Virus record (IMG/VR): IMGVR_UViG_3300042892_004166
Span: 15,097-79,096 of that record
Length of the DNA: 64,000 bases
From: a virus
Taxonomy: Duplodnaviria; Heunggongvirae; Uroviricota; Caudoviricetes
Direction: 5' to 3' (one strand)
Translations under genes and position numbers: made by a program
The notes under the pieces: generated by a model
The model's database searches: none
The model's input: the letters and a program-made list of their open reading frames with translations, nothing else
Told to the model about the DNA's origin: nothing
Shown here: one piece after another, positions 1 to 64,000 of the stretch
How positions within the stretch are numbered: position 1 is the first letter of the stretch
Layout: the number at the start of each line of letters is the position of its first letter

Positions 1-2244
1 GAAGTACTTAGTGGACAAAAAGACCTTGCTGGAAATGGAAAGGGAGTAGATTTAAGTAAACCAAAATCTATGTTTGCACTTGCAGGAGCAACGACTCTTG
101 CGATGGTAGGAATTGCAATATCTATAGTATTAAGTGGAGCAATATTTAGTTTGATGCCAGTTATTACAGGTGGTCAATTTTTAACAGCATTAGCAGTTGC
201 AGTTATAATGATTCCAGCCGCTTTTGCATATTCAATGATTCTTAAAGCATCCAAAGATATTACAAAAGAACAATTAATGTTTGCAGCAGCAGCAATTCCA
301 TTAATGGCACTTGGTATTGTTGGAGCAGCTTACGCGTTTATGTTATTACCAAAAGGAGACAATTTAATAGCTCCAGATCCTATATGGGTCCTAAAATCTG
401 CTCTTGCTATTGGATTATTTGCAGTTGGTTTTTATTTTATTATGAAAGCAATTAAAGGAGCCAGTCCTAAAGAACTTCTTTATGGTGCCTTGGCAATTCC
501 ATTAATAGCACTATCATTAGTAGCAATTTCAGTTATATTTATGATGCTTCCGCAAGGAGACAATTTAATGGCGCCGGATCCTATATGGACTCTTAAATCT
601 GCACTTGCAATTGGACTTTTTGCAGTTGGATTTTATTTCATTATGAAAGCTATCAAAGGAGCTTCTCTTAGAGATATTATATTTGGTGCAGTAGCAATTC
701 CAGTTATGGCAATTGGTATTGTTTTGACATCTTGGATTTTTATGGCTCTTCCGGAAGGAGACAATTTAAAAGCGCCAGACCCTATGTGGGTTCTTAAAGC
801 TGGTTTTGCCATGCTTATTTTTGCAATTCCTTTTTATATAATTTCAAAAGCAATCAGTGGAATGAGTCTGAAAGAAATGTTATTTATGGCAGTTGCAATT
901 CCAATAATTGCATTTGGAGTTCTTGCAACCGCATGGATTTTTCAAGGACTTGCTGGGATTAAATTTGAAGCACCCGAACCTGAATGGAGTCTTAAAGCCG
1001 CACTTTCTGTTGTCCTATTCGGAGCTATGATGTATCTTTCAAGCAAAAGTATTGGAAAATTAAGTATGGGTGATATGCTTAAAGCCCTATTAGGGGTTGT
1101 TGTAGCATCATTCGCAGTAATTGCAGTTGCATTGTTATTTTCAATGTTACCAGGTACATTTATTGCTCCACCAATGGATTGGACATTATCTGCCGCTTTA
1201 GCAATTGGTGCATTTGCCATTGTTATTTCGGGAGTTGGTATAGCTGTACAAGCATTGAGTCCAGCGACACTTCTTTTAGGAGCACTAGGTATTATAGTAA
1301 TTGCAATAACAATCGTGGCAGTTGGTTGGATTCTTTCCTTATTAGCACCGGCTATGCCAGCGCTTAAAGGAGTTGCCAGTGGATTTGTCGATATTGTAAT
1401 GATGCCGGTAAATGCTATTATCACAGCATTTGCCCGATTTAAAGATGAAATTGGAATTGAAAATATGATTCCTCTTGCTATTGGTGTTGCTGCCTTAGGA
1501 GGCGCTTGGTTAATATTTTCTGCTGCAGTAGCTGGTGGAGATGTTGCAGGATTACTTGGTTCGGCAGCCGGAGCAGTTGGAGCAATTTTTAATGGAATCT
1601 CATCTCTTTTCGGAGGTAGTACTCCTTCACCTCTTGATATATTAAGGGAACTTGCAACGCTCGGACCACAAATACAAACACTAGCAGCACCGCTTACTGC
1701 TGTTGGTACTGGATTTGCTCTTATTAATAAATCAGCAAACGGAGTTTCTAAAGCATTTGAAAGCGTTACTAAATTTGTCGGAGACACTGATGCTGATGAT
1801 TTAACTGCAAACGCAAAATCATTAAGTAGTATTGCAAACTCTTACGCTAAGATTTCAAATGCAAGCCGAACATTAAATGTTAAAGCAATTGAAACTACTA
1901 CAAACATGTTTAAAGCCCTTACGGATCTTGCCAAGAATAATGGACAATCTGCAATGGGAGTCTTAGCCGATAAATTACTGGTTGCTGTTAAAGAACTTAC
2001 TGGAGCAGCTAAAAATCTTGAAGATAGTGTTGCAAAACAAGGAGATAATACTAGCGCTGCCGCAGATGTTGTTTCTGGAGCATTTAACAATATTAAAGAA
2101 ACTGTTACTGGAGTTAAAAAGGATGTAAGCAAAATGACAGCCGATGCAAAAGGTGTTATGGACCTTCAGCCACTTATTGATGCAATAACATCATTAGAAG
2201 AACGTTTTGATACATTCATTACTGTTAAGATCAAACCAGAATAA
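1..2244 (+). CDS. Partial (5' open at window edge; alternative internal ATG at 70) multi-pass membrane protein with five tandem ~67-aa repeats and an Ala/Gly-rich C-terminal region; possible tape-measure or internal/ejection protein
   Basis: Frame 1 has no stop from position 1. The repeat unit LP(K/Q/E)GDNLxAPDPIWxLKSALAIGLFAVGFYFIMKAIKGAS recurs at 201-nt spacing (340, 541, 742, 943, 1144). Hydrophobic helices throughout. Minus-strand ORFs here are shadows of this gene. Confidence 0.45.
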   Translation, partial: EVLSGQKDLAGNGKGVDLSKPKSMFALAGATTLAMVGIAISIVLSGAIFSLMPVITGGQFLTALAVAVIMIPAAFAYSMILKASKDITKEQLMFAAAAIPLMALGIVGAAYAFMLLPKGDNLIAPDPIWVLKSALAIGLFAVGFYFIMKAIKGASPKELLYGALAIPLIALSLVAISVIFMMLPQGDNLMAPDPIWTLKSALAIGLFAVGFYFIMKAIKGASLRDIIFGAVAIPVMAIGIVLTSWIFMALPEGDNLKAPDPMWVLKAGFAMLIFAIPFYIISKAISGMSLKEMLFMAVAIPIIAFGVLATAWIFQGLAGIKFEAPEPEWSLKAALSVVLFGAMMYLSSKSIGKLSMGDMLKALLGVVVASFAVIAVALLFSMLPGTFIAPPMDWTLSAALAIGAFAIVISGVGIAVQALSPATLLLGALGIIVIAITIVAVGWILSLLAPAMPALKGVASGFVDIVMMPVNAIITAFARFKDEIGIENMIPLAIGVAALGGAWLIFSAAVAGGDVAGLLGSAAGAVGAIFNGISSLFGGSTPSPLDILRELATLGPQIQTLAAPLTAVGTGFALINKSANGVSKAFESVTKFVGDTDADDLTANAKSLSSIANSYAKISNASRTLNVKAIETTTNMFKALTDLAKNNGQSAMGVLADKLLVAVKELTGAAKNLEDSVAKQGDNTSAAADVVSGAFNNIKETVTGVKKDVSKMTADAKGVMDLQPLIDAITSLEERFDTFITVKIKPE
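340..1344 (+). repeat. Tandem 201-bp in-frame coding repeats (5 copies, decaying identity) inside the first gene
   Basis: Near-identical nucleotide blocks at 340-540 and 541-741. Later copies are more diverged. Confidence 0.7.
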
Positions 2245-2286
2245 ACAAACCACGCATTTTTTATATAATATAAAATTTATAAAATT

Positions 2287-2541
2287 ATGAAATACCTTTA
2301 TTTTAGTGCACCGTGGTGCGGACCTTGCAAACAATTAGCACCAAAAATGGAATTAGTTGCAGAAAGTGTTACTGTTGAAAAAATCTTAGTAGATTCAGAC
2401 ACAGAAACAACCGAAAAGTATGGAATCCGAAATATTCCAACAGTAGTATTAATTAATGAGAATGGAGTTGAACTTGAAAGATTTGTAGGAGTTAATCCAG
2501 TTGAATTCTATCTTGAAAAATTTGAGAATCATGCCAACTAA
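2287..2541 (+). CDS. Thioredoxin
   Basis: WCGPC active-site motif near the N-terminus (SAPWCGPCKQ). ~84 aa, thioredoxin-size. Confidence 0.8.
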   Translation: MKYLYFSAPWCGPCKQLAPKMELVAESVTVEKILVDSDTETTEKYGIRNIPTVVLINENGVELERFVGVNPVEFYLEKFENHAN

Positions 2542-2845
2542 AGAATCAATTGTTCAACGATTATTAGACGAGAAATTAATAACTGCTAAAGAAGCAGTTG
2601 TCTTATTAAAGACTGAAAATACTAAATGGTTACCAAATCCAAATCCATGGATTGGTCCTGGAACAACCTTGCCGTATCAGCCATACACTGCTCCAAATAC
2701 ACCATATAATCCAATGTTTCCGCAGTGTGATTGGACTTTTCGACCAGAAAACCAGCCGTTGTATGGGAAATATACAACACATACAGGAACTGCAAACCCT
2801 AATTCATTTGCGCATACTACAAACGAGAACTTTTGCGCTAAATAA
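2501..2845 (+). CDS. Hypothetical Pro-rich protein (start uncertain, overlaps thioredoxin 3' end)
   Basis: ORF only; PNPNPW and PYxP repeats. Confidence 0.35.
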   Translation: MNSILKNLRIMPTKESIVQRLLDEKLITAKEAVVLLKTENTKWLPNPNPWIGPGTTLPYQPYTAPNTPYNPMFPQCDWTFRPENQPLYGKYTTHTGTANPNSFAHTTNENFCAK

Positions 2846-2850
2846 AAAAG

Positions 2851-2887
2851 CCAAGGTTATTTACCTTGGCCTTTATAAGCTTTTTTG
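2851..2887. terminator. Bidirectional rho-independent terminator
   Basis: Hairpin CCAAGGT-tattt-ACCTTGG flanked by an A-run upstream and a T-run downstream. It closes the + gene ending 2845 and the - ORF 2857-2994. Confidence 0.6.
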
Positions 2888-2994
2888 TATTTTTGGGCTC
2901 CTTTATTCTTAGTACTTTTAGTTTTAGAATGAACCCCTTTTCTTTTCTTTTTTGGAGTTGCGTTGAAAGCCCCTCCTGTAGTGCCTTTTGCCAT
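2857..2994 (-). CDS. Small (45 aa) highly basic K-rich protein on the minus strand (MAKGTTGGAFNATPKKKRKGVHSKTKSTKNKGAQKYKKAYKGQGK)
   Basis: Hand-translated ORF below the track cutoff. It converges on the bidirectional terminator and is one of very few minus-strand candidates. Confidence 0.35.
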   Translation of the reverse strand: MAKGTTGGAFNATPKKKRKGVHSKTKSTKNKGAQKYKKAYKGQGK

Positions 2995-3048
2995 GATGTA
3001 TGAATATTTTTAGATTAGATTATTTATCTAAACTTTTTGTAAAAAATT

Positions 3049-3105
3049 ATTGAAAAAGTTTTACCGCGTCAGGTTTTTTGTTTATATTTACACTATAATT
3101 AAAAT
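3049..3105 (+). promoter_or_regulatory. Intergenic cassette copy (degenerate hairpin half + TTGTTTATATTTACACTATAATTAAAA core)
   Basis: Matches the recurrent core TTG(A/T)TTATATTTACA. ATG at 3115. Confidence 0.5.
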
Positions 3106-3114
3106 ATATAGAAT

Positions 3115-3705
3115 ATGAAGAAAATTAAACTATATGAACAATTTATAGAAGAGAGAAGCGGAGAGCTTTTTAATCCTAAGAAAAACAAACCAGTCATATT
3201 AAAACCGACTAAAGATACAGAATTAGAAAAGGAATTCTTTAATCTTATTAGTACAGCGTACTCTGAGATTGGAGGACATATCAAGGTACAATCACCTAGT
3301 GATGTATTTAAAGACCCTGATTGGAACTATTGGGAGGGAATAGATATTCACGGCAGTAATGATTTTGATGTTATCATGTTTGGTGAAAAAACCCGATTTG
3401 GACTTAAATTCTCAGGAGTTGGCCATGATGGAACCAAAGATGCTAAGAGAGATTATATGGATAGACGAGGAAAAGAATTAAAACAACTTGGATATTATAT
3501 AGAAGTTTCTGGTAAAATTGCCGAAATCTTAATTAATAAGTACCAAGTACCTATTGTAACCGACCAAGAAACAGTAGAAAAGGTCTTGGGTAAAAAGGTC
3601 GATTGGATTGGAAACCTAGACGGTGGAACTGGCGGAGGTTGGTATAGTCGAACTATAGGTGGAGGAGCCCATGAAAAAGTAATGTTAGGTAAACCAAAGG
3701 TATAG
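3115..3705 (+). CDS. Capsid-targeting-sequence (CTS)-like family protein 1, function unknown
   Basis: N-terminus MKKIKLYEQFIEE is paralogous to the N-termini at 14949, 15890 and 16395. It resembles the T4 internal-protein CTS MKTYQEFIAE and the (L/I)xE prohead-protease site. Confidence 0.5.
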   Translation: MKKIKLYEQFIEERSGELFNPKKNKPVILKPTKDTELEKEFFNLISTAYSEIGGHIKVQSPSDVFKDPDWNYWEGIDIHGSNDFDVIMFGEKTRFGLKFSGVGHDGTKDAKRDYMDRRGKELKQLGYYIEVSGKIAEILINKYQVPIVTDQETVEKVLGKKVDWIGNLDGGTGGGWYSRTIGGGAHEKVMLGKPKV

Positions 3706-3706
3706 T

Positions 3707-4216
3707 ATGAAAGCACTATTTTTACATGGTCTTGAAAGTAAAGCTAGGAGTCAAAAGTCAGAGTTCTTAGCAAAGTTTGATGCCGAATGTCCTGTAATGG
3801 ACTACAAAAATCCTGGGATGTTTAATGAAATCTTAGCAAAGATACAAAATAATAGACCAGACGTTTTAATTGGAAGCTCAATGGGAGGATGGTTTGCATA
3901 TTGTCTTTCAACAATCACTGGAATACCAACTATTCTTTTTAATCCAGCAGTTCATAGTCGTTCAATGGAACCAGCAGTACAAATTGGAAGTATGAAAGCA
4001 AATCATACTGTTATTCTTGGTAAGAGGGATAATTTAATTAACCCTGAAGGGACAATTGAATGGGTTAAAAAGAATCCTGGAAATTTTAATATTCACTTTG
4101 AAAGTAATGGACATCAAACACCAATAAATGTATTTAAGAAATATGTACTAAATTCTGGCTATCTTAATGAGATGCAGAGAATTAAAATGTTTGAGGAATT
4201 CAAAAACATAGATTAA
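3707..4216 (+). CDS. Alpha/beta-hydrolase fold esterase (YqiA/YcfP-like)
   Basis: MKALFLHGLES N-terminus, GSSMGG nucleophile elbow (GxSxG). Confidence 0.55.
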   Translation: MKALFLHGLESKARSQKSEFLAKFDAECPVMDYKNPGMFNEILAKIQNNRPDVLIGSSMGGWFAYCLSTITGIPTILFNPAVHSRSMEPAVQIGSMKANHTVILGKRDNLINPEGTIEWVKKNPGNFNIHFESNGHQTPINVFKKYVLNSGYLNEMQRIKMFEEFKNID

Positions 4217-4219
4217 AAA

Positions 4220-4291
4220 CTTTAACATAATTTTAACACTCCAGATTTTACCGTCTGGAGTTTTTTGATTATATTTACATATCTAATTAAA
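4220..4291 (+). promoter_or_regulatory. Intergenic cassette: TTTAACA direct repeat + hairpin CTCCAGAttttaccgTCTGGAG + T-run + TTGATTATATTTACAT core
   Basis: Conserved element, 21 copies in window. ATG at 4301. Confidence 0.6.
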
Positions 4292-4300
4292 TTAAACACC

Positions 4301-4438
4301 ATGGAAAAGAAAAAACTTACAAAAATAAACTTCACATTAGAGGAATGGTTTGATGCCCTAAAAGTACCGGCACCGTATCGTAATAAAAAGAAGTATTATA
4401 AGAAAATAAAGCATAAAGATAAATCCGAGGATTTATAA
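4301..4438 (+). CDS. Small basic hypothetical protein (45 aa)
   Basis: ATG 10 nt after cassette core; hand-translated. Confidence 0.3.
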   Translation: MEKKKLTKINFTLEEWFDALKVPAPYRNKKKYYKKIKHKDKSEDL

Positions 4439-4715
4439 AAACTTGTACCATTTAAAAATTAATAATAAACGCCATGAAACAAAATGTAAAAAGCAATCTC
4501 CAGTTTGCATTATGCTGTATTATTGTCTTAATACTTACAGCTCTAGTTGCTCACTTTTCACCTGTAATGTAATATGAAAAATTATATTTTATTCACAAGA
4601 TGTAAAAATAGTATCTTGATAGCCATACTATGCATTAAACTAAGTTGGAATCCCAAACCCCACGGGGCAGCCAGAGCATTGGACAAGAAATATAAGGCTA
4701 GCACTTTTGCAATAT

Positions 4716-4797
4716 GTTAATAACTTTAACAAAAAATTAACACAAAATAGTTTCCGGATTCAAAAAAGTTGATTATATTTACATATCTAATTAAAAC
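4716..4797 (+). promoter_or_regulatory. Intergenic cassette copy (GTTAATAACTTTAACA...TTGATTATATTTACATATCTAATTAAAAC)
   Basis: Conserved element; ATG at 4806. Confidence 0.55.
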
Positions 4798-4805
4798 AAA
4801 GAAAT

Positions 4806-4961
4806 ATGACGACATTTAAGTTCAATACAGTATCAGAAGCAATGGGTCAATTAAGCCACTTAGGTTGCACCGATTACGAATTCACTAATACAAAGACCCA
4901 AATCACAGTGATAGGTATTAATGGCAAAAAGAAGGTTGCAAAAGCAATAATTAAAAAATAA
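4806..4961 (+). CDS. Small hypothetical protein (51 aa)
   Basis: ATG right after cassette; hand-translated. Confidence 0.3.
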   Translation: MTTFKFNTVSEAMGQLSHLGCTDYEFTNTKTQITVIGINGKKKVAKAIIKK

Positions 4962-4965
4962 AAGC

Positions 4966-5280
4966 ATGGGATATTGGACAACCGCATTTGGAAAACGTAA
5001 AAGATTTAATCGAATAGGACATCAACATTTGTCTAACATCTTATGGTTCAAAGAGGTCTTTAATAATGCAACAATCTATAATGATAGGGCTTATGGAGAA
5101 TTACTTTTAGAACTTCGTATAAGATACGATGGCAAACGAAAACCATGGAAACCCTTACCAATTCCAAATGAAATCGATTGGTTAATTCAAATGGGTCTAA
5201 TTATTAACGAGGATATAGTCTTCAAAGGTACAAAAATAGGTTCAATCAAACATATTAATTTAACACTTAAACAAATATAA
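4966..5280 (+). CDS. Hypothetical protein
   Basis: ORF track. Confidence 0.4.
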   Translation: MGYWTTAFGKRKRFNRIGHQHLSNILWFKEVFNNATIYNDRAYGELLLELRIRYDGKRKPWKPLPIPNEIDWLIQMGLIINEDIVFKGTKIGSIKHINLTLKQI

Positions 5281-5323
5281 AAACAGCATGCGTAAATGCA
5301 AGCAATAATTAAAAAATAAGACT

Positions 5324-5500
5324 ATGCTAGACGAATTACAAAAAGTTTGCACAAAACAAAATGCATTAATGTTATCAATGAGTAAAGAATCATGTGATGA
5401 TATTCATTCAGTATTAAGAAGTAAACAATTAGCCGAAAGCATAATTGAACTTGAAATTAAAAAACAATTATTAATAGATTTAATAGCTAAACTAGTTTAA
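5324..5500 (+). CDS. Small hypothetical protein (58 aa)
   Basis: Hand-translated ORF filling the gap. Confidence 0.25.
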   Translation: MLDELQKVCTKQNALMLSMSKESCDDIHSVLRSKQLAESIIELEIKKQLLIDLIAKLV

Positions 5501-5502
5501 TC

Positions 5503-5919
5503 ATGGAAAAACTATCAAACTTAAAATGGTACCTTGCACTTCCAATATGGTATGCAATAATGACAACGGTCGTATTTATAATATGGTTTGGACTCTCTCA
5601 AGCAATGGGAGGACCTGAAGATGTATTTACAAATCCAGTGACATCTCTTAAATTTTCAAGCCTAATGTCAATTCCATTTACTGCTATTGCCCTACTTATG
5701 GTTAGCATGTCAAAGTCCAATACATTATTCTGGGACAGGGCCGAAGAGGTTAGTGAAAGAATCGAAGCTGCTGAAACTTCAAAGGAACTGCATGCAATAA
5801 TCAATGATGAATTTATAGAAGGTGGAACTCTTAGAAGATTATCAGGTGGAGGACCCCACTATGATAAAATGAAACAAATGCTAGCCATTATAAAAACTAA
5901 AATTAAATACGTAAAATAA
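5503..5919 (+). CDS. Membrane protein (2 TM helices) hypothetical
   Basis: ORF track; hydrophobic segments. Confidence 0.4.
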   Translation: MEKLSNLKWYLALPIWYAIMTTVVFIIWFGLSQAMGGPEDVFTNPVTSLKFSSLMSIPFTAIALLMVSMSKSNTLFWDRAEEVSERIEAAETSKELHAIINDEFIEGGTLRRLSGGGPHYDKMKQMLAIIKTKIKYVK

Positions 5920-6125
5920 TGGACGGAATTATTAAATGGGAAGTAGACCATGATTATACTGTTGATAGTTATTTATTAGTAGGAGATTACAATGGACACC
6001 GTTTTGTAAAACCTGTCTTAAAATATTTCTGGGGAATTCCATTAATGTATGCAAAATGGTGCATAACCAGAAATTACACTATTTTATATCCTGAACAATT
6101 TAAAAAAACAAGTAATGAGCAATAA
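5919..6125 (+). CDS. Hypothetical protein
   Basis: ORF track; ATGA overlap with upstream gene. Confidence 0.35.
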   Translation: MDGIIKWEVDHDYTVDSYLLVGDYNGHRFVKPVLKYFWGIPLMYAKWCITRNYTILYPEQFKKTSNEQ

Positions 6126-6777
6126 AGAAAAAAACATCGATGATGCATTAGAAGGATTAAAATTAATGAATGCTTTTATTTCAAATTCAGGTGGAATGCT
6201 TGAGAGTATCTTTGGAGGTTTACATAAACCTGAACCGATAGAAAAATATCCATACCAAAAATTAGGAGATGGATATGAACTTCGACCGATTCCTCTTACA
6301 AAAAAACAATCTGAAAACTCTAGAATTGTAGGGATGAAATATTCTCACCTATATCATAATGACCTTAAAGTATCGGACTTAATCTTTCGTAAAGGCGGAC
6401 TTGGCGGAACTTTTAAAGATGGTTATTGCTCTTTAATTAATTACGTTAAAACAAAACAACCAAAAAAGAACGATAATGGTTTTTCATTTGGAACCCATGT
6501 AATTATTAATAGACTTGGAGAAATTTGTTTAAATAGGGAAAGTTTAGATTATCCATACCATATAGGAGGACATCTTGCTTCGATTGGTAATTACATATAT
6601 GATTTACGAACTGGAAATGCAATTGCACCTAAAAGTTCACCAACAATCCAAGGAGTCAACTGTATAATTATCAATCATACATATAGTTGGTATGACAAAG
6701 AGATAGCATTACCATTAGGAATCTACCGAATAGATTTTCAAACTGCCGAAATAACTAAAATTGACGAAGTAAAATAA
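6115..6777 (+). CDS. Hypothetical protein
   Basis: ORF track. Confidence 0.4.
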   Translation: MSNKEKNIDDALEGLKLMNAFISNSGGMLESIFGGLHKPEPIEKYPYQKLGDGYELRPIPLTKKQSENSRIVGMKYSHLYHNDLKVSDLIFRKGGLGGTFKDGYCSLINYVKTKQPKKNDNGFSFGTHVIINRLGEICLNRESLDYPYHIGGHLASIGNYIYDLRTGNAIAPKSSPTIQGVNCIIINHTYSWYDKEIALPLGIYRIDFQTAEITKIDEVK

Positions 6778-6783
6778 AAAGAT

Positions 6784-6975
6784 ATGAAAATAGTTAAACG
6801 AAGCATTTTTTCGAATCCAATAGGGTCTATGACTATATGGTTAATACCAACAATGTCCTATTTTTTTGGTAAAGTTGGAGGAATTGAATATAATAGAGAA
6901 TGGATATGGTGGGTTGGAATACCTACATTAATTTTAGGATGGTTGGTATTAAACTTTAAAATAAAGAAAATATGA
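6784..6975 (+). CDS. Small membrane protein
   Basis: ORF track; hydrophobic. Confidence 0.35.
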   Translation: MKIVKRSIFSNPIGSMTIWLIPTMSYFFGKVGGIEYNREWIWWVGIPTLILGWLVLNFKIKKI

Positions 6976-7121
6976 AAGTAATCTACATGGAACACACATT
7001 AAACCTGATGGCTACAACCGATTTAGAAGTAGTTAGGAGACTTGTAACCTATGGAACGGTAAAACGTACTGAGGTTGGAACTTATTTAGTAATTGAAACA
7101 AAACCCGAAGAACAAATATAA
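6972..7121 (+). CDS. Small hypothetical protein (49 aa)
   Basis: Hand-translated; ATGA overlap with upstream stop. Confidence 0.25.
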   Translation: MKVIYMEHTLNLMATTDLEVVRRLVTYGTVKRTEVGTYLVIETKPEEQI

Positions 7122-7126
7122 TTATT

Positions 7127-7345
7127 ATGGAAAAATTAACTACAGGAATCGGATTAATCTTTGCTGGGATAGCATTATTAGTCGTGGCTGCAATCTTATT
7201 TGCATGGCCAGTACAATTATTATGGAATGGATGTTTAATTAGTGCAGTTGATGGAGTTCACCCAATCACATTTTGGCAAGCTCTTGGATTGAATTTCTTA
7301 TTTTCAATCCTATTCAAAGGAACTTCAACCTCAAGCAAAAAATAA
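7127..7345 (+). CDS. Small membrane protein
   Basis: ORF track. Confidence 0.35.
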   Translation: MEKLTTGIGLIFAGIALLVVAAILFAWPVQLLWNGCLISAVDGVHPITFWQALGLNFLFSILFKGTSTSSKK

Positions 7346-7346
7346 A

Positions 7347-7544
7347 ATGATACACAATATCATTTTGTACTTATTATTTGGTGTGTCCTATTCATTTGGG
7401 ATGCACCAACTAAGAGAACTGTTAAATGAGAGTAATCCGATTGGAATCCATTTAAAACCATATACAAGGTTTGAACATGTCTTATTGGCCGTATTTTGGC
7501 CATTCTTTCTAATAGTATTTATTGTTTCATTTTTTAAATCTTAA
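7347..7544 (+). CDS. Small membrane protein
   Basis: ORF track. Confidence 0.35.
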   Translation: MIHNIILYLLFGVSYSFGMHQLRELLNESNPIGIHLKPYTRFEHVLLAVFWPFFLIVFIVSFFKS

Positions 7545-7545
7545 T

Positions 7546-8391
7546 ATGCCAGAATTAGCAGAACTTAAACTTACAGCAGCGTATATTAATACAGTATCTG
7601 AAGGTCTTTTTTTTAATAAGATTGAAAAGAATCCCGTGCATAAAGGGGTTGAAATTGATGCAGAATCTACGGTTTTTAAAATTAGTGCAAAGAGCCGAGG
7701 AAAAGAATTGATGGTGTATTTAATCTCTCCAATCGGATATGTTTCTCTCAGAATGAACATGGGTATGGCTGGACATTTTCAAATAACCCCAACAGGTAAA
7801 GAATCAAAACATGCCCATCTTAAGTTCTATTCAGAATGTGGAAAGACCCTGAGTTTTGTAGATGTTCGACGATTTGGAAAGTGGAAAGTTGAAAGCGACT
7901 GGTCAGCGGACAGAGGACCAGACCCCACACAGGACTTTGAAGGATTCCAAAAAAACATAATGGACAATATTGACAAGAAGGAATTTGATAAACCAGTTCA
8001 CTTGGTAATGATGAACCAGAAGTACTTTAATGGAATTGGAAACTACTTACGAGCTGAGATTTTATATAGAGTTGCAGATGCAAATCCATTCCTTCCGGCT
8101 AGAGAGATTCTGCAACAATACCCTGACATTTTAACCTTATGCCGAGAAATACCGCAACTTGCCTACGTAATGGGAGGTGGAAGTATTAAAGACTGGAAAA
8201 ACCCCTTTGGATTAGACGCCGCTCCAGAACATTTCTTTCAATGTTACTCAAATCCAACTATGGCAAATATAGTTGATGCCAATGGTCGAAGATTTTGGTA
8301 CGACCGGAAATGGGACCTTGTTGAATTTGACTCTGATACTTGGTGTCACTATAGCGGAATGCCAAGCCCTGAAGCATACACTAAAAAATAA
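7546..8391 (+). CDS. Fpg/Nei-family DNA glycosylase (H2TH, zincless C-terminus)
   Basis: N-terminal MPELAEL matches the Fpg catalytic Pro2/Glu3. NMGMAGHF, DVRRFGKW and NGIGNYLRAEILYRVADANP match the Fpg HLGMSG / DPRRFG / H2TH motifs. True start is 7546, not the track's 7522. Confidence 0.7.
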   Translation: MPELAELKLTAAYINTVSEGLFFNKIEKNPVHKGVEIDAESTVFKISAKSRGKELMVYLISPIGYVSLRMNMGMAGHFQITPTGKESKHAHLKFYSECGKTLSFVDVRRFGKWKVESDWSADRGPDPTQDFEGFQKNIMDNIDKKEFDKPVHLVMMNQKYFNGIGNYLRAEILYRVADANPFLPAREILQQYPDILTLCREIPQLAYVMGGGSIKDWKNPFGLDAAPEHFFQCYSNPTMANIVDANGRRFWYDRKWDLVEFDSDTWCHYSGMPSPEAYTKK

Positions 8392-8399
8392 ATATTTAT

Positions 8400-8879
8400 A
8401 TGACTGGAAAAATTGCAATTGTCGGAGCTGCTGCTACCGGTAAGGATTACTTAAGAAAACGAATGATGGACAAGGGATTTGTGTATGGAGTTTCATGTAC
8501 AACCCGTTTACCTAGAGAGGGCGAAGTTCATGGAAAGGACTATTATTATCTAACAACTGAGGAATTTGATTCTAAAATTGAAAGAGGAGAATTTGCAGAA
8601 TGGCAAGAATTTAATGGTTGGAAATATGGCCTAACCAAAGATGAATTTGAGCGATGCGATGTGATGATTCTAAATGCTGAGGCTGTTACTCTGCTTGAAC
8701 AGGACTACAGAAACAGGGTCTTTGTAATATACTTAGACATCCCAGAAGAGATTCGTAGAGAGCGCCTAGGTGATCGAAATGATAAAAATGATTCAACTGA
8801 CAGAAGAATTTCAGCAGATAATGAACAATTTAGAAACTTTTTTGATTTTGATTGTAAAATAACTAATGAAAACTTTTAA
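8400..8879 (+). CDS. Guanylate kinase-like nucleoside monophosphate kinase
   Basis: SCTTRLPREGEVHGKDYYYLTTEEF aligns with the GK motif SATTRxPRxGExDGxDYxFV. P-loop-like GAAATGK. Confidence 0.6.
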   Translation: MTGKIAIVGAAATGKDYLRKRMMDKGFVYGVSCTTRLPREGEVHGKDYYYLTTEEFDSKIERGEFAEWQEFNGWKYGLTKDEFERCDVMILNAEAVTLLEQDYRNRVFVIYLDIPEEIRRERLGDRNDKNDSTDRRISADNEQFRNFFDFDCKITNENF

Positions 8880-8906
8880 TAATATATAATACCTAAAACA
8901 ATTCAA

Positions 8907-9425
8907 ATGGCGAAAGCAAAACAAAAATCTACAGCAGAATTAAAAGACCTACGTTCTCAATTAGAAATTGAAGTTAACGAGGCACAAAAAGACTTAGCAG
9001 AAAAGAAATATTCTGTAAATCTTGAAAGCATCCAAAACATTAACGCTATCTTAAAGCAAATTGACAAAAATTACGAGTGGAGTATTAAAAATGCTGCTTT
9101 TGTAATTAACCTTTATGATGCATTAGCAGACCAAAAGAAACAATTCCAAATCGCAGACAAGGGAGAATCTACTGTTCAACTTAGTGGAGTTCAACTTAAT
9201 CAATTGTACACTATTATCACAAACATAACAGGTACTGGTATTGATGGAGCTAAAATCTTTACTAGATTACTAACAAATGTAGGTGCTCAAATCTCAAATG
9301 CCTTAAATGAAATGGCTGAGGCTAACAAGGTAATCCAAGAGAAACACGTTCAATTAGCAGAACTTGATGTTGCTATTGATGAAGCAGAAAAACCTGAGGT
9401 TGCAGTAGAAGAAATCGCACAATAA
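8907..9425 (+). CDS. Hypothetical coiled-coil protein
   Basis: ORF track. Confidence 0.4.
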   Translation: MAKAKQKSTAELKDLRSQLEIEVNEAQKDLAEKKYSVNLESIQNINAILKQIDKNYEWSIKNAAFVINLYDALADQKKQFQIADKGESTVQLSGVQLNQLYTIITNITGTGIDGAKIFTRLLTNVGAQISNALNEMAEANKVIQEKHVQLAELDVAIDEAEKPEVAVEEIAQ

Positions 9426-9427
9426 TT

Positions 9428-9964
9428 ATGAAATTAGCAAGTAAATCTAAAAAACGTTTAGATTTGCTAGAAGCTATCCAAGACGGCATTACTACTCGTG
9501 ATGTTTTTGAAACAATTGGCTACAAGAATCAAAGTGAGGATAAAATAATTCAATTTATTTATCCTCACCTTCTTACTCAGTTGACAGAATATGTCATGGA
9601 AAAGAAGGGCTTTAGCAGATCTCTTGCCAAAGAAAAAGCAAGAACAATGATTAAATGGGAGGGTAATGTAAATACCACTGTGAAACAAATTCAATTCATG
9701 GGGACTCAAAACCGTCCGGATATGACAATCCAAAGCGAAGGGGTTACTATTGCCATCGAATTTAAGAAGGGAGACAGAGGTTCATCCTTACGAGAAGGAT
9801 TTGGACAATCAATAGTATATTCAACTGCTTATGATTTTGTTATTTATATGTTTATTGATGTTAGTGAGGATGGTAGAATCGTCAAAGGCTCATCTGCAGT
9901 AAATGAACAAAAATTCTTAGAGAATTTGTGGGATAATTTTAACGTAAAATTTGCAATAGTTTAA
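9428..9964 (+). CDS. Hypothetical protein, possible PD-(D/E)xK fold (PDMTI...IEFKKG)
   Basis: ORF track; weak motif. Confidence 0.3.
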   Translation: MKLASKSKKRLDLLEAIQDGITTRDVFETIGYKNQSEDKIIQFIYPHLLTQLTEYVMEKKGFSRSLAKEKARTMIKWEGNVNTTVKQIQFMGTQNRPDMTIQSEGVTIAIEFKKGDRGSSLREGFGQSIVYSTAYDFVIYMFIDVSEDGRIVKGSSAVNEQKFLENLWDNFNVKFAIV

Positions 9965-10482
9965 TGAAAACATTCGTAACATCAAATCAGCAATTTGGCC
10001 GACCAGGTGCCATAAAATCATATAAAAGACCCTTCGAGGATGTCCAAGAAATGAATCAAACTCTTTTTGAATCATGGAATTCAACAGTCTCTCCGGAAGA
10101 TATAGTGTACGTTTTAGGTAACTTTGCATGGGACCCAGAAACTGCGGAATATTTCCTTAGAAACCTGAACGGGACTATTATTAATATAGACGGAGAATTT
10201 GACCAGGCCCTTGAAGAGCTAGAAGAGACCGCCTCTGCCCTAGATATTGACTTTTTTAATGGACTATTAGAAGTCTTTTCAGAAGAGAACGCAGTTCTTT
10301 CATATTGGCCTCTCCTTGAATGGCCACGCAAATCAAAAGGTGCCTATTCAATCATAGGATTTCCGAATAAAAAGTATGCAAGTAACCATAAGACCAAAAC
10401 AATTAATTGTTGTTGTGACTTTTGGGAATTTAAACCCGTAGAATTATCCAAGATAATTGAGCTCTTCAATGAAGTAGAATAA
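9964..10482 (+). CDS. Hypothetical protein
   Basis: ORF track. Confidence 0.4.
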   Translation: MKTFVTSNQQFGRPGAIKSYKRPFEDVQEMNQTLFESWNSTVSPEDIVYVLGNFAWDPETAEYFLRNLNGTIINIDGEFDQALEELEETASALDIDFFNGLLEVFSEENAVLSYWPLLEWPRKSKGAYSIIGFPNKKYASNHKTKTINCCCDFWEFKPVELSKIIELFNEVE

Positions 10483-10483
10483 T

Positions 10484-10566
10484 GTTAATAACTTTAACAA
10501 AATTTTAACACTCTAGTGTTTCCCTATTCAAAAAATTGTATTATATTTACATTATAATTAAAAAAC
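10484..10566 (+). promoter_or_regulatory. Intergenic cassette copy
   Basis: GTTAATAACTTTAACAAAATTTTAACAC ... TTGTATTATATTTACATTATAATTAAAAAAC. ATG at 10577. Confidence 0.55.
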
Positions 10567-10576
10567 AAAAACAAAT

Positions 10577-11191
10577 ATGGCATCTAAATCTTACAGAGAA
10601 TTAACAGAGAATTTTTTATCAACCCGTTCTGAAGCAGACTTTACTGCACTTTTTTACAAAGTAAAACCAGGACTTACGACTTATATTAATAAAATAGTAA
10701 AAGATCGCGAAATGGCTGAAGATATTGCCGTAAACACTTTAACAAAATTGTGGACTAAAATTGATCAATATGACCCACAATACCAGATCACTACATGGTT
10801 GTACCGAATTGCATTCAATGATGCATTAGGACATATCAATAATAGAAACAAACAATCCTCCCTGGATGCCCTATCTGATTACGGTGTTGAAGTAAGTGAG
10901 AATGGTGAATTTGTAAGTGGCTCAAAAGGATTAAATGGTGCTATTGAAGATTACGTAATGAAAACCGAACAGGATTTCCTTGAGGAAGATGACGAACTTA
11001 TGGCAAAGTATGGTCGTGCTCTTACTGAAATTGAAAACCTGAAAGGAATGTACCGTGAAATTGTAATTGATCGTTTGATTAATGAGATGAAGTACGAAGA
11101 AATCGCAGAAAAACATGACTTACCGCTACAAACTATTAAAAACCGTATTCGTAGAGGTAAAGCAATCATCGAAGAAAATATGATGTCGTAA
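10577..11191 (+). CDS. Sigma-70 family (ECF-type) RNA polymerase sigma factor
   Basis: Region 2-like DPQYQITTWLYRIAFNDALGHINNR. Region 4 HTH YEEIAEKHDLPLQTIKNRIRRGKAII. Confidence 0.65.
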   Translation: MASKSYRELTENFLSTRSEADFTALFYKVKPGLTTYINKIVKDREMAEDIAVNTLTKLWTKIDQYDPQYQITTWLYRIAFNDALGHINNRNKQSSLDALSDYGVEVSENGEFVSGSKGLNGAIEDYVMKTEQDFLEEDDELMAKYGRALTEIENLKGMYREIVIDRLINEMKYEEIAEKHDLPLQTIKNRIRRGKAIIEENMMS

Positions 11192-11403
11192 TGGTTGTTG
11201 TTGTCTATAGAAAATCTAGCAGTTCAAAAACAAAATACATGATTGTGTTTGAGAATGAACAAAACCCGGATAAAATTATAAATCTGAATGCCAGGAAACC
11301 AATGATTCCGAATAATTATATTATCGATGAGATTGGAGTTGGTGGCAGTTTTATAGAGAGCTATAAAAAACAACATAAAATTAAAAAACATGAAGTTTGT
11401 TAA
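11191..11403 (+). CDS. Hypothetical protein (ATGA-coupled to the sigma factor)
   Basis: ORF track. Confidence 0.35.
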   Translation: MVVVVYRKSSSSKTKYMIVFENEQNPDKIINLNARKPMIPNNYIIDEIGVGGSFIESYKKQHKIKKHEVC

Positions 11404-11406
11404 ATT

Positions 11407-11488
11407 GTTAATAACTTTTTGAAAATAATTAACCTGACATTTTACCGTGTCAGGTTTTTTGTTTATATTTACATATTAAATTTAATTA
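11407..11488 (+). promoter_or_regulatory. Intergenic cassette copy with hairpin ACCTGACAttttaccgTGTCAGGT
   Basis: Compensatory stem variant of the hairpin. Core TTGTTTATATTTACATATTAAATT. ATG at 11490. Confidence 0.6.
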
Positions 11489-11489
11489 A

Positions 11490-12053
11490 ATGAAAGCAAT
11501 AAAACTAATTGACAACATCTATTTAATTGAAGATATATTGGACATTGATAATTATCCAAATCTTTTTGATAGTGTTAAAGTAGAAGCCAGTTTTGATAAA
11601 CCCGGTCGAGGTGGTAGAAAAATGTGTAGAATGACCGATAAGGGTATTACATACACACTATTTGGCAAAAAGTATGGTCGAAAAAACTACTCTGAAACTG
11701 TTTTAAGAATTAAAAAAGAATTAGAGGAGAAGTTACCTGTTAACGCTGATTATTTTAATACATGCACTCTTAATTATTATAATAGTGGAAATTGTTCTTT
11801 TAGGGATCATACCGACAAAATGCCAGACCTAGAACAACCAATGATTGTTGCGACACTTACACTCGGCAATTCTAATCGTAAAATGAGATTGATTAATAGA
11901 TTTACCAACATTGGATACGAGGTTGTACTAAAACATAATTCTATGTTATTTATGGGTCCTGGTATGCAAGACATATATTTACATGGAATTCCAAAAGAAA
12001 AAAATGATGTAGAACCTCGATTAAGTTTAAGCTTTCGAAGACAAAAACTTTAA
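11490..12053 (+). CDS. 2OG-Fe(II) oxygenase, AlkB-like
   Basis: NYYNSGNCSFRDHTD (HxD) ... LINRF ... HGIP distal His. Motif spacing typical of AlkB. Confidence 0.5.
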   Translation: MKAIKLIDNIYLIEDILDIDNYPNLFDSVKVEASFDKPGRGGRKMCRMTDKGITYTLFGKKYGRKNYSETVLRIKKELEEKLPVNADYFNTCTLNYYNSGNCSFRDHTDKMPDLEQPMIVATLTLGNSNRKMRLINRFTNIGYEVVLKHNSMLFMGPGMQDIYLHGIPKEKNDVEPRLSLSFRRQKL

Positions 12054-12126
12054 CAAAAAATTAACATTTTAGATTTTCAGGATTCTAAACTATTGATTAT
12101 ATTTACATATCTAATTTTAACAAAGA
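12048..12126 (+). promoter_or_regulatory. Intergenic cassette copy
   Basis: CTTTAACAAAAAATTAACA ... TTGATTATATTTACATATCTAATTTTAAC. ATG at 12133. Confidence 0.55.
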
Positions 12127-12132
12127 AACACT

Positions 12133-12441
12133 ATGAAAAATTTTAAGGTACTTTCAATCGAAGACGCAGACGAATCAGGAACATCACTTCAAGGTTATAT
12201 TGTTGCAACTTATAGTCAATTACTAGAGGCACTAGGAGAACCTACATACAATGAGCCAAGTGGAGATAATAAAGTTCAAGTTGAATGGGTTGTAGATTTT
12301 GAAGGTGATATTTTTACAATATATGACTGGAAGACCGGTTCAAGAGAATACACTGAAAATGAATTGATGAAATTTAATGTTGGAGGTAAAGTATCAGCAT
12401 CAGATTTTATTCAAGAAGTAGAATCTCAAATCAACAAATAA
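12133..12441 (+). CDS. Hypothetical acidic protein
   Basis: ORF track. Confidence 0.4.
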   Translation: MKNFKVLSIEDADESGTSLQGYIVATYSQLLEALGEPTYNEPSGDNKVQVEWVVDFEGDIFTIYDWKTGSREYTENELMKFNVGGKVSASDFIQEVESQINK

Positions 12442-12442
12442 G

Positions 12443-12592
12443 ATGGGAGACAAAGATACAAATGCAGTAATTTTGATAATTGCTTTAATGGCTTTCCTAT
12501 TTGGATTCTTGGTCGCAGAAGCAATTTACAATGAAAGGCCAATGACTGAAGAGGAATATTATGAACTACAAAAATCACAATGGTATGAGTAA
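12443..12592 (+). CDS. Small membrane protein (49 aa)
   Basis: Hand-translated; one TM helix. Confidence 0.25.
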   Translation: MGDKDTNAVILIIALMAFLFGFLVAEAIYNERPMTEEEYYELQKSQWYE

Positions 12593-12968
12593 AGAACTAT
12601 TTTTATTAAGAGGACTACCAGGAGCTGGAAAATCTACGCTGGCAGAATCATTAAATTGTTATCGTTTAGAAGCAGACCAGTATTTTATGAGTAATGGTAC
12701 TTATGAATTTAATGCAACTAAATTAAAAGATGCGCATGAATGGTGTAGAATCCGATGTGAAGAGTTTATGCAAATGGAACTTAAAATAGCAGTAGCAAAC
12801 ACATTTACCCAAGAATGGGAAATGCAAGCCTACTATGATTTGGCTGAAAAATATGACTATAGAGTATACTCCTTAATCGTAGAAAACCGACATGGAGGGG
12901 TAAATGAGCACAATGTTCCGCAAGAAACATTAGAAAAAATGAAACAAAGATTTGAAGTAAAACTATAA
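12561..12968 (+). CDS. P-loop kinase resembling the kinase domain of T4 polynucleotide kinase (no phosphatase domain)
   Basis: LLRGLPGAGKSTLAES Walker A, compare T4 Pnk GCPGSGKST. Start may be the internal ATG at 12585. Confidence 0.45.
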   Translation: MNYKNHNGMSKELFLLRGLPGAGKSTLAESLNCYRLEADQYFMSNGTYEFNATKLKDAHEWCRIRCEEFMQMELKIAVANTFTQEWEMQAYYDLAEKYDYRVYSLIVENRHGGVNEHNVPQETLEKMKQRFEVKL

Positions 12969-12971
12969 AGG

Positions 12972-13355
12972 ATGGAAAACATTTTTAAAGTTGCCAAATA
13001 CGAAAAGACGGATGAAGGGTTTAAACACCTTGGATATGATGAGTATCAAATCACATATCTTAAAGGTAATAAACCCCATCAAATCCGGGTAGTTGTTAAT
13101 GGTATTTTAACAAATAGAGTTATTAATTTAATCGATGGTAATTCTGGCTATAAAAATCAAATACTATCCGCAATTAGTGATGTTAAAAATGTTAAAATAG
13201 ATTTAAAAACAAGACCGTCAGAAAAAAAGAAGGTAACATTAGCATACATTGGAACATTTTATAGTAAGTTAATCGTTAAAAACGTTAAGAACTATTTGAT
13301 AGGAATTAACAAAGAAGAGAGAAGAGACACATTAACCAAATATGAATTAATATAA
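12972..13355 (+). CDS. Hypothetical protein
   Basis: ORF track. Confidence 0.4.
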   Translation: MENIFKVAKYEKTDEGFKHLGYDEYQITYLKGNKPHQIRVVVNGILTNRVINLIDGNSGYKNQILSAISDVKNVKIDLKTRPSEKKKVTLAYIGTFYSKLIVKNVKNYLIGINKEERRDTLTKYELI

Positions 13356-14479
13356 TGGAAAATCAAAATTCAGTTTGCTACGTAGCAAAAATAAATGAAG
13401 TTCGAGCAATCGAAGGAGCAGATAACATCGAATTAGTTATCGCAGGTGGATGGAATGCCATCACAAAGAAAGGTGAATTTAGAGAAGGTTCCCTAACAGT
13501 AATTGCAACAACAGATGCAGTAATACCTGAAGCCCTTTCTGAAAAAATGGGAGTTGCAAACTACCTAAGAAAAGGTACAAGAGTCCGAACTGTAAAATTG
13601 CGTGGAGTCTATTCAGAATGTTTAATCATTCCAGTTACATATATTAGAGCAAAATCTATTGTAGAAGGAAAGGATTTAATGGAAGAGTTAGGTATCACTA
13701 AATATGAGCCACCAGTTAAACAAATCCAATTAGCATCTGGTAGAAAAATCAAATGGAGAGATAACCAAAACTTCCATATCTACTACAAGTTTCCAAACTT
13801 GAAAAATGTGGCTGGATTATTTACTGAAGCGGATGAGGTTCAAATCACCAGAAAATTGCACGGAACAAATGCACGTTATGGTATTGTAAAGAAATCTAAA
13901 TTGACCCTTTGGGACAGAGTAAGAAAATTCTTAAGAATTGCTGACGAATGGGTTAACTACGAGTACATTTATGGTTCTCATAATTGTGAGAAAGGATCTG
14001 ATTCTCAAGGATTTTATTCAACTGACGTTTGGAGAACAACTGCCGAAGAATATGGTATCAAAGAAAAACTTTGGAGAGCTGTAAAAAGAAAATCAGTCGA
14101 AGAAATTGGTTCTGGTTTTGTTTTGTATGGTGAAATCTATGGTGCAGGAATTCAAAAGAACTATGAATATGGTTTAAAAGATACTAGATTTGCTGCATTT
14201 GATTTAACAATTGATGGAAAGTATATGGACCCTGAATTAACAGAATACATTGTTGAGGAAGTTCTAGAACTCTCTCATGTTACAGTTCTTTATGAAGGAT
14301 TATGGAATCAAGAGGTACAAGATGGTTTGGTTTTCGGTAACTTCATCGACGGTACTAAAGTCCCACATGAAGGAATTGTAATCAAGCACATTACTGGTGA
14401 AAGACAAAAAGTTGCGAAAGTAATTAATCCAGACTACTTGATTTATGGTGAAAAGAATAACGTAGGAGATTCTCACTGA
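13355..14479 (+). CDS. RNA ligase, Rnl2-like covalent nucleotidyltransferase with N-terminal extension
   Basis: Motif I KLHGTNARYG resembles T4 Rnl2 KIHGTN. Downstream acidic and lysine motifs. Confidence 0.5.
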   Translation: MENQNSVCYVAKINEVRAIEGADNIELVIAGGWNAITKKGEFREGSLTVIATTDAVIPEALSEKMGVANYLRKGTRVRTVKLRGVYSECLIIPVTYIRAKSIVEGKDLMEELGITKYEPPVKQIQLASGRKIKWRDNQNFHIYYKFPNLKNVAGLFTEADEVQITRKLHGTNARYGIVKKSKLTLWDRVRKFLRIADEWVNYEYIYGSHNCEKGSDSQGFYSTDVWRTTAEEYGIKEKLWRAVKRKSVEEIGSGFVLYGEIYGAGIQKNYEYGLKDTRFAAFDLTIDGKYMDPELTEYIVEEVLELSHVTVLYEGLWNQEVQDGLVFGNFIDGTKVPHEGIVIKHITGERQKVAKVINPDYLIYGEKNNVGDSH

Positions 14480-14480
14480 T

Positions 14481-14936
14481 ATGGCAGTTGATTACAAAAG
14501 AGTACTTCTAGGAATGCTAGGAGAAAAGATAGTTGCAAAACACTTTAGGGATTCCGGACATCAGGTCGAGGAATCCCTAAACGTTTTTGATTCGGATAAA
14601 GATATGATAATTGATGGATATAACATTGAGGTAAAAACAAATGCACCCTTAATCTATTACGATTCGTTTTCATTTCCAAAGAGCCAACATGATAAGATTA
14701 TGAATTCACATCGGGTTTATTGGGTTTCAGTCCCATTACAAACTCAAGAGGACCAATTTGCGGGTTGCATTTTTGAAATGGACCCTAAGGTCGCAAAACT
14801 GCATACAATTAAATTTAATTCTGGAACAACTGCAATTGGAATCCGTCGACAACAAGACGGAATGAAGGTGATTCATAAGATTGAAGACCCTACTATATTA
14901 AAACAACTTAAAGAACTTTCGTCTTCGTATTTATAA
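14481..14936 (+). CDS. Hypothetical protein, possible Mrr-cat/restriction-endonuclease-like fold
   Basis: GEKIVAKHFRDSGHQV ... DMIIDG ... NIEVKT pattern. Confidence 0.3.
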   Translation: MAVDYKRVLLGMLGEKIVAKHFRDSGHQVEESLNVFDSDKDMIIDGYNIEVKTNAPLIYYDSFSFPKSQHDKIMNSHRVYWVSVPLQTQEDQFAGCIFEMDPKVAKLHTIKFNSGTTAIGIRRQQDGMKVIHKIEDPTILKQLKELSSSYL

Positions 14937-14948
14937 GATATATAATAC

Positions 14949-15893
14949 ATGAAAAGAATTAAATTATTTGAACAGTTTATTGCAGAGAAGGAAGACAATT
15001 CCGATTTGCATAAAATCTATTTGGCTATTAATCCTGATAGTGGGCATAGATGGTGGTCTTATAAAGACTTCGCCGGAGATAATTTCTTTGTACAGGTAAC
15101 ACTTGATAATTACAAAGACATTAACATCAATTCAGAATACCCAATCCTTACATACAATTCTAAAGTAACTCAAAAGCTCCTAGATGAAGGGTTAATTAAA
15201 AAAGAAAATGTCTATAACCTACCAGAACATATCAAACAATCTGGTTCCAAGGCAGAATTTCATAAGTTGGTTGATGGTGATGAAAACATCCCAAAAACTG
15301 CGCATAATGAAAAAGATGCCCTAAAAATTGGATTCCCATTAATTGGAAAACCAGCAGAAGGACACTCAGGACTTGGTATTCAAATCTTTAAGGACCAGAA
15401 ATCATGGGACGATGCAGACCATTCGAAGTTGGATGTTTATTCAGAATATATTGACAAAGCAGCCGAACACAGATTGATTACATTTAAGGGTAAACCATTT
15501 TTCTGGATGGAAAGAAACCCATTGAATGCTAAAGCAAAATCTGGAGAAGGAAAAGGAGACGAACAAATGATGTTTAAATACATTAAAAAGGACGTTACCA
15601 AAATACCACAGAAATTTAATGACCTAGTTGAAAAATTCGGTAAAATATTCTCAGACTTGCCATATATCTGTTTTGATATTATGGAAGATAAATCTGGAAA
15701 ACTATATATAATTGAAAGTAACAGTCAGCCGGGAGTACCATTTGATTCTACAGTTCAGGCATACAGACAATTATTTAATGATTTTTACGGTCGTGATGTA
15801 AATCCAGCGGCTAACACCGAGCTCGAGAAATTGAGTGACTATATGATTAAGAAAACCCTGGACTTTGACCCAAAAAGATTTGAAGTAGAATGA
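14949..15893 (+). CDS. CTS-like family protein 2 with ATP-grasp-like ligase fold
   Basis: N-terminus MKRIKLFEQFIAEKE. GFPLIGKPAEGHSGLGIQIF and YIIESNSQPGVPF resemble the ATP-grasp K-loop and the EVNxxPG motif. Confidence 0.45.
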   Translation: MKRIKLFEQFIAEKEDNSDLHKIYLAINPDSGHRWWSYKDFAGDNFFVQVTLDNYKDININSEYPILTYNSKVTQKLLDEGLIKKENVYNLPEHIKQSGSKAEFHKLVDGDENIPKTAHNEKDALKIGFPLIGKPAEGHSGLGIQIFKDQKSWDDADHSKLDVYSEYIDKAAEHRLITFKGKPFFWMERNPLNAKAKSGEGKGDEQMMFKYIKKDVTKIPQKFNDLVEKFGKIFSDLPYICFDIMEDKSGKLYIIESNSQPGVPFDSTVQAYRQLFNDFYGRDVNPAANTELEKLSDYMIKKTLDFDPKRFEVE

Positions 15894-16408
15894 AAAAAGT
15901 AAAATTATTTGAAGAGTTCCTAGACGAAAAAAAGAAGGGTCTTTGGGACAATATATGGGCTAAAAGAAAGCGCGGCGAAAAACCTGCAAAGCCAGGTGAT
16001 AAAGATTATCCCGATGAAGAGGACTGGGAGGACGCGCAAGAATCTGTTGTTTTAGAATCAGAAGATACTTACAATGACTATCCTGCTGCCGCAAAGGAGA
16101 ATGCAAAGAAGGCCCTGGATTGGAGAGACCAATATGGACGTGATGAAGTAACTGCAGGTACTCCAGTCGGATGGCAACGCGCAAATCAGTTGGCAAAAGG
16201 AGAAAAACTTTCGCAAGATGTAGTTTCCCGAATGGCACAATTTAATCGACATAGAAAGAACTCGAAAATAGCACCAGAACATAAATCAGAACCGTGGAAA
16301 GACAATGGATATGTTGCATGGTTGATTTGGGGTGGAGATGAAGGAGTTGATTGGGCTATGAAAAAAATGGATGAAATTAATAAAAAAGAAAATAATGAAA
16401 AGAATTAA
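15890..16408 (+). CDS. CTS-like family protein 3, acidic and basic segments
   Basis: N-terminus MKKVKLFEEFLDEKKKG. Confidence 0.45.
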   Translation: MKKVKLFEEFLDEKKKGLWDNIWAKRKRGEKPAKPGDKDYPDEEDWEDAQESVVLESEDTYNDYPAAAKENAKKALDWRDQYGRDEVTAGTPVGWQRANQLAKGEKLSQDVVSRMAQFNRHRKNSKIAPEHKSEPWKDNGYVAWLIWGGDEGVDWAMKKMDEINKKENNEKN

Positions 16409-16937
16409 ACTATTCGAAGAGTTCTTAAATGAAAAAATAAAAACAACACATGATTTTAATTGTGCAATGTTATATTTTGACTTTCCAGCAATGGCAACTC
16501 TACATCAATCAATAAGACCTGAAGATATTTTCACAGTAGAAGCTGATGAAAGTTACGGTCTTGAAAATGAACCACACTGTACTTTATTATACGGACTTCA
16601 CCCTGAAGTAACTGTTGATCAGGTTGCAGACAAATTAAAAGGGATTAAACTCGGAGAGTGCAAAGCCTACAATCTTTCTCTTTTTGAAAATGATAAATTT
16701 GATGTCCTAAAATTTGACATGGAAGGTGATAATCTTCATAATGCAAATAAATCACTTAGTGAACTTCCGCACACTACGGACTACCCAGATTATATGCCCC
16801 ACATGACTGTTGCCTACTTAAAACCAGGTAAAGGTTCTGAATATTTAAAGATACTAAATTCAGGAGAACATTCACTAAAACCGCTGCATATTACTTATAG
16901 TATGACAGATGGCTCTAAACAAAAAATAGATTTATAA
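16395..16937 (+). CDS. CTS-like family protein 4 with 2H phosphoesterase (LigT-like) fold
   Basis: N-terminus MKRIKLFEEFLNEK (the track's 16371 start is an upstream extension). Two H-x-T-x motifs, HCTLLYGL and PHMTVAYL. Confidence 0.55.
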   Translation: MKRIKLFEEFLNEKIKTTHDFNCAMLYFDFPAMATLHQSIRPEDIFTVEADESYGLENEPHCTLLYGLHPEVTVDQVADKLKGIKLGECKAYNLSLFENDKFDVLKFDMEGDNLHNANKSLSELPHTTDYPDYMPHMTVAYLKPGKGSEYLKILNSGEHSLKPLHITYSMTDGSKQKIDL

Positions 16938-16939
16938 TT

Positions 16940-17119
16940 ATGACACAAGAATCATTAGACAAAACATTAGGATTTGTTAGACACATTTTAACATTCGTAG
17001 GAGGTTACCTTGTAACTTCAGGAGTTTTAACAGAAGTAACACTTAACACTGGAATCGGTGCAGTTGCAACTCTTATCGGAATAGTATGGTCAGTTATTGA
17101 TAAAAAGAAAAGAGAATAA
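16940..17119 (+). CDS. Small membrane protein (59 aa), holin-like size
   Basis: Hand-translated MTQESLDKTLGFVRHILTFVGGYLVTSGV...IGIVWSVIDKKKRE. Confidence 0.3.
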   Translation: MTQESLDKTLGFVRHILTFVGGYLVTSGVLTEVTLNTGIGAVATLIGIVWSVIDKKKRE

Positions 17120-17182
17120 TTTGAAACAAAAAGGTTTTAAATCATATAACTTTTAAATTAAATAACATTAAACTAAACCAAA

Positions 17183-17350
17183 ATGAAAAAAGTATTTTTA
17201 GCGATTGCATTTATGGCAACACTAGTAGCTACATCTTGTAAGCAAGTAGAAACTACAACTACCGGAACAGATTCAACAACAGTACAAGTTGATTCAGTAA
17301 AAGTAGACACCGTATCAGTAGACACTACAAAAGTAGACACTGTAAAGTAA
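17183..17350 (+). CDS. Small lipoprotein with VDT repeats
   Basis: Signal peptide + lipobox LVATSC. Repeats VDSVKVDTVSVDTTKVDTVK. Confidence 0.4.
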   Translation: MKKVFLAIAFMATLVATSCKQVETTTTGTDSTTVQVDSVKVDTVSVDTTKVDTVK

Positions 17351-17354
17351 TTAA

Positions 17355-17428
17355 ACTTTAACAAAATTTTAACACTCCAGACTTTCGGGTCTGGAGTTTT
17401 TTGTTTATATTTACATTATAATTAAAAC
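17355..17428 (+). promoter_or_regulatory. Intergenic cassette copy with hairpin CTCCAGActttcggGTCTGGAG
   Basis: Core TTGTTTATATTTACATTATAATTAAAAC. ATG at 17436. Confidence 0.6.
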
Positions 17429-17435
17429 ATCAATT

Positions 17436-17660
17436 ATGATACGAAGTAAACAAGTCAAAACCACCCCGATTATTATAGACCTTACAGGTCCTGATGGAAA
17501 TGCATTTGCTCTTATGGCTTACGCTAAACGATTTGCAACCCAGTTAGGATGGAAAGATAGAGGTGAAGCACTCATAAACGAAATGATGAGCGGAGACTAT
17601 GAGAATCTCTTACAAGCATTTGATAATGCATTCGGTGAATTCGTAATCCTAGAAAGATAA
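17436..17660 (+). CDS. Hypothetical protein
   Basis: ORF track. Confidence 0.4.
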   Translation: MIRSKQVKTTPIIIDLTGPDGNAFALMAYAKRFATQLGWKDRGEALINEMMSGDYENLLQAFDNAFGEFVILER

Positions 17661-18019
17661 TGGCTAAATATAAAATACCTAGAGACCGGGTCTTTAAAGA
17701 CTTTGGAATTATGAGAACCATGTTTGGTACCTATATATGTCCGGGTTGGATTCCTGTAGATGAGGGAACAACTAGAGATGATGTAGAGTTCGATGACAGT
17801 ATAATTATTGAGAAACCAATAGTTCCAACCCAATTGAAGGCTGAACCACAGGTGGACCTAGAATTTAAGGTACCATCATCAAACGGAAAGTCAGAATATT
17901 TGGTCAAGTTTCAGAGAGGGGTTTGGAGTTGTAATTGTCCCGCATCGAGCTTCCGAAGAGGAGATTGTAAACATATCAAAGCCCTTTCAATTGAAAACCA
18001 ATCATCTAAAAATAAATAA
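17660..18019 (+). CDS. SWIM zinc-finger protein
   Basis: CxC...CxH signature: VWSCNCPASSFRRGDCKHIKAL. Confidence 0.45.
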   Translation: MAKYKIPRDRVFKDFGIMRTMFGTYICPGWIPVDEGTTRDDVEFDDSIIIEKPIVPTQLKAEPQVDLEFKVPSSNGKSEYLVKFQRGVWSCNCPASSFRRGDCKHIKALSIENQSSKNK

Positions 18020-18296
18020 AAAATAAATGGAATTTACATTGAATTTCATGAAACAAAAAGATATATAATACTATAATATACATAAGAAAATTAAATCTTA
18101 TATATAGATTAGAACAAATAAAACAATTACAATGCAAGCAATTCAACAACATATCATTTTTATGGAACAACCAGTCCTTACGACAGGTAGCCCGATATGT
18201 GCCTCTTATAGAAATAATGGGGATTGGAAGCATTATGGTTCTTTTGAAACAAAATTAGTTAATATGAGTTAAACTCTATTAACATACAAATATTCA

Positions 18297-18330
18297 AAAG
18301 GACCTTTCAGAAATGATTGGTCCTTTTTTG
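18297..18330 (+). terminator. Rho-independent terminator
   Basis: AGGACC-tttcagaaatgatt-GGTCCT followed by TTTTTT. Confidence 0.6.
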
Positions 18331-18416
18331 ATTTTATATGTCTCTGATGGTTATGGCGACCGGTAGCATTGCAAACGCTACAGATACAGTTCGATTCTGT
18401 ACGGAGACTCAAATTA

Positions 18417-18493
18417 AAACTTTAACATAATTTTAACACTTAAAGTTTTACCGATTGAAAGAATTGTTATATATTTACATAACAAATTAGAAC
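18417..18493 (+). promoter_or_regulatory. Intergenic cassette copy (hairpin-less variant) driving tRNA cluster 1
   Basis: CTTTAACATAATTTTAACAC ... TTGTTATATATTTACATAACAAATTAG. First tRNA starts 18526. Confidence 0.5.
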
Positions 18494-18525
18494 AAAGGTT
18501 CTTTGACATACTGATAACCAAATTT

Positions 18526-18597
18526 GCAGATATCGTATAATGGCCATTACTTTAGACTTCCAATCTAAAGATGGGAGTTCGATTCTCCCTATCTGCT
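18526..18597 (+). tRNA. tRNA-Gly: tRNA-Gly(TCC)
   Basis: Acceptor GCAGATA/TATCTGC. T-arm GGGAGTTCGATTCTCCC. Anticodon loop cTTCCaa. Confidence 0.55.
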
Positions 18598-18661
18598 CAA
18601 ACTATACTGCTCGTCATTGAGTAAATATTAAGGGTATTAAATTGATATACCACAGTGTAGC

Positions 18662-18737
18662 TATTATGTAGTGTAGATGGTTAGCACGGGTAGAGGTAAT
18701 AGTCTTCCAATCGCAGGTTCGAATCCTGTCATGATAA
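18662..18737 (+). tRNA. tRNA, anticodon undetermined
   Basis: Acceptor TATTATG/CATGATA (one GU). T-arm GCAGGTTCGAATCCTGT. Confidence 0.4.
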
Positions 18738-19197
18738 CTAAATTGATTGCCGGTCACAAGTATCGGTTCTTAACGGGAAATCGCTCTCGAGGTACTGTAA
18801 ATTGTATCGTGAACAGACTGGAACGCTTTCGTAACCGCATCCAAGTGGGCAGTAGGGGATGACGAAAAGAAATAAATTGTATAATGGCGAAAATATGGAA
18901 TCGGCCGATAAACATAGAAGTAGCATGAAACGAATATCCAAAGGAGAATATTCTCCGGAGAATAACGAAGCTCAGCGGTATCAATCAAACACCTCCTCGC
19001 GGTGATACTGGAAATTTAATTAGGCAGTTCATTCAATAAGCTTTAAGAATGTTCCGTTACTTTGAAAATACAAGTGATGCGCTCCGAAACCTAGTTAAAA
19101 ACCAAGTTTGAAATAATGCTTGTTCGTATAAAGGTAGTACAATGCTCTTTGACAGCATCGGAGGAGGATCGTTACCTCCACAGGCAACAAATAATTT

Positions 19198-19273
19198 CTG
19201 GATGTAGAGGAGCCCGGTTTATCTCGCTGGCCTTGGACGCTAGAGCACGCAGGTTCGAATCCTGCTATCCAGA
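19198..19273 (+). tRNA. tRNA-Pro: tRNA-Pro(TGG)
   Basis: Acceptor CTGGATG/TATCCAG. Anticodon arm CTGGC-cTTGGac-GCTAG. T-arm GCAGGTTCGAATCCTGC. Confidence 0.5.
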
Positions 19274-19332
19274 CACAGATGAGATTGTTACTAATTCATA
19301 GAACTACATATTGTGAGCATAGAATTAGATTT

Positions 19333-19405
19333 GCCCTGGTGGTGGAACGGTAGACACGCTAGTCTTAGGAACTAGATATTGAGGGTTCGAATCCCTCCCT
19401 GGGTA
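19333..19405 (+). tRNA. tRNA-Leu: tRNA-Leu(TAG)-like (short variable arm)
   Basis: Anticodon arm CTAGT-cTTAGga-ACTAG. T-arm GAGGGTTCGAATCCCTC. One acceptor mismatch. Confidence 0.4.
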
Positions 19406-19411
19406 CAAGGA

Positions 19412-19479
19412 TTAAAGTTAGCTTAGTAGTAAAGCACCGCACTGATAAAGCGGAGAAGGGATTCAAACACCCACTTTAA
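19412..19479 (+). tRNA. tRNA-like, possibly degenerate (anticodon loop ctGATaa; weak T-arm)
   Basis: Acceptor TTAAAGT/ACTTTAA is perfect. D-arm GCTT-agtagta-AAGC. T-loop ATTCAAA is non-canonical. Confidence 0.3.
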
Positions 19480-19486
19480 TTGATTT

Positions 19487-19558
19487 GCCTCTAAAGCATA
19501 AATGGTGATGCGCTTGTTTTGTACACAAGATAACAGGGTTCGATTCCTTGTAGAGGCT
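19487..19558 (+). tRNA. tRNA-Thr: tRNA-Thr(TGT)
   Basis: Acceptor GCCTCTA/TAGAGGC. Anticodon arm CTTGT-ttTGTac-ACAAG. T-arm CAGGGTTCGATTCCTTG. Confidence 0.6.
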
Positions 19559-19564
19559 CTAAAT

Positions 19565-19636
19565 GTTGCGTTAGTGAAGGGGTAAACACGTATCACTTTC
19601 TATGATGAGGCATGGGTTCGAATCCCATACGCAATA
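19565..19636 (+). tRNA. tRNA-Glu: tRNA-Glu(TTC)
   Basis: Anticodon arm TATCA-ctTTCta-TGATG. T-arm ATGGGTTCGAATCCCAT. Confidence 0.55.
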
Positions 19637-19675
19637 CTACGTTGGTTCGCACTAAACAGTCGAGGAAGTGCATTT

Positions 19676-19747
19676 GGGGTTATAGTGAAATTGGCATCAC
19701 GATAGATTTGCATTCTGTTATTCCGGGTTCGAATCCCGGTAGCTCCA
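19676..19747 (+). tRNA. tRNA-Ala: tRNA-Ala(TGC)
   Basis: D-arm GTGAaattggcaTCAC. Anticodon arm ATAGA-ttTGCat-TCTGT. T-arm CCGGGTTCGAATCCCGG. Confidence 0.55.
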
Positions 19748-19752
19748 CAAAA

Positions 19753-19828
19753 GGTCTTGTGAGCCCCATTGGTCGGGGAATTGCACTGTCACTGCTCTAA
19801 AATGAGGGTTCGAAACCCTCCGGGACCG
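19753..19828 (+). tRNA. tRNA, anticodon undetermined
   Basis: Acceptor GGTCTTG/CGGGACC (two GU). T-arm GAGGGTTCGAAACCCTC. Confidence 0.4.
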
Positions 19829-19837
19829 CAAAATAAT

Positions 19838-19911
19838 CGAGGTGTAGTAGAGTTGGTAACAATGTCGCCCTGTCACGGCGAAGGTCACGGGTTCGAGTCC
19901 CGTCATCTCGG
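19838..19911 (+). tRNA. tRNA-Asp: tRNA-Asp(GTC)
   Basis: Anticodon arm TCGCC-ctGTCac-GGCGA. T-arm ACGGGTTCGAGTCCCGT. Confidence 0.6.
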
Positions 19912-20015
19912 CAACAAACTGGATAGGCAAGTATAGAATCTGCAAATTCTATCGGGACTATAAGGTTACTACATATGATAAAGAGTACTTTGCAGACGAA
20001 ATTTATTTAGTAGTT

Positions 20016-20104
20016 TTCTCTTTGGTGAAATTGGCAAACATGGACCACTATTGAATGTGGTTGCTCAACGTAAGTTGATGAAGGTTCGAGTCCTTCAAGG
20101 GAAA
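20016..20104 (+). tRNA. Type II (long variable arm) tRNA, anticodon uncertain (Ser/Leu class)
   Basis: Acceptor TTCTCTT/AAGGGAA. T-arm GAAGGTTCGAGTCCTTC. 89 nt. Confidence 0.4.
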
Positions 20105-20109
20105 CAAAT

Positions 20110-20183
20110 AGCGGGTTGGTAGAAGTTGGTATCTCGTGAGCCTCATAAGCTTAAGGTCGGGGGTTCGAGTCCCTCACCCGCAA
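20110..20183 (+). tRNA. tRNA-Met: tRNA-Met/Ile2(CAT)
   Basis: Anticodon arm TGAGC-ctCATaa-GCTTA. T-arm GGGGGTTCGAGTCCCTC. Confidence 0.5.
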
Positions 20184-20278
20184 CAAAGGAATAATTACTC
20201 CAGTATGATTGGTAAGCGCCGGGAACTAAGGCCCGGTTGGCAAAGTAAATTATTTAGAGGTAAGCAAAAGACTAAATT

Positions 20279-20350
20279 GGATCTTTAGCTCAGAGGCAGA
20301 GCGGTTGTTTGTTAGGCAACGGGTCGAGATTTCGAAATTCTCAGGGTCCT
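20279..20350 (+). tRNA. tRNA-Asn: tRNA-Asn(GTT) copy 1
   Basis: D-arm GCTCagaggcaGAGC. Anticodon arm GTTGT-ttGTTag-GCAAC. T-arm GAGATTTCGAAATTCTC. Confidence 0.5.
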
Positions 20351-20356
20351 CAAAAT

Positions 20357-20428
20357 TCTTCTCTCGTATAAAGGTTATTACGGATGACTGTTAATCATTT
20401 TATCTAGGTTCGAGTCCTAGGGGAAGAG
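20357..20428 (+). tRNA. tRNA-Asn: tRNA-Asn(GTT) copy 2
   Basis: Anticodon arm GATGA-ctGTTaa-TCATT. T-arm CTAGGTTCGAGTCCTAG. Confidence 0.5.
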
Positions 20429-20492
20429 CAAATTACCATTAAGGAATGATACGAGCCTGCAAAGTTCGAAAAGAGTCAGATGGTAATCAACT

Positions 20493-20566
20493 AGTGGTAT
20501 AGCTCAATTGGTTAGAGCACTTCGCTGATACCGAAGAGGTTTTAGGTTCGATTCCTAATATCACTA
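20493..20566 (+). tRNA. tRNA-Ile: tRNA-Ile(GAT)
   Basis: D-arm GCTCaattggttaGAGC. Anticodon arm CTTCG-ctGATac-CGAAG. T-arm TTAGGTTCGATTCCTAA. Confidence 0.6.
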
Positions 20567-20572
20567 CAATAA

Positions 20573-20654
20573 GGGTAGCAAAAGTCGTTCGGATACGGCA
20601 GCCGGTCTGTAAAATCGGTCTCTAAAGGGAGTGGTTCGAGTCCACTGCTGCCCA
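20573..20654 (+). tRNA. tRNA-Tyr: tRNA-Tyr(GTA), extended variable arm
   Basis: Anticodon arm CCGGT-ctGTAaa-ATCGG. T-arm AGTGGTTCGAGTCCACT. Confidence 0.5.
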
Positions 20655-20678
20655 CGTAAAAAAGAGATGTTGGTTCGA

Positions 20679-20703
20679 ATCCAACCTGGTCCTGGGAAAC
20701 TGG
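20679..20703 (+). other. Orphan T-arm/acceptor-like fragment (GTTGGTTCGAATCCAAC-CTGGTCC) without a matching 5' half
   Basis: T-arm motif present but no complementary acceptor within 90 nt upstream that is not already used by tRNA-Tyr. Confidence 0.3.
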
Positions 20704-20734
20704 GTCGGTATTATAACGGATATTATACTTTTAT

Positions 20735-20810
20735 GGACCTTTGGTATAGCTGGTGCGTACGCTAGTCTGAAGAACTAGAGGAGTAGGTTCGATTCCTACA
20801 GGGTCCACCA
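20735..20810 (+). tRNA. tRNA-Phe: tRNA-Phe(GAA) with encoded CCA
   Basis: Anticodon arm CTAGT-ctGAAga-ACTAG. T-arm GTAGGTTCGATTCCTAC. Ends AGGGTCC-A-CCA. Confidence 0.6.
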
Positions 20811-20989
20811 AAATGTCCGTAGTCAATGGTGACAACTGGATCTTTTAACTAGTTATGTATGGAACACTTTAGACGTAAGGTGGAAAATCATGAAGAGTTA
20901 AATAGAATATGCCTCTGAAAGGTCGACAAGATGAGAGTATTTGACAAGATTCGGTAGACAGGTTCGATCCCTGTTACGTGGCTCTAAAA

Positions 20990-21067
20990 TGCGATGTTGG
21001 TCAGAGACGGTCTCATGAGCCGTATCGGTAGATATACCCTCCAGAGGTTCAACTCCTCTAATCGCAA
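20990..21067 (+). tRNA. tRNA, anticodon undetermined
   Basis: Acceptor TGCGATG/AATCGCA (6/7). T-arm AGAGGTTCAACTCCTCT. Confidence 0.35.
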
Positions 21068-21074
21068 CTAGGTC

Positions 21075-21165
21075 AGATATGTAGCTCAGTGGTAGAGCAA
21101 TCCTCAGTACTTCGCAGTTGCAAGGAACATGGACGTGCCGGACAGTTCAATTCTGCCCATATCTA
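21075..21165 (+). tRNA. Long tRNA (91 nt) with canonical D-arm TAGCTCAGTGGTAGAGC; anticodon arm not resolved
   Basis: Acceptor AGATATG/CATATCT is perfect. 41 nt lie between D-arm and T-arm. Confidence 0.4.
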
Positions 21166-21241
21166 CAAAAAAATCGTCTTGGGTCATTTAATATGATTTA
21201 ATGGGTAAAACCTGGTAGGTTAAGCGATATCCTACATATTT

Positions 21242-21312
21242 ACGGGTGTAGTGCAACGGTAGCATTCTGGTCTCCAACACCAGCGATGGGGGTTCAAATC
21301 CCTCCACCCGTG
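21242..21312 (+). tRNA. tRNA-Trp: tRNA-Trp(CCA)
   Basis: Acceptor ACGGGTG/CACCCGT is perfect. Anticodon arm CTGGT-ctCCAac-ACCAG. T-arm GGGGGTTCAAATCCCTC. Confidence 0.65.
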
Positions 21313-21319
21313 CTGTAAG

Positions 21320-21394
21320 GTTCTTGTAGCTAAATTGGTGAAGGCGCTCGGCTCATAACCGAGAGATATGGAGGTTCGATCCCTCCCAAGGACA
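21320..21394 (+). tRNA. tRNA-Met: tRNA-Met/fMet/Ile2(CAT)
   Basis: Anticodon arm CTCGG-ctCATaa-CCGAG. T-arm GGAGGTTCGATCCCTCC. Confidence 0.6.
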
Positions 21395-21399
21395 CAATT

Positions 21400-21472
21400 A
21401 GTCTATTAGTTCAACGGATAGTAACATTCGACTACGGATCGGAAGATGAGGGTTCGAATCCTTCATAGACTA
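21400..21472 (+). tRNA. tRNA-Arg: tRNA-Arg(ACG)
   Basis: Acceptor AGTCTAT/ATAGACT is perfect. Anticodon arm TTCGA-ctACGga-TCGGA. T-arm GAGGGTTCGAATCCTTC. Confidence 0.6.
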
Positions 21473-21517
21473 CTAAGGCAAATTTAAAAGTTCGAATAAT
21501 ATGTAGATATATATAAT

Positions 21518-22150
21518 ATGAAAACATGTGAAAATTGCAACAACGAACATGAAGGAACTTATGGTTCTGGCAGATTCTGTTCAACAAAATGTTCTAGAGG
21601 TTTTAGTACTAAAGCCAAAAGAAAAGAAATTAATGAAAAAGTTTCTAAAAAAATAAGTGCCAATGCAAACCCTGACGTTAAACTATGTTGCATGTCATGT
21701 CAAAATGAATTTACGGTAAAATGGCACAAAAGAAATTCTAAATTTTGTTCTAAATCATGTGCAGTTGCACATCCTAATCATTTAGAATACAGTAGAAGAG
21801 GTGGATTAAATAGCGCTAAATCTCAAAATAAAAGAAGCAAAAATGAAATACTATTTGCTGAATTATGTCAAAATGAATTTAAAAATATTTTAACAAATGA
21901 ATGTATATTTAATGGATGGGATGCAGACGTTATAATACCTTCAATAAAAATTGCTATTTTATGGAATGGTAAATGGCACTATGAAAAAATTACCAAAAAT
22001 CATTCATTAGAACAGGTCCAAAACAGAGATAGGATAAAAATCCAAGAAATAATTAAATGTGGATATGTTCCTTATATAATTAAAGATTCTGGTAGATATA
22101 ATGAAAAATTTGTATTAAGTGAATTTGAAAAATTAAAAAATGCGATATAA
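21518..22150 (+). CDS. Putative homing endonuclease: N-terminal Cys-rich zinc-binding repeats + C-terminal DUF559/Vsr-like PD-(D/E)xK nuclease domain
   Basis: CENCNNEH...CSTKCSRGF and CCMSCQNEF...CSKSCAVAH. C-terminal GWDADVIIPSIKIAILWNGKWH...RDRIKIQEIIKCGYVPYII. Sits between tRNA clusters, as T4 segB does. Confidence 0.45.
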   Translation: MKTCENCNNEHEGTYGSGRFCSTKCSRGFSTKAKRKEINEKVSKKISANANPDVKLCCMSCQNEFTVKWHKRNSKFCSKSCAVAHPNHLEYSRRGGLNSAKSQNKRSKNEILFAELCQNEFKNILTNECIFNGWDADVIIPSIKIAILWNGKWHYEKITKNHSLEQVQNRDRIKIQEIIKCGYVPYIIKDSGRYNEKFVLSEFEKLKNAI

Positions 22151-22212
22151 CTCAGAGGAAGAGTACTCCGCTCATATTGGAGATGTCAGGATTTCGAAAT
22201 TCCTTATCGCAA
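22141..22212 (+). tRNA. tRNA-Met: tRNA-Met/Ile2(CAT), overlaps the 3' end of the upstream CDS
   Basis: Acceptor TGCGATA/TATCGCA is perfect. D-arm ACTCagaggaaGAGT. Anticodon arm CTCCG-ctCATat-TGGAG. Confidence 0.6.
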
Positions 22213-22222
22213 CAAAATACAA

Positions 22223-22295
22223 TCTCTCGAAGCTCATGTGGACGGGCACTCCGCTTTTAACGGAGGGGTAGATGGTTCGAGGCCATCCGGGGGAA
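22223..22295 (+). tRNA. tRNA-Lys: tRNA-Lys(TTT)
   Basis: Anticodon arm CTCCG-ctTTTaa-CGGAG. T-arm GATGGTTCGAGGCCATC. Confidence 0.6.
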
Positions 22296-22359
22296 CAATT
22301 AGACTGTTAAGGTAGGACGTCAGTCACGGAGAGGTGAGCCATACCTAACCCTCTCAAAA

Positions 22360-22430
22360 CTCGAATTGGCGTAATGGTAGCGTATTTGTTTTACATGCAA
22401 AGGGCAGTGGTTCGATTCCACTATTCGAGA
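22360..22430 (+). tRNA. tRNA-Val: tRNA-Val(TAC)
   Basis: Acceptor CTCGAAT/ATTCGAG is perfect. Anticodon arm TTTGT-ttTACat-GCAAA. T-arm AGTGGTTCGATTCCACT. Confidence 0.6.
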
Positions 22431-22437
22431 CTAATAT

Positions 22438-22510
22438 GGTGTTTCTAGCTTAATCGGTAAAGTGCTACACTGTGAATGTAGAGAACAGGGTTCGAAACCC
22501 GGAAACACAC
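22438..22510 (+). tRNA. tRNA-His: tRNA-His(GTG)
   Basis: Anticodon arm CTACA-ctGTGaa-TGTAG. Discriminator C with an extra 5' G. T-arm CAGGGTTCGAAACCCGG. Confidence 0.55.
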
Positions 22511-22604
22511 GACGATACCCAGAGGGTATAAGTCCTGGTCAGAGATTTATTCTTGCAAACTTGGTACCTAAAGCCGAGCGGCCAATCTACGGGATTGGCT
22601 TTAT

Positions 22605-22677
22605 GCCCCTATAGCATAAATGGAAATGCAACATCCTTCTAAGATGTTAAATGGAGATTCGAATTCTTCTAGGGGTA
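22605..22677 (+). tRNA. tRNA-Arg: tRNA-Arg(TCT)
   Basis: D-arm GCATaaatggaaATGC. Anticodon arm ACATC-ctTCTaa-GATGT. T-arm GGAGATTCGAATTCTTC. Confidence 0.65.
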
Positions 22678-22687
22678 CAAACAAATT

Positions 22688-22781
22688 GGAAGATTAAGCC
22701 GAAAGAGTCTGGGTACCGGCAGCGCACTTGAAATGCGTCGATCATTAAAATGGTGTGGGGGTTCGAATCCGTCATCTTCCG
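22688..22781 (+). tRNA. tRNA-Ser: tRNA-Ser(TGA), type II
   Basis: Acceptor GGAAGAT/ATCTTCC is perfect. Anticodon arm GCGCA-ctTGAaa-TGCGT. Long variable arm. Unusually large D-loop. Confidence 0.45.
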
Positions 22782-22791
22782 CAATTAACTT

Positions 22792-22877
22792 GGAGAGTAA
22801 TCTGAAGTGGCTTCAGTGCTGTTTGCTAAACAGTTGGTCCGGGAGAACCGGATGGGGATCGTAACCTCTGCTCTCCG
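22792..22877 (+). tRNA. tRNA-Ser: tRNA-Ser(GCT), type II
   Basis: Acceptor GGAGAGT/GCTCTCC. Anticodon arm GCTGT-ttGCTaa-ACAGT. Variable-arm hairpin TCCGG-gagaa-CCGGA. Confidence 0.55.
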
Positions 22878-22892
22878 CAAATATTTAATATC

Positions 22893-23405
22893 ATGAACAT
22901 TTTTAACAAAACATTAGTAATCGATTCGAGCTATATGCCTCGAAGTGTTATCAGTAGTCTTAGAGCATTTTCAATAGTGTATAAGGGAAACGCAAAAGTG
23001 ATTTGGGAGCATGATTGTAAATTTGGTCTATGCGACCCTGATGCTGAAATCTATAAGCCTTCGATTATAAAAGTACAAAAGTACATTTATACTGAGCACC
23101 GAAACGTTCCTCTAACCAGAGAAAATGTCTTTAAGAGAGACAACCATAAATGCGTTTATTGCGAAGAATCCGACAGAAAGAAACTTACAATAGACCATGT
23201 TATTCCCCAATCAAAAGGAGGTCCTAACACCTGGGAAAATCTTACCACTGCCTGCAAAAAATGCAATGGTGAAAAAGCAGACTTAAGTCTGGAAGAGTAC
23301 GGTAAGACCATTCCGCAACCCAGAAGACCTCATTTCCTTATGTTAATGAAACATATCGAAAACATTCCAGACGAATGGAAACAATATCTATTTTTCGACA
23401 AGTAG
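22893..23405 (+). CDS. HNH endonuclease (homing-endonuclease-like), immediately 3' of tRNA cluster 2
   Basis: DNHKCVYCEESDRKKLTIDHVIPQSKGGPNTWENLTTACKKCNGEK is an HNH motif with Zn ligands. Confidence 0.7.
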   Translation: MNIFNKTLVIDSSYMPRSVISSLRAFSIVYKGNAKVIWEHDCKFGLCDPDAEIYKPSIIKVQKYIYTEHRNVPLTRENVFKRDNHKCVYCEESDRKKLTIDHVIPQSKGGPNTWENLTTACKKCNGEKADLSLEEYGKTIPQPRRPHFLMLMKHIENIPDEWKQYLFFDK

Positions 23406-23412
23406 ATTCTCA

Positions 23413-23439
23413 AAGCCCGGTTAATGCCGGGCTTTTTTG
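23413..23439 (+). terminator. Rho-independent terminator
   Basis: AGCCCGG-ttaat-GCCGGGCT + TTTTTT. Confidence 0.65.
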
Positions 23440-23448
23440 TGTAAAATT

Positions 23449-23523
23449 GTTAATAACTTTTTGGGATTAATGTTTCCTGATAAAAAGTTTTTGATTATAT
23501 TTACATATCTAATTAAAACAAAG
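23449..23523 (+). promoter_or_regulatory. Intergenic cassette copy
   Basis: TTGTTAATAACTTTTTG ... TTGATTATATTTACATATCTAATTAAAACAAAG. ATG at 23530. Confidence 0.55.
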
Positions 23524-23529
23524 AAAATT

Positions 23530-23679
23530 ATGAATGCAATAGAAATATTAATGTTAGAAAATCAAATAGTGATGATGCAAGCATTGTATGACATGTCAGA
23601 GTTGTCTCACTCAAAAATGGAAGAACTGAGACAACAAATTAAAAAATCTAAAGAATTATTAGCTTTTTATAAATTATAA
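23530..23679 (+). CDS. Small hypothetical protein (49 aa)
   Basis: The track ORF 23437..23679 has an upstream extension that translates the promoter core. ATG at 23530 follows the cassette. Confidence 0.35.
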   Translation: MNAIEILMLENQIVMMQALYDMSELSHSKMEELRQQIKKSKELLAFYKL

Positions 23680-23758
23680 TTAAAATAAAGAAACAAAAAC
23701 CTACCCATTGAATATAACTTAAGTCTTTAAGCCTTTGGGTAAAATAAACAAGCAAACT

Positions 23759-24514
23759 ATGAAAAATGTACACTTATTAGCAACACCGAATCCAAGCAGA
23801 TTATATTATCTAGGTAATAGTTCTGAGTTAACTCTTAGCAAATATACTTCGCTGTTTAGGGCCTTTGAAAGAAGTACTCAGCAGCTCTATATTACTGCCA
23901 ATGGTAAATTTAATAGAGGAGATTACGTTACAGACGGGATTGAGGTAATGAAAGCCAGTCCAAAGCTGGTTGATGCTCAAGGTTTAATTGATAGAAGAGA
24001 ATGGAAAAGGATTATCCTAACAACGGATACTGCTCTTATTAATGAAGGGGTTCAGGCCATTCCAGAGGAATTCTTAAAATGGTATATTAAGAATCAAAAT
24101 TGTGAAAAGATAGAAACAGTAGAAAAGAGCAGATGCTGCGGTCGATGTAATGGAGTTGATGACCTTTGTTTTACAGACATGACATGCACATTGCATCAAG
24201 GTCGTGGATGCGAAACTTGTTATGGAAAGAGGGTTGAATATTCAATAAACCTTCCCAAAGATGAAATAATGGAAAGGTTTATCCAAAATGCTAAACAAGA
24301 AACACTTGAAGAAACTATTGATAAGGCATCATTACTAGAATTTCCAATTAAGGAATGGTATAGAAGTGATGATTATAACAGAGAAGAAATAACTGCAGCT
24401 AGAGATGGATTCAAAAGAGGTGCTAAATGGCAACAAGAACAAGATGCAAAAGAAATAAAACTTCTTAGAGAAGAGTTAGCATACGAAAAGAGAAATAAAA
24501 CAAGCAAACTATGA
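23759..24514 (+). CDS. Hypothetical Cys-rich protein
   Basis: Start chosen at ATG 23759, preceded by AACAAGCAAACT. The same 12-mer precedes the ATG at 24511. CCGRCNGVDDLC...CETCYGK cluster. Confidence 0.4.
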   Translation: MKNVHLLATPNPSRLYYLGNSSELTLSKYTSLFRAFERSTQQLYITANGKFNRGDYVTDGIEVMKASPKLVDAQGLIDRREWKRIILTTDTALINEGVQAIPEEFLKWYIKNQNCEKIETVEKSRCCGRCNGVDDLCFTDMTCTLHQGRGCETCYGKRVEYSINLPKDEIMERFIQNAKQETLEETIDKASLLEFPIKEWYRSDDYNREEITAARDGFKRGAKWQQEQDAKEIKLLREELAYEKRNKTSKL

Positions 24515-24729
24515 GAGAAGTTATATTTGGACTATTAGGAATTACAGCAGGATTATTTATAAGATTTGTAGTTATCGAACCGCTTAAAAAGGTCCGAATT
24601 AAAAAGTTACTAGCAAAGCGCAAATGGAAATGTTACGAATTTCATAGAGCTAATATGCCGCAGTATGGATGTACTCTCCAGTGTAAAGAATGCAGGCAAC
24701 ATCAATATTTTAAAATAAATAAGATATGA
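24511..24729 (+). CDS. Hypothetical small protein with N-terminal TM helix and CxxC pair
   Basis: ORF track. Confidence 0.35.
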   Translation: MREVIFGLLGITAGLFIRFVVIEPLKKVRIKKLLAKRKWKCYEFHRANMPQYGCTLQCKECRQHQYFKINKI

Positions 24730-24932
24730 AACAATTATTGCTTTTACTTGTATTACTATTATTAACCTCTTGTTCTGTAGAGCAGAGAATCTATAAACAC
24801 TCTTACACTAATGAATGGTGCTATACGGATAATGAAAGGTACCAAGTATATAAGACCGCTCTAGGCACTCGATATATTTTAGTCCTGAATGAGAAACAAA
24901 CCAGATTTAAAAGACAATATATAAAATTATGA
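24726..24932 (+). CDS. Small lipoprotein
   Basis: Signal peptide LLLLLVLLLLTSC lipobox. Confidence 0.4.
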   Translation: MKQLLLLLVLLLLTSCSVEQRIYKHSYTNEWCYTDNERYQVYKTALGTRYILVLNEKQTRFKRQYIKL

Positions 24933-25312
24933 TAAAATATCTAATTTTACTGTTTTACTTAACAACATACTCACAAGAGGTTATACTAACATCTGGTCAA
25001 TATGAATACAGTATTGGTCAAATATTTTATGTAGCACCTGAAGGGATACAAATTTCTGATGAAGAACCTAAGTTAAATTTACTAAATAACTTAATTTCCG
25101 AAGTTACTATTTATCCAAATCCTACTAAGAATAATATAATTGTGAATTCTAGAATTGATGAGTCTATAGACTATGAAGTCTATGATTTAACTGGAAGATT
25201 GATTAAAAGTAGTAGAATAAAAAATGAAGAAACTATTTTTTTTGAATCCCTGCCCAATACTTTATATTTAATAAAAATCAATAATAGAATTTATAAACTA
25301 CTTAAAATATAA
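24929..25312 (+). CDS. Secreted protein with T9SS (Por) C-terminal sorting domain
   Basis: N-terminal signal peptide. C-terminal EVTIYPNPTKNNIIVNS...YEVYDLTGRLIKS...LPNTLYLIKI matches the Bacteroidetes T9SS CTD pattern. Confidence 0.5.
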   Translation: MIKYLILLFYLTTYSQEVILTSGQYEYSIGQIFYVAPEGIQISDEEPKLNLLNNLISEVTIYPNPTKNNIIVNSRIDESIDYEVYDLTGRLIKSSRIKNEETIFFESLPNTLYLIKINNRIYKLLKI

Positions 25313-25315
25313 AAA

Positions 25316-25507
25316 ATGAGCAAAGTAAAAATTGTACTTGAGTACATTATAGACAACGAGGATTGGACAGACCAAGAGTATGAAGACAATCAAGATGTAG
25401 AAAGAACTTTGGAAATAACCGAAGAGATGCTAAGAGCTTTAATACTTCAAAATGTTGAACTGCAACCTGGAGACTTTATAGACCAAATTATAATAAATAA
25501 AAAATAA
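25316..25507 (+). CDS. Small acidic hypothetical protein
   Basis: ORF track. Confidence 0.35.
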   Translation: MSKVKIVLEYIIDNEDWTDQEYEDNQDVERTLEITEEMLRALILQNVELQPGDFIDQIIINKK

Positions 25508-25508
25508 G

Positions 25509-26216
25509 ATGAGAATCACATTAATTAGCGACACACATACTAAGCACGGTTTAATAGACCCTAAATTGGACCTTCCAGGTGGAGACTTATTACTTCATGC
25601 TGGGGATTTAATGAACTCTGGTTATAATAAAAATGACATTAAAGATTTTTGTCACTGGTATAATTCGCTTGAGCATTATGACCAAAAGATATTTATTGCC
25701 GGAAATCATGATAGAACCTTTGAGGATTTTCCAGATGATGCAAGAGAGATTTATAGTTCTTATAAAGGCATTACATATTTACAAGACGAAAGACTTGATT
25801 TATGGGACGAGGATGACCAACAAACAGTTATTTATGGTACTCCATGGCAGCCATGGTTCTATGACTGGGCTTTTAACCTTCCGAAAGGCGGACCAGGATT
25901 AATGAGCAAATGGGAAGCCATTCCGGAAGACACTGATATATTAATCACTCACGGACCACCTCAAGAGATTTTGGATATTAGTGGACCTCCATATAATGAG
26001 CCACTCTTAGGATGCGCCTTATTGAGAGAACGAGTAGATGTAGTTAAACCAAAGATACATGTTTTTGGGCATATTCACGGTAGTTATGGTTATAAGTTCT
26101 TGAATGGAACTCATTTCTTTAATGCTTCAATCTTGAATGAAGAGTATAAGTACACGAACAAACCAGTAACATTCGATTGGGACCCGGTTACTAATGAAGT
26201 AACATTCATAAATTAA
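25509..26216 (+). CDS. Calcineurin-like metallophosphoesterase
   Basis: ISDTH, GDL, GNHD, GH motifs in order. Confidence 0.65.
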   Translation: MRITLISDTHTKHGLIDPKLDLPGGDLLLHAGDLMNSGYNKNDIKDFCHWYNSLEHYDQKIFIAGNHDRTFEDFPDDAREIYSSYKGITYLQDERLDLWDEDDQQTVIYGTPWQPWFYDWAFNLPKGGPGLMSKWEAIPEDTDILITHGPPQEILDISGPPYNEPLLGCALLRERVDVVKPKIHVFGHIHGSYGYKFLNGTHFFNASILNEEYKYTNKPVTFDWDPVTNEVTFIN

Positions 26217-26287
26217 CAAAACATTAACACTCCAGATTTTACGGTCTGGGGTTTTTTGTTTATATTTACATTATAATTAAAACAAAC
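26213..26287 (+). promoter_or_regulatory. Intergenic cassette copy with hairpin CCAGAttttacggTCTGG
   Basis: Core TTGTTTATATTTACATTATAATTAAAACAAAC. ATG at 26291. Confidence 0.6.
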
Positions 26288-26290
26288 AAT

Positions 26291-26596
26291 ATGTCTGAAA
26301 AAGTAGAAATTACCGTAGTTAAAACAAAGCCCTTAAAATCCACAACAAGTGTTGAAGGAGTATTAGTACAATGCAGTGATAATAAATGGTACGCCATTTT
26401 AACAATGAGACCTAGTAGAAATCCATGGTATATGAAGGCTGTAAGTGCTACTTCTACCGGAAGAACTAATATTTCTGACGAACTATTCTCTAAGAGATGT
26501 ACTGGAAGTGTTAAACCTGATGTAGAGGAAGGAACACAAATATTATTAAACGCCCTAAATGGACTTGAAGTTCCAAAGGACAAAATCGCATATTAA
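26291..26596 (+). CDS. Hypothetical protein
   Basis: ORF track. Confidence 0.4.
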   Translation: MSEKVEITVVKTKPLKSTTSVEGVLVQCSDNKWYAILTMRPSRNPWYMKAVSATSTGRTNISDELFSKRCTGSVKPDVEEGTQILLNALNGLEVPKDKIAY

Positions 26597-26597
26597 A

Positions 26598-27203
26598 ATG
26601 ATAAACAACCTAGAAATAATCAAACCACTCCTAAACTTTGAAAACAAAGGAGACTTTTATATGCTCTATGTTTTTAAACGCAAGAAGGACCAGCCAGCAG
26701 AAGAACGAGATAATCACCAATCAGTAAGGACTATTAAGACTTATTGTATTGAGAGTATCGACCACCTTGAAAGAAGATGGGATGAGGTTATTCAACTTTG
26801 TGAAATGTTTAAAGCCAGAGCCTATATCCACGTACAAAAACAAAACCACTTCGATGTAAGTCTAAGTATGATGGTTGACTTGGCTCAACGTATCCAAAAT
26901 GGTCAACACAACCAAAAAGGTCTATTCGATTCGGTTGTAGGACAAATCAAAACCGGAGAGAAGAGATGGATAATCGATGTTGATGATATTATGGAAGCCA
27001 GTCCTATAATGATGGCCTACATAGACCATGAATGCGGACCATTTGGAGAGTCAAAAATCGAGGCTATTATCCCAACCAAGAATGGACATCACTTGATTAC
27101 TAAGAAATTCAATGTGTTAAAGTTTAAAGAGAAATATCCCGACCTGGACATACAAAAAAGGAACCCAACCTTATTGTATTACCCTAATAGTTTGGACCTA
27201 TAA
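26598..27203 (+). CDS. Hypothetical protein
   Basis: Start moved to ATG 26598 just after the upstream stop; the track start 26559 overlaps. Confidence 0.4.
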   Translation: MINNLEIIKPLLNFENKGDFYMLYVFKRKKDQPAEERDNHQSVRTIKTYCIESIDHLERRWDEVIQLCEMFKARAYIHVQKQNHFDVSLSMMVDLAQRIQNGQHNQKGLFDSVVGQIKTGEKRWIIDVDDIMEASPIMMAYIDHECGPFGESKIEAIIPTKNGHHLITKKFNVLKFKEKYPDLDIQKRNPTLLYYPNSLDL

Positions 27204-27260
27204 TTTAAAATATGGTCGTTTTAAATGGATATATACTTTAAATAAAAAAAAAGTTAAAGT

Positions 27261-29588
27261 ATGTCAATATTTAAAACGACTTTAAGTGTAGAGTCAGCCG
27301 ATCAATCTACACCTGTTAAATTTACCACTTCATATAACAACGATCTACTAGATAATATTGTTATGAGCAAGGTAACAGTTAATACTAATCCTACAGAAAT
27401 TCCATTAGGCGGTGGTAGATCTAGAGGTTCATTCCTTTATGTTAAATCAACTGCAACAAACCCAAAGCAAAATATAATTGGTATTGTAACTGGTGGAGGC
27501 GTAATCACTCTTTCTCCTGGAGAATTTGCCGCTGTTCCTCTTTATACATATAATGAAAACGAGGGTCCTTTTGGAAGTAACGGTATTGGAGCATTTACAA
27601 CAAATGGAACTGCAGAATTAGAATATTTTACTGGAAGTCGAGGAGAAGATGTTGGAGAAAATGTGCTTGTAAAATTCAAAGACTCTGGTACTACGTGGAA
27701 ATATTTTACATTAGACGCTAATACGGCAATCCCTGGACAAGGGCCTAATATATTTATGAACGGATCAATAGTAGATACTACAATTAACCACACTGACTAT
27801 CCAAATGAGACAATTCAAGCAGTTGTTAATCGAAAGGGTTATATTTGGAGATTTTTTGATAATGCCGGAAACAATATATTTGTTTTTGTAAATAGTAGAG
27901 GTTCTATAATCGGTGCTGAAAATATTAATCAAACTTTTAACAGTTACAATGGAGATGGAAGAGCCAACTTAATAACTTGGTATGACGGAGATGATGGACA
28001 TGCAATCTATTTTGATGGTGATAACTTTTATCAACATGATTTTATAGGTATTAGTAATATCTACGTTGAAAATAACTGGGATAACTGTACTGCTGATGGA
28101 ACTTTTACTGTGTATGTTGAAGGATATAATGGAACAGTAAATGAAGCCGTATTTTTAATTAAAGGTGCTAATAAAACCTTAATCAAAACCACCAATCCAA
28201 TCACCAATTTTACAAATTCTTACGTATATTCATACGGTAACTTTATTGTAGTTGAAACTTTAACCGAAGGAAATACATACGATGTTATAGAAACTCTAGA
28301 AATATTCAACACTGATGGTACACTTCTTAAAACTGTAGATTTTAATAATATTGAAATGACACAGCGTGACTACTATTTCTATGGTTCGGGTAAAATGCAA
28401 GTGGTATACACAAATAACAGTTCTGGAGATTTCATATTCTTGAACTACAACCAACTTACTGGAAAACTTATCGGAGAGGACCTAACTTGGACTTCAAATC
28501 ATAACGCTTATGAAGTTATCAGCAATACTTATCACACTGGAGCTGGAAGGGACTACAAACCAGAATCAGTTGCAATTATTTTGCATGGTAATTATTTTGT
28601 CAATAACAGTCTTTTATTAGATACAGACACTGACGGAGACCTTGAAGTAACTTATATTATCAATAATGATTTGGAACAAAGAAATTATATTGTACCAAAT
28701 ACTGAAGACAATTTCTATACAAGTAACGATTGGAACACCAAAATCTATGCAACTGATAAAGATTTTATATTACTATCAGGCGATAGTAACTTAAGTGGAC
28801 CATTGGTTGCAACTCGTTTTACATCCGGAGTTGAACCAACCCGTTTTAACCTTATTAATGATTTAAGTACTTATGATGCTTCAAATTATAATACGGATTG
28901 TTTTGGAGATTATCGTGCATTATGGCTTAGACCTGATACTGTTTCACCATACACTCGTGAAATAACCGTTTATGATTCAAAGGTACTGGACAAAATTTTA
29001 ATCAGTAATGATGATGACTGGTCTACTGAATTTAATACATTGATCGCCGTAGATTACGCTGCTGACAAAGAGTGGTACTTTAATACCTCTACTAAAAAAT
29101 GGACACTACTTCCAACATTTACTAATGGAAGTTATTGGAACGCTAATTCTGAAGGTGACCAATACCCTGTAAGTCCTGGTAAAATTTTATTAGTTAGACC
29201 TCAATTCACCTCAACATTAGACACCTTATATTGTAGAATGATAACCAGAGGAGCTGCGGCTAATGAAAAGGAATTACTTAAACTTGGAAACATAAACAGT
29301 TGGAATTTAGACATGAGCACCGAAACAGTAGTTTTAGCCTATAAGGAAACCTCAAATATTAATTGGAAAGTTCGTGTCTTTGACCTTAACCTTAGTTTTT
29401 TATATGAAATCGATACTGAAAAACCAAATTATGATAATTATACTAACTACGGAAAATTAAATTACTGGGTATTTTATGACAACAATGGTAACTATACTCA
29501 TTATAAATTTGGGAAATTGCTAAGCTCGTTAACTACAACCCATCCTAATGGATACAATTATGCTTTTGATAGCAACGGCTGGTGGTAA
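27261..29588 (+). CDS. Large Asn/Thr/Tyr/Gly-rich protein (775 aa), possibly structural or receptor-binding (tail-fibre-like composition)
   Basis: ORF track. Composition only; no motif recognised. Confidence 0.35.
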   Translation: MSIFKTTLSVESADQSTPVKFTTSYNNDLLDNIVMSKVTVNTNPTEIPLGGGRSRGSFLYVKSTATNPKQNIIGIVTGGGVITLSPGEFAAVPLYTYNENEGPFGSNGIGAFTTNGTAELEYFTGSRGEDVGENVLVKFKDSGTTWKYFTLDANTAIPGQGPNIFMNGSIVDTTINHTDYPNETIQAVVNRKGYIWRFFDNAGNNIFVFVNSRGSIIGAENINQTFNSYNGDGRANLITWYDGDDGHAIYFDGDNFYQHDFIGISNIYVENNWDNCTADGTFTVYVEGYNGTVNEAVFLIKGANKTLIKTTNPITNFTNSYVYSYGNFIVVETLTEGNTYDVIETLEIFNTDGTLLKTVDFNNIEMTQRDYYFYGSGKMQVVYTNNSSGDFIFLNYNQLTGKLIGEDLTWTSNHNAYEVISNTYHTGAGRDYKPESVAIILHGNYFVNNSLLLDTDTDGDLEVTYIINNDLEQRNYIVPNTEDNFYTSNDWNTKIYATDKDFILLSGDSNLSGPLVATRFTSGVEPTRFNLINDLSTYDASNYNTDCFGDYRALWLRPDTVSPYTREITVYDSKVLDKILISNDDDWSTEFNTLIAVDYAADKEWYFNTSTKKWTLLPTFTNGSYWNANSEGDQYPVSPGKILLVRPQFTSTLDTLYCRMITRGAAANEKELLKLGNINSWNLDMSTETVVLAYKETSNINWKVRVFDLNLSFLYEIDTEKPNYDNYTNYGKLNYWVFYDNNGNYTHYKFGKLLSSLTTTHPNGYNYAFDSNGWW

Positions 29589-29624
29589 TCTTTAAAATTT
29601 AATATAAAACAAAAACATATAAAT

Positions 29625-30029
29625 ATGAACTATACAGTTAACGCAAACATCTACGAAACAGTAGATGTAAATTATAAAAAGAAAGATTCAAAAGGAGTAC
29701 AACTTCTTTCTGAATATAAAAAAGAACCCGTTAAAAAAAGAGCTTTTAGTTTATCAACAGAGGCTAATATTGAAACATACACTGCAGATGAAATTATCAC
29801 ATCAGTGAAAGCCAAATTAAATCTTCCAGAAGGGGTAGTTGATGTTAAACTTACAGCGCACGGAAAAGATTTAGTTGGAACCGAGGCAGTAACCTCTTAC
29901 GGAGTAAAATTTGAAGCAACTCTTCCACTTAAAACAAAAGCAGAAGTTCCTGTTGCTCCAGTAGTTGAAGAAACTCCAGTAGTAGAAGAAACTCCAGTAG
30001 TAGAAGAAACTCCAGAAAACCCTGCATAA
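29625..30029 (+). CDS. Hypothetical protein with C-terminal (ETPVVE)x3 tandem repeat
   Basis: PVVEETPVVEETPVVEETPENPA. Confidence 0.4.
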   Translation: MNYTVNANIYETVDVNYKKKDSKGVQLLSEYKKEPVKKRAFSLSTEANIETYTADEIITSVKAKLNLPEGVVDVKLTAHGKDLVGTEAVTSYGVKFEATLPLKTKAEVPVAPVVEETPVVEETPVVEETPENPA

Positions 30030-30049
30030 ATAAAAAATAATATAAAGAG

Positions 30050-30466
30050 ATGGCATCATTAAAAACAACAATAACACTGGATTCAAGTACTCTTTTCCCA
30101 AATCCATTGTCAATAAAATCAACAGATACTGAGACTATTAATGGCGATTCAACATCATTAATTACTAATCAAATTCAGCCATCTGCTACAGAAGTATTAT
30201 TAGAAACTAACGAACAATCTGGAAATTTTGGAATTATTTATCTATATTGTCAATCTGCAAGTACTAATTCAAACTTCGGAATTGATATTTATTTAACACA
30301 TAAAAGCGCACCTACAGTTACCATACATTTCGCAAGATTGCTATCTGGAAATGCAACATTCCTACCAATTTATGCAGCAGACATTGCAGGTTTCAAAATC
30401 GATATTAAAAATAATGACCCGGTTAGCCCAGCAACAGTAACATATTTTTACGGTTCTAAAGACTAA
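30050..30466 (+). CDS. Hypothetical protein
   Basis: ORF track. Confidence 0.4.
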   Translation: MASLKTTITLDSSTLFPNPLSIKSTDTETINGDSTSLITNQIQPSATEVLLETNEQSGNFGIIYLYCQSASTNSNFGIDIYLTHKSAPTVTIHFARLLSGNATFLPIYAADIAGFKIDIKNNDPVSPATVTYFYGSKD

Positions 30467-30487
30467 TTAAAAGATACATTTAATACA

Positions 30488-30517
30488 GGAGAGGAGCAAT
30501 ATTGCTCCTCTTTTTTT
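30488..30517 (+). terminator. Rho-independent terminator
   Basis: GAGGAGCAAT-ATTGCTCCTC + TTTTTTT. Confidence 0.65.
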
Positions 30518-30603
30518 GTTAATAACTTTAACAAAATTTTAACACTTAAAGTTTTACCGATTCAAAACTATTGATTATATTTACATATCAAATTAAAACA
30601 AAC
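30518..30603 (+). promoter_or_regulatory. Intergenic cassette copy (hairpin-less variant)
   Basis: GTTAATAACTTTAACAAAATTTTAACAC ... TTGATTATATTTACATATCAAATTAAAAC. ATG at 30609. Confidence 0.55.
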
Positions 30604-30608
30604 ACATT

Positions 30609-31274
30609 ATGAAAATAGTAGTTAACCCAGGACAAAGAGTCTTTTTTACTTCAGACACTCACTACAACCATACAAATATTTGTAGAGGAGTTAGTAAATG
30701 GGATGGTGCCCGAGGTACTAGGGATTACAAGACATTGGACCAGATGAACATCGACTTGCAGGACAATATAAACATGTTGGTTATGGAAAACGACATCCTG
30801 ATTCACTTGGGTGATTGGAGCTTTGGTGGTTTTGATTCTATTGTAGAATTTAGAAACAAATTAAACTGTAAAAATATCCACCTTTTCTTAGGAAATCACG
30901 ACCATCATATCCTTACAAACCGTGGAGATGTTCAAGACCTTTTCGCCTCAGTAAATGAGCAAAGAATGGTTACAATCGTTATGCCTCCATTGGTTAAAAA
31001 CGGACCAAGTGCAAAACACCGATTCGTAATGAGTCACTACCCTATGGCTAGTTGGCAAGATATGGGACAGGGAGTTATGCACATCCACGGACATATTCAC
31101 ACACCTCACCAGTTTAAAGTTGGACCTGGCCGAATGATGGATGTTGGAATCGATGGAAGTCCTGATTTTCAGCCATACACAATTCAACAAGTTTTGAAAC
31201 TAATTGGCAATAGACCTATAAAATCTTTATTAACCCATGAATTTGACCACCATAATGACGCGGCAACTTCTTAA
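30609..31274 (+). CDS. Calcineurin-like metallophosphoesterase (second copy)
   Basis: FFTSDTHYNH, GDWSFGG, GNHDHH, HIHGHIH motifs. Confidence 0.6.
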   Translation: MKIVVNPGQRVFFTSDTHYNHTNICRGVSKWDGARGTRDYKTLDQMNIDLQDNINMLVMENDILIHLGDWSFGGFDSIVEFRNKLNCKNIHLFLGNHDHHILTNRGDVQDLFASVNEQRMVTIVMPPLVKNGPSAKHRFVMSHYPMASWQDMGQGVMHIHGHIHTPHQFKVGPGRMMDVGIDGSPDFQPYTIQQVLKLIGNRPIKSLLTHEFDHHNDAATS

Positions 31275-31286
31275 TTTTAAACAACT

Positions 31287-31571
31287 ATGAATACATTTTC
31301 TAAATTTTTCTTGATGATTCTTGGTATCTTTATCGGAATCGCCGGAGTATTTCAACTCCAACAAATTGCATTTGAACTATTAAGTGCACCGGACGATGGT
31401 CTCTTCTTTCTGGGACTTTTTTATCTAGCAATTGTAATTTTTATATGGGGAAGTGCCGTATATGTTATAGCTGACTATTTAATAAAGTTAAAGAACAAAA
31501 AAGACTCTGAATGCACTACATGTAAATGTGGAGCAAAAAAAGTAAGTAATAAACAAAAACCAAATAATTAA
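31287..31571 (+). CDS. Small membrane protein (possible NfeD-like partner of the downstream SPFH protein)
   Basis: Two TM helices + C-terminal CTTCKCG. Gene order small-membrane then SPFH. Confidence 0.35.
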   Translation: MNTFSKFFLMILGIFIGIAGVFQLQQIAFELLSAPDDGLFFLGLFYLAIVIFIWGSAVYVIADYLIKLKNKKDSECTTCKCGAKKVSNKQKPNN

Positions 31572-31586
31572 TTTAAAACAAAAAAA

Positions 31587-32432
31587 ATGAGATTAAAATC
31601 GATTGGAATTATTTTAGCAGTAGTAGTAGGTATTTTCGCAATGTTTAGTTCATGCGAAGTAATTGATGCAGGACATGTAGGAGTAAAGGTTAACATGTAT
31701 GGCTCAGGTAAAGGGGTCAATAATGTAACAGCATGCACAGGATGGGTATTTTTTAATCCTGTTACAACAAAGATTTATGAGTTTCCAACATTTATTCAAC
31801 ATAAAGAATATAAGAACTCAGAGGAAGGAGACAATTCATTTACTGTAAATACAAAAGATGGTTCGGAGTTCCGAGTTGCACCTATCTTAAACTATTCAGT
31901 AGCAGCCGACAAAGCACCTTCAATATTTGCCAAATATCGTAGAACCTTACCAGAATTGGAGGAAGGTTTCTTAAAGACGGCAATATATGACGCATTCCGA
32001 CTTGCAACTAATAAATATTCAGCAGAACAATTAATATCAAATAGAGCCCTTTTCGAAGTTGAAGTAAGAAGGTTATTAGAAGCGCAGATTGTTAAAGAAG
32101 GATTTATAGTTAATCAATTTACATCTAACTTAGAATATCCTACATCATTTAAGAATGCCATTAATGCTAAGAACAACGCAGTTCAGGCAGCCCTAACCGC
32201 AGAGAATCAAGTACAAACTGCGACAGCTCAAGCTAAAATTAAAGTAGCAAAAGCACAAGGAGACGCTGAAGCCCTGTTAACAAACGCAAGAGCAGAAGCA
32301 GAGTCTAATAAATTAAGACAATCGACCTTGACTCCGATGTTATTACAGCAACAATGGATAGAGAGATGGGATGGAGCACTTCCTACAACTCAATTGGCAA
32401 GTGGAGCTAATACTATGTATGGCTTAAAATAA
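31587..32432 (+). CDS. SPFH/band-7 (prohibitin/HflK/C-like) domain protein
   Basis: N-terminal TM. AGHVGVKVNMYGSGKGV ... VAPILNYSV ... LISNRALFEVEVRRLLE is typical of the SPFH core. Coiled-coil Ala/Gln-rich tail. Confidence 0.6.
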   Translation: MRLKSIGIILAVVVGIFAMFSSCEVIDAGHVGVKVNMYGSGKGVNNVTACTGWVFFNPVTTKIYEFPTFIQHKEYKNSEEGDNSFTVNTKDGSEFRVAPILNYSVAADKAPSIFAKYRRTLPELEEGFLKTAIYDAFRLATNKYSAEQLISNRALFEVEVRRLLEAQIVKEGFIVNQFTSNLEYPTSFKNAINAKNNAVQAALTAENQVQTATAQAKIKVAKAQGDAEALLTNARAEAESNKLRQSTLTPMLLQQQWIERWDGALPTTQLASGANTMYGLK

Positions 32433-32435
32433 ATT

Positions 32436-32519
32436 GTTAATAACTTTTTAAAAATAATTAACCTGACATTTTACCATGTCAGGTTTTTTGTTTATATTTA
32501 CATTATAATTAAAACAAAC
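32436..32519 (+). promoter_or_regulatory. Intergenic cassette copy with hairpin ACCTGACAttttaccaTGTCAGGT
   Basis: Core TTGTTTATATTTACATTATAATTAAAACAAAC. ATG at 32524. Confidence 0.6.
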
Positions 32520-32523
32520 AATT

Positions 32524-32682
32524 ATGACAATCTACACAGTTTTACCGTACTTTTCTAATCCAGATGACGGAGTATTCTTCAATGATGTTAAGAGCTTTAC
32601 TGATTATGATGAAGCTTACCACTATGCTACAAGCTACTGCTCTGGAAAAACGTTTGACATAATCGAAAACCAATTAGACTAA
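32524..32682 (+). CDS. Small hypothetical protein (52 aa)
   Basis: Hand-translated; directly follows cassette. Confidence 0.3.
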   Translation: MTIYTVLPYFSNPDDGVFFNDVKSFTDYDEAYHYATSYCSGKTFDIIENQLD

Positions 32683-32687
32683 AAAAT

Positions 32688-33620
32688 ATGAATTGTAACT
32701 ACAGAATACTAAAAGACGTGCATATCGGACAGAGAGTTCGTAAAACAAAGGACAAAACTACAGTGCCTTTCAAAAATGACCCGATGACGGACGTAAAAAT
32801 CATGAAATGGAACCAATTAGGGTTTCAACTAAGTCACCCAGACTTACCAAAAGATATTTGGGTTGATTTCCATCAATTGCCATTAGACACTATCCAATTA
32901 GAATATGGTGTTATTAAGAATCCAATCACATTCGTAGAAGAGGTAATGGTCGGAGGTTCGATGGTCCTTGTCCGCGCCGATACATTGGATTACATGGAGA
33001 TGATACATGACAAGAAGGAGAAAGAGGAGGCTGCAACCTACGGTGTTAGAGCGTTGACTCCAGGTGATAGAGTTATTAGTGCAATATGTAAACATGGAAA
33101 TGTAATGGTGTACTTAGGTACATTTAATATTGCAACGTACGGCTATTCTAGAAGTTATGGTTATAGAAGTGATAGCAAAACTTTCTATTATGTTAATGAA
33201 ACTCCTGAAAGAGCCTTCTTTGCATACGAAGACCCTGATGGGAAGTATAACATCAAATCATATCCTATTCAAAACAAAATTGTCAAAGAGAATTATTTAG
33301 CATCTGATAAAGATAGAGGAGATAGAGTAGACCCTCAATTCACCGACGAATCACAAAATCTTCAAATGGTCCTGGATTTGGCATTAGCCAGAAGATATGA
33401 GGCAAAATATTCTGATGAGAAAATCAAGGAGATTAAGGAACAATACCCTAAAATGAAATATGGTGAATATGACCCTATTTGTTACATACAAAAAGGTAAA
33501 ACCAACATTAGAGAAAATGCACTAGGTTTTATGAAAGAAGGTAATTTAATGGAAACTACCCGATTGTATTTAAACGAACAAGAGGCAAATACAGCATATA
33601 GCAATTCTAGAAGATACTAA
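32688..33620 (+). CDS. Hypothetical protein
   Basis: ORF track. Confidence 0.4.
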   Translation: MNCNYRILKDVHIGQRVRKTKDKTTVPFKNDPMTDVKIMKWNQLGFQLSHPDLPKDIWVDFHQLPLDTIQLEYGVIKNPITFVEEVMVGGSMVLVRADTLDYMEMIHDKKEKEEAATYGVRALTPGDRVISAICKHGNVMVYLGTFNIATYGYSRSYGYRSDSKTFYYVNETPERAFFAYEDPDGKYNIKSYPIQNKIVKENYLASDKDRGDRVDPQFTDESQNLQMVLDLALARRYEAKYSDEKIKEIKEQYPKMKYGEYDPICYIQKGKTNIRENALGFMKEGNLMETTRLYLNEQEANTAYSNSRRY

Positions 33621-33699
33621 ACTTTAACAAAATTTTAACACTCTGGATTTTCCGGATTCAAAACAATTGATTATATTTACATATCTAATTTTAACAAAG
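33621..33699 (+). promoter_or_regulatory. Intergenic cassette copy
   Basis: AACTTTAACAAAATTTTAACAC ... TTGATTATATTTACATATCTAATTTTAAC. ATG at 33707. Confidence 0.55.
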
Positions 33700-33706
33700 A
33701 AACATT

Positions 33707-34045
33707 ATGAGAAATTCAATTTTAACAATTCAAATTTTAGTAGTAGCAATTATTATCGTGGCCATTGGTTTTGGAATCACTGGATATGCTAACGTAAACA
33801 CAGTTACCGCAAAGGTAGAAGGTAAGGAGAGAATTACCGAACAGAACGGAAAAACAATCGACTCTTATTATTTAGTGTACACTGACAAAGGTACATTAAA
33901 ATTAGAAGATGACCTTTTCCGCGGTAATTTTTATTCAAGCGACGAGTATGGTAAACTGAGACAAGATTCTACGTATACCTTCAAAACATCGGGTTACCGT
34001 ATCGGTTTTTTGAGTTCATACCCTAACATTATAGAAGTAAAGTAA
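33707..34045 (+). CDS. Hypothetical protein with N-terminal TM anchor
   Basis: ORF track. Confidence 0.4.
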   Translation: MRNSILTIQILVVAIIIVAIGFGITGYANVNTVTAKVEGKERITEQNGKTIDSYYLVYTDKGTLKLEDDLFRGNFYSSDEYGKLRQDSTYTFKTSGYRIGFLSSYPNIIEVK

Positions 34046-34290
34046 TGTTAAGCGCCGCAAAATACGTAATTGTTGATGGATGTGCCATCATATTCTCAGC
34101 AGCTATCCAACATAAAGATATGGTTGGACACAACGAAATAGCAACTGGAGCCGGATTTGTCAGATTTATCTTTGATGAAAAAGATGATCAGATTAAAGCA
34201 ATGGCTTATGGAAAATCAATATCATTAGGAATCGGGTCGCAAGAAAGAGACACACATATACTAACAACACAAATAACTAATACCTATTAA
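34045..34290 (+). CDS. Hypothetical protein
   Basis: ORF track. Confidence 0.35.
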   Translation: MLSAAKYVIVDGCAIIFSAAIQHKDMVGHNEIATGAGFVRFIFDEKDDQIKAMAYGKSISLGIGSQERDTHILTTQITNTY

Positions 34291-34291
34291 G

Positions 34292-34702
34292 ATGCAAAAA
34301 CATTATTTTGAATTAGACAAAGTAGAATCAATTACTTTAACACTAGAAAGAGAAACGGCTTACCGATGGTATCCAGAGATTCCTGCAACACCTAAGATGT
34401 TCTTAGGAATTCCAATTGGTACTAATAAGGCAATTCCAGCAGGTTGGAACGAATACAAAGATTGTGCAGGAAATGAAAAATGGCAGTGGGATAGAACTAA
34501 AACATCATATTTTGAAGGTTATTCATCATATCGAATTGATGAAACCAACAAAAGGATTTACAATAAATCTCATGTTGAAATCCGACTAGGTTACAAACAA
34601 TCTTTTGGAAAAACATTCGACTCGAATAATGAGGCTCAAACTTATGTAGATGACTTAATCCTAAGTTCAGACAAAAACTTTCACGTAATCATTAACAAAT
34701 AA
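34292..34702 (+). CDS. Hypothetical protein
   Basis: ORF track. Confidence 0.4.
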   Translation: MQKHYFELDKVESITLTLERETAYRWYPEIPATPKMFLGIPIGTNKAIPAGWNEYKDCAGNEKWQWDRTKTSYFEGYSSYRIDETNKRIYNKSHVEIRLGYKQSFGKTFDSNNEAQTYVDDLILSSDKNFHVIINK

Positions 34703-34706
34703 AACT

Positions 34707-35243
34707 ATGAAATTAAACATCAATTCAAACACAGCACAATTGTACAGATGGTTCTATGGAACTTCTAGAATGCCAGAATCCTTATGTCCATACTTCTGGA
34801 AACTTGTCCTAATGTGGACGTTTATCCTACCATATTCGATTCTATCCCTTCCTGTAATTATTATGGAGAGACTAGATAGAAGCCAAACGCATTCGACTGG
34901 AGAACGTGCAGGTCTAGGATTTATTGCGTGGTTTATTTTATTTATTCTAATATGTATGGTATCATGGGTTGGTTTACTCTTTGTAGAACCTGTTAAAGAC
35001 ACCTTATATTATCATTCAATTGTAATCGGAGGAATGGGATGGGTACTTTCTTTTGGAATTGGAATTGCTACTGCTTATAACTATTTAACAAAACTATGGA
35101 AAAACCGAAACATTAAATATGATGAACACGGCTACCGAATTTGGAATCCTATTGTAGAAGAACAAGATTCGATTATTGTAAGTTTTGTTAAAGCATCGTA
35201 TAATAAATATTGTCCTAAAATAGATTGGAACCATAACAAATAA
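34707..35243 (+). CDS. Membrane protein (4 TM)
   Basis: ORF track; hydrophobic. Confidence 0.4.
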   Translation: MKLNINSNTAQLYRWFYGTSRMPESLCPYFWKLVLMWTFILPYSILSLPVIIMERLDRSQTHSTGERAGLGFIAWFILFILICMVSWVGLLFVEPVKDTLYYHSIVIGGMGWVLSFGIGIATAYNYLTKLWKNRNIKYDEHGYRIWNPIVEEQDSIIVSFVKASYNKYCPKIDWNHNK

Positions 35244-35247
35244 AATT

Positions 35248-35391
35248 ATGAAATACATTTCAATAGCACTTATATACATAGCATTCTTTGGTTTAATCGG
35301 AGGTGCATGTTATTTTACAAGTTCAGGATTGCCGTTATGGGCACTAATATTTACTCCACAATGGTCTTCAAAATCTGACGATGATGAATAG
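35248..35391 (+). CDS. Small membrane protein (47 aa)
   Basis: Hand-translated. Confidence 0.25.
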   Translation: MKYISIALIYIAFFGLIGGACYFTSSGLPLWALIFTPQWSSKSDDDE

Positions 35392-35674
35392 TAGAAACCA
35401 ATTCTTAGAAATCGATGGCTTATATTTTGAGTCTGGAACACATGAATGGTTCCATGATAAAACAACCACCAATTACGCCCAAACCGATAATGGTATTTTT
35501 AAAGATGCCCTAAAAAATATCTATTGTTTTGTTACAAGAAGTAAAGAAACTGGAGAATATGATAGAGTAATGATGGACTCAAAAACTAATGAGGTTATCT
35601 ATGATACAAAATCATTAGAAGCAATGGGTGCTGAAATTGACAAACTAAAGTTAATGAAACGATTTAAAATTTAA
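35381..35674 (+). CDS. Hypothetical protein
   Basis: ORF track. Confidence 0.4.
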   Translation: MMNSRNQFLEIDGLYFESGTHEWFHDKTTTNYAQTDNGIFKDALKNIYCFVTRSKETGEYDRVMMDSKTNEVIYDTKSLEAMGAEIDKLKLMKRFKI

Positions 35675-35676
35675 AC

Positions 35677-35913
35677 ATGGAAGCAACAGACGCACTAGGA
35701 AATCCAATTGAAATTGGACAAAGATACGGATATTCACAACAAAGTAGCGGACATGTTACTATAGTTGTAGGAACTGTCGAAAGGGTAAATGAACTTAAAG
35801 TAACATTGAACAATGTGCAAGAACGTAGAGGTCTTTGGGGAAAGATAACTGAATCATTTAGTACAGAAACAAGAAGACGTTCTGTTAATGCATGTCACCT
35901 ATTTAAAATATAA
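35677..35913 (+). CDS. Hypothetical protein
   Basis: ORF track. Confidence 0.35.
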   Translation: MEATDALGNPIEIGQRYGYSQQSSGHVTIVVGTVERVNELKVTLNNVQERRGLWGKITESFSTETRRRSVNACHLFKI

Positions 35914-35917
35914 AAAT

Positions 35918-36352
35918 ATGAACGCAAACGAAACACTTAAGCAAGGATTAGAATATATGAAGAGTCCAGAAGGACAAAAATCGATGGAAGACTATTTTAA
36001 TAAACTTGCCCAACGGGACGCTATCGAACAGGCAAGAGCCAAGAGGTTATTAGAAATGTATGGTGTTTGTGACGATTCTACCTTTGATTATTTAATGTTG
36101 GACATTTTAGTGAAGCAGGAGAAATATGATGCAAGACACTACTCAACATACGCTGAAAGACCCCTACACCTTATGAATTTAATGTGGGAAATTGCATCAA
36201 AAGAAGGTGTTGAAATAGACCCAATCGATGGTCTAACCGAGAACTTCTCTTCAATGGTTTATGATTTTTATGGGTACCAATTCGCAATCACGCACGGGCA
36301 GGGTTCAGTGTTGAGCGTTTACCGTCAAAATGAATTAAGATACCGTAGCTAA
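35918..36352 (+). CDS. Hypothetical protein
   Basis: Start set to ATG 35918 after the upstream stop. Confidence 0.4.
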   Translation: MNANETLKQGLEYMKSPEGQKSMEDYFNKLAQRDAIEQARAKRLLEMYGVCDDSTFDYLMLDILVKQEKYDARHYSTYAERPLHLMNLMWEIASKEGVEIDPIDGLTENFSSMVYDFYGYQFAITHGQGSVLSVYRQNELRYRS

Positions 36353-36720
36353 TGAAGATTAAAGAACTATTAAATCGTGAAGTTGACCTAAAAACCTTTT
36401 TGTTAACCGGACCTCTTGGAGCAATCTATAGTATGTTTAGCCGTAAGATTATTAAAGAGTCTAAAAATACTAATATCGTATATGATATTCGACATGGCAA
36501 ACCAGTTGTTATCCAATCCGAAAAATACATGAATCAATATGACAAAACATATGGAGCTGGAGAGGCAATGAGACCCGGATTCGCACTTGATTCTGTTAAG
36601 TATGGAATGAAACGTGAAATTTGCGACCAAATTATGAAGAGCGACCTATTCGAATGGTCAATTGATGAAACTATAACAGGAACCCGAGTTGCTGCCAGAA
36701 TAATTGTTAATAAGTTTTAA
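36352..36720 (+). CDS. Hypothetical protein
   Basis: ORF track. Confidence 0.4.
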   Translation: MKIKELLNREVDLKTFLLTGPLGAIYSMFSRKIIKESKNTNIVYDIRHGKPVVIQSEKYMNQYDKTYGAGEAMRPGFALDSVKYGMKREICDQIMKSDLFEWSIDETITGTRVAARIIVNKF

Positions 36721-36727
36721 AAATAAA

Positions 36728-36787
36728 TTGATTAAAGTTTTACCGATTAAAAACTTTTGTTTATATTTACATATAATTAAAAACAAC
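36728..36787 (+). promoter_or_regulatory. Intergenic cassette copy (short variant)
   Basis: AGTTTTACCGATTAAAAAC + TTGTTTATATTTACATATAATTAAAAAC. ATG at 36795. Confidence 0.5.
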
Positions 36788-36794
36788 ATATCAG

Positions 36795-37667
36795 ATGATA
36801 ATATTAGACTTGGTTAACCCAGAAAAATCACAGATTAAATACAAAATTAGTCAATTTCCTGACGGTCAGCAAACAGTAGACCTTACGGATTGGAAAGACT
36901 TATTAAGATACGAAGACGCTGTGAAAATCAATTCACGTTTAAATACCTTTAAAGACTTAGAACTGATTATTTGCGCAACTGCAGCCGTTCGTAATATTAA
37001 ACCAACCAGAGAAATTGCACTTTATGTTCCTTATTTTATAGGAGCCCGTTCAGACCGTAAATTTGTTGAAGGCGGAGTTAATTACTTAAAGCAAGTTATT
37101 TGCCCAATTATCAATTCCTTAAACTTTGTAACAGTAATTACATTAGACCCTCATTCAGATGTTTTAGAAGCATGTTTGAATAACTACGAGAAGGTAGATA
37201 ATCACACACTTGCAAAACATGCACTATCAAAGATTGATAATAAGATTGGTGCCCAAGACAGAATTTGTTTAGTAAGTCCAGATGCTGGAGCCTACAAAAA
37301 AATCTATGATGTTGCAAAGAAGTTTGGAATTGAAAATATTATTACCGCAACTAAGGTCCGTGATATGCGAAGTGGAAATATTCTAAGAACTGAGATTCCT
37401 ACATTGAATCAACACGATGACTTAAAATATGTTATCATTGATGATATCTGCGATGGTGGTAGAACCTTTATTGAACTTGCAAAAGCAATCAAAGGAAGCA
37501 GACCAACTGCTAAAGTTTATCTAGTAGTAACTCATGGTATTTTTAGCACCGGATTTGGAGAATTAAACAAATACTTCGAAGGCATTTATACTACAAATTC
37601 TCATAGAAATGTTGCAGATAATGAATATGAACAAAAAACAAACACAACACAATTTAACGTAATATAA
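36795..37667 (+). CDS. Ribose-phosphate pyrophosphokinase family enzyme (PRPP synthetase; could equally be an ADP-ribose pyrophosphokinase, Adps-type)
   Basis: N-terminal FPDGQQTV. Phosphoribosyl-binding loop VIIDDICDGGRT. Overall Prs architecture. Confidence 0.7.
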   Translation: MIILDLVNPEKSQIKYKISQFPDGQQTVDLTDWKDLLRYEDAVKINSRLNTFKDLELIICATAAVRNIKPTREIALYVPYFIGARSDRKFVEGGVNYLKQVICPIINSLNFVTVITLDPHSDVLEACLNNYEKVDNHTLAKHALSKIDNKIGAQDRICLVSPDAGAYKKIYDVAKKFGIENIITATKVRDMRSGNILRTEIPTLNQHDDLKYVIIDDICDGGRTFIELAKAIKGSRPTAKVYLVVTHGIFSTGFGELNKYFEGIYTTNSHRNVADNEYEQKTNTTQFNVI

Positions 37668-37668
37668 C

Positions 37669-37863
37669 ATGTCAAAAAAACCAAAAACAATATTTGTAGA
37701 GCAATTAGTATTAGTTCAGGACCCAATTTTAGGCTCTAAATATGAACTACAAACGGTAGAAGTAGTAGAATCAGAATTCTTTCAGCATCTTGGAATTGAT
37801 GCAACTACCGAACTAGAAAGGATATTAACTGAAGAAATTAAGAAAGCAACTGATGAACAATAG
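37669..37863 (+). CDS. Small hypothetical protein
   Basis: ORF track. Confidence 0.35.
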   Translation: MSKKPKTIFVEQLVLVQDPILGSKYELQTVEVVESEFFQHLGIDATTELERILTEEIKKATDEQ

Positions 37864-38356
37864 AGACAATAGAGAATTTAGAATGTACGGACTAGTTCCT
37901 TACAATATTAGTCCAATTCAGCAAGGCATCCAGTTCGGTCATGCTGTTGTTGAATACGGACTTGAATTCTCAGAGACTCCAGAGTACCAGACATGGGCCC
38001 GAAGAGACAAGACCTTTATAATTCTAAATGGAGGTACTACTAACAATACGGCTTTTATCAAAGGAACTCTTAACAATCATTATTTTACATTATATGACCA
38101 ATGCATCCGTATTGGAGAATTCCACGAACCAGATTTGGGAGACCAATTAACTGCCGTAGTTTTCTTAGTTGATGATAGAGTATATGATAAAGTTGCTTGG
38201 CCAGATTATGAAGGAGATGCTATAGAAGAAAAACTAGGAGGTAGAAGTCTTGAAAAACAATTTTATGAATGGAAGATGAATTTTGCCGAAACTGAAGAGG
38301 AAGCAGACCAAATCATATTCCTAAGAGATTTCCTTAAACAATTTAGATTTGCATAA
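37853..38356 (+). CDS. Hypothetical protein, tentatively PTH2-like (peptidyl-tRNA hydrolase 2 fold)
   Basis: Weak: GIQFGHAVVEY resembles the PTH2 AAQCSHA segment. Confidence 0.3.
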   Translation: MNNRDNREFRMYGLVPYNISPIQQGIQFGHAVVEYGLEFSETPEYQTWARRDKTFIILNGGTTNNTAFIKGTLNNHYFTLYDQCIRIGEFHEPDLGDQLTAVVFLVDDRVYDKVAWPDYEGDAIEEKLGGRSLEKQFYEWKMNFAETEEEADQIIFLRDFLKQFRFA

Positions 38357-38994
38357 TGGGATATTTGAACGAACAAATAGTATCAGCGATGGGAACAAAC
38401 TATCAAGAAATCCAAGGTGACCTAATCCGTTTGGCAAAACAGGGTACATTTGATGTAATCACCCATGGGTGTAATTGTTTTTGTACTATGGGCGCCGGAA
38501 TAGCGCCTCAAATGGCAGATGCGTTTGGATGCGATGAATTTGAAATGGAACTAACTCAATATATTGAGTATGACGACGAGGGTTACGAGCATTTGGTAAA
38601 AACCAAAAATCGTGGAGACATTAATAAACTTGGTACTATTGATTATCAACACCAATATCTATGGTTTAAGCATCCATCGGTTACAGAACCCGGAGTTGCA
38701 GTTCCAATGAACTCAAAGTCATCAGGTCAACCAGGTGTTAAAGATATTATAGTTGTGAATTCATACACACAGTACAATTATGGTGCTAACCATAAAGATG
38801 GTGTTGCCAAGCCAATTGATTATGAGGCACTTGCGCTTTGTCTACGTAAAATCAATAAGACTTTTGCAGGTAAACGTATTGGACTTCCAAAAATTGGAGC
38901 CGGACTGGCTGGTGGAGATTGGAACAGGATTAAAAACATTATTCAAACAGAATTAAGGGACATGCAAGTGTCAGTTGTAATTTATAAACCATGA
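38356..38994 (+). CDS. Macro-domain-like (ADP-ribose binding/processing) protein
   Basis: FDVITHGCNCFCTMGAGIAPQMADAFG resembles the macro-domain NAAN...GGGV.GAI..AAG segment. Confidence 0.45.
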   Translation: MGYLNEQIVSAMGTNYQEIQGDLIRLAKQGTFDVITHGCNCFCTMGAGIAPQMADAFGCDEFEMELTQYIEYDDEGYEHLVKTKNRGDINKLGTIDYQHQYLWFKHPSVTEPGVAVPMNSKSSGQPGVKDIIVVNSYTQYNYGANHKDGVAKPIDYEALALCLRKINKTFAGKRIGLPKIGAGLAGGDWNRIKNIIQTELRDMQVSVVIYKP

Positions 38995-39185
38995 GAAATT
39001 ATAAAGTAATACACAAGCACGATGGTAATACTACCATACAAAAAATTGAATGCCGAGAAATGACAATTGAACATAGTTCTTATTGCTTTTGGACTGGAGA
39101 TTATGGAGCAACCAATAGGCTTGCATGGGCATTTCCAATTATGTTTACAATTGTAGAAGGTTTACCAGACCCTGAAGAAATTTAA
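38991..39185 (+). CDS. Small hypothetical protein
   Basis: ORF track. Confidence 0.35.
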   Translation: MRNYKVIHKHDGNTTIQKIECREMTIEHSSYCFWTGDYGATNRLAWAFPIMFTIVEGLPDPEEI

Positions 39186-39254
39186 CATAATTTTAACACT
39201 CCCAATTTTACCGATTTAAAACTATTGATTATATTTACATTATAATTAAAACAG
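39181..39254 (+). promoter_or_regulatory. Intergenic cassette copy
   Basis: TTTAACATAATTTTAACAC ... TTGATTATATTTACATTATAATTAAAAC. ATG at 39262. Confidence 0.55.
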
Positions 39255-39261
39255 ATACACT

Positions 39262-39507
39262 ATGACAGAATTACAAAAATGGGAAGCAGTTAATCAATGT
39301 AAAAATGCAAAACAATTAGCAGATTTAATTCTATCCTTTGCAGATTCTTTAGGAATGATACTAGGAAGAGATAGTTTTCATGATGCAACTGAAATGTCTA
39401 ATAATGTTATGGTTGTTATGCGTGATGATTATGCAGACCGCTTACTTACCCGAGAGTATGGAATTAGACAACAAGCAATTTATTTAAGAACAATATCTAA
39501 ATATTAA
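39262..39507 (+). CDS. Hypothetical protein
   Basis: ORF track. Confidence 0.4.
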   Translation: MTELQKWEAVNQCKNAKQLADLILSFADSLGMILGRDSFHDATEMSNNVMVVMRDDYADRLLTREYGIRQQAIYLRTISKY

Positions 39508-39511
39508 TACT

Positions 39512-41041
39512 ATGAACCCATTATTTTTAACAGACGGTTACAAAACAGGACATCACCAACAATATCCAAAAGGGACTACGTTGGTCTATTCGAACTTTAC
39601 TCCTCGTAGTAATAAATATGCTCCTAAAGGTTGCAACCAACTAGTAAGTTTCGGCCAACAAATGGTAATGAAACAAATCCACGAGGCTTTTGACAAAGAT
39701 TTCTTTAGCAAACCAAAAGACAAAGTTTGTGGCGAAATGAAAAACGAATTGTCAATGTACTTAAATACTGACTACGATGTTAGCCACTTTGAAGCCCTAC
39801 ATGATTTGGGTTACCTACCAATCGCAGTTAAATCGATTGAGGAAGGAGCTACAGTACCAATGAGAGTACCTGTCTTGACAATTTACAACACACATCCAGA
39901 TTTCTATTGGATTACCAATTACTTGGAGACAGTTATTTCTAACTTGTTATGGAAACCAATGACAAGTGCAACTATTTCCCATGCTTACCGTAAATTATTT
40001 ACAGAATGGCAATTAAAAACTGATGCCGAAAAAGGTTGGTTCGTAGATTGGCAAGCCCATGATTTCTCAATGAGAGGTATGGACTCTATAGATGCTACAA
40101 TCTCTTCAGGATTAGGACACTTAACAAGTTTCTCTGGTTCAGATAGTTTACCTGCAATCTTTGGAGCCCGTAAATATTACAATGAAACTGGATTTGTATC
40201 TGGTTCGGTAAATGCAACAGAGCACTCAGTAATGTGTGCTGGAAGTAAAGATGATGAGATTGGAACCTTCCGTAGATTATTGGAGACATATCCAACAGGA
40301 ATTCTTTCAGTAGTTTCTGACACATGGGACTTATGGAAAGTTTGTACTGAACATATCGTTACCTTAAAAGAGGAAATCCTTGCAAGAGATGGTAAATTAG
40401 TTATTCGTCCTGACTCAGGAGACCCTGTAGATATTATTTGCGGTGCTAATATAATCAAAACAAATGTTCATAGCGATAATGACGTAGTTGCTTACTTAGG
40501 TGGAGTAGCAGAAGTTAATCCTACTGATGAATATTTAAACAAACCAGAAGTAAAAGGTGTTATTGAATTACTTTGGGATGTATTCGGTGGAACTATTAAC
40601 GACCAAGGTTATAAAGTATTAGACCCTCATATTGGAGCAATCTACGGAGACAGTATTACATTAGACCGTGCTGAACAAATCTTCACAAGATTAGAGGCAA
40701 AAGGTTTTGCAAGTACAAACATTGTATTAGGTGTTGGAAGTTTTACATACCAATATAACACTAGAGATACTTTTGGTTTTGCAATGAAAGCCACCTATGT
40801 AGAAGTTGATGGAGTTGGAAGAGAAATCTTTAAAGACCCAATCACTGATGATGGAGTTAAAAAATCTGCAAAAGGTTTATTAAGAGTTGCTGGAGCTGTA
40901 GAAGATAATTTCTACATACTAGAAGACCAATGTACTTGGGAAGATGAAAAGTCTGGATTGTTAAAAACTATCTATTTGAATGGTCAATTTGAAAACCAAA
41001 CAACTCTTACAGAAATTAGAAAACGTTTAACTAATCTATAA
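39512..41041 (+). CDS. nadV: Nicotinamide phosphoribosyltransferase (NAMPT/NadV family)
   Basis: LTDGYKTGHHQQYP matches NAMPT DSYKVTHYKQYP. HDFSMRGMDS matches HDFGYRG. ~500 aa. Confidence 0.8.
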   Translation: MNPLFLTDGYKTGHHQQYPKGTTLVYSNFTPRSNKYAPKGCNQLVSFGQQMVMKQIHEAFDKDFFSKPKDKVCGEMKNELSMYLNTDYDVSHFEALHDLGYLPIAVKSIEEGATVPMRVPVLTIYNTHPDFYWITNYLETVISNLLWKPMTSATISHAYRKLFTEWQLKTDAEKGWFVDWQAHDFSMRGMDSIDATISSGLGHLTSFSGSDSLPAIFGARKYYNETGFVSGSVNATEHSVMCAGSKDDEIGTFRRLLETYPTGILSVVSDTWDLWKVCTEHIVTLKEEILARDGKLVIRPDSGDPVDIICGANIIKTNVHSDNDVVAYLGGVAEVNPTDEYLNKPEVKGVIELLWDVFGGTINDQGYKVLDPHIGAIYGDSITLDRAEQIFTRLEAKGFASTNIVLGVGSFTYQYNTRDTFGFAMKATYVEVDGVGREIFKDPITDDGVKKSAKGLLRVAGAVEDNFYILEDQCTWEDEKSGLLKTIYLNGQFENQTTLTEIRKRLTNL

Positions 41042-41316
41042 TGAATAGACAGTACTCACCAGTACCTTTAATAATAGTAATTTTGGCTGCACTAGTAATC
41101 TTTATGGTTACTAGTTGCAAACCAGATAATTATAAAGACCCACATCAAAATACTAGTGCTAGTCGTTACGAATTAGATAGTACTTCAAAATATTACGATC
41201 AACGCTATAGAGTTTATACTCTTGAAGGTTGCGAGTATATAGTTGCAGGTTCGGGAAGTTCTCGATGGGGTTCACATAAAGGAAATTGTAAAAATCCAAT
41301 ACACGAATGCAAATAA
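41041..41316 (+). CDS. Small lipoprotein
   Basis: Signal peptide + lipobox MVTSC. Confidence 0.4.
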   Translation: MNRQYSPVPLIIVILAALVIFMVTSCKPDNYKDPHQNTSASRYELDSTSKYYDQRYRVYTLEGCEYIVAGSGSSRWGSHKGNCKNPIHECK

Positions 41317-42020
41317 CAATTTACACGGTAGCATATAATGAAGAACTTATGCTACCGTTTTTTATTAAACATTATAGAGCATCATTTCCGGACTGCCGAA
41401 TTGTTGTATACAATAACCAATCAACGGACAGAACTGTAGAAATTGCAAAAGAATTTAATTGTGAGGTTATTCAATACGACACTGGAGATAATTTTTCTGA
41501 TAGAAAAAATCTAGAAATTAAAAACAATTGCTGGAAAGATTCAAAAACCGACTGGAATATTGTCTGTGATGCTGATGAACTTGGTCTCATTACTAGAGAA
41601 CAATTAGAATATGAATCTGGACTGGGAACATCAATAATAAAATTTACCGGTTGGAATATGGTTAATATGTCCGAAGACCCAGCAGATATTAGCATTGATA
41701 CCTTACAATATGGTGAGTATACTCATTATTATAATAAAAGTATTGCATTTGATAAAAGCAAAATCTCTGAAATCAATTTCTATCCAGGATGCCATGAGGC
41801 AGCCCCTCGGGGTGATGTTACATATTCATTAAATCAATATAACCTACTGCATTATAAATATATTGGAGAGGACTATATGGTTAATCGATACCGTCTATTC
41901 CGTTCAAGACTATCGGAAGATAACATAAAACTGGGATGGGGTTACCATTATAATGAAGAAGAGGAAAAACTTCGACAATCATTTAAAATTAAAAAACACA
42001 ACGCAATTAAAATAATATAA
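41307..42020 (+). CDS. Family-2-like glycosyltransferase (GT-A fold)
   Basis: N-terminal ITIYTVAYNEELMLPFF...VVYNNQSTDRT...DTGD is typical of a GT2 start and DxD-like region. Confidence 0.45.
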   Translation: MQITIYTVAYNEELMLPFFIKHYRASFPDCRIVVYNNQSTDRTVEIAKEFNCEVIQYDTGDNFSDRKNLEIKNNCWKDSKTDWNIVCDADELGLITREQLEYESGLGTSIIKFTGWNMVNMSEDPADISIDTLQYGEYTHYYNKSIAFDKSKISEINFYPGCHEAAPRGDVTYSLNQYNLLHYKYIGEDYMVNRYRLFRSRLSEDNIKLGWGYHYNEEEEKLRQSFKIKKHNAIKII

Positions 42021-42022
42021 GT

Positions 42023-42490
42023 ATGCAAGTAATTAAACCAAATAGCAGGTACCAAAACCAAGAAAATAAATGTTCAGTATTTTTAGCCGGTTCTATAGAA
42101 ATGGGAAAGGCAGAAGATTGGCAAAAGAGAATCGAGAACAATTACATTAATACCAATGTAACACTTTACAATCCAAGACGTGATGATTGGGATGCTAGCT
42201 GGACTCAAGAACAATCAAATCCTCAATTTAACCAACAAGTAAACTGGGAAATGAATAGTCTTGAAAATGCAGATATAATCTTCATGTACTTCTCTCCAGA
42301 AACTAAGAGTCCAATTAGTCTCCTAGAATTAGGTTTACATGTCAGAGATAATATTATCGTATGTTGTCCTAAAGGGTTTTGGCGAAAAGGAAATGTCGAC
42401 ATTGTATGTACTCGATATAACATTCCAATCTTTGAAAATCTAGACGATGCGATTGGCGCACTAACCACAAAGATTAATCAAAAACTTTAA
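42023..42490 (+). CDS. Nucleoside 2-deoxyribosyltransferase-like protein
   Basis: SVFLAGSIEMG ... NPRRDDW pattern of the NDT family. Confidence 0.45.
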   Translation: MQVIKPNSRYQNQENKCSVFLAGSIEMGKAEDWQKRIENNYINTNVTLYNPRRDDWDASWTQEQSNPQFNQQVNWEMNSLENADIIFMYFSPETKSPISLLELGLHVRDNIIVCCPKGFWRKGNVDIVCTRYNIPIFENLDDAIGALTTKINQKL

Positions 42491-42561
42491 CATAATTTTA
42501 ACACTCCAGATTTTACGGTCTGGAGTTTTTTGTTTATATTTACATTATAATTAAAACAAAC
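42485..42561 (+). promoter_or_regulatory. Intergenic cassette copy with hairpin CTCCAGAttttacggTCTGGAG
   Basis: Core TTGTTTATATTTACATTATAATTAAAACAAAC. ATG at 42567. Confidence 0.6.
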
Positions 42562-42566
42562 AAATT

Positions 42567-43307
42567 ATGGCAAAGATTTACCGTGTTGGAGGATGTATTC
42601 GAGATAAATTCCTTGGATTGGACTCTAAAGATATAGATTTCACTTTCGTGTTGGAAGATACTAAAGGTTTTACGGTTGAGGATGGTTTTCAAATCATGAC
42701 AAACTGGATGACGGACCAAGGTTTTGAAATCTTCTTAAGTACTCCAGATTGTTTTACGATTCGTGCTAAGTTTCCAAAAGACCATCAGTTCGCCGGACTG
42801 GTTGCAGATTTTGTAATGGCCCGTAAAGAGGTTGGATATGTTGAAGGAACCCGTAGACCTATCCTAGAACTTGGAACATTGGAAGACGATTTAATTCGTA
42901 GAGATTTTACCCTAAACGCCCTTGCAGAAGATGTTGATGGTAATCTTATTGACCTATTCGGTGGAGTAGAGGACTTAAAGGCTGGAATTTTAAGAACTCC
43001 GATGCACGCTAGCGCTACCCTAATGGATGACCCACTTCGTTTGCTAAGAGCACTAAGATTTACTATCACTAAAGATTTTCAAATGCACGCTGATATTTGG
43101 AATGCGATGAAGCAACCAAACATTTTACAGAAACTAGAACAAACTGTAAGTGGAGAGAGAATCAGAGAGGAAATCATAAAAATGATGAAACATGATACTC
43201 CAAGAAGTTTTAGACTACTTGCTGACGTTGACCAAGATATTCCAGGATTCTTAGATTTAATCTTTAAAAATGGGATGTGGCTGAAACCAACTTTTGAAAA
43301 AATATAA
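42567..43307 (+). CDS. tRNA nucleotidyltransferase (CCA-adding enzyme) / poly(A) polymerase head domain
   Basis: YRVGGCIRDKFLG...DIDF (GGxVRD...DxD). RRDFTLNA. LFGGVEDL. DDPLRLLRALRF. Confidence 0.75.
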   Translation: MAKIYRVGGCIRDKFLGLDSKDIDFTFVLEDTKGFTVEDGFQIMTNWMTDQGFEIFLSTPDCFTIRAKFPKDHQFAGLVADFVMARKEVGYVEGTRRPILELGTLEDDLIRRDFTLNALAEDVDGNLIDLFGGVEDLKAGILRTPMHASATLMDDPLRLLRALRFTITKDFQMHADIWNAMKQPNILQKLEQTVSGERIREEIIKMMKHDTPRSFRLLADVDQDIPGFLDLIFKNGMWLKPTFEKI

Positions 43308-43309
43308 TT

Positions 43310-43564
43310 ATGAAAAAGTTTTTAGAATTTATTTGGGAATTGGTTGGACCGACAGTTACGTTTATCGCAGGAATAGTTGCCGGTTTTCTAGGATTAGTTT
43401 GGGTATTTACCGGGTTTGGTGTATTAATATTGTTAGGTCCAGATACATTCCCAACACCAGACTTTGTAAAATGGATTATAGCGATCTTAGATTCTTTCTG
43501 TGCAATCATGATAATCTATAGTTGGATTTACGGAGCTTACAAAAGAGTTTATAAACAAAACTAG
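43310..43564 (+). CDS. Small membrane protein
   Basis: ORF track. Confidence 0.35.
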   Translation: MKKFLEFIWELVGPTVTFIAGIVAGFLGLVWVFTGFGVLILLGPDTFPTPDFVKWIIAILDSFCAIMIIYSWIYGAYKRVYKQN

Positions 43565-43583
43565 TTTTTTAAATATAATACTT

Positions 43584-43871
43584 ATGAAACAACTTGAAGA
43601 CAAAGAAATTTTAATATGTGCATGTCACTCGACTGACCATCAACTTATTATCTTATATGATGAGGATGAGGTTGAAGGACACAGATATCCAACATGTTAC
43701 TTTCATATACATTTAACTAAAAGACCATTTTTGGAACGAGTTAAGTACGGATTAAAATACATTTTTGGAAGACAATGCAACTACGGAGCATTCGATGAAT
43801 TTATATTTAATCCAAAAGATGCCGACAAACTACAAGAACTTGTTAACTATTTAAAAGATTTAAAGAAATGA
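43584..43871 (+). CDS. Hypothetical protein
   Basis: ORF track. Confidence 0.4.
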   Translation: MKQLEDKEILICACHSTDHQLIILYDEDEVEGHRYPTCYFHIHLTKRPFLERVKYGLKYIFGRQCNYGAFDEFIFNPKDADKLQELVNYLKDLKK

Positions 43872-45103
43872 AAAAAATTGTTTTTTATCACACATATCTA
43901 GATGGTAATTACAAAAGTATAATCCAAGACCAATTGACTAAGTTATTTTTAGGTGGTTTATACGATGCATGCGATTCAATACAATTGCATATAGCATCGC
44001 CACATGGAGACAGAATTCAATGGCTTTTAGATATTGTTAAAGACTATAAAAAGATAATTCCAACTGTCATTGAAATTGATAAATCACAATATCCAAGTGA
44101 TTATCGAGAATCTAAAATAACACTGCTAAATCTTAAAAAAATGGCAGATGAAGTTGAAGGATATTATTGCTATTTTCATTCAAAGGGCGTTACTACCCGC
44201 GAAATATTTCAAGATGATTGGAGAAATTCATGTGACTGGGTTACATTTTGCGACTGGCTACCTAATATCCAAATGCTAGACGATGGATATGACGCTATTG
44301 GCCCTAATTACAGACGACATGACGAAGGGTATGATCCACATTTTAGTGGAAATTATTGGTGGGCAACCCATAAGCATTTAAGAAACTTAAATGCTGATTT
44401 TTTAATCGATACTACCAATATATACCTAGAAGAATTTTGGATAGGTTCCGTAGAAGCAAACTTTGAATCTACATTCGAATGTGGATCGGTATATCCTCCG
44501 CTAATTGAAACAACTATTAATAAATATATAAAAAACAAAAGTATGCACACTATTTTTACTCCTCAAACTAGAGAATGGCCAAAGTTGGCAACCCAACAAC
44601 CAACAGCTTGGGGAAATATACCAACAATCTTGCAAGATTTAATAAAAAGATCAGGTATAAAAACAGAAAAAGCGATCGAATTCGGCGTTGAATTTGGATA
44701 TTCAACATCTGCCTTTGCAAATTACTTTAATACAGTAGACGGGGTCGATACCTTCGTTGGAGACATACACGCTGGATTAAGAGAAGATATGCTTGAGGCT
44801 ACTAAATCAAATCTTGCGGAATTTACAAATATAAATCTTATTAGAAGTTCATACGAGGATTATATTAAAGATAATCCTGAAGTATATAATATGGCTCATG
44901 TTGATATTATACACACATACGAAGATACTTACAAGTGCGGGGAATGGTGTGTTCAACATGCAGAAATTACCGTTTTTCATGATACCTTGTCCTTTCCAGA
45001 AGTGTATAAGGCATGCGAAGATTTAAGTATTAAATACAATCTTAATTTCTATAATTATGAAGAATCTCACGGTTTAGGAATACTTACAAAATTAAAACTT
45101 TAA
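43868..45103 (+). CDS. Two-domain hypothetical protein; C-terminal half resembles a class I SAM-dependent methyltransferase
   Basis: AIEFGVEFGYSTSAF (motif I-like) ... VDIIHTYED. Confidence 0.35.
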   Translation: MKKIVFYHTYLDGNYKSIIQDQLTKLFLGGLYDACDSIQLHIASPHGDRIQWLLDIVKDYKKIIPTVIEIDKSQYPSDYRESKITLLNLKKMADEVEGYYCYFHSKGVTTREIFQDDWRNSCDWVTFCDWLPNIQMLDDGYDAIGPNYRRHDEGYDPHFSGNYWWATHKHLRNLNADFLIDTTNIYLEEFWIGSVEANFESTFECGSVYPPLIETTINKYIKNKSMHTIFTPQTREWPKLATQQPTAWGNIPTILQDLIKRSGIKTEKAIEFGVEFGYSTSAFANYFNTVDGVDTFVGDIHAGLREDMLEATKSNLAEFTNINLIRSSYEDYIKDNPEVYNMAHVDIIHTYEDTYKCGEWCVQHAEITVFHDTLSFPEVYKACEDLSIKYNLNFYNYEESHGLGILTKLKL

Positions 45104-45175
45104 CATAATTTTAACAGTTAAAGTTTTCCCGATTCAAACTTATTGATTATATTTACATATCAAATTAAAACAAAC
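45098..45175 (+). promoter_or_regulatory. Intergenic cassette copy
   Basis: CTTTAACATAATTTTAACAG ... TTGATTATATTTACATATCAAATTAAAAC. ATG at 45181. Confidence 0.55.
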
Positions 45176-45180
45176 GCAAA

Positions 45181-45585
45181 ATGATTAGAGTATATTTAGA
45201 TGACGTAAGAACACCGGTTGAAAAAGACTGGGTTGTTGTTAGAAGTTACGATGAATTTGTAGAAAAAGTTACCGAAATTGGACTTGAAAATATTGACTTG
45301 ATTTCATTAGACCATGACCTAGGAGACACTGCAATGGCCGAATGGCATAAAAATGTGTACCACAATTACGAATTGAACTATGATAATATTACAGAAAAGA
45401 CTGGAATGGATTGCACTAAATGGTTGGTCAATCAATGGTTGGATGGAGCTAATGTTGTTGATGTTGTAATACACTCTGCAAATGCAGTTGGTAGTGCAAA
45501 TATGATGGGTTATATTAATAACTATAGACATATTCATAGATTGCCTCAGAATTGCATCCGTGTAAGAATCGAACATACTGTATAA
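45181..45585 (+). CDS. Hypothetical protein
   Basis: ORF track. Confidence 0.4.
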   Translation: MIRVYLDDVRTPVEKDWVVVRSYDEFVEKVTEIGLENIDLISLDHDLGDTAMAEWHKNVYHNYELNYDNITEKTGMDCTKWLVNQWLDGANVVDVVIHSANAVGSANMMGYINNYRHIHRLPQNCIRVRIEHTV

Positions 45586-45587
45586 CT

Positions 45588-45794
45588 ATGGCATATTATA
45601 ATGGACCTCGTAGAAAGAAGAAAGTTGACCCAAGTACGGTAAGACGGAGGACATCCCAAGAGGACTTTGAAAACGTACTTGGAAAACTCAAGAAAGAGGA
45701 AATCAATGTAGACCCTCATTCACAATTCAGAACTATTAACGGAATCCCACATAAGTTTAAAGACGGACAATGGGTACCACTAACAAAATTATAG
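45588..45794 (+). CDS. Small basic hypothetical protein
   Basis: Start moved to ATG 45588. Confidence 0.35.
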   Translation: MAYYNGPRRKKKVDPSTVRRRTSQEDFENVLGKLKKEEINVDPHSQFRTINGIPHKFKDGQWVPLTKL

Positions 45795-45795
45795 T

Positions 45796-46020
45796 ATGGC
45801 AGCAGAAGGAAATACACCAATGGAAATCGAGGAATGGATAGTTAAAACGATTAATTCATGCACTACAATGCAACAGATAATTCGTTCCAGAAATTTAATA
45901 GATTTGTACCATAAATGGCTTTCAACCCAAACAGATTTAAGTTGGGAAGTTAAAAGACATCTTAAAGATAAACTAGTAGAGCACTACAAGAATACAAAAA
46001 TAGAATTAATTAGAAACTAG
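45796..46020 (+). CDS. Hypothetical protein
   Basis: ORF track. Confidence 0.35.
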   Translation: MAAEGNTPMEIEEWIVKTINSCTTMQQIIRSRNLIDLYHKWLSTQTDLSWEVKRHLKDKLVEHYKNTKIELIRN

Positions 46021-46021
46021 G

Positions 46022-46597
46022 ATGAAAGTAATATTTTTAGACAATGACGGAGTAATATGCCTAGATAATAACTGGGGAGGTCGTTCAAAGAAATGGGCTA
46101 AGTACAAAAAACTTAATCCTGAAGCGACTAGCGATACTATAGCTCCGGTTGACATACGATTTGACAACTTTGATAAAAAAGCAATTAAGGTATTAAACCA
46201 AATCTTGGAAGAGACTTGTGCCGAAATAGTAGTAAGTTCCGACTGGAGGTTACATGCAAACTTAGAGGAAATTGGAGAATACTACGAATCACAGGGAATC
46301 TTAAAGAAACCTATCGCATTCACTAAAAGATATATTGGTTGTGATAAACCAGATGAATTTGAATGGACCCGAAGAACAATGTACGAACAGCAGCGTTCTA
46401 TCGAAGTTCGACAATATCTAACCGATCATCCAGAAATTACCAATTGGGTTTGCGTTGATGACTTAGAATTAGGAGAAGCGGATTCTCATGGAAAGGAACA
46501 AGTATGGGGACTATCTAACTTTGTTAATACTCCAAAAATGGCAGAAGGAATTAAACAGCAAGGTGTTAAAGAAAAGATTTTACAATTTTTAAAATAA
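46022..46597 (+). CDS. HAD-superfamily hydrolase-like protein
   Basis: Motif I VIFLDNDGVI (DxDG). Confidence 0.4.
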   Translation: MKVIFLDNDGVICLDNNWGGRSKKWAKYKKLNPEATSDTIAPVDIRFDNFDKKAIKVLNQILEETCAEIVVSSDWRLHANLEEIGEYYESQGILKKPIAFTKRYIGCDKPDEFEWTRRTMYEQQRSIEVRQYLTDHPEITNWVCVDDLELGEADSHGKEQVWGLSNFVNTPKMAEGIKQQGVKEKILQFLK

Positions 46598-46603
46598 AAG
46601 GTT

Positions 46604-46975
46604 ATGTTTAGAAGAACTAAGATTAAATTTGCTAAAAAATTTAGACAAGAATTATCTTCGGAAGACTTAAGAGGTTACCGAAATATTCTAAAGTTGTTGT
46701 ATCACCCTAAGGCTGAAACACCTCTTAAAGATCCGGATGTGGCAAAATTTTATATCCAAGTACCATCGCTTCACCTTGACCTAATTATCGATGCCGAAAA
46801 GGCAGAAATTGTTAACACAAAACAAATCTATCCATTAAATCTGAATGCAAAAGTAACGGAAAGAGCTGTTAAAAGAATCAGAGAGGAAGTATCGAAACAG
46901 CGAACAGACCTTGAAGAGGTAATCCGTGGTAAAAAAGAGACAATATTAACCAAACTTTATAGCCAAATAAAATAA
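46604..46975 (+). CDS. Hypothetical protein
   Basis: ORF track. Confidence 0.4.
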   Translation: MFRRTKIKFAKKFRQELSSEDLRGYRNILKLLYHPKAETPLKDPDVAKFYIQVPSLHLDLIIDAEKAEIVNTKQIYPLNLNAKVTERAVKRIREEVSKQRTDLEEVIRGKKETILTKLYSQIK

Positions 46976-47379
46976 TGAAGAACAATAACTATATGACCGA
47001 TGAGGACTTTGAGGCTTTTTTAAAAGGCATCGGAGGACTTGAAAATGGTTACTACACTGGACGGGATCCCATTACTGCTAGAGGTTACTTTGCCGTAGAT
47101 AATGGTTGGCTAGGAATCTTAAAGAGACTTATAGTAGACCTTATTGAACTTGGATGGGACAAACAGATTTGTCAAGTTAAAGAAAAGTTTGGAGGACTAC
47201 GATTCTATACAAATGGAGTTAGTGAAGATGTTTACAGTCGAATCCGTTTGGCTGAAGATGCCTCATATATTACTTGCGAAAAGTGTGGAGAATTAGGAGA
47301 ACTCAGAGGCGGTGGATGGATGGCAACCCTATGCGATGAACATGCCGAAGGTCGAGAAACTTATAATAACACATTTTAA
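46975..47379 (+). CDS. Hypothetical protein with Cys cluster (CEKCGELG...CDEH)
   Basis: ORF track. Confidence 0.4.
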   Translation: MKNNNYMTDEDFEAFLKGIGGLENGYYTGRDPITARGYFAVDNGWLGILKRLIVDLIELGWDKQICQVKEKFGGLRFYTNGVSEDVYSRIRLAEDASYITCEKCGELGELRGGGWMATLCDEHAEGRETYNNTF

Positions 47380-47969
47380 TGATTAAAACACCTAAAGTAT
47401 TAGTGGCTCCGCCATATGGAGAACTTGAAAAGCAGATGTACCGCGAATGGTTAATTGAAAATGGTTTTAAACCATATTTCTTAGGAACCGAATGTAAAAA
47501 CATCGATGCTCCATTAATACTTTGCGGAGGTGGAGATATTGGTAAAAGTCCTAAAAGAGATGCTAGAGAAACCGAATGGATTACTAGTGCCCTTGAAAAT
47601 GGCCAACCAATTATTGGAATTTGTCGAGGAATGCAACTCTTAAATGTTTACTTTGGCGGAGAGGTTGAAAATATATCCGAACATCTTACTGAAAATCATC
47701 TCAATGATACATTTGACGACGATGACGATCATTCATTTAGACTATCCCAGTTTCATCAAATATATGATATTGATGGAGATTCAAAGACCGTTAATTCACG
47801 TCACCACCAGCACTGTCGTTGGGTTCCATTGAACTTTGAGATTACCCACAGGGCTACTGATGGTACTGTTGAAGGATTTCAAGACTTAGAGAAGAGGATT
47901 TGGGCAGTTCAGTGGCACCCTGAACGGGACGAATGCGAGAACAATGAATATCCACTCAATAAACTTTAA
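47379..47969 (+). CDS. Class I glutamine amidotransferase-like (peptidase C26/gamma-glutamyl hydrolase-like)
   Basis: LILCGGGDI ... GICRGMQLLNVYFGG (nucleophile Cys) ... WAVQWHPE. Confidence 0.55.
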   Translation: MIKTPKVLVAPPYGELEKQMYREWLIENGFKPYFLGTECKNIDAPLILCGGGDIGKSPKRDARETEWITSALENGQPIIGICRGMQLLNVYFGGEVENISEHLTENHLNDTFDDDDDHSFRLSQFHQIYDIDGDSKTVNSRHHQHCRWVPLNFEITHRATDGTVEGFQDLEKRIWAVQWHPERDECENNEYPLNKL

Positions 47970-48039
47970 CATAATTTTAACACTCCTGATTTTCCGGAAT
48001 CATACATATTGATTATATTTACATTATAATTAAAACAAC
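47964..48039 (+). promoter_or_regulatory. Intergenic cassette copy
   Basis: AAACTTTAACATAATTTTAACAC ... TTGATTATATTTACATTATAATTAAAAC. ATG at 48058. Confidence 0.55.
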
Positions 48040-48057
48040 AATTTAAAAACAAATCAC

Positions 48058-48252
48058 ATGAAAACAGTAATTGGAAGTATTTTGGTAGAATTAAGTGTAG
48101 ACACAATCATGATTAAAGATGCTAAGACATTAGACTTGATCAGAGCTAAAACAGTTAATGCAAACGACGCGGTCGACACCTACAAAGAATTAGTAGTGAC
48201 ACTTACTGAAAAACATAGAAATTTAGTAGCAAAAGAACAAGAAAATGATTAA
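48058..48252 (+). CDS. Small hypothetical protein
   Basis: ORF track. Confidence 0.35.
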   Translation: MKTVIGSILVELSVDTIMIKDAKTLDLIRAKTVNANDAVDTYKELVVTLTEKHRNLVAKEQEND

Positions 48253-48466
48253 AACACAAACAAACATTTATGATTCGTCCACGATTAAAGCATCGACATA
48301 CGAGTATGAGAGTAAAAACCTTTATGTGGTTTTTGGCCATGCGACTTACAGATATATTGAGGTACCTGCAGGGGTCTATCAAGAATTTGCGAACGCCGAA
48401 TCGCAAGGAATTGCCCTAAACAGTTTGATTAAGGGTACATATGAATTTGTAAAACTAGAGGAATAA
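48245..48466 (+). CDS. Small hypothetical protein
   Basis: ORF track. Confidence 0.35.
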   Translation: MIKTQTNIYDSSTIKASTYEYESKNLYVVFGHATYRYIEVPAGVYQEFANAESQGIALNSLIKGTYEFVKLEE

Positions 48467-48467
48467 G

Positions 48468-48830
48468 ATGGGAAATTTCATAGTACATAAAGACCTTAAA
48501 ACGGTAGAAATCTTAATGAGCTTCCAGCGATTAGAAGATGGCAAAGAACTTCCAAGTGTAATTGCGCTTGGAGCATCAACACAAAGACCATACGTTTCAC
48601 CAAAATGGGGTAGGTTTGAAAAAACAACCTACAAGACTTCTTATAATAAGAAGACTGGCCAAAAGGTATCGAACTATTATTTATTTTGGGGAGTTGATGA
48701 CCGATTCGAAGAGTCAGGATTCGAACTATTAACTACCAGAACAGGTAGAAAAGTAAGCATGAAAAGTGCCTTAAAGATATTCAATGATGCCAGAAAGGCG
48801 ACAGAATTTGTAAACTTTTCACGAATTTAA
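48468..48830 (+). CDS. Hypothetical protein
   Basis: ORF track. Confidence 0.4.
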   Translation: MGNFIVHKDLKTVEILMSFQRLEDGKELPSVIALGASTQRPYVSPKWGRFEKTTYKTSYNKKTGQKVSNYYLFWGVDDRFEESGFELLTTRTGRKVSMKSALKIFNDARKATEFVNFSRI

Positions 48831-48839
48831 GATATAATT

Positions 48840-49055
48840 ATGACACTAAACGAAAGATTCCAACAATGGTTTATTAATGATGTTGAAGAGCATTATGAAG
48901 GTACTGTAGAGGAAGTTGCTATTGAACATGAAAGGCTAGCAGGTGAATTTGCTATTGAGTTTGCAGAATGGTGTATATTTAATGAGGTAAATAAATCTCC
49001 TAACTATTCTTATAAAAAACTATTAGAAATATATAAAAAAGAAAAAGGATTATGA
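48840..49055 (+). CDS. Small hypothetical protein
   Basis: ORF track. Confidence 0.35.
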   Translation: MTLNERFQQWFINDVEEHYEGTVEEVAIEHERLAGEFAIEFAEWCIFNEVNKSPNYSYKKLLEIYKKEKGL

Positions 49056-49732
49056 AGTACATTTCCATCGATATCGAAACTACAGGATTAGACTCTGAAT
49101 TTAATCAAATCCTTTCAATAGGAGCAGTGATTGAAGACACTTTAAATCAACTTCCATTCGAAGACCTACCAAAATTCCACGCGGTTATAAAACGCGAAAG
49201 TGTTTATGGTAGTATCTTTGCCTTAAATTTAAACAAGGATTTAATTCAGGCGATGAAGGACTATTCTGAAGCCCGTACCGAAGATGAAAAGAAACTGGTT
49301 GAGGAATCATTTGGAGCCAAGTTTTATCATGAAGATGAGGTAGTAGAGGCACTATATCAATTTTGTTATAGAAATGGTTTGGTTGATTTAGACCCTAACT
49401 TTTTAAATAAACAAATGAAAATAGTCGATGGTATTCCATATCCAATTTTAGGTTCAAATATGGTAAAAACCTACTTGACATGTGCTGGTAAAAACTTTGC
49501 AGGATTTGACAAGAAATTCTTAGAGAAACTTCCAAGATGGAAACAAGTCTTTTCAATTCGTAGTAGAGTATTGGACCCAGGAATCCTATTTGTTGATTGG
49601 ATTAACGATGAGAGCGTTCCAGGATTGGACGAATGTAAAAAACGTGCAGGAATCGATGGTGTGGTAACTCACAATGCAGTCGAAGATGCAATGGATGTAG
49701 TAATGTTACTTAGAACGTGTTATGAGCTATGA
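49052..49732 (+). CDS. DEDDh 3'-5' exonuclease (DnaQ/RNase T/oligoribonuclease-like)
   Basis: Exo I ISIDIETTGLD. Exo II FAGFDKKFL. Exo III HNAVEDAMD. Confidence 0.7.
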   Translation: MKYISIDIETTGLDSEFNQILSIGAVIEDTLNQLPFEDLPKFHAVIKRESVYGSIFALNLNKDLIQAMKDYSEARTEDEKKLVEESFGAKFYHEDEVVEALYQFCYRNGLVDLDPNFLNKQMKIVDGIPYPILGSNMVKTYLTCAGKNFAGFDKKFLEKLPRWKQVFSIRSRVLDPGILFVDWINDESVPGLDECKKRAGIDGVVTHNAVEDAMDVVMLLRTCYEL

Positions 49733-49923
49733 CAAGAAGTTTTACATTAACCGAAAGACAGGAGGCGGAACTCCAAGAATGGCAAGCAAAGATTAAAGAA
49801 CTCTTTGGAGAGTACGGTCACTATGATTATACATTCACCCCGTATGGAATGGGTATGGGAGTAGTGGTTAAGAGCCATAAAACTGGAACAACATTAGATA
49901 TAAGTCACGAAGAGGATTGGTAA
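49729..49923 (+). CDS. Small hypothetical protein
   Basis: ORF track. Confidence 0.35.
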   Translation: MTRSFTLTERQEAELQEWQAKIKELFGEYGHYDYTFTPYGMGMGVVVKSHKTGTTLDISHEEDW

Positions 49924-50351
49924 TGGAAGAACAATATATAACATTCGAAGTAGCCCAATTATCTAAAGAAAAGGGATTTAATGTACCTGTTAATAATGCT
50001 TATGATTTAAAAGGAGAATTTGGCAATTATTACGATATTGTTAACGAGTCTCCATTTGATTATGAAGATGACCATATTGATTATGATTCTTTAAGATATT
50101 CTGCGCCGACTCAGGCCTTATTGCAAAAATGGTTGCGAAAAGTACATCAAATCTATGTAGACGTAGATATTGACCAGACCTCCGCTCCTAAATTTTGCTA
50201 CATGATTAGTAGATTTATTGGCAATCCAATGAATTTAGCAGCTGAGGAATGGGATTGGCAGAATCTTCCAAATGGAGTTGATTGGGGACTTCACCGAAAA
50301 TGGGAAGATGCCCTTGAGGAAGGATTATTTGAAGCACTAAAATTAATATAA
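49917..50351 (+). CDS. Hypothetical acidic protein
   Basis: ORF track. Confidence 0.4.
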   Translation: MVMEEQYITFEVAQLSKEKGFNVPVNNAYDLKGEFGNYYDIVNESPFDYEDDHIDYDSLRYSAPTQALLQKWLRKVHQIYVDVDIDQTSAPKFCYMISRFIGNPMNLAAEEWDWQNLPNGVDWGLHRKWEDALEEGLFEALKLI

Positions 50352-50355
50352 AGAT

Positions 50356-50991
50356 ATGGAACCAGAATTAGACATTTTTGACCAATGGGCAGATGAAAGA
50401 GCCAAAAAACCTTGGATTGTAAAAAAACTTCGATACATTCCGATTTGGTGGAATCATGATGGTAGGTATATGCATACAACATTTAAACGAGGAATAAAAA
50501 GCGTTTGGTATTGGTTGCCTATTATTTGGAAGGACCGTCACTGGGATTCTCACTATATCTTTGAGATAATGAAACATAAAATTTCAGCACAGGCTGATTA
50601 CATTGGTCGTAGAGATTTACATACCAGAGCCCAAGAGGATGCCCGTACTATGAGATTATGCGTTAAGTTAATGGGACTGGTTCAAGACGAGTTTTATAGT
50701 TCTGAGTACTCCGACTATCACAAAACAAAACATTGGTTTGAACCTGTTCCGGACAAACCAACCCTATCTTCTTGGGAGTCCAAATTATTAGAAGAGAACT
50801 TTGATGACTACTTTAAGAAATATCCACTGATTTATAAAAAGGTTCTAAACGGAGAAGGAGTTTTTGGTAGAAAGGGTCGCGAAGAGGACAAACAAATAAT
50901 TGCAATGAACATCGGACACATTAATCATGACCGAGCAAGAAAATTGTTATTCAAATTAATGGAACAAAATATCGAACGATGGTGGGACTAG
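50356..50991 (+). CDS. Hypothetical protein
   Basis: ORF track. Confidence 0.4.
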   Translation: MEPELDIFDQWADERAKKPWIVKKLRYIPIWWNHDGRYMHTTFKRGIKSVWYWLPIIWKDRHWDSHYIFEIMKHKISAQADYIGRRDLHTRAQEDARTMRLCVKLMGLVQDEFYSSEYSDYHKTKHWFEPVPDKPTLSSWESKLLEENFDDYFKKYPLIYKKVLNGEGVFGRKGREEDKQIIAMNIGHINHDRARKLLFKLMEQNIERWWD

Positions 50992-51146
50992 CAGTTATAA
51001 TTTATTTTGTAATTGTAGGTATATATGTAGCATACGAATTACATAGGGCTCCTCATTTAGATGATAATGGAAATGAGATTAAAAAAGAGACTAAGACGGA
51101 TAATCTTCTTGATTTCGATGAAGACGAAGAATTTTTAGGTTAACAA

Positions 51147-51222
51147 AACTTTAACATAATTTTAACACTCCAGATTTTTTAGTCTGGGGTTTTTTGTTTA
51201 TATTTACACTATAATTAAAACC
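51147..51222 (+). promoter_or_regulatory. Intergenic cassette copy with hairpin CCAGAtttttTAGTCTGG
   Basis: Core TTGTTTATATTTACACTATAATTAAAACC. ATG at 51229. Confidence 0.55.
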
Positions 51223-51228
51223 AAAAAT

Positions 51229-51465
51229 ATGAACTACCAACAACTACAATTAGTAAAACAGGCAAAAGATGGTGTAATTAATTTAGGCACCGCAAATGGA
51301 TGGAACAAACAAACGGGTGAAGATTATCGAGCCCTGCAAGAATTCAAAGTACCTGGTTCGGGAACTCAAAGAAACTTAGGCAGATGTTATAATGAGTATG
51401 GGTTTGATGTCCTTATTGAAGACCAGACCTACACTGTAATTCATACTGTAGATTCAGGAGATTAA
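51229..51465 (+). CDS. Hypothetical protein
   Basis: ORF track. Confidence 0.4.
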   Translation: MNYQQLQLVKQAKDGVINLGTANGWNKQTGEDYRALQEFKVPGSGTQRNLGRCYNEYGFDVLIEDQTYTVIHTVDSGD

Positions 51466-51466
51466 T

Positions 51467-51907
51467 ATGACACGAATTAATGCACATATCCGACCGATAA
51501 AATTATGCGACCAGCACCTTGTTGCAGAGTATCGAGAAATCCTGAGGACTAATGCTCTTGCAATTAAAAGGGCCAGGAAAGAGGGAAAGTCGATGTTAGG
51601 TAATATTCAACAATCTTTTACACTTGGAAGTGGACACGTTACATTCTTTTATGACAAATTGTTGTATATCCATCTCAGGTTTAATGCTCTTAGAAGTGAA
51701 CTGATTAATCGAGGGATGAATGCCACAATTGAATGGCAGTTAGACGAAATAAAGGAGTTCAAATGGTTATACAATGACTGGCCGGAAGACCAAGAGGCTG
51801 ATCAATTAATTGTTGCACGAATCTTGGAAAGAGCCCGAACTATGAAAAAGATTTCGCACACTTCTAAGAATATTGACTACGAAACATATTGTGAAATTTT
51901 AACATAA
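51467..51907 (+). CDS. denV: Pyrimidine-dimer DNA glycosylase (T4 endonuclease V, DenV)
   Basis: N-terminus [25 protein letters not shown] matches T4 endoV [36 protein letters not shown] matches T4 [12 protein letters not shown]. Confidence 0.85.
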   Translation: [146 protein letters not shown]

Positions 51908-51973
51908 ATTTAACACAAAATAGTTTCCGGATTCAAAACTATTGATTATATTTACATATCTAATTAAAACAAA
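51908..51973 (+). promoter_or_regulatory. Intergenic cassette copy
   Basis: AAATTTAACACAAAATAGTTTCCGGATTC ... TTGATTATATTTACATATCTAATTAAAAC. ATG at 51982. Confidence 0.55.
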
Positions 51974-51981
51974 GAACTATT

Positions 51982-52284
51982 ATGTTTCCATATTCTGCAA
52001 TTGCCGCTTCACAATTATTAAGAAATCAAAAACCTTATGTTGCTAAAGAACCTAAGATTTCTACACTAGTGGATTATACAAAAACAAGTCCTGAAGACTT
52101 CTACAAATTACTTACAATAAGAGCTAAGAGCGCTGGTATATGCGAAATGGCTGATATGATTAGTAACTGGATGGATTTTGATAATTTATCAGATAAGAAA
52201 AAAAGAAGATTCGTTATTGAAACAGAAACACCAGAGTACTATTCAATCCAAAACAGATTTAAAAGATTTTTTAACTTAAAATAA
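51982..52284 (+). CDS. Hypothetical protein
   Basis: ORF track. Confidence 0.4.
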   Translation: MFPYSAIAASQLLRNQKPYVAKEPKISTLVDYTKTSPEDFYKLLTIRAKSAGICEMADMISNWMDFDNLSDKKKRRFVIETETPEYYSIQNRFKRFFNLK

Positions 52285-52290
52285 TATATC

Positions 52291-52626
52291 ATGACAAAAA
52301 CATCAGCAATCGGGCTAATTGAATTAACAACCGAAAGACAGGCAAATAATGGAACTCAATGTTTTCATGACCCAATTACTGGGTGTGATTATTTAAGTTA
52401 TGAAAGTGGATATGTCCGCCGTAAATATTCTGGTTTAAGTTATCGTGGATATGGACAAAGTACAATATATCAATTGAACAAAACTAGAAAGGTCAAAAGA
52501 GAATCAACATACACTCCTGGTAAATTTTATGATTGTGTTGAACGTATTATGGAAATGAACCCTGAGAGCAGAATCGATATAATCGTTAGAGCAACTACAA
52601 ATTTCCGAAAATATTTAAGAAAATAA
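52291..52626 (+). CDS. Hypothetical protein
   Basis: ORF track. Confidence 0.4.
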   Translation: MTKTSAIGLIELTTERQANNGTQCFHDPITGCDYLSYESGYVRRKYSGLSYRGYGQSTIYQLNKTRKVKRESTYTPGKFYDCVERIMEMNPESRIDIIVRATTNFRKYLRK

Positions 52627-52627
52627 T

Positions 52628-53209
52628 ATGAAACTATTCACAGAAAAACAAGTCAAAGAGCTTTTAGAAACTCAAAGAGCTAATTGTTACGTTGCAGTTC
52701 TTTCAGCAGCCAAATCAATAGAAGTTGCTGAACATGCATCAAAGGCACCTCTTCCTGGAGGAGAACAATTCGATCAATTCTATGGAATCGACCCAGAAGC
52801 CCTGATAAACGAAGACATTGAAGACGGAGAATTACAAAGAAACTTTGAAGGGTTTCAAAGGTCAAGAGAATCTGCAAAGACCTCTTATAATGCAACAGTT
52901 CCGACCCTTAATTCAATGGTGGATAAAATTGTTAACTTGAAGGAATTGATAGTAACTCTAGCAGTACAGGGTCTTCCAACCGAGAAAGTGGTAAAACGTC
53001 TTGCAAAACTTGATAGCAGTTTTACGGCTCTTGCAAAAAAATCAGAAGCATATAAACAAGAATTGGACAGACAGGATGCCTTGATTAAGAATTATAAAGA
53101 TTGGAATGAACGCAAATTGTTTATGCATTGGAAATATTTAACTCACTTCGGAGTAACCTCTGAACCTTGGTTAGATTGGAAGAAACAATTTGTTGATGTA
53201 ATGATATAA
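52628..53209 (+). CDS. Hypothetical protein
   Basis: ORF track. Confidence 0.4.
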   Translation: MKLFTEKQVKELLETQRANCYVAVLSAAKSIEVAEHASKAPLPGGEQFDQFYGIDPEALINEDIEDGELQRNFEGFQRSRESAKTSYNATVPTLNSMVDKIVNLKELIVTLAVQGLPTEKVVKRLAKLDSSFTALAKKSEAYKQELDRQDALIKNYKDWNERKLFMHWKYLTHFGVTSEPWLDWKKQFVDVMI

Positions 53210-53221
53210 TAGAAAAGAGAT

Positions 53222-53437
53222 ATGAAAAAGTTTGATGCTAAGGAAATTACTGATAAATTAGATGATATTGGTGTTATCTATACAGTAAATAACAATCCAA
53301 CACCGGAACAGCTTGAAAAACTAAGAAAAGGTGTTGAATCAAGAGATTTAAGAATTCAACAAATGGTAGAAGATTATCACTCAGGCAAGTATGATGAGTT
53401 AATTGAATCCATGGATAATGAAGAACCTGCTACATAA
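53222..53437 (+). CDS. Small acidic hypothetical protein
   Basis: ORF track. Confidence 0.35.
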   Translation: MKKFDAKEITDKLDDIGVIYTVNNNPTPEQLEKLRKGVESRDLRIQQMVEDYHSGKYDELIESMDNEEPAT

Positions 53438-53658
53438 CACGGCGCCAAATTAATTGTGACATGTACTATCTGGAAGGTCAGGTCAGGTTCTTTAGATTTA
53501 CCAATGCTCGCTGTTAATTGAGAGGTAGAGCGCATAATTTCCGAACAAGGGTTAACAGTAGGAAGACGTCGCCCATTGCACTCAATCAGTAACCCTGCTC
53601 TTGTTCTTCTAATGTGAGAAATCCTGTTAGTTAATAAGAAAGACCAAGGTTGGTAAAT

Positions 53659-53742
53659 TAATCGGTTGGTGTAACAGGAGTATTCCTGCTAGGGTTAACA
53701 TGGACGGTAAGTCCGGATAGGGGTTCGAATCCCTTACCGATT
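53659..53742 (+). tRNA. Type II tRNA (84 nt), anticodon undetermined
   Basis: Acceptor AATCGGT/ACCGATT is perfect. Variable-arm hairpin GGAC-ggtaa-GTCC. T-arm AGGGGTTCGAATCCCTT. Confidence 0.4.
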
Positions 53743-53794
53743 TCAAAAATAAAACGGCTCTGCAGAGCTAGGAGAGGTCTGGTTAAAGTGGGCA

Positions 53795-53830
53795 GTGCCA
53801 ACACAGGAAGTTCGAATCTTCCCTCTCTAC
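53795..53830 (+). other. tRNA-like T-arm/acceptor fragment (GGAAGTTCGAATCTTCC-CTCTCTA-C) without a clear canonical 5' half
   Basis: T-arm motif only; no folded D/anticodon arms found by eye. Confidence 0.25.
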
Positions 53831-54077
53831 TAAAAACTACTTGAGTAGGTGGGAGTGGTCAATCAACAACTCACTGAAGTTTCAGGTAAACTTATATTTA
53901 AAACGGGACGGGCGAGCCTATTATAGAGTAAGTAGCAAGTTAATGATTTTTAGGAGGATTGGATCAGTTTTTAACATTAGCGAAGGAGTCAGGTGGAGAA
54001 ATGGCACCAAAGTATAAAACAAAGGGCAGGACGCAAAGTCACTGAACATAGAGGAGAGGTTGAGGAACTTCCATTAC

Positions 54078-54106
54078 TTGTAGGTTCGAATCCTACACTG
54101 ACCACA
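54078..54106 (+). other. tRNA-like 3' half: T-arm GTAGGTTCGAATCCTAC + ACTGACC-A-CCA
   Basis: Ends in encoded ACCA, but no complementary 5' acceptor within 100 nt upstream. Confidence 0.3.
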
Positions 54107-54264
54107 ATGAGTTGATTACTCAGATGATGTGCGTATCTATAAAACGTACCGACATACTCTTGGGCGTGAGGCAAGAGCGGGTTTTGAAATTCAGTTGCGC
54201 CGTTACGGAAACTGGGCTTGGAGGGCAATAAACTTCATGAGGTCTAATCAACCATAATTGCAAA

Positions 54265-54350
54265 AGGTCAGGTGGCGGAATTGGAGAGACGCAACTCTAT
54301 ATGGAGTGGAGGTGAAAGAAACTCATACAGGTTCGAATCCTGTCCTGACT
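54265..54350 (+). tRNA. Leu-like type II tRNA with non-canonical anticodon loop
   Basis: 5' GGTCAGG-TG-GCGGAATTGGAGAGACGC closely matches bacterial tRNA-Leu. Anticodon arm CTCTA-tatggag-TGGAG has A33. T-arm ACAGGTTCGAATCCTGT. 3' CCTGACT-A. Confidence 0.4.
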
Positions 54351-54408
54351 ACGCTAATTAAACTAGTTTATGAACAGTCTTTGAGGTGCGATGCCTCCAT
54401 TAGAACGG

Positions 54409-54474
54409 AAGTCAGGTGAAAGTAGGCTAAGACGAATTAAGTTTCGCGTTGCAGGTTCGATTCCTGTCCTGACT
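54409..54474 (+). tRNA. Truncated tRNA-like element (66 nt) sharing its 3' half with 54265-54350
   Basis: Acceptor AGTCAGG/CCTGACT is perfect. T-arm GCAGGTTCGATTCCTGT. Too short for a full D-arm. Anticodon-like hairpin CGAA-ttaagt-TTCG. Confidence 0.3.
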
Positions 54475-54480
54475 ACAAAT

Positions 54481-54555
54481 TGTTAATAACTTTTTATCAA
54501 AAAGTTTTACCGATTGAAATATATTGATTATATTTACATATCTAATTAAAACAAA
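54481..54555 (+). promoter_or_regulatory. Intergenic cassette copy
   Basis: TGTTAATAACTTTTTATC...AGTTTTACCGATTGAAA...TTGATTATATTTACATATCTAATTAAAACAAAT. ATG at 54556. Confidence 0.55.
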
Positions 54556-55846
54556 TATGAACTTACAAGACATTCAAGATTTCGTTACTGAGTCGAATCA
54601 AACTAACTCTAATACTGACAAATTAAACGTACTTAAAAAGTATGCCAAAAACGATTCAGTACTTCTTGCTCTTAATTACACCTATAATACTTTTAAACAG
54701 TATGGTGTCTCCTCAGAGAATTGCAAAAAGAATTCTAACTTGGTAAAACAAAACTATCCGAACCTATCACAATTGCTTGATGATTTGAATGACCGTAACA
54801 TTACCGGACATACTGCAATTAGTTGTGTTAATGGGTTCATCGAAGCAAATAGGGATTACGAGGAGTTGATTTTTAATATAATTGATAGAAACCTTAAGAC
54901 CCGTTCGACAACATCTATGATTAACAAAGTGATTCCAGGGTTGATTCCTACATTCGATGTTGCATTGGCTAATTCTTACGATGAGAAAACGGCAAAGAAG
55001 GTAGACTTTGATGATATTTGGTTTGTAAGTCGTAAATTGGACGGATGTAGATGTATTTGTATCATTAATGAAGATGGAGAACCTACATATTTCTCTAGAG
55101 CTGGAAATGAGTTTATGACTCTTAAGAACCTGGACGCTGAGATTATCTCATTAGGCCTAAAGAATATGGTTATTGATGGAGAAATCTGTATATTGGATGC
55201 TAATGGAAATGAAAACTTCCAAGGTATCATTAAAGAAATCAAACGTAAAGACCATACAATTGAAAATCCATTCTTTTATATGTTTGACCTTTTAACCATG
55301 GAGGAATTCATTAACAAAGAAGGTACTACAACCTTTGGAATCCGAAATGTTCAATTGGATAACCTTTTCTTTCAAAGAGAATTTACCAAAATTGACTACC
55401 TACCCCAGACTATCTTATTAGATGAGAGAATGCTAACGTATCATGTAGTTCAGGCAAAAGAAAATGGATGGGAAGGACTAATGTTACGTAAAGATGCTCC
55501 TTACCAAGGAAAACGTAGTAACGATGTACTTAAGGTAAAACAATTCTACGATGCAGAATATGTTGTAGTTGACATCGAATATGCAGTCAATAGAGTTATC
55601 GTAGATGGTAAAGAGGTTGCAGAGATGATGATGCGAAATGTTGTAATTGAGCATAAAGGTTATAGAGTTCAAGTTGGTAGTGGGTTCTCTCACGAACAAA
55701 AAAGATTCTACTTCGAGAATCCTAACGAAATTCTTGGAAAACAAATAACAGTTCAGTACTTCGAAGAGACAAAAAATCAAAATGGCGGAATATCTTTAAG
55801 ATTTCCAACCGTAAAAGCAATATATGAAAATGGAAGAGATTGTTAA
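54556..55846 (+). CDS. ATP-dependent DNA ligase
   Basis: Motif I FVSRKLDGCRCI (KxDG). OB-domain region present. The track start 54524 is an extension translating the promoter (IIFTYLIKT). ATG at 54556 follows the cassette. Confidence 0.7.
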
Positions 55847-56069
55847 TCCTTACGCGGAACGTTTCTTAGAGAGAAACTCATTTAAGAATGTTGGTCCTAA
55901 TAAATGGGCCAACGATAAATGTTTAATAACAATTCTAGAGGACTGTTATATGGTTCAATTCACTAATTTTGATGGAAATTGGGAAATGAACACTGATTCA
56001 TATTCACTTCCGCATTTGGTTGGAGTACTAACATGGCATGACCTTTTAGACCGTAACTATGCAAAATAA
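55824..56069 (+). CDS. Hypothetical protein
   Basis: ORF track. Confidence 0.35.
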   Translation: MKMEEIVNPYAERFLERNSFKNVGPNKWANDKCLITILEDCYMVQFTNFDGNWEMNTDSYSLPHLVGVLTWHDLLDRNYAK

Positions 56070-56074
56070 TTAAG

Positions 56075-56407
56075 ATGACAATTAGACACTATAAGAAAGC
56101 ATATTGGATAGGAAGAGATTCTTTTGGCAAAATGATTTATGATGGAGATACTGTTGAGGTTTGGTTACCTTGGGAGACTGGAAGTCCACACCAATCTAAA
56201 GTATTTTGGAATCGTATGGATGGAGCATTCATTGAGTCACATCCGGCGCATAATGCAATTCATGGAAAGGTACATCATCGAGACCTACGTTCATATCTCA
56301 ACACCGAACCTGTTCCTACTTGGAGTTATGAGGAAAACGATGAAGGAACTATTGTTGGCTACAAACAAGGATATGTAAAGAAAGTTAAATCATTTTATAC
56401 CGAATAA
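56075..56407 (+). CDS. Hypothetical protein
   Basis: ORF track. Confidence 0.4.
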   Translation: MTIRHYKKAYWIGRDSFGKMIYDGDTVEVWLPWETGSPHQSKVFWNRMDGAFIESHPAHNAIHGKVHHRDLRSYLNTEPVPTWSYEENDEGTIVGYKQGYVKKVKSFYTE

Positions 56408-56408
56408 T

Positions 56409-56624
56409 ATGGCAAGAGAAGTATCACTTACAATATGTACAAACTGCTTGGATGATTTTCCTAGCAAGGACCTTTACACAGTTTCCAGGAAATCGCATCG
56501 AGGAGTCGAAGATAATCATGACGAATATTATGCGCCTTATTGTACAAAGTGTCTAAAAGACAAGGCATCATACCTAAAAATTATTAGTGAGCCTAAGAGC
56601 ATGAAATTAAAACAAAAGAAATAA
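56409..56624 (+). CDS. Small zinc-ribbon-like protein
   Basis: CTNC ... CTKC pairs. Confidence 0.35.
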   Translation: MAREVSLTICTNCLDDFPSKDLYTVSRKSHRGVEDNHDEYYAPYCTKCLKDKASYLKIISEPKSMKLKQKK

Positions 56625-56625
56625 C

Positions 56626-56868
56626 ATGGAAGAACAAGGATTAATATTAGAAGAGGCATCATTCCGTTTCTCACAAGATGGTAATTGTATATCTGACCCT
56701 GATGAGTTTGAATTCCTAGAAATCGAAGCCCGTTCAAGTCTTGGAATTGACCGAGATAATGATTGTTTCTTTGTCCTTAAAACCAAAAAATGGTCAGTAG
56801 ATTCTATAGAAGACCTTGAAAAATTATTTAACAGAATTAGAAAAGTAGTAATAAATGGAAAAGAATAA
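56626..56868 (+). CDS. Small acidic hypothetical protein
   Basis: ORF track. Confidence 0.35.
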   Translation: MEEQGLILEEASFRFSQDGNCISDPDEFEFLEIEARSSLGIDRDNDCFFVLKTKKWSVDSIEDLEKLFNRIRKVVINGKE

Positions 56869-57067
56869 AGTATTTGTCGGACAAGAATTCCGAACTAACC
56901 CGCAATCAGCCATCCCAGGTGGAAGTGTAGTTGAGGTTCATTATGCAACCAGAATTAAAGTGTATGATAACATTAAGAACCCAAAGGCCTATGTTAAATA
57001 CATAACATCAAATAGCGATGAGCCGGTTATTTCAATCTTAGTTGATGGAAAACCATCTAATTTTTGA
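56855..57067 (+). CDS. Small hypothetical protein
   Basis: ORF track. Confidence 0.35.
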   Translation: MEKNKVFVGQEFRTNPQSAIPGGSVVEVHYATRIKVYDNIKNPKAYVKYITSNSDEPVISILVDGKPSNF

Positions 57068-57116
57068 AACATTATTTAAAAGGGATATATAACATCTAAA
57101 TTTAAAAACTATAACA

Positions 57117-57293
57117 ATGGAAGATTTATTAAATCAAATCGTAGAGGCTGTTGATTCTATTAGAGTAGATGCTGCTAAATTTGAAGAAAAACAAAATGGC
57201 GCTGCTGGAACAAGAGTTCGTAAAGCAATGCAAACTATTAAGACTTTGGCTCAAGATGTGAGAACTCATATCTCTGAAGCTAAAAATGCTTAA
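57117..57293 (+). CDS. Small helical hypothetical protein (58 aa)
   Basis: Hand-translated MEDLLNQIVEAVDSIRVDAAKFEEKQNGAAGTRVRKAMQTIKTLAQDVRTHISEAKNA. Confidence 0.3.
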   Translation: MEDLLNQIVEAVDSIRVDAAKFEEKQNGAAGTRVRKAMQTIKTLAQDVRTHISEAKNA

Positions 57294-57371
57294 AACAATA
57301 TTTTAAAGGATACGTTCAGCAAACTAAAAAACTTTGACTGTAATTCAAACAAACAGTTATCCTGTAAATTT

Positions 57372-57450
57372 AGGCCGGTGGTGGAATGGTAGACACATCA
57401 TCCTTAAACGGTGACGCTTATGCGTGAGGGTTCGACTCCCTTTCGGCCTA
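57372..57450 (+). tRNA. tRNA-Leu: tRNA-Leu(TAA)
   Basis: Acceptor AGGCCGG/TCGGCCT. D-arm GTGGAATGGTAGACAC. Anticodon arm TCATC-ctTAAac-GGTGA. Variable hairpin CGC-ttat-GCG. T-arm GAGGGTTCGACTCCCTT. Confidence 0.6.
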
Positions 57451-57695
57451 CAATCTTAAAACCAGTTCGCGTTGAGGTATCAAGTAGTGGCGTGCGGTAA
57501 CGATGAAACAGTCGTTGAGTCTTTCAGAACAAGACATAAAAGAATTCGAAACCTTGGAATAGATAAGTATTCCTAAAGCTACCACTGAAGGTGATGTTGG
57601 TGACCTTCTAAAAACAAAGTGTCTTGGTACGCTCTGCTGTTGTGGCAACGACAAGGTCTCGGTAGGCAGAAGGCCTCTGACCTACCCAAAACTAA

Positions 57696-57722
57696 AGGGA
57701 CTCTGTAAAGGGTCCCTTTTTT
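57696..57722 (+). terminator. Rho-independent terminator
   Basis: AGGGAC-tctgtaaag-GTCCCT + TTTTTT. Confidence 0.6.
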
Positions 57723-57772
57723 AATTTAGAAACAAATCTAAAATATAGAATATAAATATAAAAATTAGCACT

Positions 57773-58195
57773 ATGAAAAATGCACTATTATATTGGCCTC
57801 GATTCTTTAAAGAGGCATGGATTACAAGAAAATTTTATAAAGCAGTTAAGGCCGTTGAGCCAGAACTTACCGCTGCCGGACTTAGAGTTGACATGATTGG
57901 TCGAATCTATGGTGTTGTAGAAATTCAAAATGAGTTTTTAGGTCAACCAGACTTGGTACAACAATCGATAGTATTTCAACAATTGGGACCTATCAATGAT
58001 ATTCTAATCAAATACGGACTTTCAGACCTTTCATACCCTGAAATAAGTAAAATTGAAGGAAGTGCACAGTATCTTGTTGTACTGTATCCTGACAATGATT
58101 ACTTTACATGGACTGCCGTTGTCAGAAACTTATTATTTGCCGGAATCCTAACAGGAGTTGGATATTTTATCAATTGGATAATTTCCATGTTTTAA
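57773..58195 (+). CDS. Hypothetical protein with C-terminal TM helix
   Basis: ORF track. Confidence 0.4.
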   Translation: MKNALLYWPRFFKEAWITRKFYKAVKAVEPELTAAGLRVDMIGRIYGVVEIQNEFLGQPDLVQQSIVFQQLGPINDILIKYGLSDLSYPEISKIEGSAQYLVVLYPDNDYFTWTAVVRNLLFAGILTGVGYFINWIISMF

Positions 58196-58959
58196 TGGAA
58201 GAATCTATTGAACGGGTAGAAATCAATGGCCGTAGATATTACAGAGTAACCACAAATGGACTTGTACTTGGAACCTATCCAAGTATGACGACAATTCTTG
58301 GAAATACAAAAGACCAAAGTGGACTTGATGAATGGCGAAACAAGATTGGACATGAGGAAGCAGATAGAATCTCAAATCTATCGATGAATCGAGGAACTAT
58401 AATGCACCGTCTTCTAGAATTATACAAAGGACTCCAAGGTACACCGAATCAACGACTATCTCAATTGATATTCATATCAAAGACGGATATTGAAGTCAAC
58501 CAGTTCAATGAGGATCCCTTAGGGGAAACATGGTTGAAGGCTGGTTGGGAATTCTTTCTGAAGTTCTGGACACACCATCCTGATTTTTTTGATAGGGTTG
58601 TTAAGGTACTTGCCGCTGAGAAATTTATATGGTCAGGCCGAGGTTACGCCGGAACTCTTGATAATGCTTCCGAAATGGTTGGAAACAAAATCTTAATCAT
58701 AGACTATAAGAATAGTCGAAAGCCTAAACGGGACGAGTGGATAGAAGATTATTTCCTTCAAGTCGCAGGATATGCAATCGCATTTTGGGAACGTACTGGA
58801 AATGTACCGAGTGGAGGAGAAGTATGGATTGCTAATGAACTAGAAGACAAACCCCAAATATTTACACTAACACAAAGTGACATAAAACATTACTTTAAAG
58901 AATTTATGAAACGATTAAATCAATATAATGAAGAAAACAAAACAATTGAAGAAAAATAA
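58196..58959 (+). CDS. PD-(D/E)xK exonuclease, YqaJ/lambda-Exo-like
   Basis: Start set to ATG 58196. GTIMHRLLE ... IIDYKNSRKP (D-x-K). Confidence 0.45.
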
Positions 58960-60034
58960 GGAGTTCTTATATAACTACCTTAATGCGTACGCTCCAGTAG
59001 CCCAAGAAGGAGAGGGTCAAAAGATCTGGTTGGATTATGTTAGACCATTAGTAAATGGAAATGTAAAAATTGATGCGTATGGTACGGCTTATGCAGTCTT
59101 CCGCGGAAAAACAAAATCTGGACAAGGTTTAGAGCCATGGACTCCTAAAGTTGTAATTGAAGCGCATTGTGATGAAATTGCATGGATTATTACAAACATC
59201 GACAGTGATGGAATGATCCGGGTAAAAAGACATGGTGGAAGCGACAATATGATTGCACCTTCTAAAACGGTAATGATACACACTCATGATGGTAGAAAAT
59301 TAAGAGGACTTTTTGGATGGCCAGCAATTCATACCCGAAAAGAATACACTTCGATGGGTTACAGTCCAGAGGAACTATGGGTTGATATGGGTCTTAAAGA
59401 CAAGGAGGCTGTTGTAAAAGCTGGAGTTGAAATTGGAAACTTAATCACATTTGACACTCAATTAGAAGAGATTGGAAACTATTATGTTGGACGTTCATTA
59501 GACAACAAGATTGGTGGTTATATTATTGCTGAAGCCCTAAGAAAACTGGTAGAAGAGGATGCATATTTACCTTATGATTTATATGTAGTTAATTCAGTTC
59601 AAGAGGAGGTAGGATTACATGGAGCCACTTTAATTGCAAAAACACTTAAAGCTGATTTGGCCCTAGTGCATGATGTTTGCCATGCAACTGATACTCCTAA
59701 AATAGATAAAGCAAAAGATGGAGATAATAAAGGTGGAGAAGGTCCATGTTTAGAGTACACTGCACAAAATCACCGAAAAATTAACAAAATGTTAAGAGAG
59801 GTTGCAAAAGAGGCTAAGATTCCAGTTCAATTAACAGTCGGTTCAATGGGTAATGATACAATGTCCTTCTTTTTAGAGGGTACACCAACTGCAATCTTGG
59901 CAACTCCACTAAGATACATGCATACCACTGTAGAAATGTGTCACAAGAACGATGTTAAATATGCCATACGATTATATGTTGAATTCTTAAAGGCATTAAC
60001 ACCTGAAAAGATAAAAGAAATAAATAACAAATAA
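58928..60034 (+). CDS. M42-family (FrvX/glutamyl aminopeptidase-like) metallopeptidase
   Basis: Two-domain M42 layout: EAHCDEIAWIIT, DNKIGGYIIAEAL, MHTTVE. Start uncertain (overlaps upstream gene). Confidence 0.5.
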   Translation: MKKTKQLKKNKEFLYNYLNAYAPVAQEGEGQKIWLDYVRPLVNGNVKIDAYGTAYAVFRGKTKSGQGLEPWTPKVVIEAHCDEIAWIITNIDSDGMIRVKRHGGSDNMIAPSKTVMIHTHDGRKLRGLFGWPAIHTRKEYTSMGYSPEELWVDMGLKDKEAVVKAGVEIGNLITFDTQLEEIGNYYVGRSLDNKIGGYIIAEALRKLVEEDAYLPYDLYVVNSVQEEVGLHGATLIAKTLKADLALVHDVCHATDTPKIDKAKDGDNKGGEGPCLEYTAQNHRKINKMLREVAKEAKIPVQLTVGSMGNDTMSFFLEGTPTAILATPLRYMHTTVEMCHKNDVKYAIRLYVEFLKALTPEKIKEINNK

Positions 60035-60164
60035 TTTATAAGGTCTTTGGTAGAAAGATATATTTGGTCGTTCTCTTATTTCATGTTCATATCCAAGGAC
60101 CTTTCTTTTAAGCTTCATAAAAAATAAAGATATATATTATAACGACTAAATATATTTTAAAATT

Positions 60165-60839
60165 ATGAACAAATATCACTATGTGTATAGGATTACCAAC
60201 ACAAAACTCAACAAACATTATTACGGCACAAGGAGTTCAAATATAGAGCCATGTAAAGATTTAGGTGTCAAGTATTTTTCAAGCGCATCAGACAAAGAAT
60301 TCAGAAATGACCAGAAGAACAATCCTCAAGATTATAAATATGTTATTGTCTCTGTGTTTAATTCACGAAAAGAAGCAATGCAACTTGAGATTAAACTACA
60401 TACTAAATTTAATGTAGGAATAAATGAATCTTTTTACAATAAATCAAAGCAAACAAGCTCCGGATTTGATTGGAATGGCCCATATTCATTAGAAACTAGA
60501 GAAAAGTTAAGGCAAGCACATCTTGGAAATACTTATTGTAAGGGAAATAAAATGTCTGAAGAAACCAAAGCTAAAATCAAGAAAAAACAATTAGAGTTTG
60601 ATTATAAACCCTCTGAAGAGTTTAAAGAATATTTAAGAGAATTAAATACAGGAGTAAATGTTTATCATGACCCAAATACCAAAGAGAATAGGAGATTCAA
60701 AAATATTGATGAAGTACCTAAAGGTTGGATTAAAGGTCAATCAATTGTGAAAACTGCAAAATGCATACATTGTAATAGAATTGGCAATAAAGCAGCAATG
60801 GTTAGATGGCATTTTGACAATTGTAAAAAGAAACAATAG
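60165..60839 (+). CDS. GIY-YIG homing endonuclease
   Basis: YHYVYRITNTKLNKHYYGTRSS (GIY ... YIG spacing). Basic DNA-binding C-terminal region. Confidence 0.65.
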   Translation: MNKYHYVYRITNTKLNKHYYGTRSSNIEPCKDLGVKYFSSASDKEFRNDQKNNPQDYKYVIVSVFNSRKEAMQLEIKLHTKFNVGINESFYNKSKQTSSGFDWNGPYSLETREKLRQAHLGNTYCKGNKMSEETKAKIKKKQLEFDYKPSEEFKEYLRELNTGVNVYHDPNTKENRRFKNIDEVPKGWIKGQSIVKTAKCIHCNRIGNKAAMVRWHFDNCKKKQ

Positions 60840-60912
60840 ACCGATTCTTAATATAATCCCTAACTCCTGCAAAAATAAAAGAGATAAATAATAAATAACA
60901 AAATTAACAATT

Positions 60913-61203
60913 ATGAACAAAATTAATCAATTTTTTGCAACACATGGTCTTAAAGTTATTGCAGTGCTACTAGTACTTGTATATTTTAAATCATGTAGTA
61001 TTGACTCTGAGGTAACAACCTTAAAGAAAGTTAATAAGGCAAACACTGAAATTATCAATCAACTTCCAACATCAAAAGATGTTAAAATTGAAGGATTAAA
61101 CGCTGAGAAGCGAATGATACAAGCAACGGATAGAAAAATTCTGGATGTTCAAAGACAAAATCAAATCGAAGCAGAAATAGAAGTATTGCAGAAATCTAAG
61201 TAA
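60913..61203 (+). CDS. Hypothetical protein with N-terminal TM anchor
   Basis: ORF track. Confidence 0.4.
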   Translation: MNKINQFFATHGLKVIAVLLVLVYFKSCSIDSEVTTLKKVNKANTEIINQLPTSKDVKIEGLNAEKRMIQATDRKILDVQRQNQIEAEIEVLQKSK

Positions 61204-61427
61204 TGGCTATCGAGAAAAAAACCCACGGATTCGGAACTGACCTGTCAAAAGCTGCCAGGTTTGTTAGAGCCGACATTGCAGCCGACAGGATTGCAAAGGC
61301 CCTGGGTTATGAAGATTGTGGATGTGCCGGTCGAGCTGAGACCTTAGATAATCCGGATCTTTTAGTTAATAAGATTTTTTATAAAAAACAAGAAGATGAT
61401 GAAATCAACAAAGAGCAAGACAGTTAA
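61203..61427 (+). CDS. Small hypothetical protein
   Basis: ORF track. Confidence 0.35.
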   Translation: MAIEKKTHGFGTDLSKAARFVRADIAADRIAKALGYEDCGCAGRAETLDNPDLLVNKIFYKKQEDDEINKEQDS

Positions 61428-62199
61428 CACATTTATAATTGGAACATTCGTTTCACTTTATTTATTAGTGAGTATTATATCAACAATACACGTAGTTGAC
61501 TTTTTTAGGCTATCAAATCCAGAATGGTTAGCAATATCATTAGCAGTTGGATTTGAATTAGGAGCTGCTGCATCTCTAGCTGCATTAATTACCTTAGATA
61601 AAATGAATAAAACCATAGTATGGGGTCTATTTATTTTAATCACTGGAATGCAAATGCAAGGAAATATGTACTACGCATATACAAACATTAAAGATTATCA
61701 GGGATGGGTAGAATTATTTAACCTCGTAGAATGGGAACCTATAGCACAAAAAAGATTACTTGCAGGTGTTTCTGGAGCAATCTTACCGCTTGTAGCACTT
61801 GGGTTTATAAAATCATTGGTAGACTATATTAAACCAGAGGATGTCACAACACCAACCCAGGTTGAAGACTTAGAAGTACTTCATGAAGAGGTTAGTGTAG
61901 AAGAGCAGGTTGAATCAATGAGAAATGTTGTAGAATCTTATGATGACTTACAAGAAGAGATGGATGAATGGGAAAGGGCTTCTCTTGAAGATTTTATTGA
62001 TGAAGAGGATTTAATTGAAGATGTGTACGACGGAATAGTAGGTGCTCCTATCGAAATCGATCGTATAATTGTTAATGATGAATCCGGATTAATAGCTAGA
62101 ACTGGAGAAACCCGAGCAGTAACCGCACCTGATGTTATGCAAGTGTATGACAACGCGCATAGAAACTTTGTATCTATTAAAGAAAAAAATGTATGCTAA
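61396..62199 (+). CDS. Membrane protein (multi-TM N-terminal half, acidic C-terminal half)
   Basis: ORF track; sits upstream of the endolysin. Confidence 0.4.
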   Translation: MMKSTKSKTVNTFIIGTFVSLYLLVSIISTIHVVDFFRLSNPEWLAISLAVGFELGAAASLAALITLDKMNKTIVWGLFILITGMQMQGNMYYAYTNIKDYQGWVELFNLVEWEPIAQKRLLAGVSGAILPLVALGFIKSLVDYIKPEDVTTPTQVEDLEVLHEEVSVEEQVESMRNVVESYDDLQEEMDEWERASLEDFIDEEDLIEDVYDGIVGAPIEIDRIIVNDESGLIARTGETRAVTAPDVMQVYDNAHRNFVSIKEKNVC

Positions 62200-62618
62200 T
62201 TGAAGTCCTATTTGAAAAAGTAAAACTACCAAAACCATACATTAGTAAGAAAATAGATGCAACAACATTACGTGCAGTTCTTGATTCAACCTATCAAACT
62301 GCATATAGGCTTTATTTAATTGCAAATGGTATTAAAGAACTTCAGAAATTTGCTTCAATATCAAGTGACGAGTATTTACTAACTGCAAATGTTGTAACTG
62401 AGTGTGGATTTATTGGAGAGGCCAAGAGCCAAATTTGGAATGTAATTCACTTACAGCCACTTCTACTTAAAAAACCAAAGTTTATTATGAGATGTGAATT
62501 AGTTCATCTTATGTCTAATAAAACAGTTTATAGATGTATTTTTGAACATAAGAATCCTGATGCAATTTATAACCAAGTACAAGAATGTATAGATAATTTA
62601 AAAAACATATTAGAATGA
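62193..62618 (+). CDS. Hypothetical protein
   Basis: ORF track. Confidence 0.4.
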   Translation: MLIEVLFEKVKLPKPYISKKIDATTLRAVLDSTYQTAYRLYLIANGIKELQKFASISSDEYLLTANVVTECGFIGEAKSQIWNVIHLQPLLLKKPKFIMRCELVHLMSNKTVYRCIFEHKNPDAIYNQVQECIDNLKNILE

Positions 62619-63511
62619 GAAATTTATTAAAAAGAGGAGATAGTGGCGAAGACGTTAAGTTGCTACAAAAAGCCTTAGGTGTTAAAGTTGATGGAACCTT
62701 TGGACCTGGAACAGATTTAGCAGTTAAGAACTTTCAAGGGAGCCATGGATTGGCAATTGATGGACTCGTTGGTCCAACCACGCAGAAATTAATTTTTGGT
62801 GCTGAACTTGAAAAACATTTGGACAGTGAAATTACATTAAATGCCTTCGATATTTATTATCTTGACAAAGATGAGTACCATGCAGGTCCTAATAAACCTG
62901 AGTACTTATTCCTGCATCATACTGCCGGAGGAGAAAATCCAATTGCCGTAGTAGACCAATGGAATGATGATACTAGAGGTAAAATTGCAACAGAGTTTTT
63001 AATTGGAGGACCTTCAGTTAATGGTAAAAGTACAAAATACGATGGTGTTATTGTAAAATGCATGCCAGATGGAGGATTTGCAGCCCACTTAGGAGATAAT
63101 GGTTCTCAAAGTATGCATAATAATTCAGTTGGGATTGAAGTATGTAACTTTGGACCTTTAACAAAGGTTGGAAATGTATTTAAAACTTATGTTGGAACAA
63201 TTGTACATCCAGACCAGGTTTGTGACTTAGGATTCAAATTTAGAGGTTCACAATATCACCATAAATATTCAGAGGCTCAAATCGAGGCACTTAGAGAACT
63301 TATACTATTCATTAAAGACCGTAATGGTATTAATATCAAAAAAGGACTTGTTGAATGGTTAACCACTAAAACACCAAATGAAGCATTTGAATTTAATAAA
63401 GATGCATGGGCCGGAAAGGTGAAAGGGATGTTGACTCATACAAACACAAGACGCGACAAGACTGACATGTCACCGCAGCCGGAATTAATTAAAATGTTAA
63501 AATCACTATAG
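62615..63511 (+). CDS. Endolysin: peptidoglycan-binding domain + N-acetylmuramoyl-L-alanine amidase (PGRP/Amidase_2-like)
   Basis: N-terminal PG_binding_1 repeats GDSGEDVKLLQKALG...DGTFGPGT, DGLVGPTT. Amidase region EYLFLHHTAGG. Confidence 0.7.
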   Translation: MRNLLKRGDSGEDVKLLQKALGVKVDGTFGPGTDLAVKNFQGSHGLAIDGLVGPTTQKLIFGAELEKHLDSEITLNAFDIYYLDKDEYHAGPNKPEYLFLHHTAGGENPIAVVDQWNDDTRGKIATEFLIGGPSVNGKSTKYDGVIVKCMPDGGFAAHLGDNGSQSMHNNSVGIEVCNFGPLTKVGNVFKTYVGTIVHPDQVCDLGFKFRGSQYHHKYSEAQIEALRELILFIKDRNGINIKKGLVEWLTTKTPNEAFEFNKDAWAGKVKGMLTHTNTRRDKTDMSPQPELIKMLKSL

Positions 63512-63566
63512 GGTGAAACAAACCTAAAAAATATTATATAATAATTTTAAATCAAAACAAATCAAA

Positions 63567-63851
63567 ATGGAAAAACAAAGTGTATTAGACCAAAATCCAG
63601 AATCTGAAAGAGTATTTGGACCAGATTCAGCTCTAGTAAATGAAGGACCTCAAGCTGAGAACCCAACAAATGGACTTGGTGTTGAAGAAATCATCCCAAT
63701 CTTCGATCAAATTGAAGGTATGGACCAAAATGGTGCAGTAAATGTATTAATCCAAGCTGCTCAAATGGCACAATCTTCTGGAGCTCTTACTGTAAGAGAT
63801 TCAGTTATGATTGCTAAAGCAATTTCAGTACTACAGCCTGGTTCTATATAA
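63567..63851 (+). CDS. Hypothetical protein
   Basis: ORF track. Confidence 0.4.
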   Translation: MEKQSVLDQNPESERVFGPDSALVNEGPQAENPTNGLGVEEIIPIFDQIEGMDQNGAVNVLIQAAQMAQSSGALTVRDSVMIAKAISVLQPGSI

Positions 63852-63877
63852 GAATCAGACCGGATTAGATTTTTAGG

Positions 63878-63905
63878 AGACCTTAAGTAATTAAGGTCTT
63901 TTTTG
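63878..63905 (+). terminator. Rho-independent terminator
   Basis: AGACCTTAA-gtaa-TTAAGGTCT + TTTTTTGTTTTT. Confidence 0.65.
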
Positions 63906-64000
63906 TTTTTAAATCGTTAATAAATATAATGAAACAAATAGGACCAAACCTATATAAATTATAAATCTAACGAATGGACAGCATTAAAACTACCGTCAAA

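Follow-up and report, generated by a model that had tools for sequence, protein, structure and literature searches.

Four open reading frames on the plus strand of the 64-kb window (the whole stretch of DNA analysed here), starting at 3115, 14949, 15890 and 16395, have the common N-terminus MK[KR][IV]KL[FY]E[EQ]F[IL]xE, as a first-pass annotation had read from the sequence. That annotation described them as paralogous proteins with unrelated downstream sequences. Only the second part of this description holds, as the 13-residue leader is all that the four have in common; past it, they show no mutual relatedness, and their Pfam and PHROG families differ or are absent. The four proteins, here P1 to P4, and the features around them are as follows.

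3103 to 3114, plus strand: weak late-promoter-like box AATATATAGAAT, ending 1 nt ahead of the P1 ATG
3115 to 3153, plus strand: leader 1, MKKIKLYEQFIEE, N-terminus of P1 (ORF reading and six-frame scan)
3115 to 3705, plus strand: P1, 196 aa, clade core protein with a tentative GNAT-like fold
3707 to 4216, plus strand: UPF0227-type alpha/beta hydrolase, syntenic partner of P1 (Pfam PF05728, 36 bits)
4172 to 4216, plus strand: fifth, truncated leader copy MQRIKMFEEFKNID, then a stop (six-frame scan)
14937 to 14948, plus strand: late-promoter-like box GATATATAATAC, abutting the P2 ATG
14949 to 14987, plus strand: leader 2, MKRIKLFEQFIAE, N-terminus of P2 (ORF reading, six-frame scan, DNA pattern)
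14949 to 15893, plus strand: P2, 314 aa, ATP-grasp-like ligase
15890 to 15928, plus strand: leader 3, MKKVKLFEEFLDE, N-terminus of P3 (ORF reading)
15890 to 16408, plus strand: P3, 172 aa, with the leader, a GLWDNIWAKRKRG motif and a C-terminal 'YNDYPxAAxxNAKKA' domain
16395 to 16433, plus strand: leader 4, MKRIKLFEEFLNE, N-terminus of P4 (ORF reading, six-frame scan, DNA pattern)
16395 to 16937, plus strand: P4, 180 aa, Acb1-like 2H phosphoesterase

A six-frame scan of the 64 kb for the core [KR][LMIV][FYW]E[EQD]F gave five matches, all on the plus strand, corresponding to the four ORF starts and the copy at 4172-4216. A degenerate DNA pattern for the leader found two sites in the window against 0.00 expected from 100 shuffles. 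A looser N-terminal scan (aromatic-xx-aromatic-h-x-E) returned the same four proteins and a hydrophobic protein at 43310, whose match we judge to be due to chance. None of the window's other genes carries the leader motif, which is thus found on 4 of roughly 100. The start of leader 3 overlaps the P2 stop by 4 nt, and that of leader 4 overlaps the end of P3 by 14 nt. The longest ORF for P4 begins at 16371; because its orthologues have an in-frame stop 2-14 codons ahead of the leader methionine, 16395 is the real start. The AlphaFold model of P1 gives residues 1-15 a pLDDT below 50, which places leader 1 outside the folded domain. The fifth copy forms the last 14 codons, and thus the C-terminus, of the hydrolase ORF, is directly followed by an intergenic promoter repeat at 4213-4291, and probably represents what is left of a lost leader gene.

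Proteins behind the leader

P1 has 321 homologues, nearly all with the leader, and matched no Pfam or PHROG family. Its AlphaFold model (pLDDT 69) retrieves almost exclusively GNAT acetyltransferases as top Foldseek matches, all of them weak (E of 0.03 or above, TM-scores 0.2-0.5), and we tentatively regard the protein as GNAT-like. The esterase gene always comes next after P1, also in pT24 and LR745206; the pT24 homologue (gp057) lacks the leader. For P2, the best Pfam ATP-grasp score was 26.1 bits, under the curated cut-off of 31.4, while PHROG 2599 ('ribosomal protein S6 glutaminyl transferase') was matched at 1.9e-5 and the PDB matches, although weak (E above 0.2), were all ATP-grasp enzymes. 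All 15 distinct P2 orthologous sequences in the IMG/VR loci carry the leader. An ATP-grasp ligase, like similar enzymes, could equally act in the cytoplasm of the producing cell. P3 matched PHROG families of unknown function and no PDB entry. Its C-terminal domain, with 986 homologues, occurs directly after the leader, leaderless, or behind DUF5824, GNAT or Zn ribbon domains, and is also seen with truncated leaders.

P4 scored 31.3 bits against Pfam Acb1 (PF23474, cut-off 27) and 24.7 bits against 2_5_RNA_ligase2, below that family's cut-off, and its PDB sequence matches are Acb1 proteins only, at weak significance (E 0.02-0.6). It has two H-x-T motifs, HCT in EPHCTLLYGL and HMT in MPHMTVAYL. 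P4 thereby resembles T4 Acb1 (gene 57B), an anti-CBASS 2H phosphoesterase, in scoring above the Acb1 cut-off with both motifs kept. The T4 acb1 gene adjoins ipI; in contrast to P4, its product has no capsid-targeting sequence (CTS) and, to our knowledge, is not packaged. Because an RNA ligase gene (13355-14479) and a polynucleotide-kinase-like gene (12561-12968) lie nearby, an RNA-repair cyclic phosphodiesterase is as likely a role for P4 as anti-defence. The anti-defence roles initially suggested for these proteins are thus supported for P4 alone, with this equal alternative, and for none of the other three.

The leader as a portable peptide tag

The strict DNA pattern for the leader occurs at 51 loci in IMG/VR and at none in the 596 Gb of GTDB cellular genomes searched. 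A regex scan of the IMG/VR loci grouped 137 distinct leader proteins into 38 cargo families, a count that is a lower bound, such that the leader heads at least 38 unrelated families in IMG/VR; as many as nine leader genes lie within one 6.7-kb locus. The leader sits at the extreme N-terminus, from Met1, in all four window ORFs and in 121 IMG/VR ORFs, usually with an in-frame stop 0-24 codons upstream, and information content drops to background right past E13. Among 119 non-redundant leaders, positions 11-13 read [ILVM]-x-E in 81 and lack it in 29, and the residue after E13 is most often A, K, S or G. The tag is portable, in that unrelated cargos carry it and cargos also occur without it. Our searches found neither a cultured relative with the leader nor a virion proteome for the clade; PTm1 and pT24 lack the leader.

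Upstream of the leader genes there is no DNA conservation. Within the leader, codons for L6, F7, E8, E9, F10 and E13 show synonymous usage similar to that elsewhere in the genome; at lysine positions 2 and 5, AAA is the codon in 91-95% of leaders, compared with 79% in the background. As synonymous sites vary freely while the amino acids are nearly invariant, selection acts on the peptide rather than on the DNA. The leader is thus a modular, phage-specific N-terminal tag under peptide-level selection.

T4-type heads, the T4 targeting sequence and promoter-like boxes

Judging by close relatives, the window phage belongs to a clade of jumbo phages that are uncultured and have T4-type heads, and whose host is probably in the Bacteroidota; the first-pass annotation had proposed a non-T4 phage. 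Relatives with 88-90% nucleotide identity possess a head module in which a gp20 portal (PF07230) and Gp23 (PF07068) accompany a Peptidase_S77 protease (PF03420; 44.7 bits, GA 27) fused to a scaffold; a gp55-like late sigma factor is also present, and the protease retains residues that align with T4 gp21 H85 and S140. The head module was seen in these relatives and in a same-sample contig, not in the exact genome of the window. Loci L021 and L029, 88% identical to the window, share contigs with head modules L102 and L109; the sample that yielded contigs matching the window at 99.5-100% identity also yielded L107, which has 89-90% identity to those two modules. On eight IMG/VR contigs, leader loci occur together with this type of capsid gene. 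An S77-family paralogue also lies about 1.2 kb past the end of the window. Furthermore, a small acidic protein in the portal-protease slot begins with a leader-type sequence in about 72 of 75 head modules, and most of 70 copies of a charged protein downstream of the capsid gene begin with a related sequence, such as MKTFEQWY.. or METFENWYTSILEE. In the 462-kb relative LR756500, an ATP-grasp protein has a leader-like start (MKFIKPYEEFKIND), yet there is no slot protein.

In T4, the CTS is carried by the internal proteins IPI-III (Mullaney & Black 1996; reviewed in PMC9026906 and PMC3012670; functions in PMC12373910), and mutagenesis has mapped residues 4 and 7 as needed for targeting and residues 8 and 10 for processing (PMC9026906). 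The T4 sequences, read from NC_000866, are MKTYQEFIAE for ipII and ipIII and MKTFKEFTS for ipI. Leader residues F7, F10, [ILVM]11 and E13 align with Y4, F7, I8 and E10 of the CTS, in agreement with the close likeness noted earlier; the alignment requires a three-residue insertion and rests on about seven residues, and positions 7 and 10, unlike 11-13, were partly fixed by the search pattern. Some P1 orthologues begin MKLYKEWLSES or MLKYEEWLAEA, intermediate between the two forms. Both tags comprise 10-13 N-terminal residues on otherwise unrelated proteins, have the form aromatic-x-x-aromatic-[IL]-x-E (YQEFIAE in T4, FEQFIAE in the window) and terminate in (L/I)-x-E, the consensus of the T4 gp21 protease. 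Both are encoded by genes dispersed through accessory or hyperplastic regions away from the head module, in phages with a gp20/gp21/gp23-type head. The likeness may nonetheless have arisen through convergence or coincidence.

Several differences set the clade apart from T4. The leader is three residues longer (MK-xIK-L...), and it also heads two conserved head-module proteins, whereas T4 gp67 and gp68 lack a CTS. The clade protease is fused to the scaffold, and packaging, unlike that by the T4 CTS, is predicted from sequence. The leader cargos are mostly enzyme-sized and span at least 38 families, in contrast to the handful of small proteins in T-even phages, which, where characterised, inhibit GmrSD-type restriction enzymes (PMC12373910).

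Promoter-like boxes near the start codons offer a further connection to the head genes. The window has just two perfect GATATATA[AG]T boxes, one of them the P2 box; it is conserved ahead of P2 orthologues, and in relatives the same box is also conserved some 120 nt before the capsid gene. Of 129 leader ORFs, 29 have a box no more than 25 nt from the ATG, compared with 64 among 1293 other ORFs (Fisher p = 2.5e-10), counts in which orthologous genes are not independent observations; by our reading of the listed examples, the box-bearing genes span at least 10 cargo families. The P1 box is just downstream of an early-type promoter repeat (repeat core at 3082), and the window leader genes are placed among early-type genes behind this abundant repeat. 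We regard the box as a candidate late promoter of leader genes, a status that derives solely from its conservation upstream of capsid genes. At 2-4 nt from the ATG, it would require leaderless transcripts.

A proposed route into the capsid and its alternatives

We consider it reasonably probable that the 13-residue leader is the counterpart of the T4 CTS in uncultured jumbo phages with T4-type heads. From the sequence evidence, we infer core binding, cleavage, packaging, injection and late timing as its steps. Leader genes would be transcribed late from the GATATATA(A/G)T promoter abutting the start codon, and perhaps earlier too, from upstream promoters. The amphipathic leader, through its aromatic-x-x-aromatic residues, would bind the scaffolding core of the assembling prohead, so that any protein fused behind it is co-assembled inside the shell. 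The S77 (gp21-family) prohead protease would then cut after Glu13 of [ILVM]-x-E, freeing the cargo within the capsid, from which it would exit together with the DNA when the next cell is infected. In the window, the cargos would be the tentatively GNAT-like P1, the ATP-grasp-like ligase P2, the two-module P3 and the Acb1-like 2H phosphoesterase P4.

Related strategies are known in other phages. Propeptides of the phiKZ type are long and dissimilar, with the cleavage motif S/A/G-x-E, and, in contrast to the leader, are not known to include a short common tag that is recognisable from sequence. Like the leader clade, phiKZ, 201phi2-1 and SPN3US are jumbo phages with a gp21-related protease; propeptides direct the loading of their inner-body or ejection proteins, their proteases cut after Glu, and dozens of proteins are loaded into the head for ejection (PMC5694885, PMC7411985, PMC10052503). 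In the Dar system of phage P1, anti-defence proteins are packaged into the capsid via N-terminal regions and injected with the DNA, as proposed for the leader cargos, with DarB and Ulx depending on DarA and Hdf (PMC9024508, PMC12810830). The Dar system differs in belonging to another head lineage, in having no common short leader, and in its hierarchical incorporation, which depends on specific partner proteins.

Among other explanations, we give appreciable but clearly lower weight to an N-terminal helix that docks many phage proteins onto another common partner, such as a chaperone, a degron or protease-adaptor system, or a compartment for assembly or replication in the cytoplasm, with no role in encapsidation. 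The cargos do look like ordinary cytoplasmic enzymes, their genes sit in early-type operons, Glu is absent from position 13 in about a quarter of leaders, and packaging is only predicted. However, such a helix leaves unexplained why the tag is found on the portal-protease and post-capsid proteins of about 70 head modules, why it ends in the gp21 cleavage consensus and matches functionally mapped CTS residues, and why the box found ahead of capsid genes is overrepresented at leader genes.

Two further explanations place the function in the DNA or mRNA. Short homology at gene starts has been proposed as a swap joint for the hyperplastic loci of T-even phages, and the leader coding stretch might likewise be mainly a recombination joint for exchanging cargo cassettes between phages, encoding a peptide of little function. 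The clustering of leader genes in variable loci with cargos that differ among related phages, the truncated remnant at 4172-4216 and the occurrence of the same cargo with and without the leader are consistent with this idea; the low nucleotide identity at synonymous sites, against nearly invariant amino acids, points instead to selection on the peptide. We hold it to be improbable as the main explanation, and as an additional property it could coexist with a CTS-like role. A generic translation-start bias, in which A-rich codons and low mRNA structure produce the motif with no protein signal, fits the AAA-rich Lys codons 2 and 5. We rejected this candidate as very improbable, since Phe, Glu and Leu are fixed in the peptide despite synonymous variation in their codons, nearly all window genes are motif-free, and the 596 Gb of cellular genomes searched hold no match to the strict pattern.

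Proteins that enter the cell with phage DNA act ahead of phage gene expression, which makes them prime candidates for counter-defence and host takeover, and they are normally found only through virion proteomics of cultured phages. If the leader does act like the T4 CTS, a simple sequence rule would flag candidate injected proteins by the hundreds in uncultured jumbo phages, the T4 paradigm would be widened to a broad enzyme arsenal, beyond small basic inhibitors of restriction enzymes, and the leader would provide a second, naturally diversified targeting tag for engineering capsids as protein-delivery vehicles. We tentatively raise the possibility, which we hold with less confidence than the CTS-like role itself, that in a widespread clade of uncultured T4-like jumbo phages the leader is an 'address label' that directs proteins to the interior of the capsid, by which dozens of exchangeable enzyme families, including ATP-grasp ligases, P-loop kinases, GNAT-like proteins and an Acb1-like cyclic-nucleotide phosphodiesterase, are pre-loaded and injected; the last may be the first virion-delivered anti-CBASS enzyme. 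Should this be true, injected effector repertoires would be readable directly from metagenomes.

A leader peptide shared by otherwise unrelated proteins

Four plus-strand ORFs of the window, here called P1 to P4, begin with the same 13-residue leader, MK[KR][IV]KL[FY]E[EQ]F[IL]xE, confirming the observation made in the first-pass annotation. A six-frame scan of the 64 kb for the core K[LM][FY]E[EQ]F returned five copies, all on the plus strand, which are the four gene starts and one truncated copy.

Leader copies in the window
3115-3705, +, P1, starts MKKIKLYEQFIEE
14949-15893, +, P2, starts MKRIKLFEQFIAE
15890-16408, +, P3, starts MKKVKLFEEFLDE
16395-16937, +, P4, starts MKRIKLFEEFLNE
4172-4216, +, truncated fifth copy, MQRIKMFEEFKNID-stop, joined in frame to the 3' end of UPF0227 hydrolase ORF 3707-4216

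The degenerate DNA pattern for the leader has 0.00 expected occurrences in shuffled sequence, and a looser scan of all ORF starts added a single match, a hydrophobic protein at 43310, which we judged to be due to chance. The truncated copy probably marks where a leader gene was lost or replaced. An intergenic promoter repeat lies immediately after it.

The motif could reflect selection on DNA or on translation starts instead of on the peptide, and a generic translation-start bias had been raised as the reading that would undo the earlier proposal. Among 121 non-redundant leader genes from related viral contigs, however, codons vary while residues are fixed: Leu6 is encoded by TTA, CTA or CTT, Phe7 and Phe10 by TTT or TTC, and Glu8, Glu9 and Glu13 by GAA or GAG. 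Codon proportions resemble those of the rest of the genome, except that the two Lys codons are somewhat richer in AAA than the background. Such synonymous variation under fixed residues contradicts a generic start bias as the explanation. Alignment of the five sites shows conservation that starts at the ATG, with nothing in common upstream. An upstream DNA element was also considered as the cause of the motif and rejected, as the abundant intergenic repeat stops short of the ATG and has no relation to the leader.

The description of the four proteins as paralogous was not borne out, since the same cargo occurs with and without the tag, and the tag is what the four have in common. The C-terminal domain of P3 (YNDYPxAAxxNAKKA) is found right behind the leader, as in MKHIKLFEDFINE-AEETYNDYP, without it, as in MSKEQTYNDYP, and also behind other modules or leaders that are truncated; in Tenacibaculum phage pT24, the homologue of P1 has no leader. 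When the 137 distinct leader proteins matched by regular expression in all fetched loci were grouped after removal of their first 16 residues, they fell into 38 unrelated families. Leaders begin 121 ORFs in the viral loci, with up to nine within 6.7 kb. A second shared N-terminal module may exist in the window, where the proteins encoded at 27261-29588 (775 residues) and 30050-30466 (138 residues), neither with a PHROG family, begin alike (MSIFKTTLSVES... and MASLKTTITLDS...).

The leader is phage-specific. The strict DNA pattern matched 51 stretches in IMG/VR viral contigs and had no match across 596 Gb of bacterial and archaeal genome sequence. The relaxed pattern matched more than 117 viral stretches among the matches listed, on contigs of up to 482 kb, and only 25 stretches in cellular genomes. 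Several of these 25 sit on MAG contigs that carry the labels Bacteroidetes, Flavobacteriaceae or Cytophagales and have the look of phage DNA binned in error. A near-identity search of the region found no match among 50,697 phage records. The cultured Tenacibaculum phages pT24 and PTm1 and Flavobacterium phage MaF61 carry T4-like capsid genes (28-34% identity) and show no leader in the regions examined, which disqualifies them as proxies for proteomic evidence.

Likeness to the T4 capsid targeting sequence and a T4-type head module

In 119 non-redundant leaders, the three positions left free by the search pattern show the following preferences: 87 leaders have I, L, V or M at position 11, residue 12 is small or polar (N, A, S, T, G), and 84 leaders have Glu at position 13. 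Right after position 13, information content falls to background, and the residue following Glu is most often A, K, S or G. As judged from these sequences, the end of the leader is the T4 gp21 cleavage consensus, (L/I)-x-E. In the T4 genome, the capsid targeting sequence (CTS) reads MKTYQEFIAE in ipII and ipIII and MKTFKEFTS... in ipI; its residues 4 and 7 are needed for targeting and residues 8 and 10 for processing (PMC9026906, citing Mullaney & Black 1996). Running the alignment upheld the likeness proposed earlier, given a three-residue insertion after MK: leader positions F7, F10, [ILVM]11 and E13 fall on these four functionally mapped residues and are exactly the best conserved positions of the leader. 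P1 orthologues starting MKLYKEWLSES and MLKYEEWLAEA bridge the leader and the T4 form. In the AlphaFold model of P1, residues 1-15 lie outside the domain, with pLDDT below 50.

The 64-kb window holds no structural genes. It shares other genes with T4, such as an RNA ligase, a polynucleotide-kinase-like gene and a Pyr_excise (pyrimidine-dimer excision) gene of the kind encoded by T4 denV. Comparison of T4 head proteins with the motif loci placed gp21 and gp23 homologues beside a leader gene in two of them (L022 and L052), and the L022 capsid protein used as query retrieved 80 head modules. Eight of these share an IMG/VR contig with leader loci, including the contigs of L021 and L029, two loci with 88% identity to the window across 8-10 kb. 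A further module, L107, stems from a sample that also yielded contigs with 99.5-100% identity to the window, and is 89-90% identical to L102 and L109, the modules on the L021 and L029 contigs; on these grounds it very probably represents the head module of this phage or of a near twin.

Head-module genes of L107
gp55-like late sigma factor
gp4-like and gp2-like proteins
T4 portal, PF07230
Peptidase_S77 domain (44.7 bits, cut-off 27; roughly residues 1-200) in one protein with a scaffold-like region, L107:4433-6355
Gp23 capsid protein, PF07068

The search for a gp21-like prohead protease thus succeeded outside the window, and with T4-type portal, S77 protease and Gp23 capsid genes in L107 and its relatives, the earlier label of a non-T4 phage needs correcting. 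The L107 protease retains the His and Ser aligned with T4 gp21 H85 and S140, the catalytic residues of gp21. About 1.2 kb past the right end of the window, a 132-residue protein of the Peptidase_S77 family is encoded at L284:12613-13011 (L284 9277-11386 corresponds to window 61891-64000 at 99.4%). It has lost the residues aligned with the catalytic His and Ser (GELNHP to GELGYP) and is, by its sequence, a dead paralogue of the prohead protease. This gene sits among accessory genes. Apart from it, flanks of up to 10 kb around the window ligase and endolysin genes contained no head genes, and window ORF 70-2244, sought as a route outward to the head module, was not on record. Among deposited genomes, the closest are those of uncultured huge phages (LR756500, 52% capsid-protein identity); Lak phages, PAU, PTm1 and pT24 come next at no more than 38%.

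The strongest argument that the leader addresses the prohead interior comes from head proteins themselves. In 75 head modules we identified an ORF between the portal and protease genes, the position of T4 gp67 and gp68, which encodes a small, acidic protein of about 113-122 residues. This slot protein begins with a leader-type sequence in about 72 of the 75 (for example MKIIKTFEEFTSSLQEDA, MKHVKLFEEFLSEE, MKHLKTFKNYSNLTEDA and MKRIKLFEEFILEKE); a variant, MKHL[KQ]TFKN[YF], occurs once per contig, always on the slot protein. The large, highly charged protein encoded just 3' of the capsid gene mostly has a related and even more T4-like start (MKTFEQWYNS, METFENWYTSILEE, MKSFNDWYASINEE, MDKFEKWLEVINEE). 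The tag of the accessory enzymes is therefore also that of conserved prohead-associated proteins. In the 462-kb huge phage LR756500.1, no small ORF lies between portal and protease. The ATP-grasp homologue of P2 in that genome (L289:3761-4750) starts MKFIKPYEEFKIND, a leader-like N-terminus whose last residue is Asp, not Glu.

Promoter-like boxes, cargos and other elements

A box, [AG]GATATATA[AG]TA, lies about 120 nt before the capsid-gene ATG and is kept in all diverse relatives; boxes like it stand ahead of the protease and post-capsid genes. T4 late promoters have the consensus TATAAATA, which the capsid-gene box resembles, and a gp55-like sigma factor is encoded in the same module. Before leader-gene ATGs the box is written GATATATAAT. 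Only two GATATATA[AG]T boxes in the window are perfect. The first, at 14937, stops 2 nt short of the start codon of P2, which opens the cluster of three leader genes; the second, at 18060, lies just upstream of the tRNA array. P1 is preceded by a weaker box that stops 1 nt short of its ATG. Across all loci, where orthologous genes are not independent observations, a box lies within 25 nt of the ATG in 29 of 129 leader ORFs and 64 of 1293 other ORFs (odds ratio 5.6, p = 2.5e-10). By reading of listed examples, the box-bearing leader genes span at least 10 cargo families. Because the box sits nearly always 2-4 nt from the ATG, an arrangement seen also at the head-slot gene, and is common to the capsid-gene upstream region, it suggests that leader-gene transcripts are late and possibly leaderless.

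The cargos are diverse. P1 belongs to no known family. It is core to the clade, and nearly all of its 321 homologues bear a leader; its model (pLDDT 69, moderate) matches almost exclusively GNAT acetyltransferases, weakly. A UPF0227 esterase always follows P1, and conservation of the pair in the window phage, pT24 and the 634-kb phage LR745206 suggests that the two work together.

P1-esterase pairs
Window 3115-4216
L055 19887-21073 (pT24 gp057, gp056)
L001 about 20001-20600

P2 is ATP-grasp-like, with every match below curated thresholds. In P3, a GLWDNIWAKRKRG motif is joined to a domain of unknown function that is very common in phages; no meaningful hit came from PDB sequence searches with P1 and P3. 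P4 scores above threshold against Pfam Acb1 and contains both H-x-T motifs. Its gene adjoins RNA ligase and kinase genes, so a role as an RNA-repair cyclic phosphodiesterase would be as possible as an Acb1-like one.

The window also carries about 21 plus-strand copies of an intergenic unit of about 90 nt, 10-20 nt before start codons, comprising AACA(A/T)AAnTTTAACAC, a short GC hairpin and TTG(A/T)TTATATTTACAT..TAATTAAAAC. The unit, probably a terminator plus an early or middle promoter, recurs many times on related contigs.

Intergenic units and tRNA genes in the window
Unit cores, +: 3082, 4269, 4773, 10541, 11463, 12097, 17405, 18469, 23495, 26260, 30575
Unit cores, + (continued): 32492, 33671, 36761, 39229, 42534, 45147, 48013, 51198, 51946, 54528
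18340-22678, tRNA array, 26 genes
53660-53744, 54266-54352 and 57372-57451, further tRNA genes (window total 29)

One 90-nt call in the array, 'tRNA-???' at 20016-20105, has a four-base anticodon (ttga). In the capsid-gene 5'UTR, a conserved hairpin, TCGAT..CAGTT-AAGAAGCAAAA-AACTG..ATCGA (L107:6440-6490 and the equivalent stretch in L058-L137), has an invariant loop, AAGAAGCA, and keeps pairing through changes on both sides in 5 of 10 predicted pairs. The element, which matched no Rfam family, may be a translational operator.

The leader as a proposed capsid-targeting tag

A T4-type capsid-targeting tag, which would direct packaging and mark a cleavage site, is the best available explanation of the leader, and we hold it with moderate confidence. 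It is favored by several independent lines of comparative evidence, namely the modularity of the leader, its sharp boundary at Glu13, the match to T4 residues, the gp21-family protease with a T4-type head, the tags on head proteins and the capsid-gene box. T4 has provided the precedent for such targeting since the 1990s. In the literature searched, work on capsid targeting concerned only T4, P1 and giant phages, and the strings KLFEEF, KLFEQF, KLFEDF and KTFEEF appeared in no paper. Relative to that literature, what is new is a longer leader, found in a widespread clade of uncultured jumbo phages, carried by dozens of enzyme cargos and present as a tag on head-module proteins.

Follow-up and report, generated by a model that had tools for sequence, protein, structure and literature searches.

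The window, that is, the whole 64,000-nt stretch of phage DNA analyzed here, harbors 21 copies of an intergenic cassette of ~100 bp, all on the + strand, which were detected with nhmmer using an HMM built from the copies (E = 1e-11 to 1e-23). This search of the window found no cassette 5′ of 3018 or 3′ of 54568. The earlier note had placed 21 copies between 4220 and 54555; the total of 21 was correct, with 20 of them inside that span and the remaining one at 3018–3118. With at most one mismatch, TTATATTTACAT gave 23 matches compared with 2.0 expected, a count that was reached in 0 of 100 shuffles. The order of elements proposed beforehand was borne out: (GTTAATAAC) TTTAACA-N4-TTTTAACAC, then the hairpin and T-run, then TTG(A/T)T-TATATTTACAT-(TATAAT or ATCTAAT)TAAAAC, ~10 nt, and ATG.

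The anatomy is illustrated by a reference cassette at 42478–42574 (core 42534). Its first TTTAACA repeat (42486–42492) contains the stop codon TAA of the upstream gene (42488–42490), and the second lies at 42497–42503. The hairpin (42503–42526; dG -13.1, z = -4.4) carries TTTT of the -33 type in its loop (42511–42514) and is followed by a T-run (42526–42531) and the -7-type box TATATTTA (42535–42542). From the -12 to -5 register of F. johnsoniae, transcription is predicted to start at ~42547. The leader has AAAA at 42553–42556, and the ATG is at 42567. Six other cassettes bear a nested terminator hairpin: 4212–4308 (core 4269; hairpin 4238–4261 with an 8-bp stem, dG -12.8), 11405–11499 (core 11463; hairpin 11431–11456, AACCTGACA/TGTCAGGTT, dG -15.4, z = -6.9), 17340–17440 (core 17405; hairpin 17374–17397), 26210–26299 (core 26260; hairpin 26229–26252 with a G·U pair), 32435–32527 (core 32492; hairpin 32460–32485), and 51136–51233 (core 51198; hairpin 51167–51190), the last of which adjoins an ORF absent from relatives.

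Thus, the hairpin is present in 7 of the 21 copies. The copy at 3018–3118 (core 3082; E = 8e-14), which precedes the ORF at 3115–3705 and lacks the TTTAACA repeats, has kept, as a hairpin relic, just the 3′ arm with its T-run (stem 1 bp, T-run 6). No hairpin is present in the remaining 13, so that the six hairpin-less copies listed in the earlier note were an undercount; five of those six keep TTTTACCG exactly, and the copy at 45147 reads TTTTCCCG. HMM matches without a hairpin lie at 4704–4812, 33608–33712, and 45078–45183. A further HMM match (23427–23530) has a separate intrinsic terminator directly 5′ of it (23412–23435; 10 pairs, 6 of them GC, and a T-run), as has the copy at 30513–30613 (dG -2.3, z = -0.9; terminator at 30487–30514, 12 pairs). 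The cassette at 12033–12137 (core 12097) is the recombination partner of the 11405–11499 copy, that at 47959–48043 has a longer leader (44 nt from box to ATG), and that at 51885–51981 again adjoins an ORF absent from relatives. The remaining hairpin-less copies lie before recognizable genes: 10475–10572 immediately 5′ of the gene for the phage sigma factor, an arrangement repeated in relatives; 18405–18510 before the tRNA array (tRNA-Gly at 18526); 36704–36797 before the PRPP synthetase gene; 39160–39269 before a small ORF that is followed by the NAMPT gene; and 54458–54568 after tRNA-Pro and before the DNA ligase gene.

The cassettes span gene boundaries: the upstream ORF stops 40–61 nt 5′ of the box in 16 of the 21 copies, and an ATG lies 26–36 nt 3′ of it in 19. 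An AT-rich block at about -61 to -43 from the predicted start usually comprises two TTTAACA repeats 11 bp apart and often includes the TAA stop of the preceding gene. These repeats occupy the place expected of an UP-like AT-rich element and also provide the stop codon of the upstream gene. The leader TAATTAAAAC has no Shine-Dalgarno motif and carries AAAA at about -14 to -11 from the ATG. Shine-Dalgarno motifs precede only 7 of 120 phage genes, and positions -3, -6, and -10 to -13 before genes are rich in A, as in Bacteroidetes. In the cassette before the tRNA array, which has no ATG downstream, the leader motif is missing and AACAAATTAGAAC stands in its place. Phage similarity, G+C content, and the leader signature point to Flavobacterium-type bacteria as the presumed hosts of this large phage. 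The first genes behind cassettes are small (median ~96 aa) or auxiliary (sigma factor, DNA ligase, PRPP synthetase, NAMPT, and a protein whose N-terminal sequence resembles a CCA-adding enzyme); among those scanned or recognizable, none was structural.

Related phage contigs in IMG/VR yielded >190 further cassettes (179 unique) in 86 loci, and position-wise conservation was computed on 196 unique copies. TATATTTACA was invariant among them, a conservation that is partly ascertained because the related loci were retrieved with a search pattern including the core. The TTTT at -24 to -21 from the box lies outside that pattern and was 84–100% conserved; T-14 (97%), A-27 (91%), and AA at -41/-40 (98%) were also conserved. 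Sigma-A promoters of F. johnsoniae have the -7 box T-12 A-11 H H T-8 T-7 T-6 G-5, in which G-5 is nearly invariant (PMC6847099). The cassette matches five of the six invariant positions and both H positions: TATATTTA is TAnnTTTG with A replacing G. This A was found in about 98% of the 196 copies, and a few G variants occur inside the window phage's own group. When TATATTTA is taken as the -7 box, TTTT lands at -36 to -33, which is the position of the -33 box. Chryseobacterium phage MA9V-1 (cultured; OR050627) has eight copies of TTTTnAnATGTC-N12-TA[TA]ATTT[GA] in 78 kb, four with TATATTTG (the canonical G) and four with TA(T/A)ATTTA; these promoters are not described in the MA9V-1 paper. The -33 position and the same architecture in MA9V-1 suggest that the TTTT is a promoter element, which would explain why it survives in hairpin-less copies. 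Both the -7/-33 fit and the likeness to MA9V-1 run counter to the earlier assertion that the core does not fit the Bacteroidetes sigma-A geometry, for which TTG(A/T)TT had been taken as the upstream box. We found no canonical TTTG-N19-21-TAnnTTTG promoter on the coding strand of the window, and TAHHTTTG is not overrepresented before genes (4 sites compared with 9.7 expected); therefore, the cassette is the sole candidate for a sequence that the host polymerase could recognize.

The hairpin has the properties of an intrinsic terminator. Stems are all-or-none (8–9 bp in 70 of the 196 copies, 0–4 bp in the remainder) and fall into ~10 types; mean dG was -13.6 kcal/mol with the hairpin compared with -1.8 kcal/mol without it, a T6 tail follows the stem in 68 of the 70 hairpin copies, and folding z-scores ranged from -4.3 to -6.9. 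The two stem types reported before, CTCCAGA/TCTGGAG and ACCTGAC/GTCAGGT, do occur in the window. As evidence of covariation, two types within one genome are weak, but the relatives back it strongly: two-sided changes were found at seven of nine stem pairs, with a covariation score of 0.452 compared with 0.161 in shuffles (reached by 0 of 500), and the signal was lost once the partner columns were slid by 1–3 positions. The stems tolerate G·U and never A·C, therefore full pairing is possible only in the + strand RNA. The loop, which had been described as constant, varies (TTTTACCG, TTTTACGG, CTTTCGGG, TTTTACCA, TTTTTTAG), and conservation is limited to its 5′ TTT(T). All-or-none stems, the T6 run, covariation, and sense-only G·U together indicate an intrinsic terminator. 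Among the ten strong + strand terminators in positions 1–60000, seven are nested in a cassette and two abut one. The proposed fusion of a terminator with a phage promoter is thus supported, given the covarying RNA structure with its U-run and the promoter- and leader-like placement before ORFs and the tRNA array.

We propose, with a probability of about 0.6 for the explanation as a whole, that each cassette is a complete expression junction, which spans from the stop codon of one gene to the next ATG and combines a Bacteroidetes primary-sigma-type promoter, an optional nested terminator, and a leader free of Shine-Dalgarno sequence. From 5′ to 3′, its parts would be the AT-rich TTTAACA block, which probably acts as an UP-like element (the repeats could also be an activator site), the promoter (TTTT at -36 to -33, (G)TC at -27 to -25, and TATATTTA-CAT at -12 to -2), and a leader of 20–24 nt with AAAA ~11–14 nt before the ATG. 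In roughly one-third of the copies, a G+C-rich hairpin of 8–9 bp with a U6 run is built around the predicted -33 element: its loop holds the TTTT, and its 3′ arm together with the U-run would make up the promoter spacer. Transcripts arriving from upstream would end inside the next promoter, and the transcription units would therefore be independent; at hairpin-less copies, transcription would continue into the next unit or be stopped by a separate terminator immediately 5′ of the cassette. Host RNA polymerase with the primary sigma factor would read the cassettes early or in mid-infection, and the units so driven would include the phage's own sigma gene.

A clearly less probable reading keeps this anatomy and assigns it to a phage-specific (middle) promoter class, read by the host core polymerase with the phage ECF-type sigma or with a phage-modified sigma-A. 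This class would be told apart by its invariant TTTACAT and by lacking G at both -5 and -33. Because of the A in place of the nearly invariant host G-5 and TTTT in place of TTTG, unmodified host sigma-A might read the cassettes poorly, and so uniform a departure from the host boxes could mark a class of its own. This reading also gains from a conserved stretch much longer than a minimal promoter requires and from the absence of the canonical host promoter noted above. Furthermore, the phage does encode such a factor: the ORF at 10577–11191 (+ strand) is confirmed as an ECF-type sigma by Pfam (Sigma70_r2 and r4_2), TIGR02937 (above cutoff), and PDB matches to SigW/SigE. However, in the window as in relatives, its gene is itself preceded by a cassette, so another factor must read the first copy. 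No AAC (-35)/CGT (-10) pair was found at ECF spacing, and the -35 position is occupied by TTTT, which makes the phage sigma, suggested previously as the reader, an unlikely one. In addition, MA9V-1 interchanges G and A within the same architecture and has a different, RpoS-like sigma.

A better candidate target of the phage sigma is a second motif, ATATATAA, which has no upstream partner and, in two phage groups, is located 5′ of the gene for the tail sheath. Because it also precedes non-structural genes, the case for a split into early and late classes comes mostly from this one gene in the two groups. Such a split would resemble the T4 early/late (TATAAATA) scheme in its long conserved early-type consensus before small early genes and tRNAs, its short -10-only AT motif before a structural gene, and the expression of the phage sigma gene from the early-type class. 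It differs in its sigma factor, a complete ECF type with regions 2 and 4 instead of a gp55-like one, and the timing of the two classes is predicted for the window phage.

It is unlikely that the cassettes are kept mainly as recombination linkers, with regulation secondary and their near-identity selected or homogenized such that gene modules can move between co-infecting phages. A clean hybrid does exist: the single cassette of the related locus L047 joins the 5′ half of the core 11463 copy to the 3′ half of the core 12097 copy. Cassette-bounded units are gained or lost at 11485–12093, 17429–17657, 43871–45178, 51220–51466, and 51976–52276, and a cassette is involved in 27 of the 63 indels or replacements. 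There is hardly any constraint on how upstream block, hairpin, and leader type are combined (TATAAT and ATCTAAT occur at 33:32 with the hairpin and 45:69 without it), and the frequency of HSP ends inside cassettes is 4.3 times that predicted by cassette length. However, the enrichment relative to other gene junctions is not significant: 14 of 19 cassette junctions have breakpoints, compared with 43 of 83 others (p = 0.12), and the cassette junctions are wider. The recombination role is thus statistically indistinct from ordinary gene-boundary mosaicism. The fixed ATG spacing, position-specific conservation, and all-or-none terminator point to regulatory constraint, and a linker function is in any case compatible with the expression-junction explanation.

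Less probable still is an RNA-level element without a promoter, in which the hairpin would be a 3′ stabilizer or RNase site in long polycistronic transcripts and the core a processing or translation signal. The hairpin does pair as RNA, with G·U on the sense strand only, and the leader motif adjoins the ATG; yet in the 63% of copies that are hairpin-less the -33/-7-type boxes are retained with their exact spacing, the loop is free to vary except for its conserved 5′ TTTT, the U-run is strictly tied to the stem as in terminators, one copy precedes tRNAs without an ATG, and an Rfam search gave no family match. An inverted repeat at a constant place in a repeated element might also recall an N4-like hairpin-form promoter for a phage-encoded polymerase or a MITE-like small mobile element, which is highly improbable, given that most copies have no hairpin, that orientation and ATG distance are fixed with no terminal inverted repeats or target duplications, and that a bacterial genome-wide scan gave just two stray matches.

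Compared with Bacteroidetes sigma-ABfr promoters (-33 TTTG/-7 TAnnTTTG), the cassette shares the -7 register with five of six invariant bases and non-G at -10/-9, a T-rich box at -36 to -33, AT-rich spacer features, and a short leader in which positions -3, -6, -12, and -13 are A. It differs in A for the near-invariant G-5 and T for the G of TTTG, and it adds invariant CAT (-4 to -2), (G)TC (-27 to -25), A at -39, and a 20-nt upstream repeat block. MA9V-1 shares TTTT-N5-(G)TC-N12-TA[TA]ATTT[GA] in identical register, the TATAATTAA(A)A(C) leader, and ATATATAA 5′ of the tail sheath gene, whereas its terminators, instead of being nested, are found directly 5′ of the TTTT box, the canonical G is kept in half of its copies, the TTTAACA repeats are missing, and copy-to-copy identity is lower.

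The closest known system is the promoter-early stem-loop (PeSL) cassette of T4-type myoviruses (Arbiol et al., 2010, PMC2839356; Comeau et al., 2014, PMC4122927). Common to both are an AT-rich upstream block, a host primary-sigma-type promoter, a terminator stem-loop whose stem sequence varies between lineages, a translation signal, clustering among small ORFs and auxiliary genes, and cassette-to-cassette recombinants with module indels. In PeSLs, the promoter has the sigma-70 -35/-10 form and the stem-loop lies just 5′ of it; in the cassettes described here, the geometry is the Bacteroidetes -33/-7 type, the leader has no Shine-Dalgarno motif, and the stem-loop, found in only ~37% of copies, is nested inside the promoter, so that its loop contains the -33 element and the U-run forms the spacer. 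Promoter and terminator activity and mini-circles have been demonstrated for PeSLs, and the same activities are predicted for the phage cassette. Because they are nearly identical, the cassettes would act as homology patches, at which gene-plus-cassette modules may be gained and lost in the manner of the T4 PeSLs.

The cassette is an intergenic repeat of ~100 bp that is composed of a TTTAACA block, an optional hairpin with a T-run, a promoter-like core, a leader, and ATG; the earlier note had given this order correctly. The sequence TTATATTTACAT occurs 23 times in the window when up to one mismatch is allowed, compared with 2 occurrences expected. An HMM built from the copies detected exactly 21 cassettes of ~100 bp, all on the + strand and between 3018 and 54568. 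This agrees with the 21 copies counted in the earlier note, although only 20 of them lie within the span it had assigned to the repeat and one lies just before it. The stop codon of the upstream ORF lies 40-61 nt ahead of the -7-type element of the core (TATATTTA, the box) in 16 of the 21 window copies and is often the TAA within the first TTTAACA, and ATG follows 26-36 nt past the box in 19 of the 21, mostly at 32-36 nt. Between 2.8 and 54.6 kb, all spaces of 70 nt or more that separate protein genes are occupied by a cassette except two of 79-135 nt (4439-4573 and 23680-23758). The first TTTAACA repeat supplies the TAA of the upstream stop in 6 copies (e.g., 42486-42492), and in others this TAA is inside GTTAATAAC. 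The two TTTAACA repeats lie 11 nt apart and offer TAA in two reading frames; therefore, a gene recombined ahead of the cassette would usually be closed.

Scanning of IMG/VR with the core pattern yielded at least 86 loci. The matches listed contain 201 cassette matches, 179 of which are unique, and pooling them with the window copies gave 196 unique copies. TATATTTACA(T) is invariant over this pooled set, partly because the loci were found by the core pattern. TTTT at -24 to -21 from the box, which lies outside the search pattern, is 84-100% conserved (100% at -23/-22), and T-14 (97%), A-27 (91%), and AA at -41/-40 (98%) are conserved in the same 196 copies. The bacterial genomes scanned with the core pattern gave two stray single matches and no host clue, and a cassette query against cultured phages matched the Chryseobacterium phage MA9V-1 (OR050627) and, by chance, a Staphylococcus phage. 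With Rfam 15 at the gathering threshold, tRNAs alone were matched in the window, and the cassette belongs to no known RNA family; such motifs were not found in the literature searched on the promoters of Flavobacterium, Tenacibaculum, immuto, and MA9V-1 phages. We conclude that the cassette is real and biologically meaningful.

The window has a G+C content of 32-39%, and its + strand holds all genes but one. It contains 29 tRNA genes and encodes NAMPT, PRPP synthetase, RNA ligase, DNA ligase, an exonuclease, an endolysin, and an ECF-type sigma factor. In a DNA search for cultured relatives, only 395 bp of the window was matched, to Flavobacterium phage immuto. Shine-Dalgarno motifs accompany just 7 of 120 window genes, and positions -3, -6, and -10 to -13 relative to the start codons show an excess of A, the same Bacteroidetes upstream-A signature that has been described in F. 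johnsoniae (PMC6847099). From the gene content, the immuto match, the SD-poor genes, and the A-rich start regions, we infer that the window comes from a large phage with a Flavobacteriia-type host and represents the phage's early/auxiliary region.

The auxiliary and RNA ligase genes (36795-37667, 39512-41041, 13355-14479, and 42567-43307) form a set reminiscent of KVP40-type phages. One auxiliary gene looks like a CCA-adding tRNA nucleotidyltransferase, judged by its N-terminal sequence; this gene and those for PRPP synthetase and NAMPT (NAD salvage) each start a cassette-driven unit or lie close to its beginning, and the RNA ligase gene is three ORFs into the unit beginning at the cassette at 12033-12137. 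The tRNA regions are located at 18340-22678, 53660-54352, and 57372-57451. ARAGORN reported a 90-nt 'tRNA-???' with a 4-base anticodon (ttga) at 20016-20105, where Rfam made no call, and missed a tRNA at 19412-19480 that Rfam called. T-arm-like fragments within the array gaps 20811-21241 and 53745-54265 may be decayed or unusual tRNAs. The sole convincing minus-strand gene, a 45-aa very lysine-rich ORF (MAKGTTGGAFNATPKKKRKGVHSKTKSTKNKGAQKYKKAYKGQGK) at 2860-2994 with its own strong terminator (2846-2874), is divergent from the cassette at 3018-3118; in keeping with this, that cassette has no TTTAACA block.

In F. johnsoniae promoters, T-12, A-11, T-8, T-7, T-6, and G-5 are near-invariant and -10/-9 are never G (PMC6847099), and the -12 to -5 register is identical in F. 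psychrophilum. TATATTTA fits five of the six invariant -7-box positions and both H positions. It departs from a strict sigma-A -7 box at G-5, which is replaced by A in ~98% of the 196 copies from the matches listed and the window. In the same register, the conserved TTTT falls at -36 to -33, the position of the -33 box (TTTG), 20 bp upstream of the -7 box and with T in place of the G of TTTG. Chen et al. in 2007 reportedly found a 19-bp optimum between TTTG and the -7 box. An AT-rich block is present upstream of the core, and the predicted start is just ahead of TAATTAAAAC. In MA9V-1 (78 kb), eight sites of the form TTTTnAnATGTC-N12-TA[TA]ATTT[GA], in a register identical to that of the cassette and followed by TATAATTAA-type leaders, carry the canonical G in four cases and A in the other four, providing independent support for a Bacteroidetes-type promoter. 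The terminators of MA9V-1 are located directly upstream of the promoter, whereas those of the window cassettes are nested. These results suggested that the cassette core is a Bacteroidetes-type promoter.

Among the matches listed, G variants are rare in the window's own phage group. The canonical TTTG-N19-21-TAnnTTTG matched the window three times, as expected by chance, and never on the + strand; TAHHTTTG was not enriched ahead of genes in 821 kb comprising the window and 86 listed loci (4 vs 9.7 expected). In the same 821 kb, the coding strand holds fewer TAHHTTTG sites (355) than the opposite one (630); this and the under-representation ahead of genes may reflect a skew in composition, or spurious host promoters may be avoided. 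Three sigma-70 pairings were rejected for a host without Shine-Dalgarno sequences: TTG(A/T)TT with TATAAT leaves a spacer of 10 bp, a mismatch that had been recognized before; TTTACC-N17-TATATT reaches 9/12 only in copies with TTTTACCG, the conserved part being TTT only; and TTTACA as -35 would place the -10 box at non-conserved positions.

Only 7 of the 21 window copies carry the hairpin, one carries a relic, and 13 are without it, in place of the six hairpin-less copies that had been counted earlier; the loop, which had been described as constant, varies except for its 5' TTT(T). The persistence of this part of the loop in copies without a hairpin would be explained by its TTTT being an element of the predicted promoter. 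In the 196 copies (matches listed and window), pairing outward from the loop is all-or-none, with 8-9 consecutive pairs in 70 copies and 0-4 in 126. The mean fold energy is -13.6 kcal/mol in hairpin copies (range -10 to -17.5; stem of 8-9 bp) versus -1.8 kcal/mol in the others, and the z-scores are -4.3 to -6.9 for examples of window hairpins and -0.9 for one hairpin-less copy. A T6 run directly follows the stem in 68 of the 70 hairpin copies. About 10 stem types were distinguished among the matches listed and the window: ACTCCAGA, AACCCAGA, AAGCCCAGA, AACCTGACA, AATCCGACA, ACCCGACA, GCCCGGCA, AGCCCGAGA, AGCCCGATA, and AGCCAAACA. The stem surrounds fixed bases of the predicted promoter: T-14 is the pairing partner of A-27, and the conserved GTC is part of TGTCA in one stem type.

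Covariation was assessed on 53 distinct hairpin copies from the matches listed and the window, selected on at least 5 inner pairs. Changes on both sides were found in 7 of the 9 stem pairs, and the covariation score of 0.452 (0.161 when shuffled) was reached by none of 500 shuffles. All covariation measures collapsed once the partners were slid by 1-3 columns, and the outer three stem pairs, which were not subject to the selection, never fail. G·U cells are present and A·C cells never occur in the 53 copies; therefore, full pairing is achieved only in + strand RNA. The window hairpins were also detected by a terminator scan, and nine of the ten strong + strand terminators of the window belong to cassettes, seven being nested within one and two adjoining a hairpin-less one (23412-23435 and 30487-30514); the remaining one stands apart at 57694-57719. 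The cassette thus places a stable G+C-rich stem and a U-run downstream of a stop codon, with the structure kept by compensatory change on the transcribed sense, and we conclude that the hairpin is a predicted intrinsic terminator. With this covarying stem and U6 and the predicted Bacteroidetes-type core, the 'terminator plus promoter' proposed in the earlier note probably holds.

The 3' part of the cassette is a putative leader of 20-24 nt that is Shine-Dalgarno-free and carries AAAA ~11-14 nt ahead of ATG, a position that has been linked to efficient initiation in F. johnsoniae (PMC6847099). The cassette ahead of the tRNA array has neither the leader motif nor ATG.

The first genes downstream of cassettes are small (median ~96 aa) or auxiliary, and no structural genes were found among the scanned or recognizable first downstream genes of the window and the listed relatives. 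The phage sigma gene (ECF-type, 204 aa, 10577-11191, + strand) itself is behind a cassette in the window and at least 8 relatives. ECF-sigma promoters have AAC at -35 and CGT at -10 with a spacing of ~16-17 bp, the CGT box being known also from SM6. Both hallmarks are absent from the cassette, which has TTTT at -35 and TATATT at -10, and the AAC of TTTAACA, at -57/-46, is too far upstream for an ECF -35. The proposal that the core is not sigma-A-like and is read by the ECF sigma is therefore probably wrong, as the geometry and five of six -7-box positions match sigma-A and the ECF hallmarks are lacking.

A second motif, ATATATAA, which reads GATATATA in some copies, is 11-fold enriched ahead of cassette-less genes (61 of 301 regions) and has no conserved upstream partner. 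It is found in the window at 8882, 14938, 18061, 21509, 27228, 57085, and 60129 (all +), in the related loci L035/L030, and at record positions 241, 13671, 23418, and 25769 of MA9V-1. Relatives among the listed loci possess a tail sheath gene, and ATATATAA is situated 30-35 nt ahead of it in these and in MA9V-1. A loose AARGGATATATA search gave no excess above chance. The phage sigma is a candidate reader of ATATATAA, a motif similar to the T4 late promoter TATAAATA. A role of ATATATAA as a purely structural-gene promoter was rejected, since S1-domain, ATP-grasp, amidoligase, and homing-endonuclease-like genes also lie behind it. One homing-endonuclease-like ORF behind a ATATATAA-type motif, with a NUMOD3 motif (60165-60839), sits in an 822-bp segment missing from the relative L016; another, in L057, looks by eye like the GIY-YIG type. 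The S1-domain gene encodes a conserved ~400-aa protein with ribosomal-protein-S1-type RNA-binding domains (Pfam S1, E = 2e-24) in relatives (404 aa in L008, L010, L024, L060, L068, L073, L079, and L082; 422 aa in L007/L038). This protein deserves mention because SD-free initiation in Bacteroidetes is thought to lean on S1 binding A-rich leaders.

The downstream genes, the placement of ATATATAA, and the absence of ECF hallmarks lead us to favor a division in which the host primary sigma would read the cassette (early/middle) and the phage sigma would read ATATATAA. It is unlikely that the cassette is instead a phage-private promoter dialect, read only after the phage sigma is supplied or the host sigma-A is modified. 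Consistent with such a dialect, A at -5 and T at -33 uniformly replace both hallmark G's while the Bacteroidetes -33/-7 geometry is kept, and invariant flanks are added (CAT at -4 to -2 and (G)TC at -27 to -25). If it existed, it would correspond, in Bacteroidetes, to the middle-mode control of T4, and the promoter-nested terminator would tie the termination of one unit to the firing of its successor.

The closest known system to the cassette is the promoter-early stem-loop (PeSL) of T4-type phages, which consists of an AT-rich block, a sigma-70-type early promoter with a terminator stem-loop just upstream, a Shine-Dalgarno sequence, and ATG; PeSLs cluster in hyperplastic regions, and module exchange and mini-circle formation take place through them (PMC2839356, PMC4122927). 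[quoted passage not shown] It differs in its predicted Bacteroidetes-like rather than sigma-70-type promoter, in its SD-free leader, and in its terminator, which is nested inside the promoter and is optional (7 of 21 copies in the window and 70 of 196 in the matches listed plus window). The upstream block, the hairpin, and the type of leader are combined with almost no restriction. In the relative L047, a single cassette consists of the 5' half of c11463 and the 3' half of c12097 (cassettes named by core position), and the intervening ORF is missing; several other unit indels are bounded by cassettes. HSP ends are 4.3-fold more frequent in cassettes than expected from cassette length (16% vs 3.8%). 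Compared with other gene junctions, the excess of breakpoints at cassettes was not significant (14/19 vs 43/83, p = 0.12), and we therefore downgraded the claim of a recombination hot spot. A PeSL-like shuffling role for the cassette is plausible.

To our knowledge, the transcription signals of Flavobacteriia-infecting phages are essentially undescribed. The cassette would provide large freshwater/environmental phages with a ready-made, strongly conserved combination of predicted promoter, terminator, and SD-free leader, and its phage group is widespread, IMG/VR contigs containing more than 190 copies. The cassette could serve as a genetic part for Bacteroidetes, in which E. coli signals fail. 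Its codes overlap in an unusually compact way: the terminator loop would also be the -33 box, the U-run would also be the promoter spacer, and the upstream repeat also provides a stop codon. How the -7 box is read by the Bacteroidetes sigma-A or a phage factor could be approached through the systematic replacement of G by A at -5. Expression modules that are self-contained and ready to be shuffled, the concept behind PeSLs, would with this cassette extend past the T4-like phages of Proteobacteria.

Follow-up and report, generated by a model that had tools for sequence, protein, structure and literature searches.

A leader-tagged, Acb1-like 2H phosphoesterase of an uncultured myovirus and its possible injection with the phage DNA

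We analysed a window of phage DNA (the whole stretch of 64,000 nt, positions 15,097 to 79,096 of IMG/VR record IMGVR_UViG_3300042892_004166) that encodes a 2H phosphoesterase beginning with a short leader common to three unrelated proteins of the window. The assignment to the 2H phosphoesterases is secure because two HxT motifs, profile matches, and a confident structural model agree. Judged from sequence and model, the leader appears to behave as a T4-type capsid-targeting propeptide would, and the enzyme probably arrives ready-made, together with the DNA. The explanation we favour is that of a proprotein that would lose its leader, be packaged and injected, and degrade signalling nucleotides as a phosphodiesterase, blunting CBASS-type signalling; we give it a little less than an even chance. 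An earlier note on this DNA had arrived at a related interpretation, which is supported in part. Its 2H assignment and the likeness of the leader to a capsid-targeting sequence (CTS) stood, while its naming of Pycsar signals and cA4 as targets and of the neighbouring ligase as Rnl2 did not.

Fold and family of the 2H enzyme

The window consists of phage DNA with all genes on the plus strand and a GC content of 34.8%. The 2H gene and its catalytic motifs are located as follows:
16395..16937, + strand: 2H pre-protein gene, 180 aa, with a leader of 13 aa joined by a short linker to a 2H phosphoesterase domain
16575..16586, + strand: first catalytic motif, H61-C-T63-L (HCTL, aa 61-64), read from the sequence, with H61 and T63 invariant and aligned to Acb1 H44/T46
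16800..16811, + strand: second catalytic motif, H136-M-T138-V (HMTV, aa 136-139), inside DYPDYMPHMTVAY, read from the sequence, invariant and aligned to Acb1 H113/T115

The product of the ORF begins MKRIKLFEEFLNEK. An ATG further upstream, at 16371, was rejected as an unlikely start, since MKRIKLF begins the protein in the gene calls of 19 public contigs and in every close homologue. H61, T63, H136, and T138 were all invariant in an alignment of 44 homologues, which bears out the two H-x-T-x motifs by which the protein had earlier been placed in the 2H superfamily. The AlphaFold model built on these homologues (pLDDT 87.5, pTM 0.81) predicted the bilobed alpha+beta fold of 2H enzymes, in which the HxT motifs lie on central strands and open strands 61-68 and 136-142.

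In profile searches, the window protein passed the cut-off of Pfam family Acb1 (PF23474) marginally (31.3 bits versus 27) and remained below that of 2_5_RNA_ligase2 (PF13563; 24.7 bits versus 27). All 44 family members matched both profiles, and to the same degree (best E-values 1.8e-8 and 2.2e-8), and four of the 44 matched PF02834 weakly. The ThpR/LigT equivalog TIGR02258 gave no match to the 2H protein (NCBIfam, E ≤ 0.01), and NCBIfam yielded no name for this protein or its tagged neighbours. PHROGs assigned the protein to phrog_755, labelled 'RNA ligase'.

Sequence matches in the PDB were Acb1 chains only (7T26/7T27 and 9Q2G/9Q2Y; E-value 0.02 with the single sequence and 0.012 with the family profile), and Acb1 structures were also top-ranked when the model was compared to the PDB by Foldseek. 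The best viral structural matches (BFVD) were annotated as cyclic phosphodiesterase or 2'-5' RNA ligase, with Acb1-named proteins ranking lower. A block common to the 2H protein and the Acb1 structures reads DYPDYxPHxT(L/V)(S/A)Y, and DYPDYxPHxT is also present in the Acb1 of phage FBB1. Alignment by hhalign to a profile of 18 T4-type Acb1 sequences (93.4% probability, E = 2.5e-7, 82 columns) paired both HxT motifs (H61/T63 and H136/T138) with the Acb1 tetrad H44/T46/H113/T115, and placed the invariant F97 on the base-stacking W74 and Y130 on F107. Acb1 Y12 stood opposite M25 in the MAFFT alignment, with Y27 two residues off, so the position is ambiguous.

In Acb1, the lid residues W147 and E141 enclose the ligand and read adenine, E141 contacting its N6, and Y12, W74, and F107 stack on nucleobases (PMC9117128). 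Neither these two residues nor the rest of the Acb1 C-terminal lid (residues 145-152) had an aligned Trp/Glu counterpart in the 2H protein, the C-terminal third of which was predicted to form a helix (148-153) and three strands and is unlike Acb1 in length and sequence. Acb1 is established as an anti-CBASS nuclease, and the Pycsar signals (3',5'-cNMPs) and cA4 are not among its substrates (PMC9117128). The earlier proposal of both as targets was an over-reach. The search for relatives yielded 5,489 representatives of 50%-identity clusters at E ≤ 1e-3 and 4,096 at E ≤ 1e-10. By sequence, the window protein belongs to a separate and very large phage 2H clade whose nearest characterised relative is Acb1; we filed it as distinct because PF13563 fits equally well, the Acb1 lid is absent, and TIGR02258 is unmatched.

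Relatives were found in various fusions. In the 635-kb phage LR745206, a homologue is joined to an RNase T/oligoribonuclease (Orn)-type exonuclease. In other members of the family, the fusion partner is an ADP-ribosyltransferase domain of the exoenzyme type (Pfam ADPrib_exo_Tox, presumably also the kind of the packaged T4 enzyme Alt, hence 'Alt-like' below), a GNAT or kinase-like module or, in P0273, a CCA-adding enzyme. Large Gordonia phage proteins also include 2H domains, that of GMA2 being annotated as a putative structural protein and others as RNA ligase. In the contig of one distant homologue (L021), the 2H gene is followed, 3 nt downstream, by the start of a 74-aa gene with the hairpin domain of Acb2/Tad1 (44 bits against a cut-off of 27), proteins that act as cyclic-nucleotide sponges. 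A window ORF of the same length (74 aa, 17436-17660) was tried as a candidate sponge because of this arrangement and rejected, as it had no similarity to Acb2/Tad1 and no Pfam match.

The enzyme might instead be an offensive RNase or a 2'-5' phosphodiesterase (cf. Usb1 and viral NS2/VP3), with host RNAs or oligonucleotides linked 2'-5' as the targets that it trims or cleaves, instead of 3'-5' cyclic signals. Iyer et al. (2017, PMC5512222) proposed both roles for the 2H domains that phage polyvalent proteins contain. We consider this improbable for the window protein, whose sequence similarity favours Acb1 over Usb1, NS2, and VP3 and in which an RNA-binding partner domain is absent; the Acb2/Tad1 gene adjoining the homologue in L021 likewise favours interference with nucleotide signals.

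The leader and the cassette locus

The leader and the other genes that carry it are the following:
16395..16433, + strand: leader MKRIKLFEEFLNE (aa 1-13) of the 2H protein, proposed capsid-targeting propeptide with putative cleavage after Glu13; common to four ORFs, disordered, E13 invariant
14949..15893, + strand: leader-tagged 314-aa ATP-grasp-like protein (MKRIKLFEQFIAE...), with ATP-grasp matches in Pfam and NCBIfam all below cut-offs
15890..16408, + strand: leader-tagged protein of 172 aa (MKKVKLFEEFLDE...) that includes the Lys/Arg-rich motif GLWDNIWAKRKRG, its PHROG matches all of unknown function
3115..3705, + strand: leader-tagged 196-aa ORF (MKKIKLYEQFIEE...), apart from the cluster, with no family match in Pfam, PHROGs or NCBIfam

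The four ORFs (starts 3115, 14949, 15890, and 16395) begin with MK[KR][IV]KL[FY]E[EQ]F[IL]xE[KR]. Any two of these leaders share 8-11 of 14 residues and differ by 3-5 synonymous codon changes, the tags being 71-81% identical in DNA over 42 nt. No conservation was found in the DNA upstream of the four tagged ORFs. Because of this synonymous variation and the unrelated upstream DNA, the constraint on the leader is, as far as these sequences indicate, one on the peptide and not on a DNA element.

Residues 1-15 were disordered in the AlphaFold model (pLDDT < 50), with strand 1 starting at about aa 22. The leader of the 2H protein ends L11-N-E13, that is, in LxE, the cleavage motif of the T4 prohead protease, and Glu13 was invariant over the 44-sequence alignment although the remaining leader varied. 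Among 120 homologues there were 109 distinct leaders of at least six unrelated sequence classes, for example MKxIKLFEEFxxE, MIKLLDLLKE, xEFKRMQKLAGIIxE, MKxIKDYxxWLFES, …KIKxIMGLxE, and …YLxNNPLLxE. All but one of the distinct leaders (108 of 109) contained [LIVMF]-x-E, with L, I, V or M at P3, and in 103 of them the [LIVM]-x-E site was located 7-9 residues ahead of strand 1. When the stretch 5-10 residues before the core was considered, [LIVMF]xE occurred in 106 leaders, compared to a mean of 22 (maximum 35) in shuffled leaders. Multidomain relatives keep the site ahead of their internal 2H domains (LNE/K, LLE/KK, LME/S, and LTE/S, with the slash marking the site).

CTS-mediated packaging is established in T4, and the T4 proteins IPII and IPIII carry a CTS resembling the window leader. 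The T4 sequence is MKTYQEFIAE (PMC8442874), and the T4 prohead protease gp21 cuts after Glu in I/LxE (PMC12991175). The leader of the window ORF at 14949 ends …FEQFIAE. The N-terminus of T4 57B (MMEFKDF; cf. MKTFKEF of IPI) was tried as a further counterpart and is not counted here, as it pairs in the multiple alignment with the post-cleavage linker (…HDFNC) of the 2H protein and not with the leader.

The tagged genes differed between close relatives. In three contigs, the interval from the RNA ligase gene to the 2H gene varied in gene number and content, the ATP-grasp and 172-aa genes being replaced by a gene for a Zn-ribbon protein (168 aa long or, in a form that also has DUF5824, 270 aa), a 99-aa ORF, and a 119-aa ORF. 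Every replacement gene begins with the tag. Tagged genes beyond those of the window were found in L006-L008 and L020. A 192-kb contig of a more distant relative has four consecutive tagged genes, encoding a Zn-ribbon protein, a PAP2 phosphatase, the 2H protein, and a NUDIX hydrolase. The tagged genes form a variable cassette array and in this resemble the T-even internal-protein loci, which combine unrelated cargo and a shared leader with high turnover (PMC3012670, PMC12373910). The surroundings of the array include two further features:
18340..22678, + strand: array of 26 tRNA genes (ARAGORN), downstream of the 2H and tagged genes
22893-23405: HNH homing-endonuclease ORF, just beyond the 3' end of the tRNA array

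On the T4 map, the order is dNMP kinase, 57A, 57B (acb1), ipI, and a tRNA cluster with a homing endonuclease. The window mirrors it with a guanylate-kinase-like gene, the tagged and 2H genes, the 26-tRNA array, and the HNH endonuclease ORF. The idea of a CTS-type tag, first raised in the earlier note, thus gains support from a leader that is common to unrelated neighbours, is disordered in the model, ends in an invariant I/LxE-type site, and occurs at a hypervariable locus.

The leader might nevertheless have a purpose other than packaging, as an inhibitory or timing propeptide, as a recombination module for cassette exchange or as a signal for another location, with the enzyme acting only in the cell that produces it. 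In the huge phage LR745206, most genes of a 5-kb stretch begin with MKxLKKFxE-like leaders, which would be much cargo if all were packaged, and T4-type Acb1 functions without a long leader. Activation timed by the protease is conceivable, as T4 gp21 activity coincides with CBASS triggering, and the DNA identity of the tags could serve as microhomology. DNA homology does not readily account for a Glu that is invariant and a P3 that is hydrophobic, at a constant spacing from the fold, across dissimilar leader classes, a pattern that argues for a processing site at the protein level. The likeness to the experimentally defined T4 CTS, FIAE ending included, also speaks against this alternative, as do the relatives fused to an Alt-like ADP-ribosyltransferase and the 2H domains in large Gordonia phage proteins such as the putative structural protein of GMA2. 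On balance, we regard a non-packaging leader as distinctly unlikely.

Contigs with identical window proteins extend the window on both sides, and related contigs reach 236-243 kb. Upstream, they encode a T4-type large terminase (TerL), a tail sheath, and a tail tube in the T4 order 17-18-19. An 896-aa ORF after the tail tube gene was considered as a T4 portal and is not recognisable as such. About 1.7 kb beyond the endolysin gene, past the end of the window, lies a gene for a 132-aa member of Peptidase_S77 (the T4 gp21 family), followed by a homing endonuclease gene. This protein is a truncated, inactive paralogue in which the catalytic His85 is replaced by Tyr and the Ser140 region is missing, and neither an active S77 prohead protease nor a scaffold of this phage lineage was seen in the contigs extending the window. 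Full-length S77 proteins recovered alongside come from other phages, where they lie in canonical T4 head modules, and were rejected as the protease of the lineage; in Vibrio phage pv27, the protein annotated as protease has no similarity to T4 gp21 and was likewise rejected as gp21-type.

Other window genes encode a holin, NAMPT with PRPP synthetase, a DNA ligase, an endolysin, and two metallophosphoesterases. A DNA search of 50,697 phage records returned no related genome for the 8-kb region, matching only tRNA and short gene fragments. A tblastn search with the DNA ligase gave no useful phylogenetic placement, and a look-up of window ORF 70-2244 found nothing on record.

RNA-repair genes and the proposed role of the enzyme

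Three window genes bear on a possible role in RNA repair:
12561..12968, + strand: P-loop kinase (AAA_33, polynucleotide-kinase-like; Pfam, PHROGs, NCBIfam), without leader
13355..14479, + strand: RNA ligase with an N-terminal OB domain (DraRnl/DRB0094 type; Pfam RNA_ligase and PHA02142 OB; TIGR02306 at 106 bits, below cut-off), without leader
42567..43307, + strand: short CCA-adding enzyme, head domain only, without HD phosphohydrolase domain

The ligase had been named Rnl2 and is of the DraRnl/DRB0094 type instead. The 2H gene is located ~1.9 kb from the ligase and kinase genes in the window phage, which we count against an injected phosphodiesterase. The partnership with these genes that the earlier note had put forward went too far: no RNA ligase gene was found within 10 kb of three distant homologues (L019, L020, and L021), and the ligase-2H linkage is therefore specific to the lineage of the window phage.

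From these genes one may picture the enzyme, packaged or not, as an RNA end-healing 2',3'-cyclic phosphodiesterase. Where host nucleases have cut a tRNA in the anticodon or the acceptor stem, it would open the cyclic phosphate, and kinase, DraRnl-type ligase and/or CCA-adding enzyme of the phage would then restore the tRNA. The window does combine an RNA ligase, a P-loop kinase, 29 tRNA genes (ARAGORN), and a CCA-adding enzyme without its usual HD repair domain. The fusion in P0273, the cyclic phosphodiesterase annotation of the top BFVD matches, and the same role proposed for jumbo-phage 2H enzymes by Iyer and colleagues (PMC7824862) point in the same direction. We nevertheless judge end-healing to be unlikely. 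TIGR02258 was unmatched and PF02834 matched in so few family members, and the ligase linkage did not extend to L019, L020, and L021. Ligase and kinase are devoid of the leader, whereas that of the 2H protein is common to unrelated cassette genes. The two metallophosphoesterases of the window could already perform 3'-end healing, and the neighbours of the 2H gene in other phages are Acb2/Tad1, NUDIX, and PAP2 genes.

For the packaged and injected phosphodiesterase that we prefer, we infer packaging, cleavage, ejection, and substrate as follows. The leader of the proprotein would carry it into the assembling prohead and would be clipped after Glu13 by a Glu-specific prohead protease of the gp21 type (S77). 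The mature 2H phosphoesterase of ~167 aa would stay in the head and enter the cell with the DNA. As in Acb1, the HxT/HxT tetrad would catalyse metal-independent cleavage of nucleotide second messengers, the 2'-OH attacking the 3'-5' bond to give a 2',3'-cyclic phosphate that is then opened. CBASS-type signalling would be blunted ahead of any phage gene expression. By association, this function is favoured by the Acb2/Tad1 gene in L021, the exonuclease and Alt-like fusions, and the leader ahead of the Acb1 of Vibrio phage pv27. Against the explanation speak the inactive S77 paralogue as the sole S77 protein seen in this lineage, the equally good match of the family to PF13563, the annotation of the best viral structural matches, and the missing Acb1 lid. 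The benefit of such pre-delivery is also not obvious, because known CBASS triggers such as gp21 act late (PMC12991175).

Extended to other phages, this reading becomes more tentative, and we would sooner doubt than assert it: in T4-like and jumbo myoviruses from the environment, lineage-specific leaders that end in a site for a Glu-specific protease may bring varying sets of enzymes into the capsid, as an injected 'first-strike' kit against nucleotide-based immunity. The tagged enzymes of such a kit would be the Acb1-like 2H protein, NUDIX and PAP2 proteins, and ATP-grasp ligases, along with the Alt-like ADP-ribosyltransferase fused to a 2H domain. If this is true, a 2H family of >4,000 clusters is almost always made as such a proprotein, and 'leader plus [LIVM]xE' is a sequence-only rule for listing the injected effectors of uncultured phages.

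Our literature search turned up neither stand-alone Acb1-like enzymes with a leader nor a conserved [LIVM]xE rule across the 2H family; inhibition of CBASS by an ejectosome protein is the subject of a 2025 preprint. To our knowledge, synthesis after infection is assumed for every Acb1-type nuclease characterised so far. T4 IPI acts against restriction from time zero, and an Acb1-like enzyme arriving with the DNA could likewise remove immune second messengers from that moment. With confirmation, the capsid-targeting/internal-protein paradigm would reach beyond T-even coliphages and take in abundant uncultured phages, and enzymes, in addition to stoichiometric inhibitors, would be shown to be delivered by this route. 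A common leader with I/L/V/M-x-E would then be a simple signature for injected anti-defence proteins in metagenomes, and the first candidates would be the ATP-grasp, NUDIX, and PAP2 proteins encoded by tagged neighbours. Packaging of foreign cargo into non-model phages is another possible use of the leaders.

Comparison with known systems

The window protein resembles Acb1 (T4 57B; Erwinia phage FBB1, PDB 7T26/7T27) in its HxT/HxT tetrad, the DYPDYxPHxT(L/V)(S/A)Y block, and the aromatic residues F97 and Y130 at the positions of W74 and F107. Both are phage-encoded proteins of about 150-180 aa, and their genes adjoin leader-tagged genes of the internal-protein type and a tRNA cluster. In contrast to Acb1, the window protein, which is ~20% identical to it and falls in a separate clade, has a cleavable-looking 13-aa leader that T4-type Acb1 lacks and a longer C-terminal third without the lid residues E141/W147. 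From ThpR/LigT and the RNA 2',3'-cyclic phosphodiesterases (drCPDase 5H7F, PH0099 1VGJ), the window protein is set apart by the absence of LigT-type signatures beyond the HxT motifs.

For the 2H domains of phage polyvalent proteins, entry with the DNA and breakdown of host signalling nucleotides have been predicted (Iyer et al. 2017, PMC5512222). The 2H family of the window protein likewise occurs in multidomain proteins, with ADP-ribosyltransferase, GNAT, kinase-like, and CCA-adding domains, whereas the window protein itself stands alone with a short leader, outside any MuF- or portal-linked giant protein.

[quoted passage not shown] The cargo differs, being a small basic inhibitor of GmrSD in T4 and, putatively, a hydrolytic enzyme in the window. 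The window leader is three residues longer, and the phage is an uncultured low-GC myovirus of ~236-243 kb.

Among cultured phages, Vibrio phage pv27, whose gene content is T4-like, offers the parallel of a clear Acb1 domain (130 bits) behind a 27-aa leader ending ITE (OR413349, 121790-122314), with neighbouring genes that begin MKFKQFLAE and MKFKEYLNE. Its enzyme is a true T4-type Acb1 with a short C-terminus, unlike the window protein, to which it is ~31% identical.

Leader-tagged genes beside the 2H gene and its distant homologues

The leader of the 2H phosphoesterase (the tag, a proposed capsid-targeting propeptide) was also found on two neighbouring gene products in the window:

14949-15893, 314-aa ATP-grasp-like protein, RimK/YheCD/D-Ala-D-Ala-ligase-like by profile matches, all under their cut-offs
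15890-16408, protein of 172 aa containing 'GLWDNIWAKRKRGEKPAKPG', a motif rich in Lys and Arg

Should the tag be a packaging signal, the ATP-grasp-like protein would be a ligase, acting on peptides or proteins, that is injected into the cell. The 'GLWDNIWAKRKRGEKPAKPG' motif also occurs within three long phage families labelled as of unknown function (PHROGs 2859, 11470 and 22379). Two contigs encoding distant 2H homologues, the 192-kb ENA contig GROS21-1 scaffold_11 (L020) and L021, contained the following features:

L020 8834-11182, four tagged genes in a row, encoding a Zn-ribbon protein, a PAP2 phosphatase, 2H and NUDIX (MEPIKLFDDFVNE)
L021 10573-10797, 74-aa Acb2/Tad1-hairpin gene (cyclic-nucleotide sponge), starting 3 nt past the 2H homologue

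The L020 array points to a kit of tagged enzymes hydrolysing phosphoesters and nucleotides. Genes beside the sponge gene have another common leader class, MKxxxLKxLIxEE.

RNA, tRNA and NAD salvage genes

The RNA ligase at 13355-14479 had been taken for Rnl2 in an earlier note; this assignment was not borne out, as the protein possesses an OB domain at its N-terminus and is best matched by the Deinococcus DRB0094 (DraRnl) type. Further genes of RNA and NAD metabolism were detected in the window:

20016-20105, tRNA of 90 nt reported by ARAGORN, its anticodon four bases long ('ttga') and its amino acid unassigned
36795-41041, genes for ribose-phosphate pyrophosphokinase and nicotinamide phosphoribosyltransferase, which form an NAD salvage pair
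42567-43307, CCA-adding enzyme of only 246 aa, comprising the head and RNA-binding part

The tRNA may be a type II tRNA-Ser(UGA) with its loop miscalled, or an unusual tRNA. The CCA-adding enzyme is devoid of the HD phosphohydrolase domain present in the bacterial repair enzyme, and one 2H family member (P0273, 1,475 aa) is a fusion with a CCA-adding enzyme. The NAD salvage pair is consistent with a role against NAD-depleting defences.

Protease paralogue and leaders in other phages

About 1.7 kb past the window's 3' end, the contig extending it (L013) encodes a paralogue of the T4 prohead protease:

L013 12613-13011, 132-aa gp21 paralogue

It has Tyr in place of the catalytic His85 and lacks the Ser140 region. 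The paralogue is kept in 33 contigs, and a homing endonuclease gene comes next.

Related leaders (MKHLKKFNES, MKYLKTFESY, MKYLTKYKLFES and others) open most genes of a locus (L001 5669-11441) in the 635-kb uncultured phage LR745206. The tag may mark a large fraction of accessory genes in huge phages.

In phage T4 (L009), Acb1 (57B, 7953-8411) begins with MMEFKDFST and the adjacent ipI product (IPI, 7592-7879) with MKTFKEFTST. Multiple alignment placed the T4 Acb1 N-terminal residues opposite the linker of the window 2H protein, not its leader. The resemblance between the Acb1 and IPI N-termini may be due to chance or represent the vestige of a leader.
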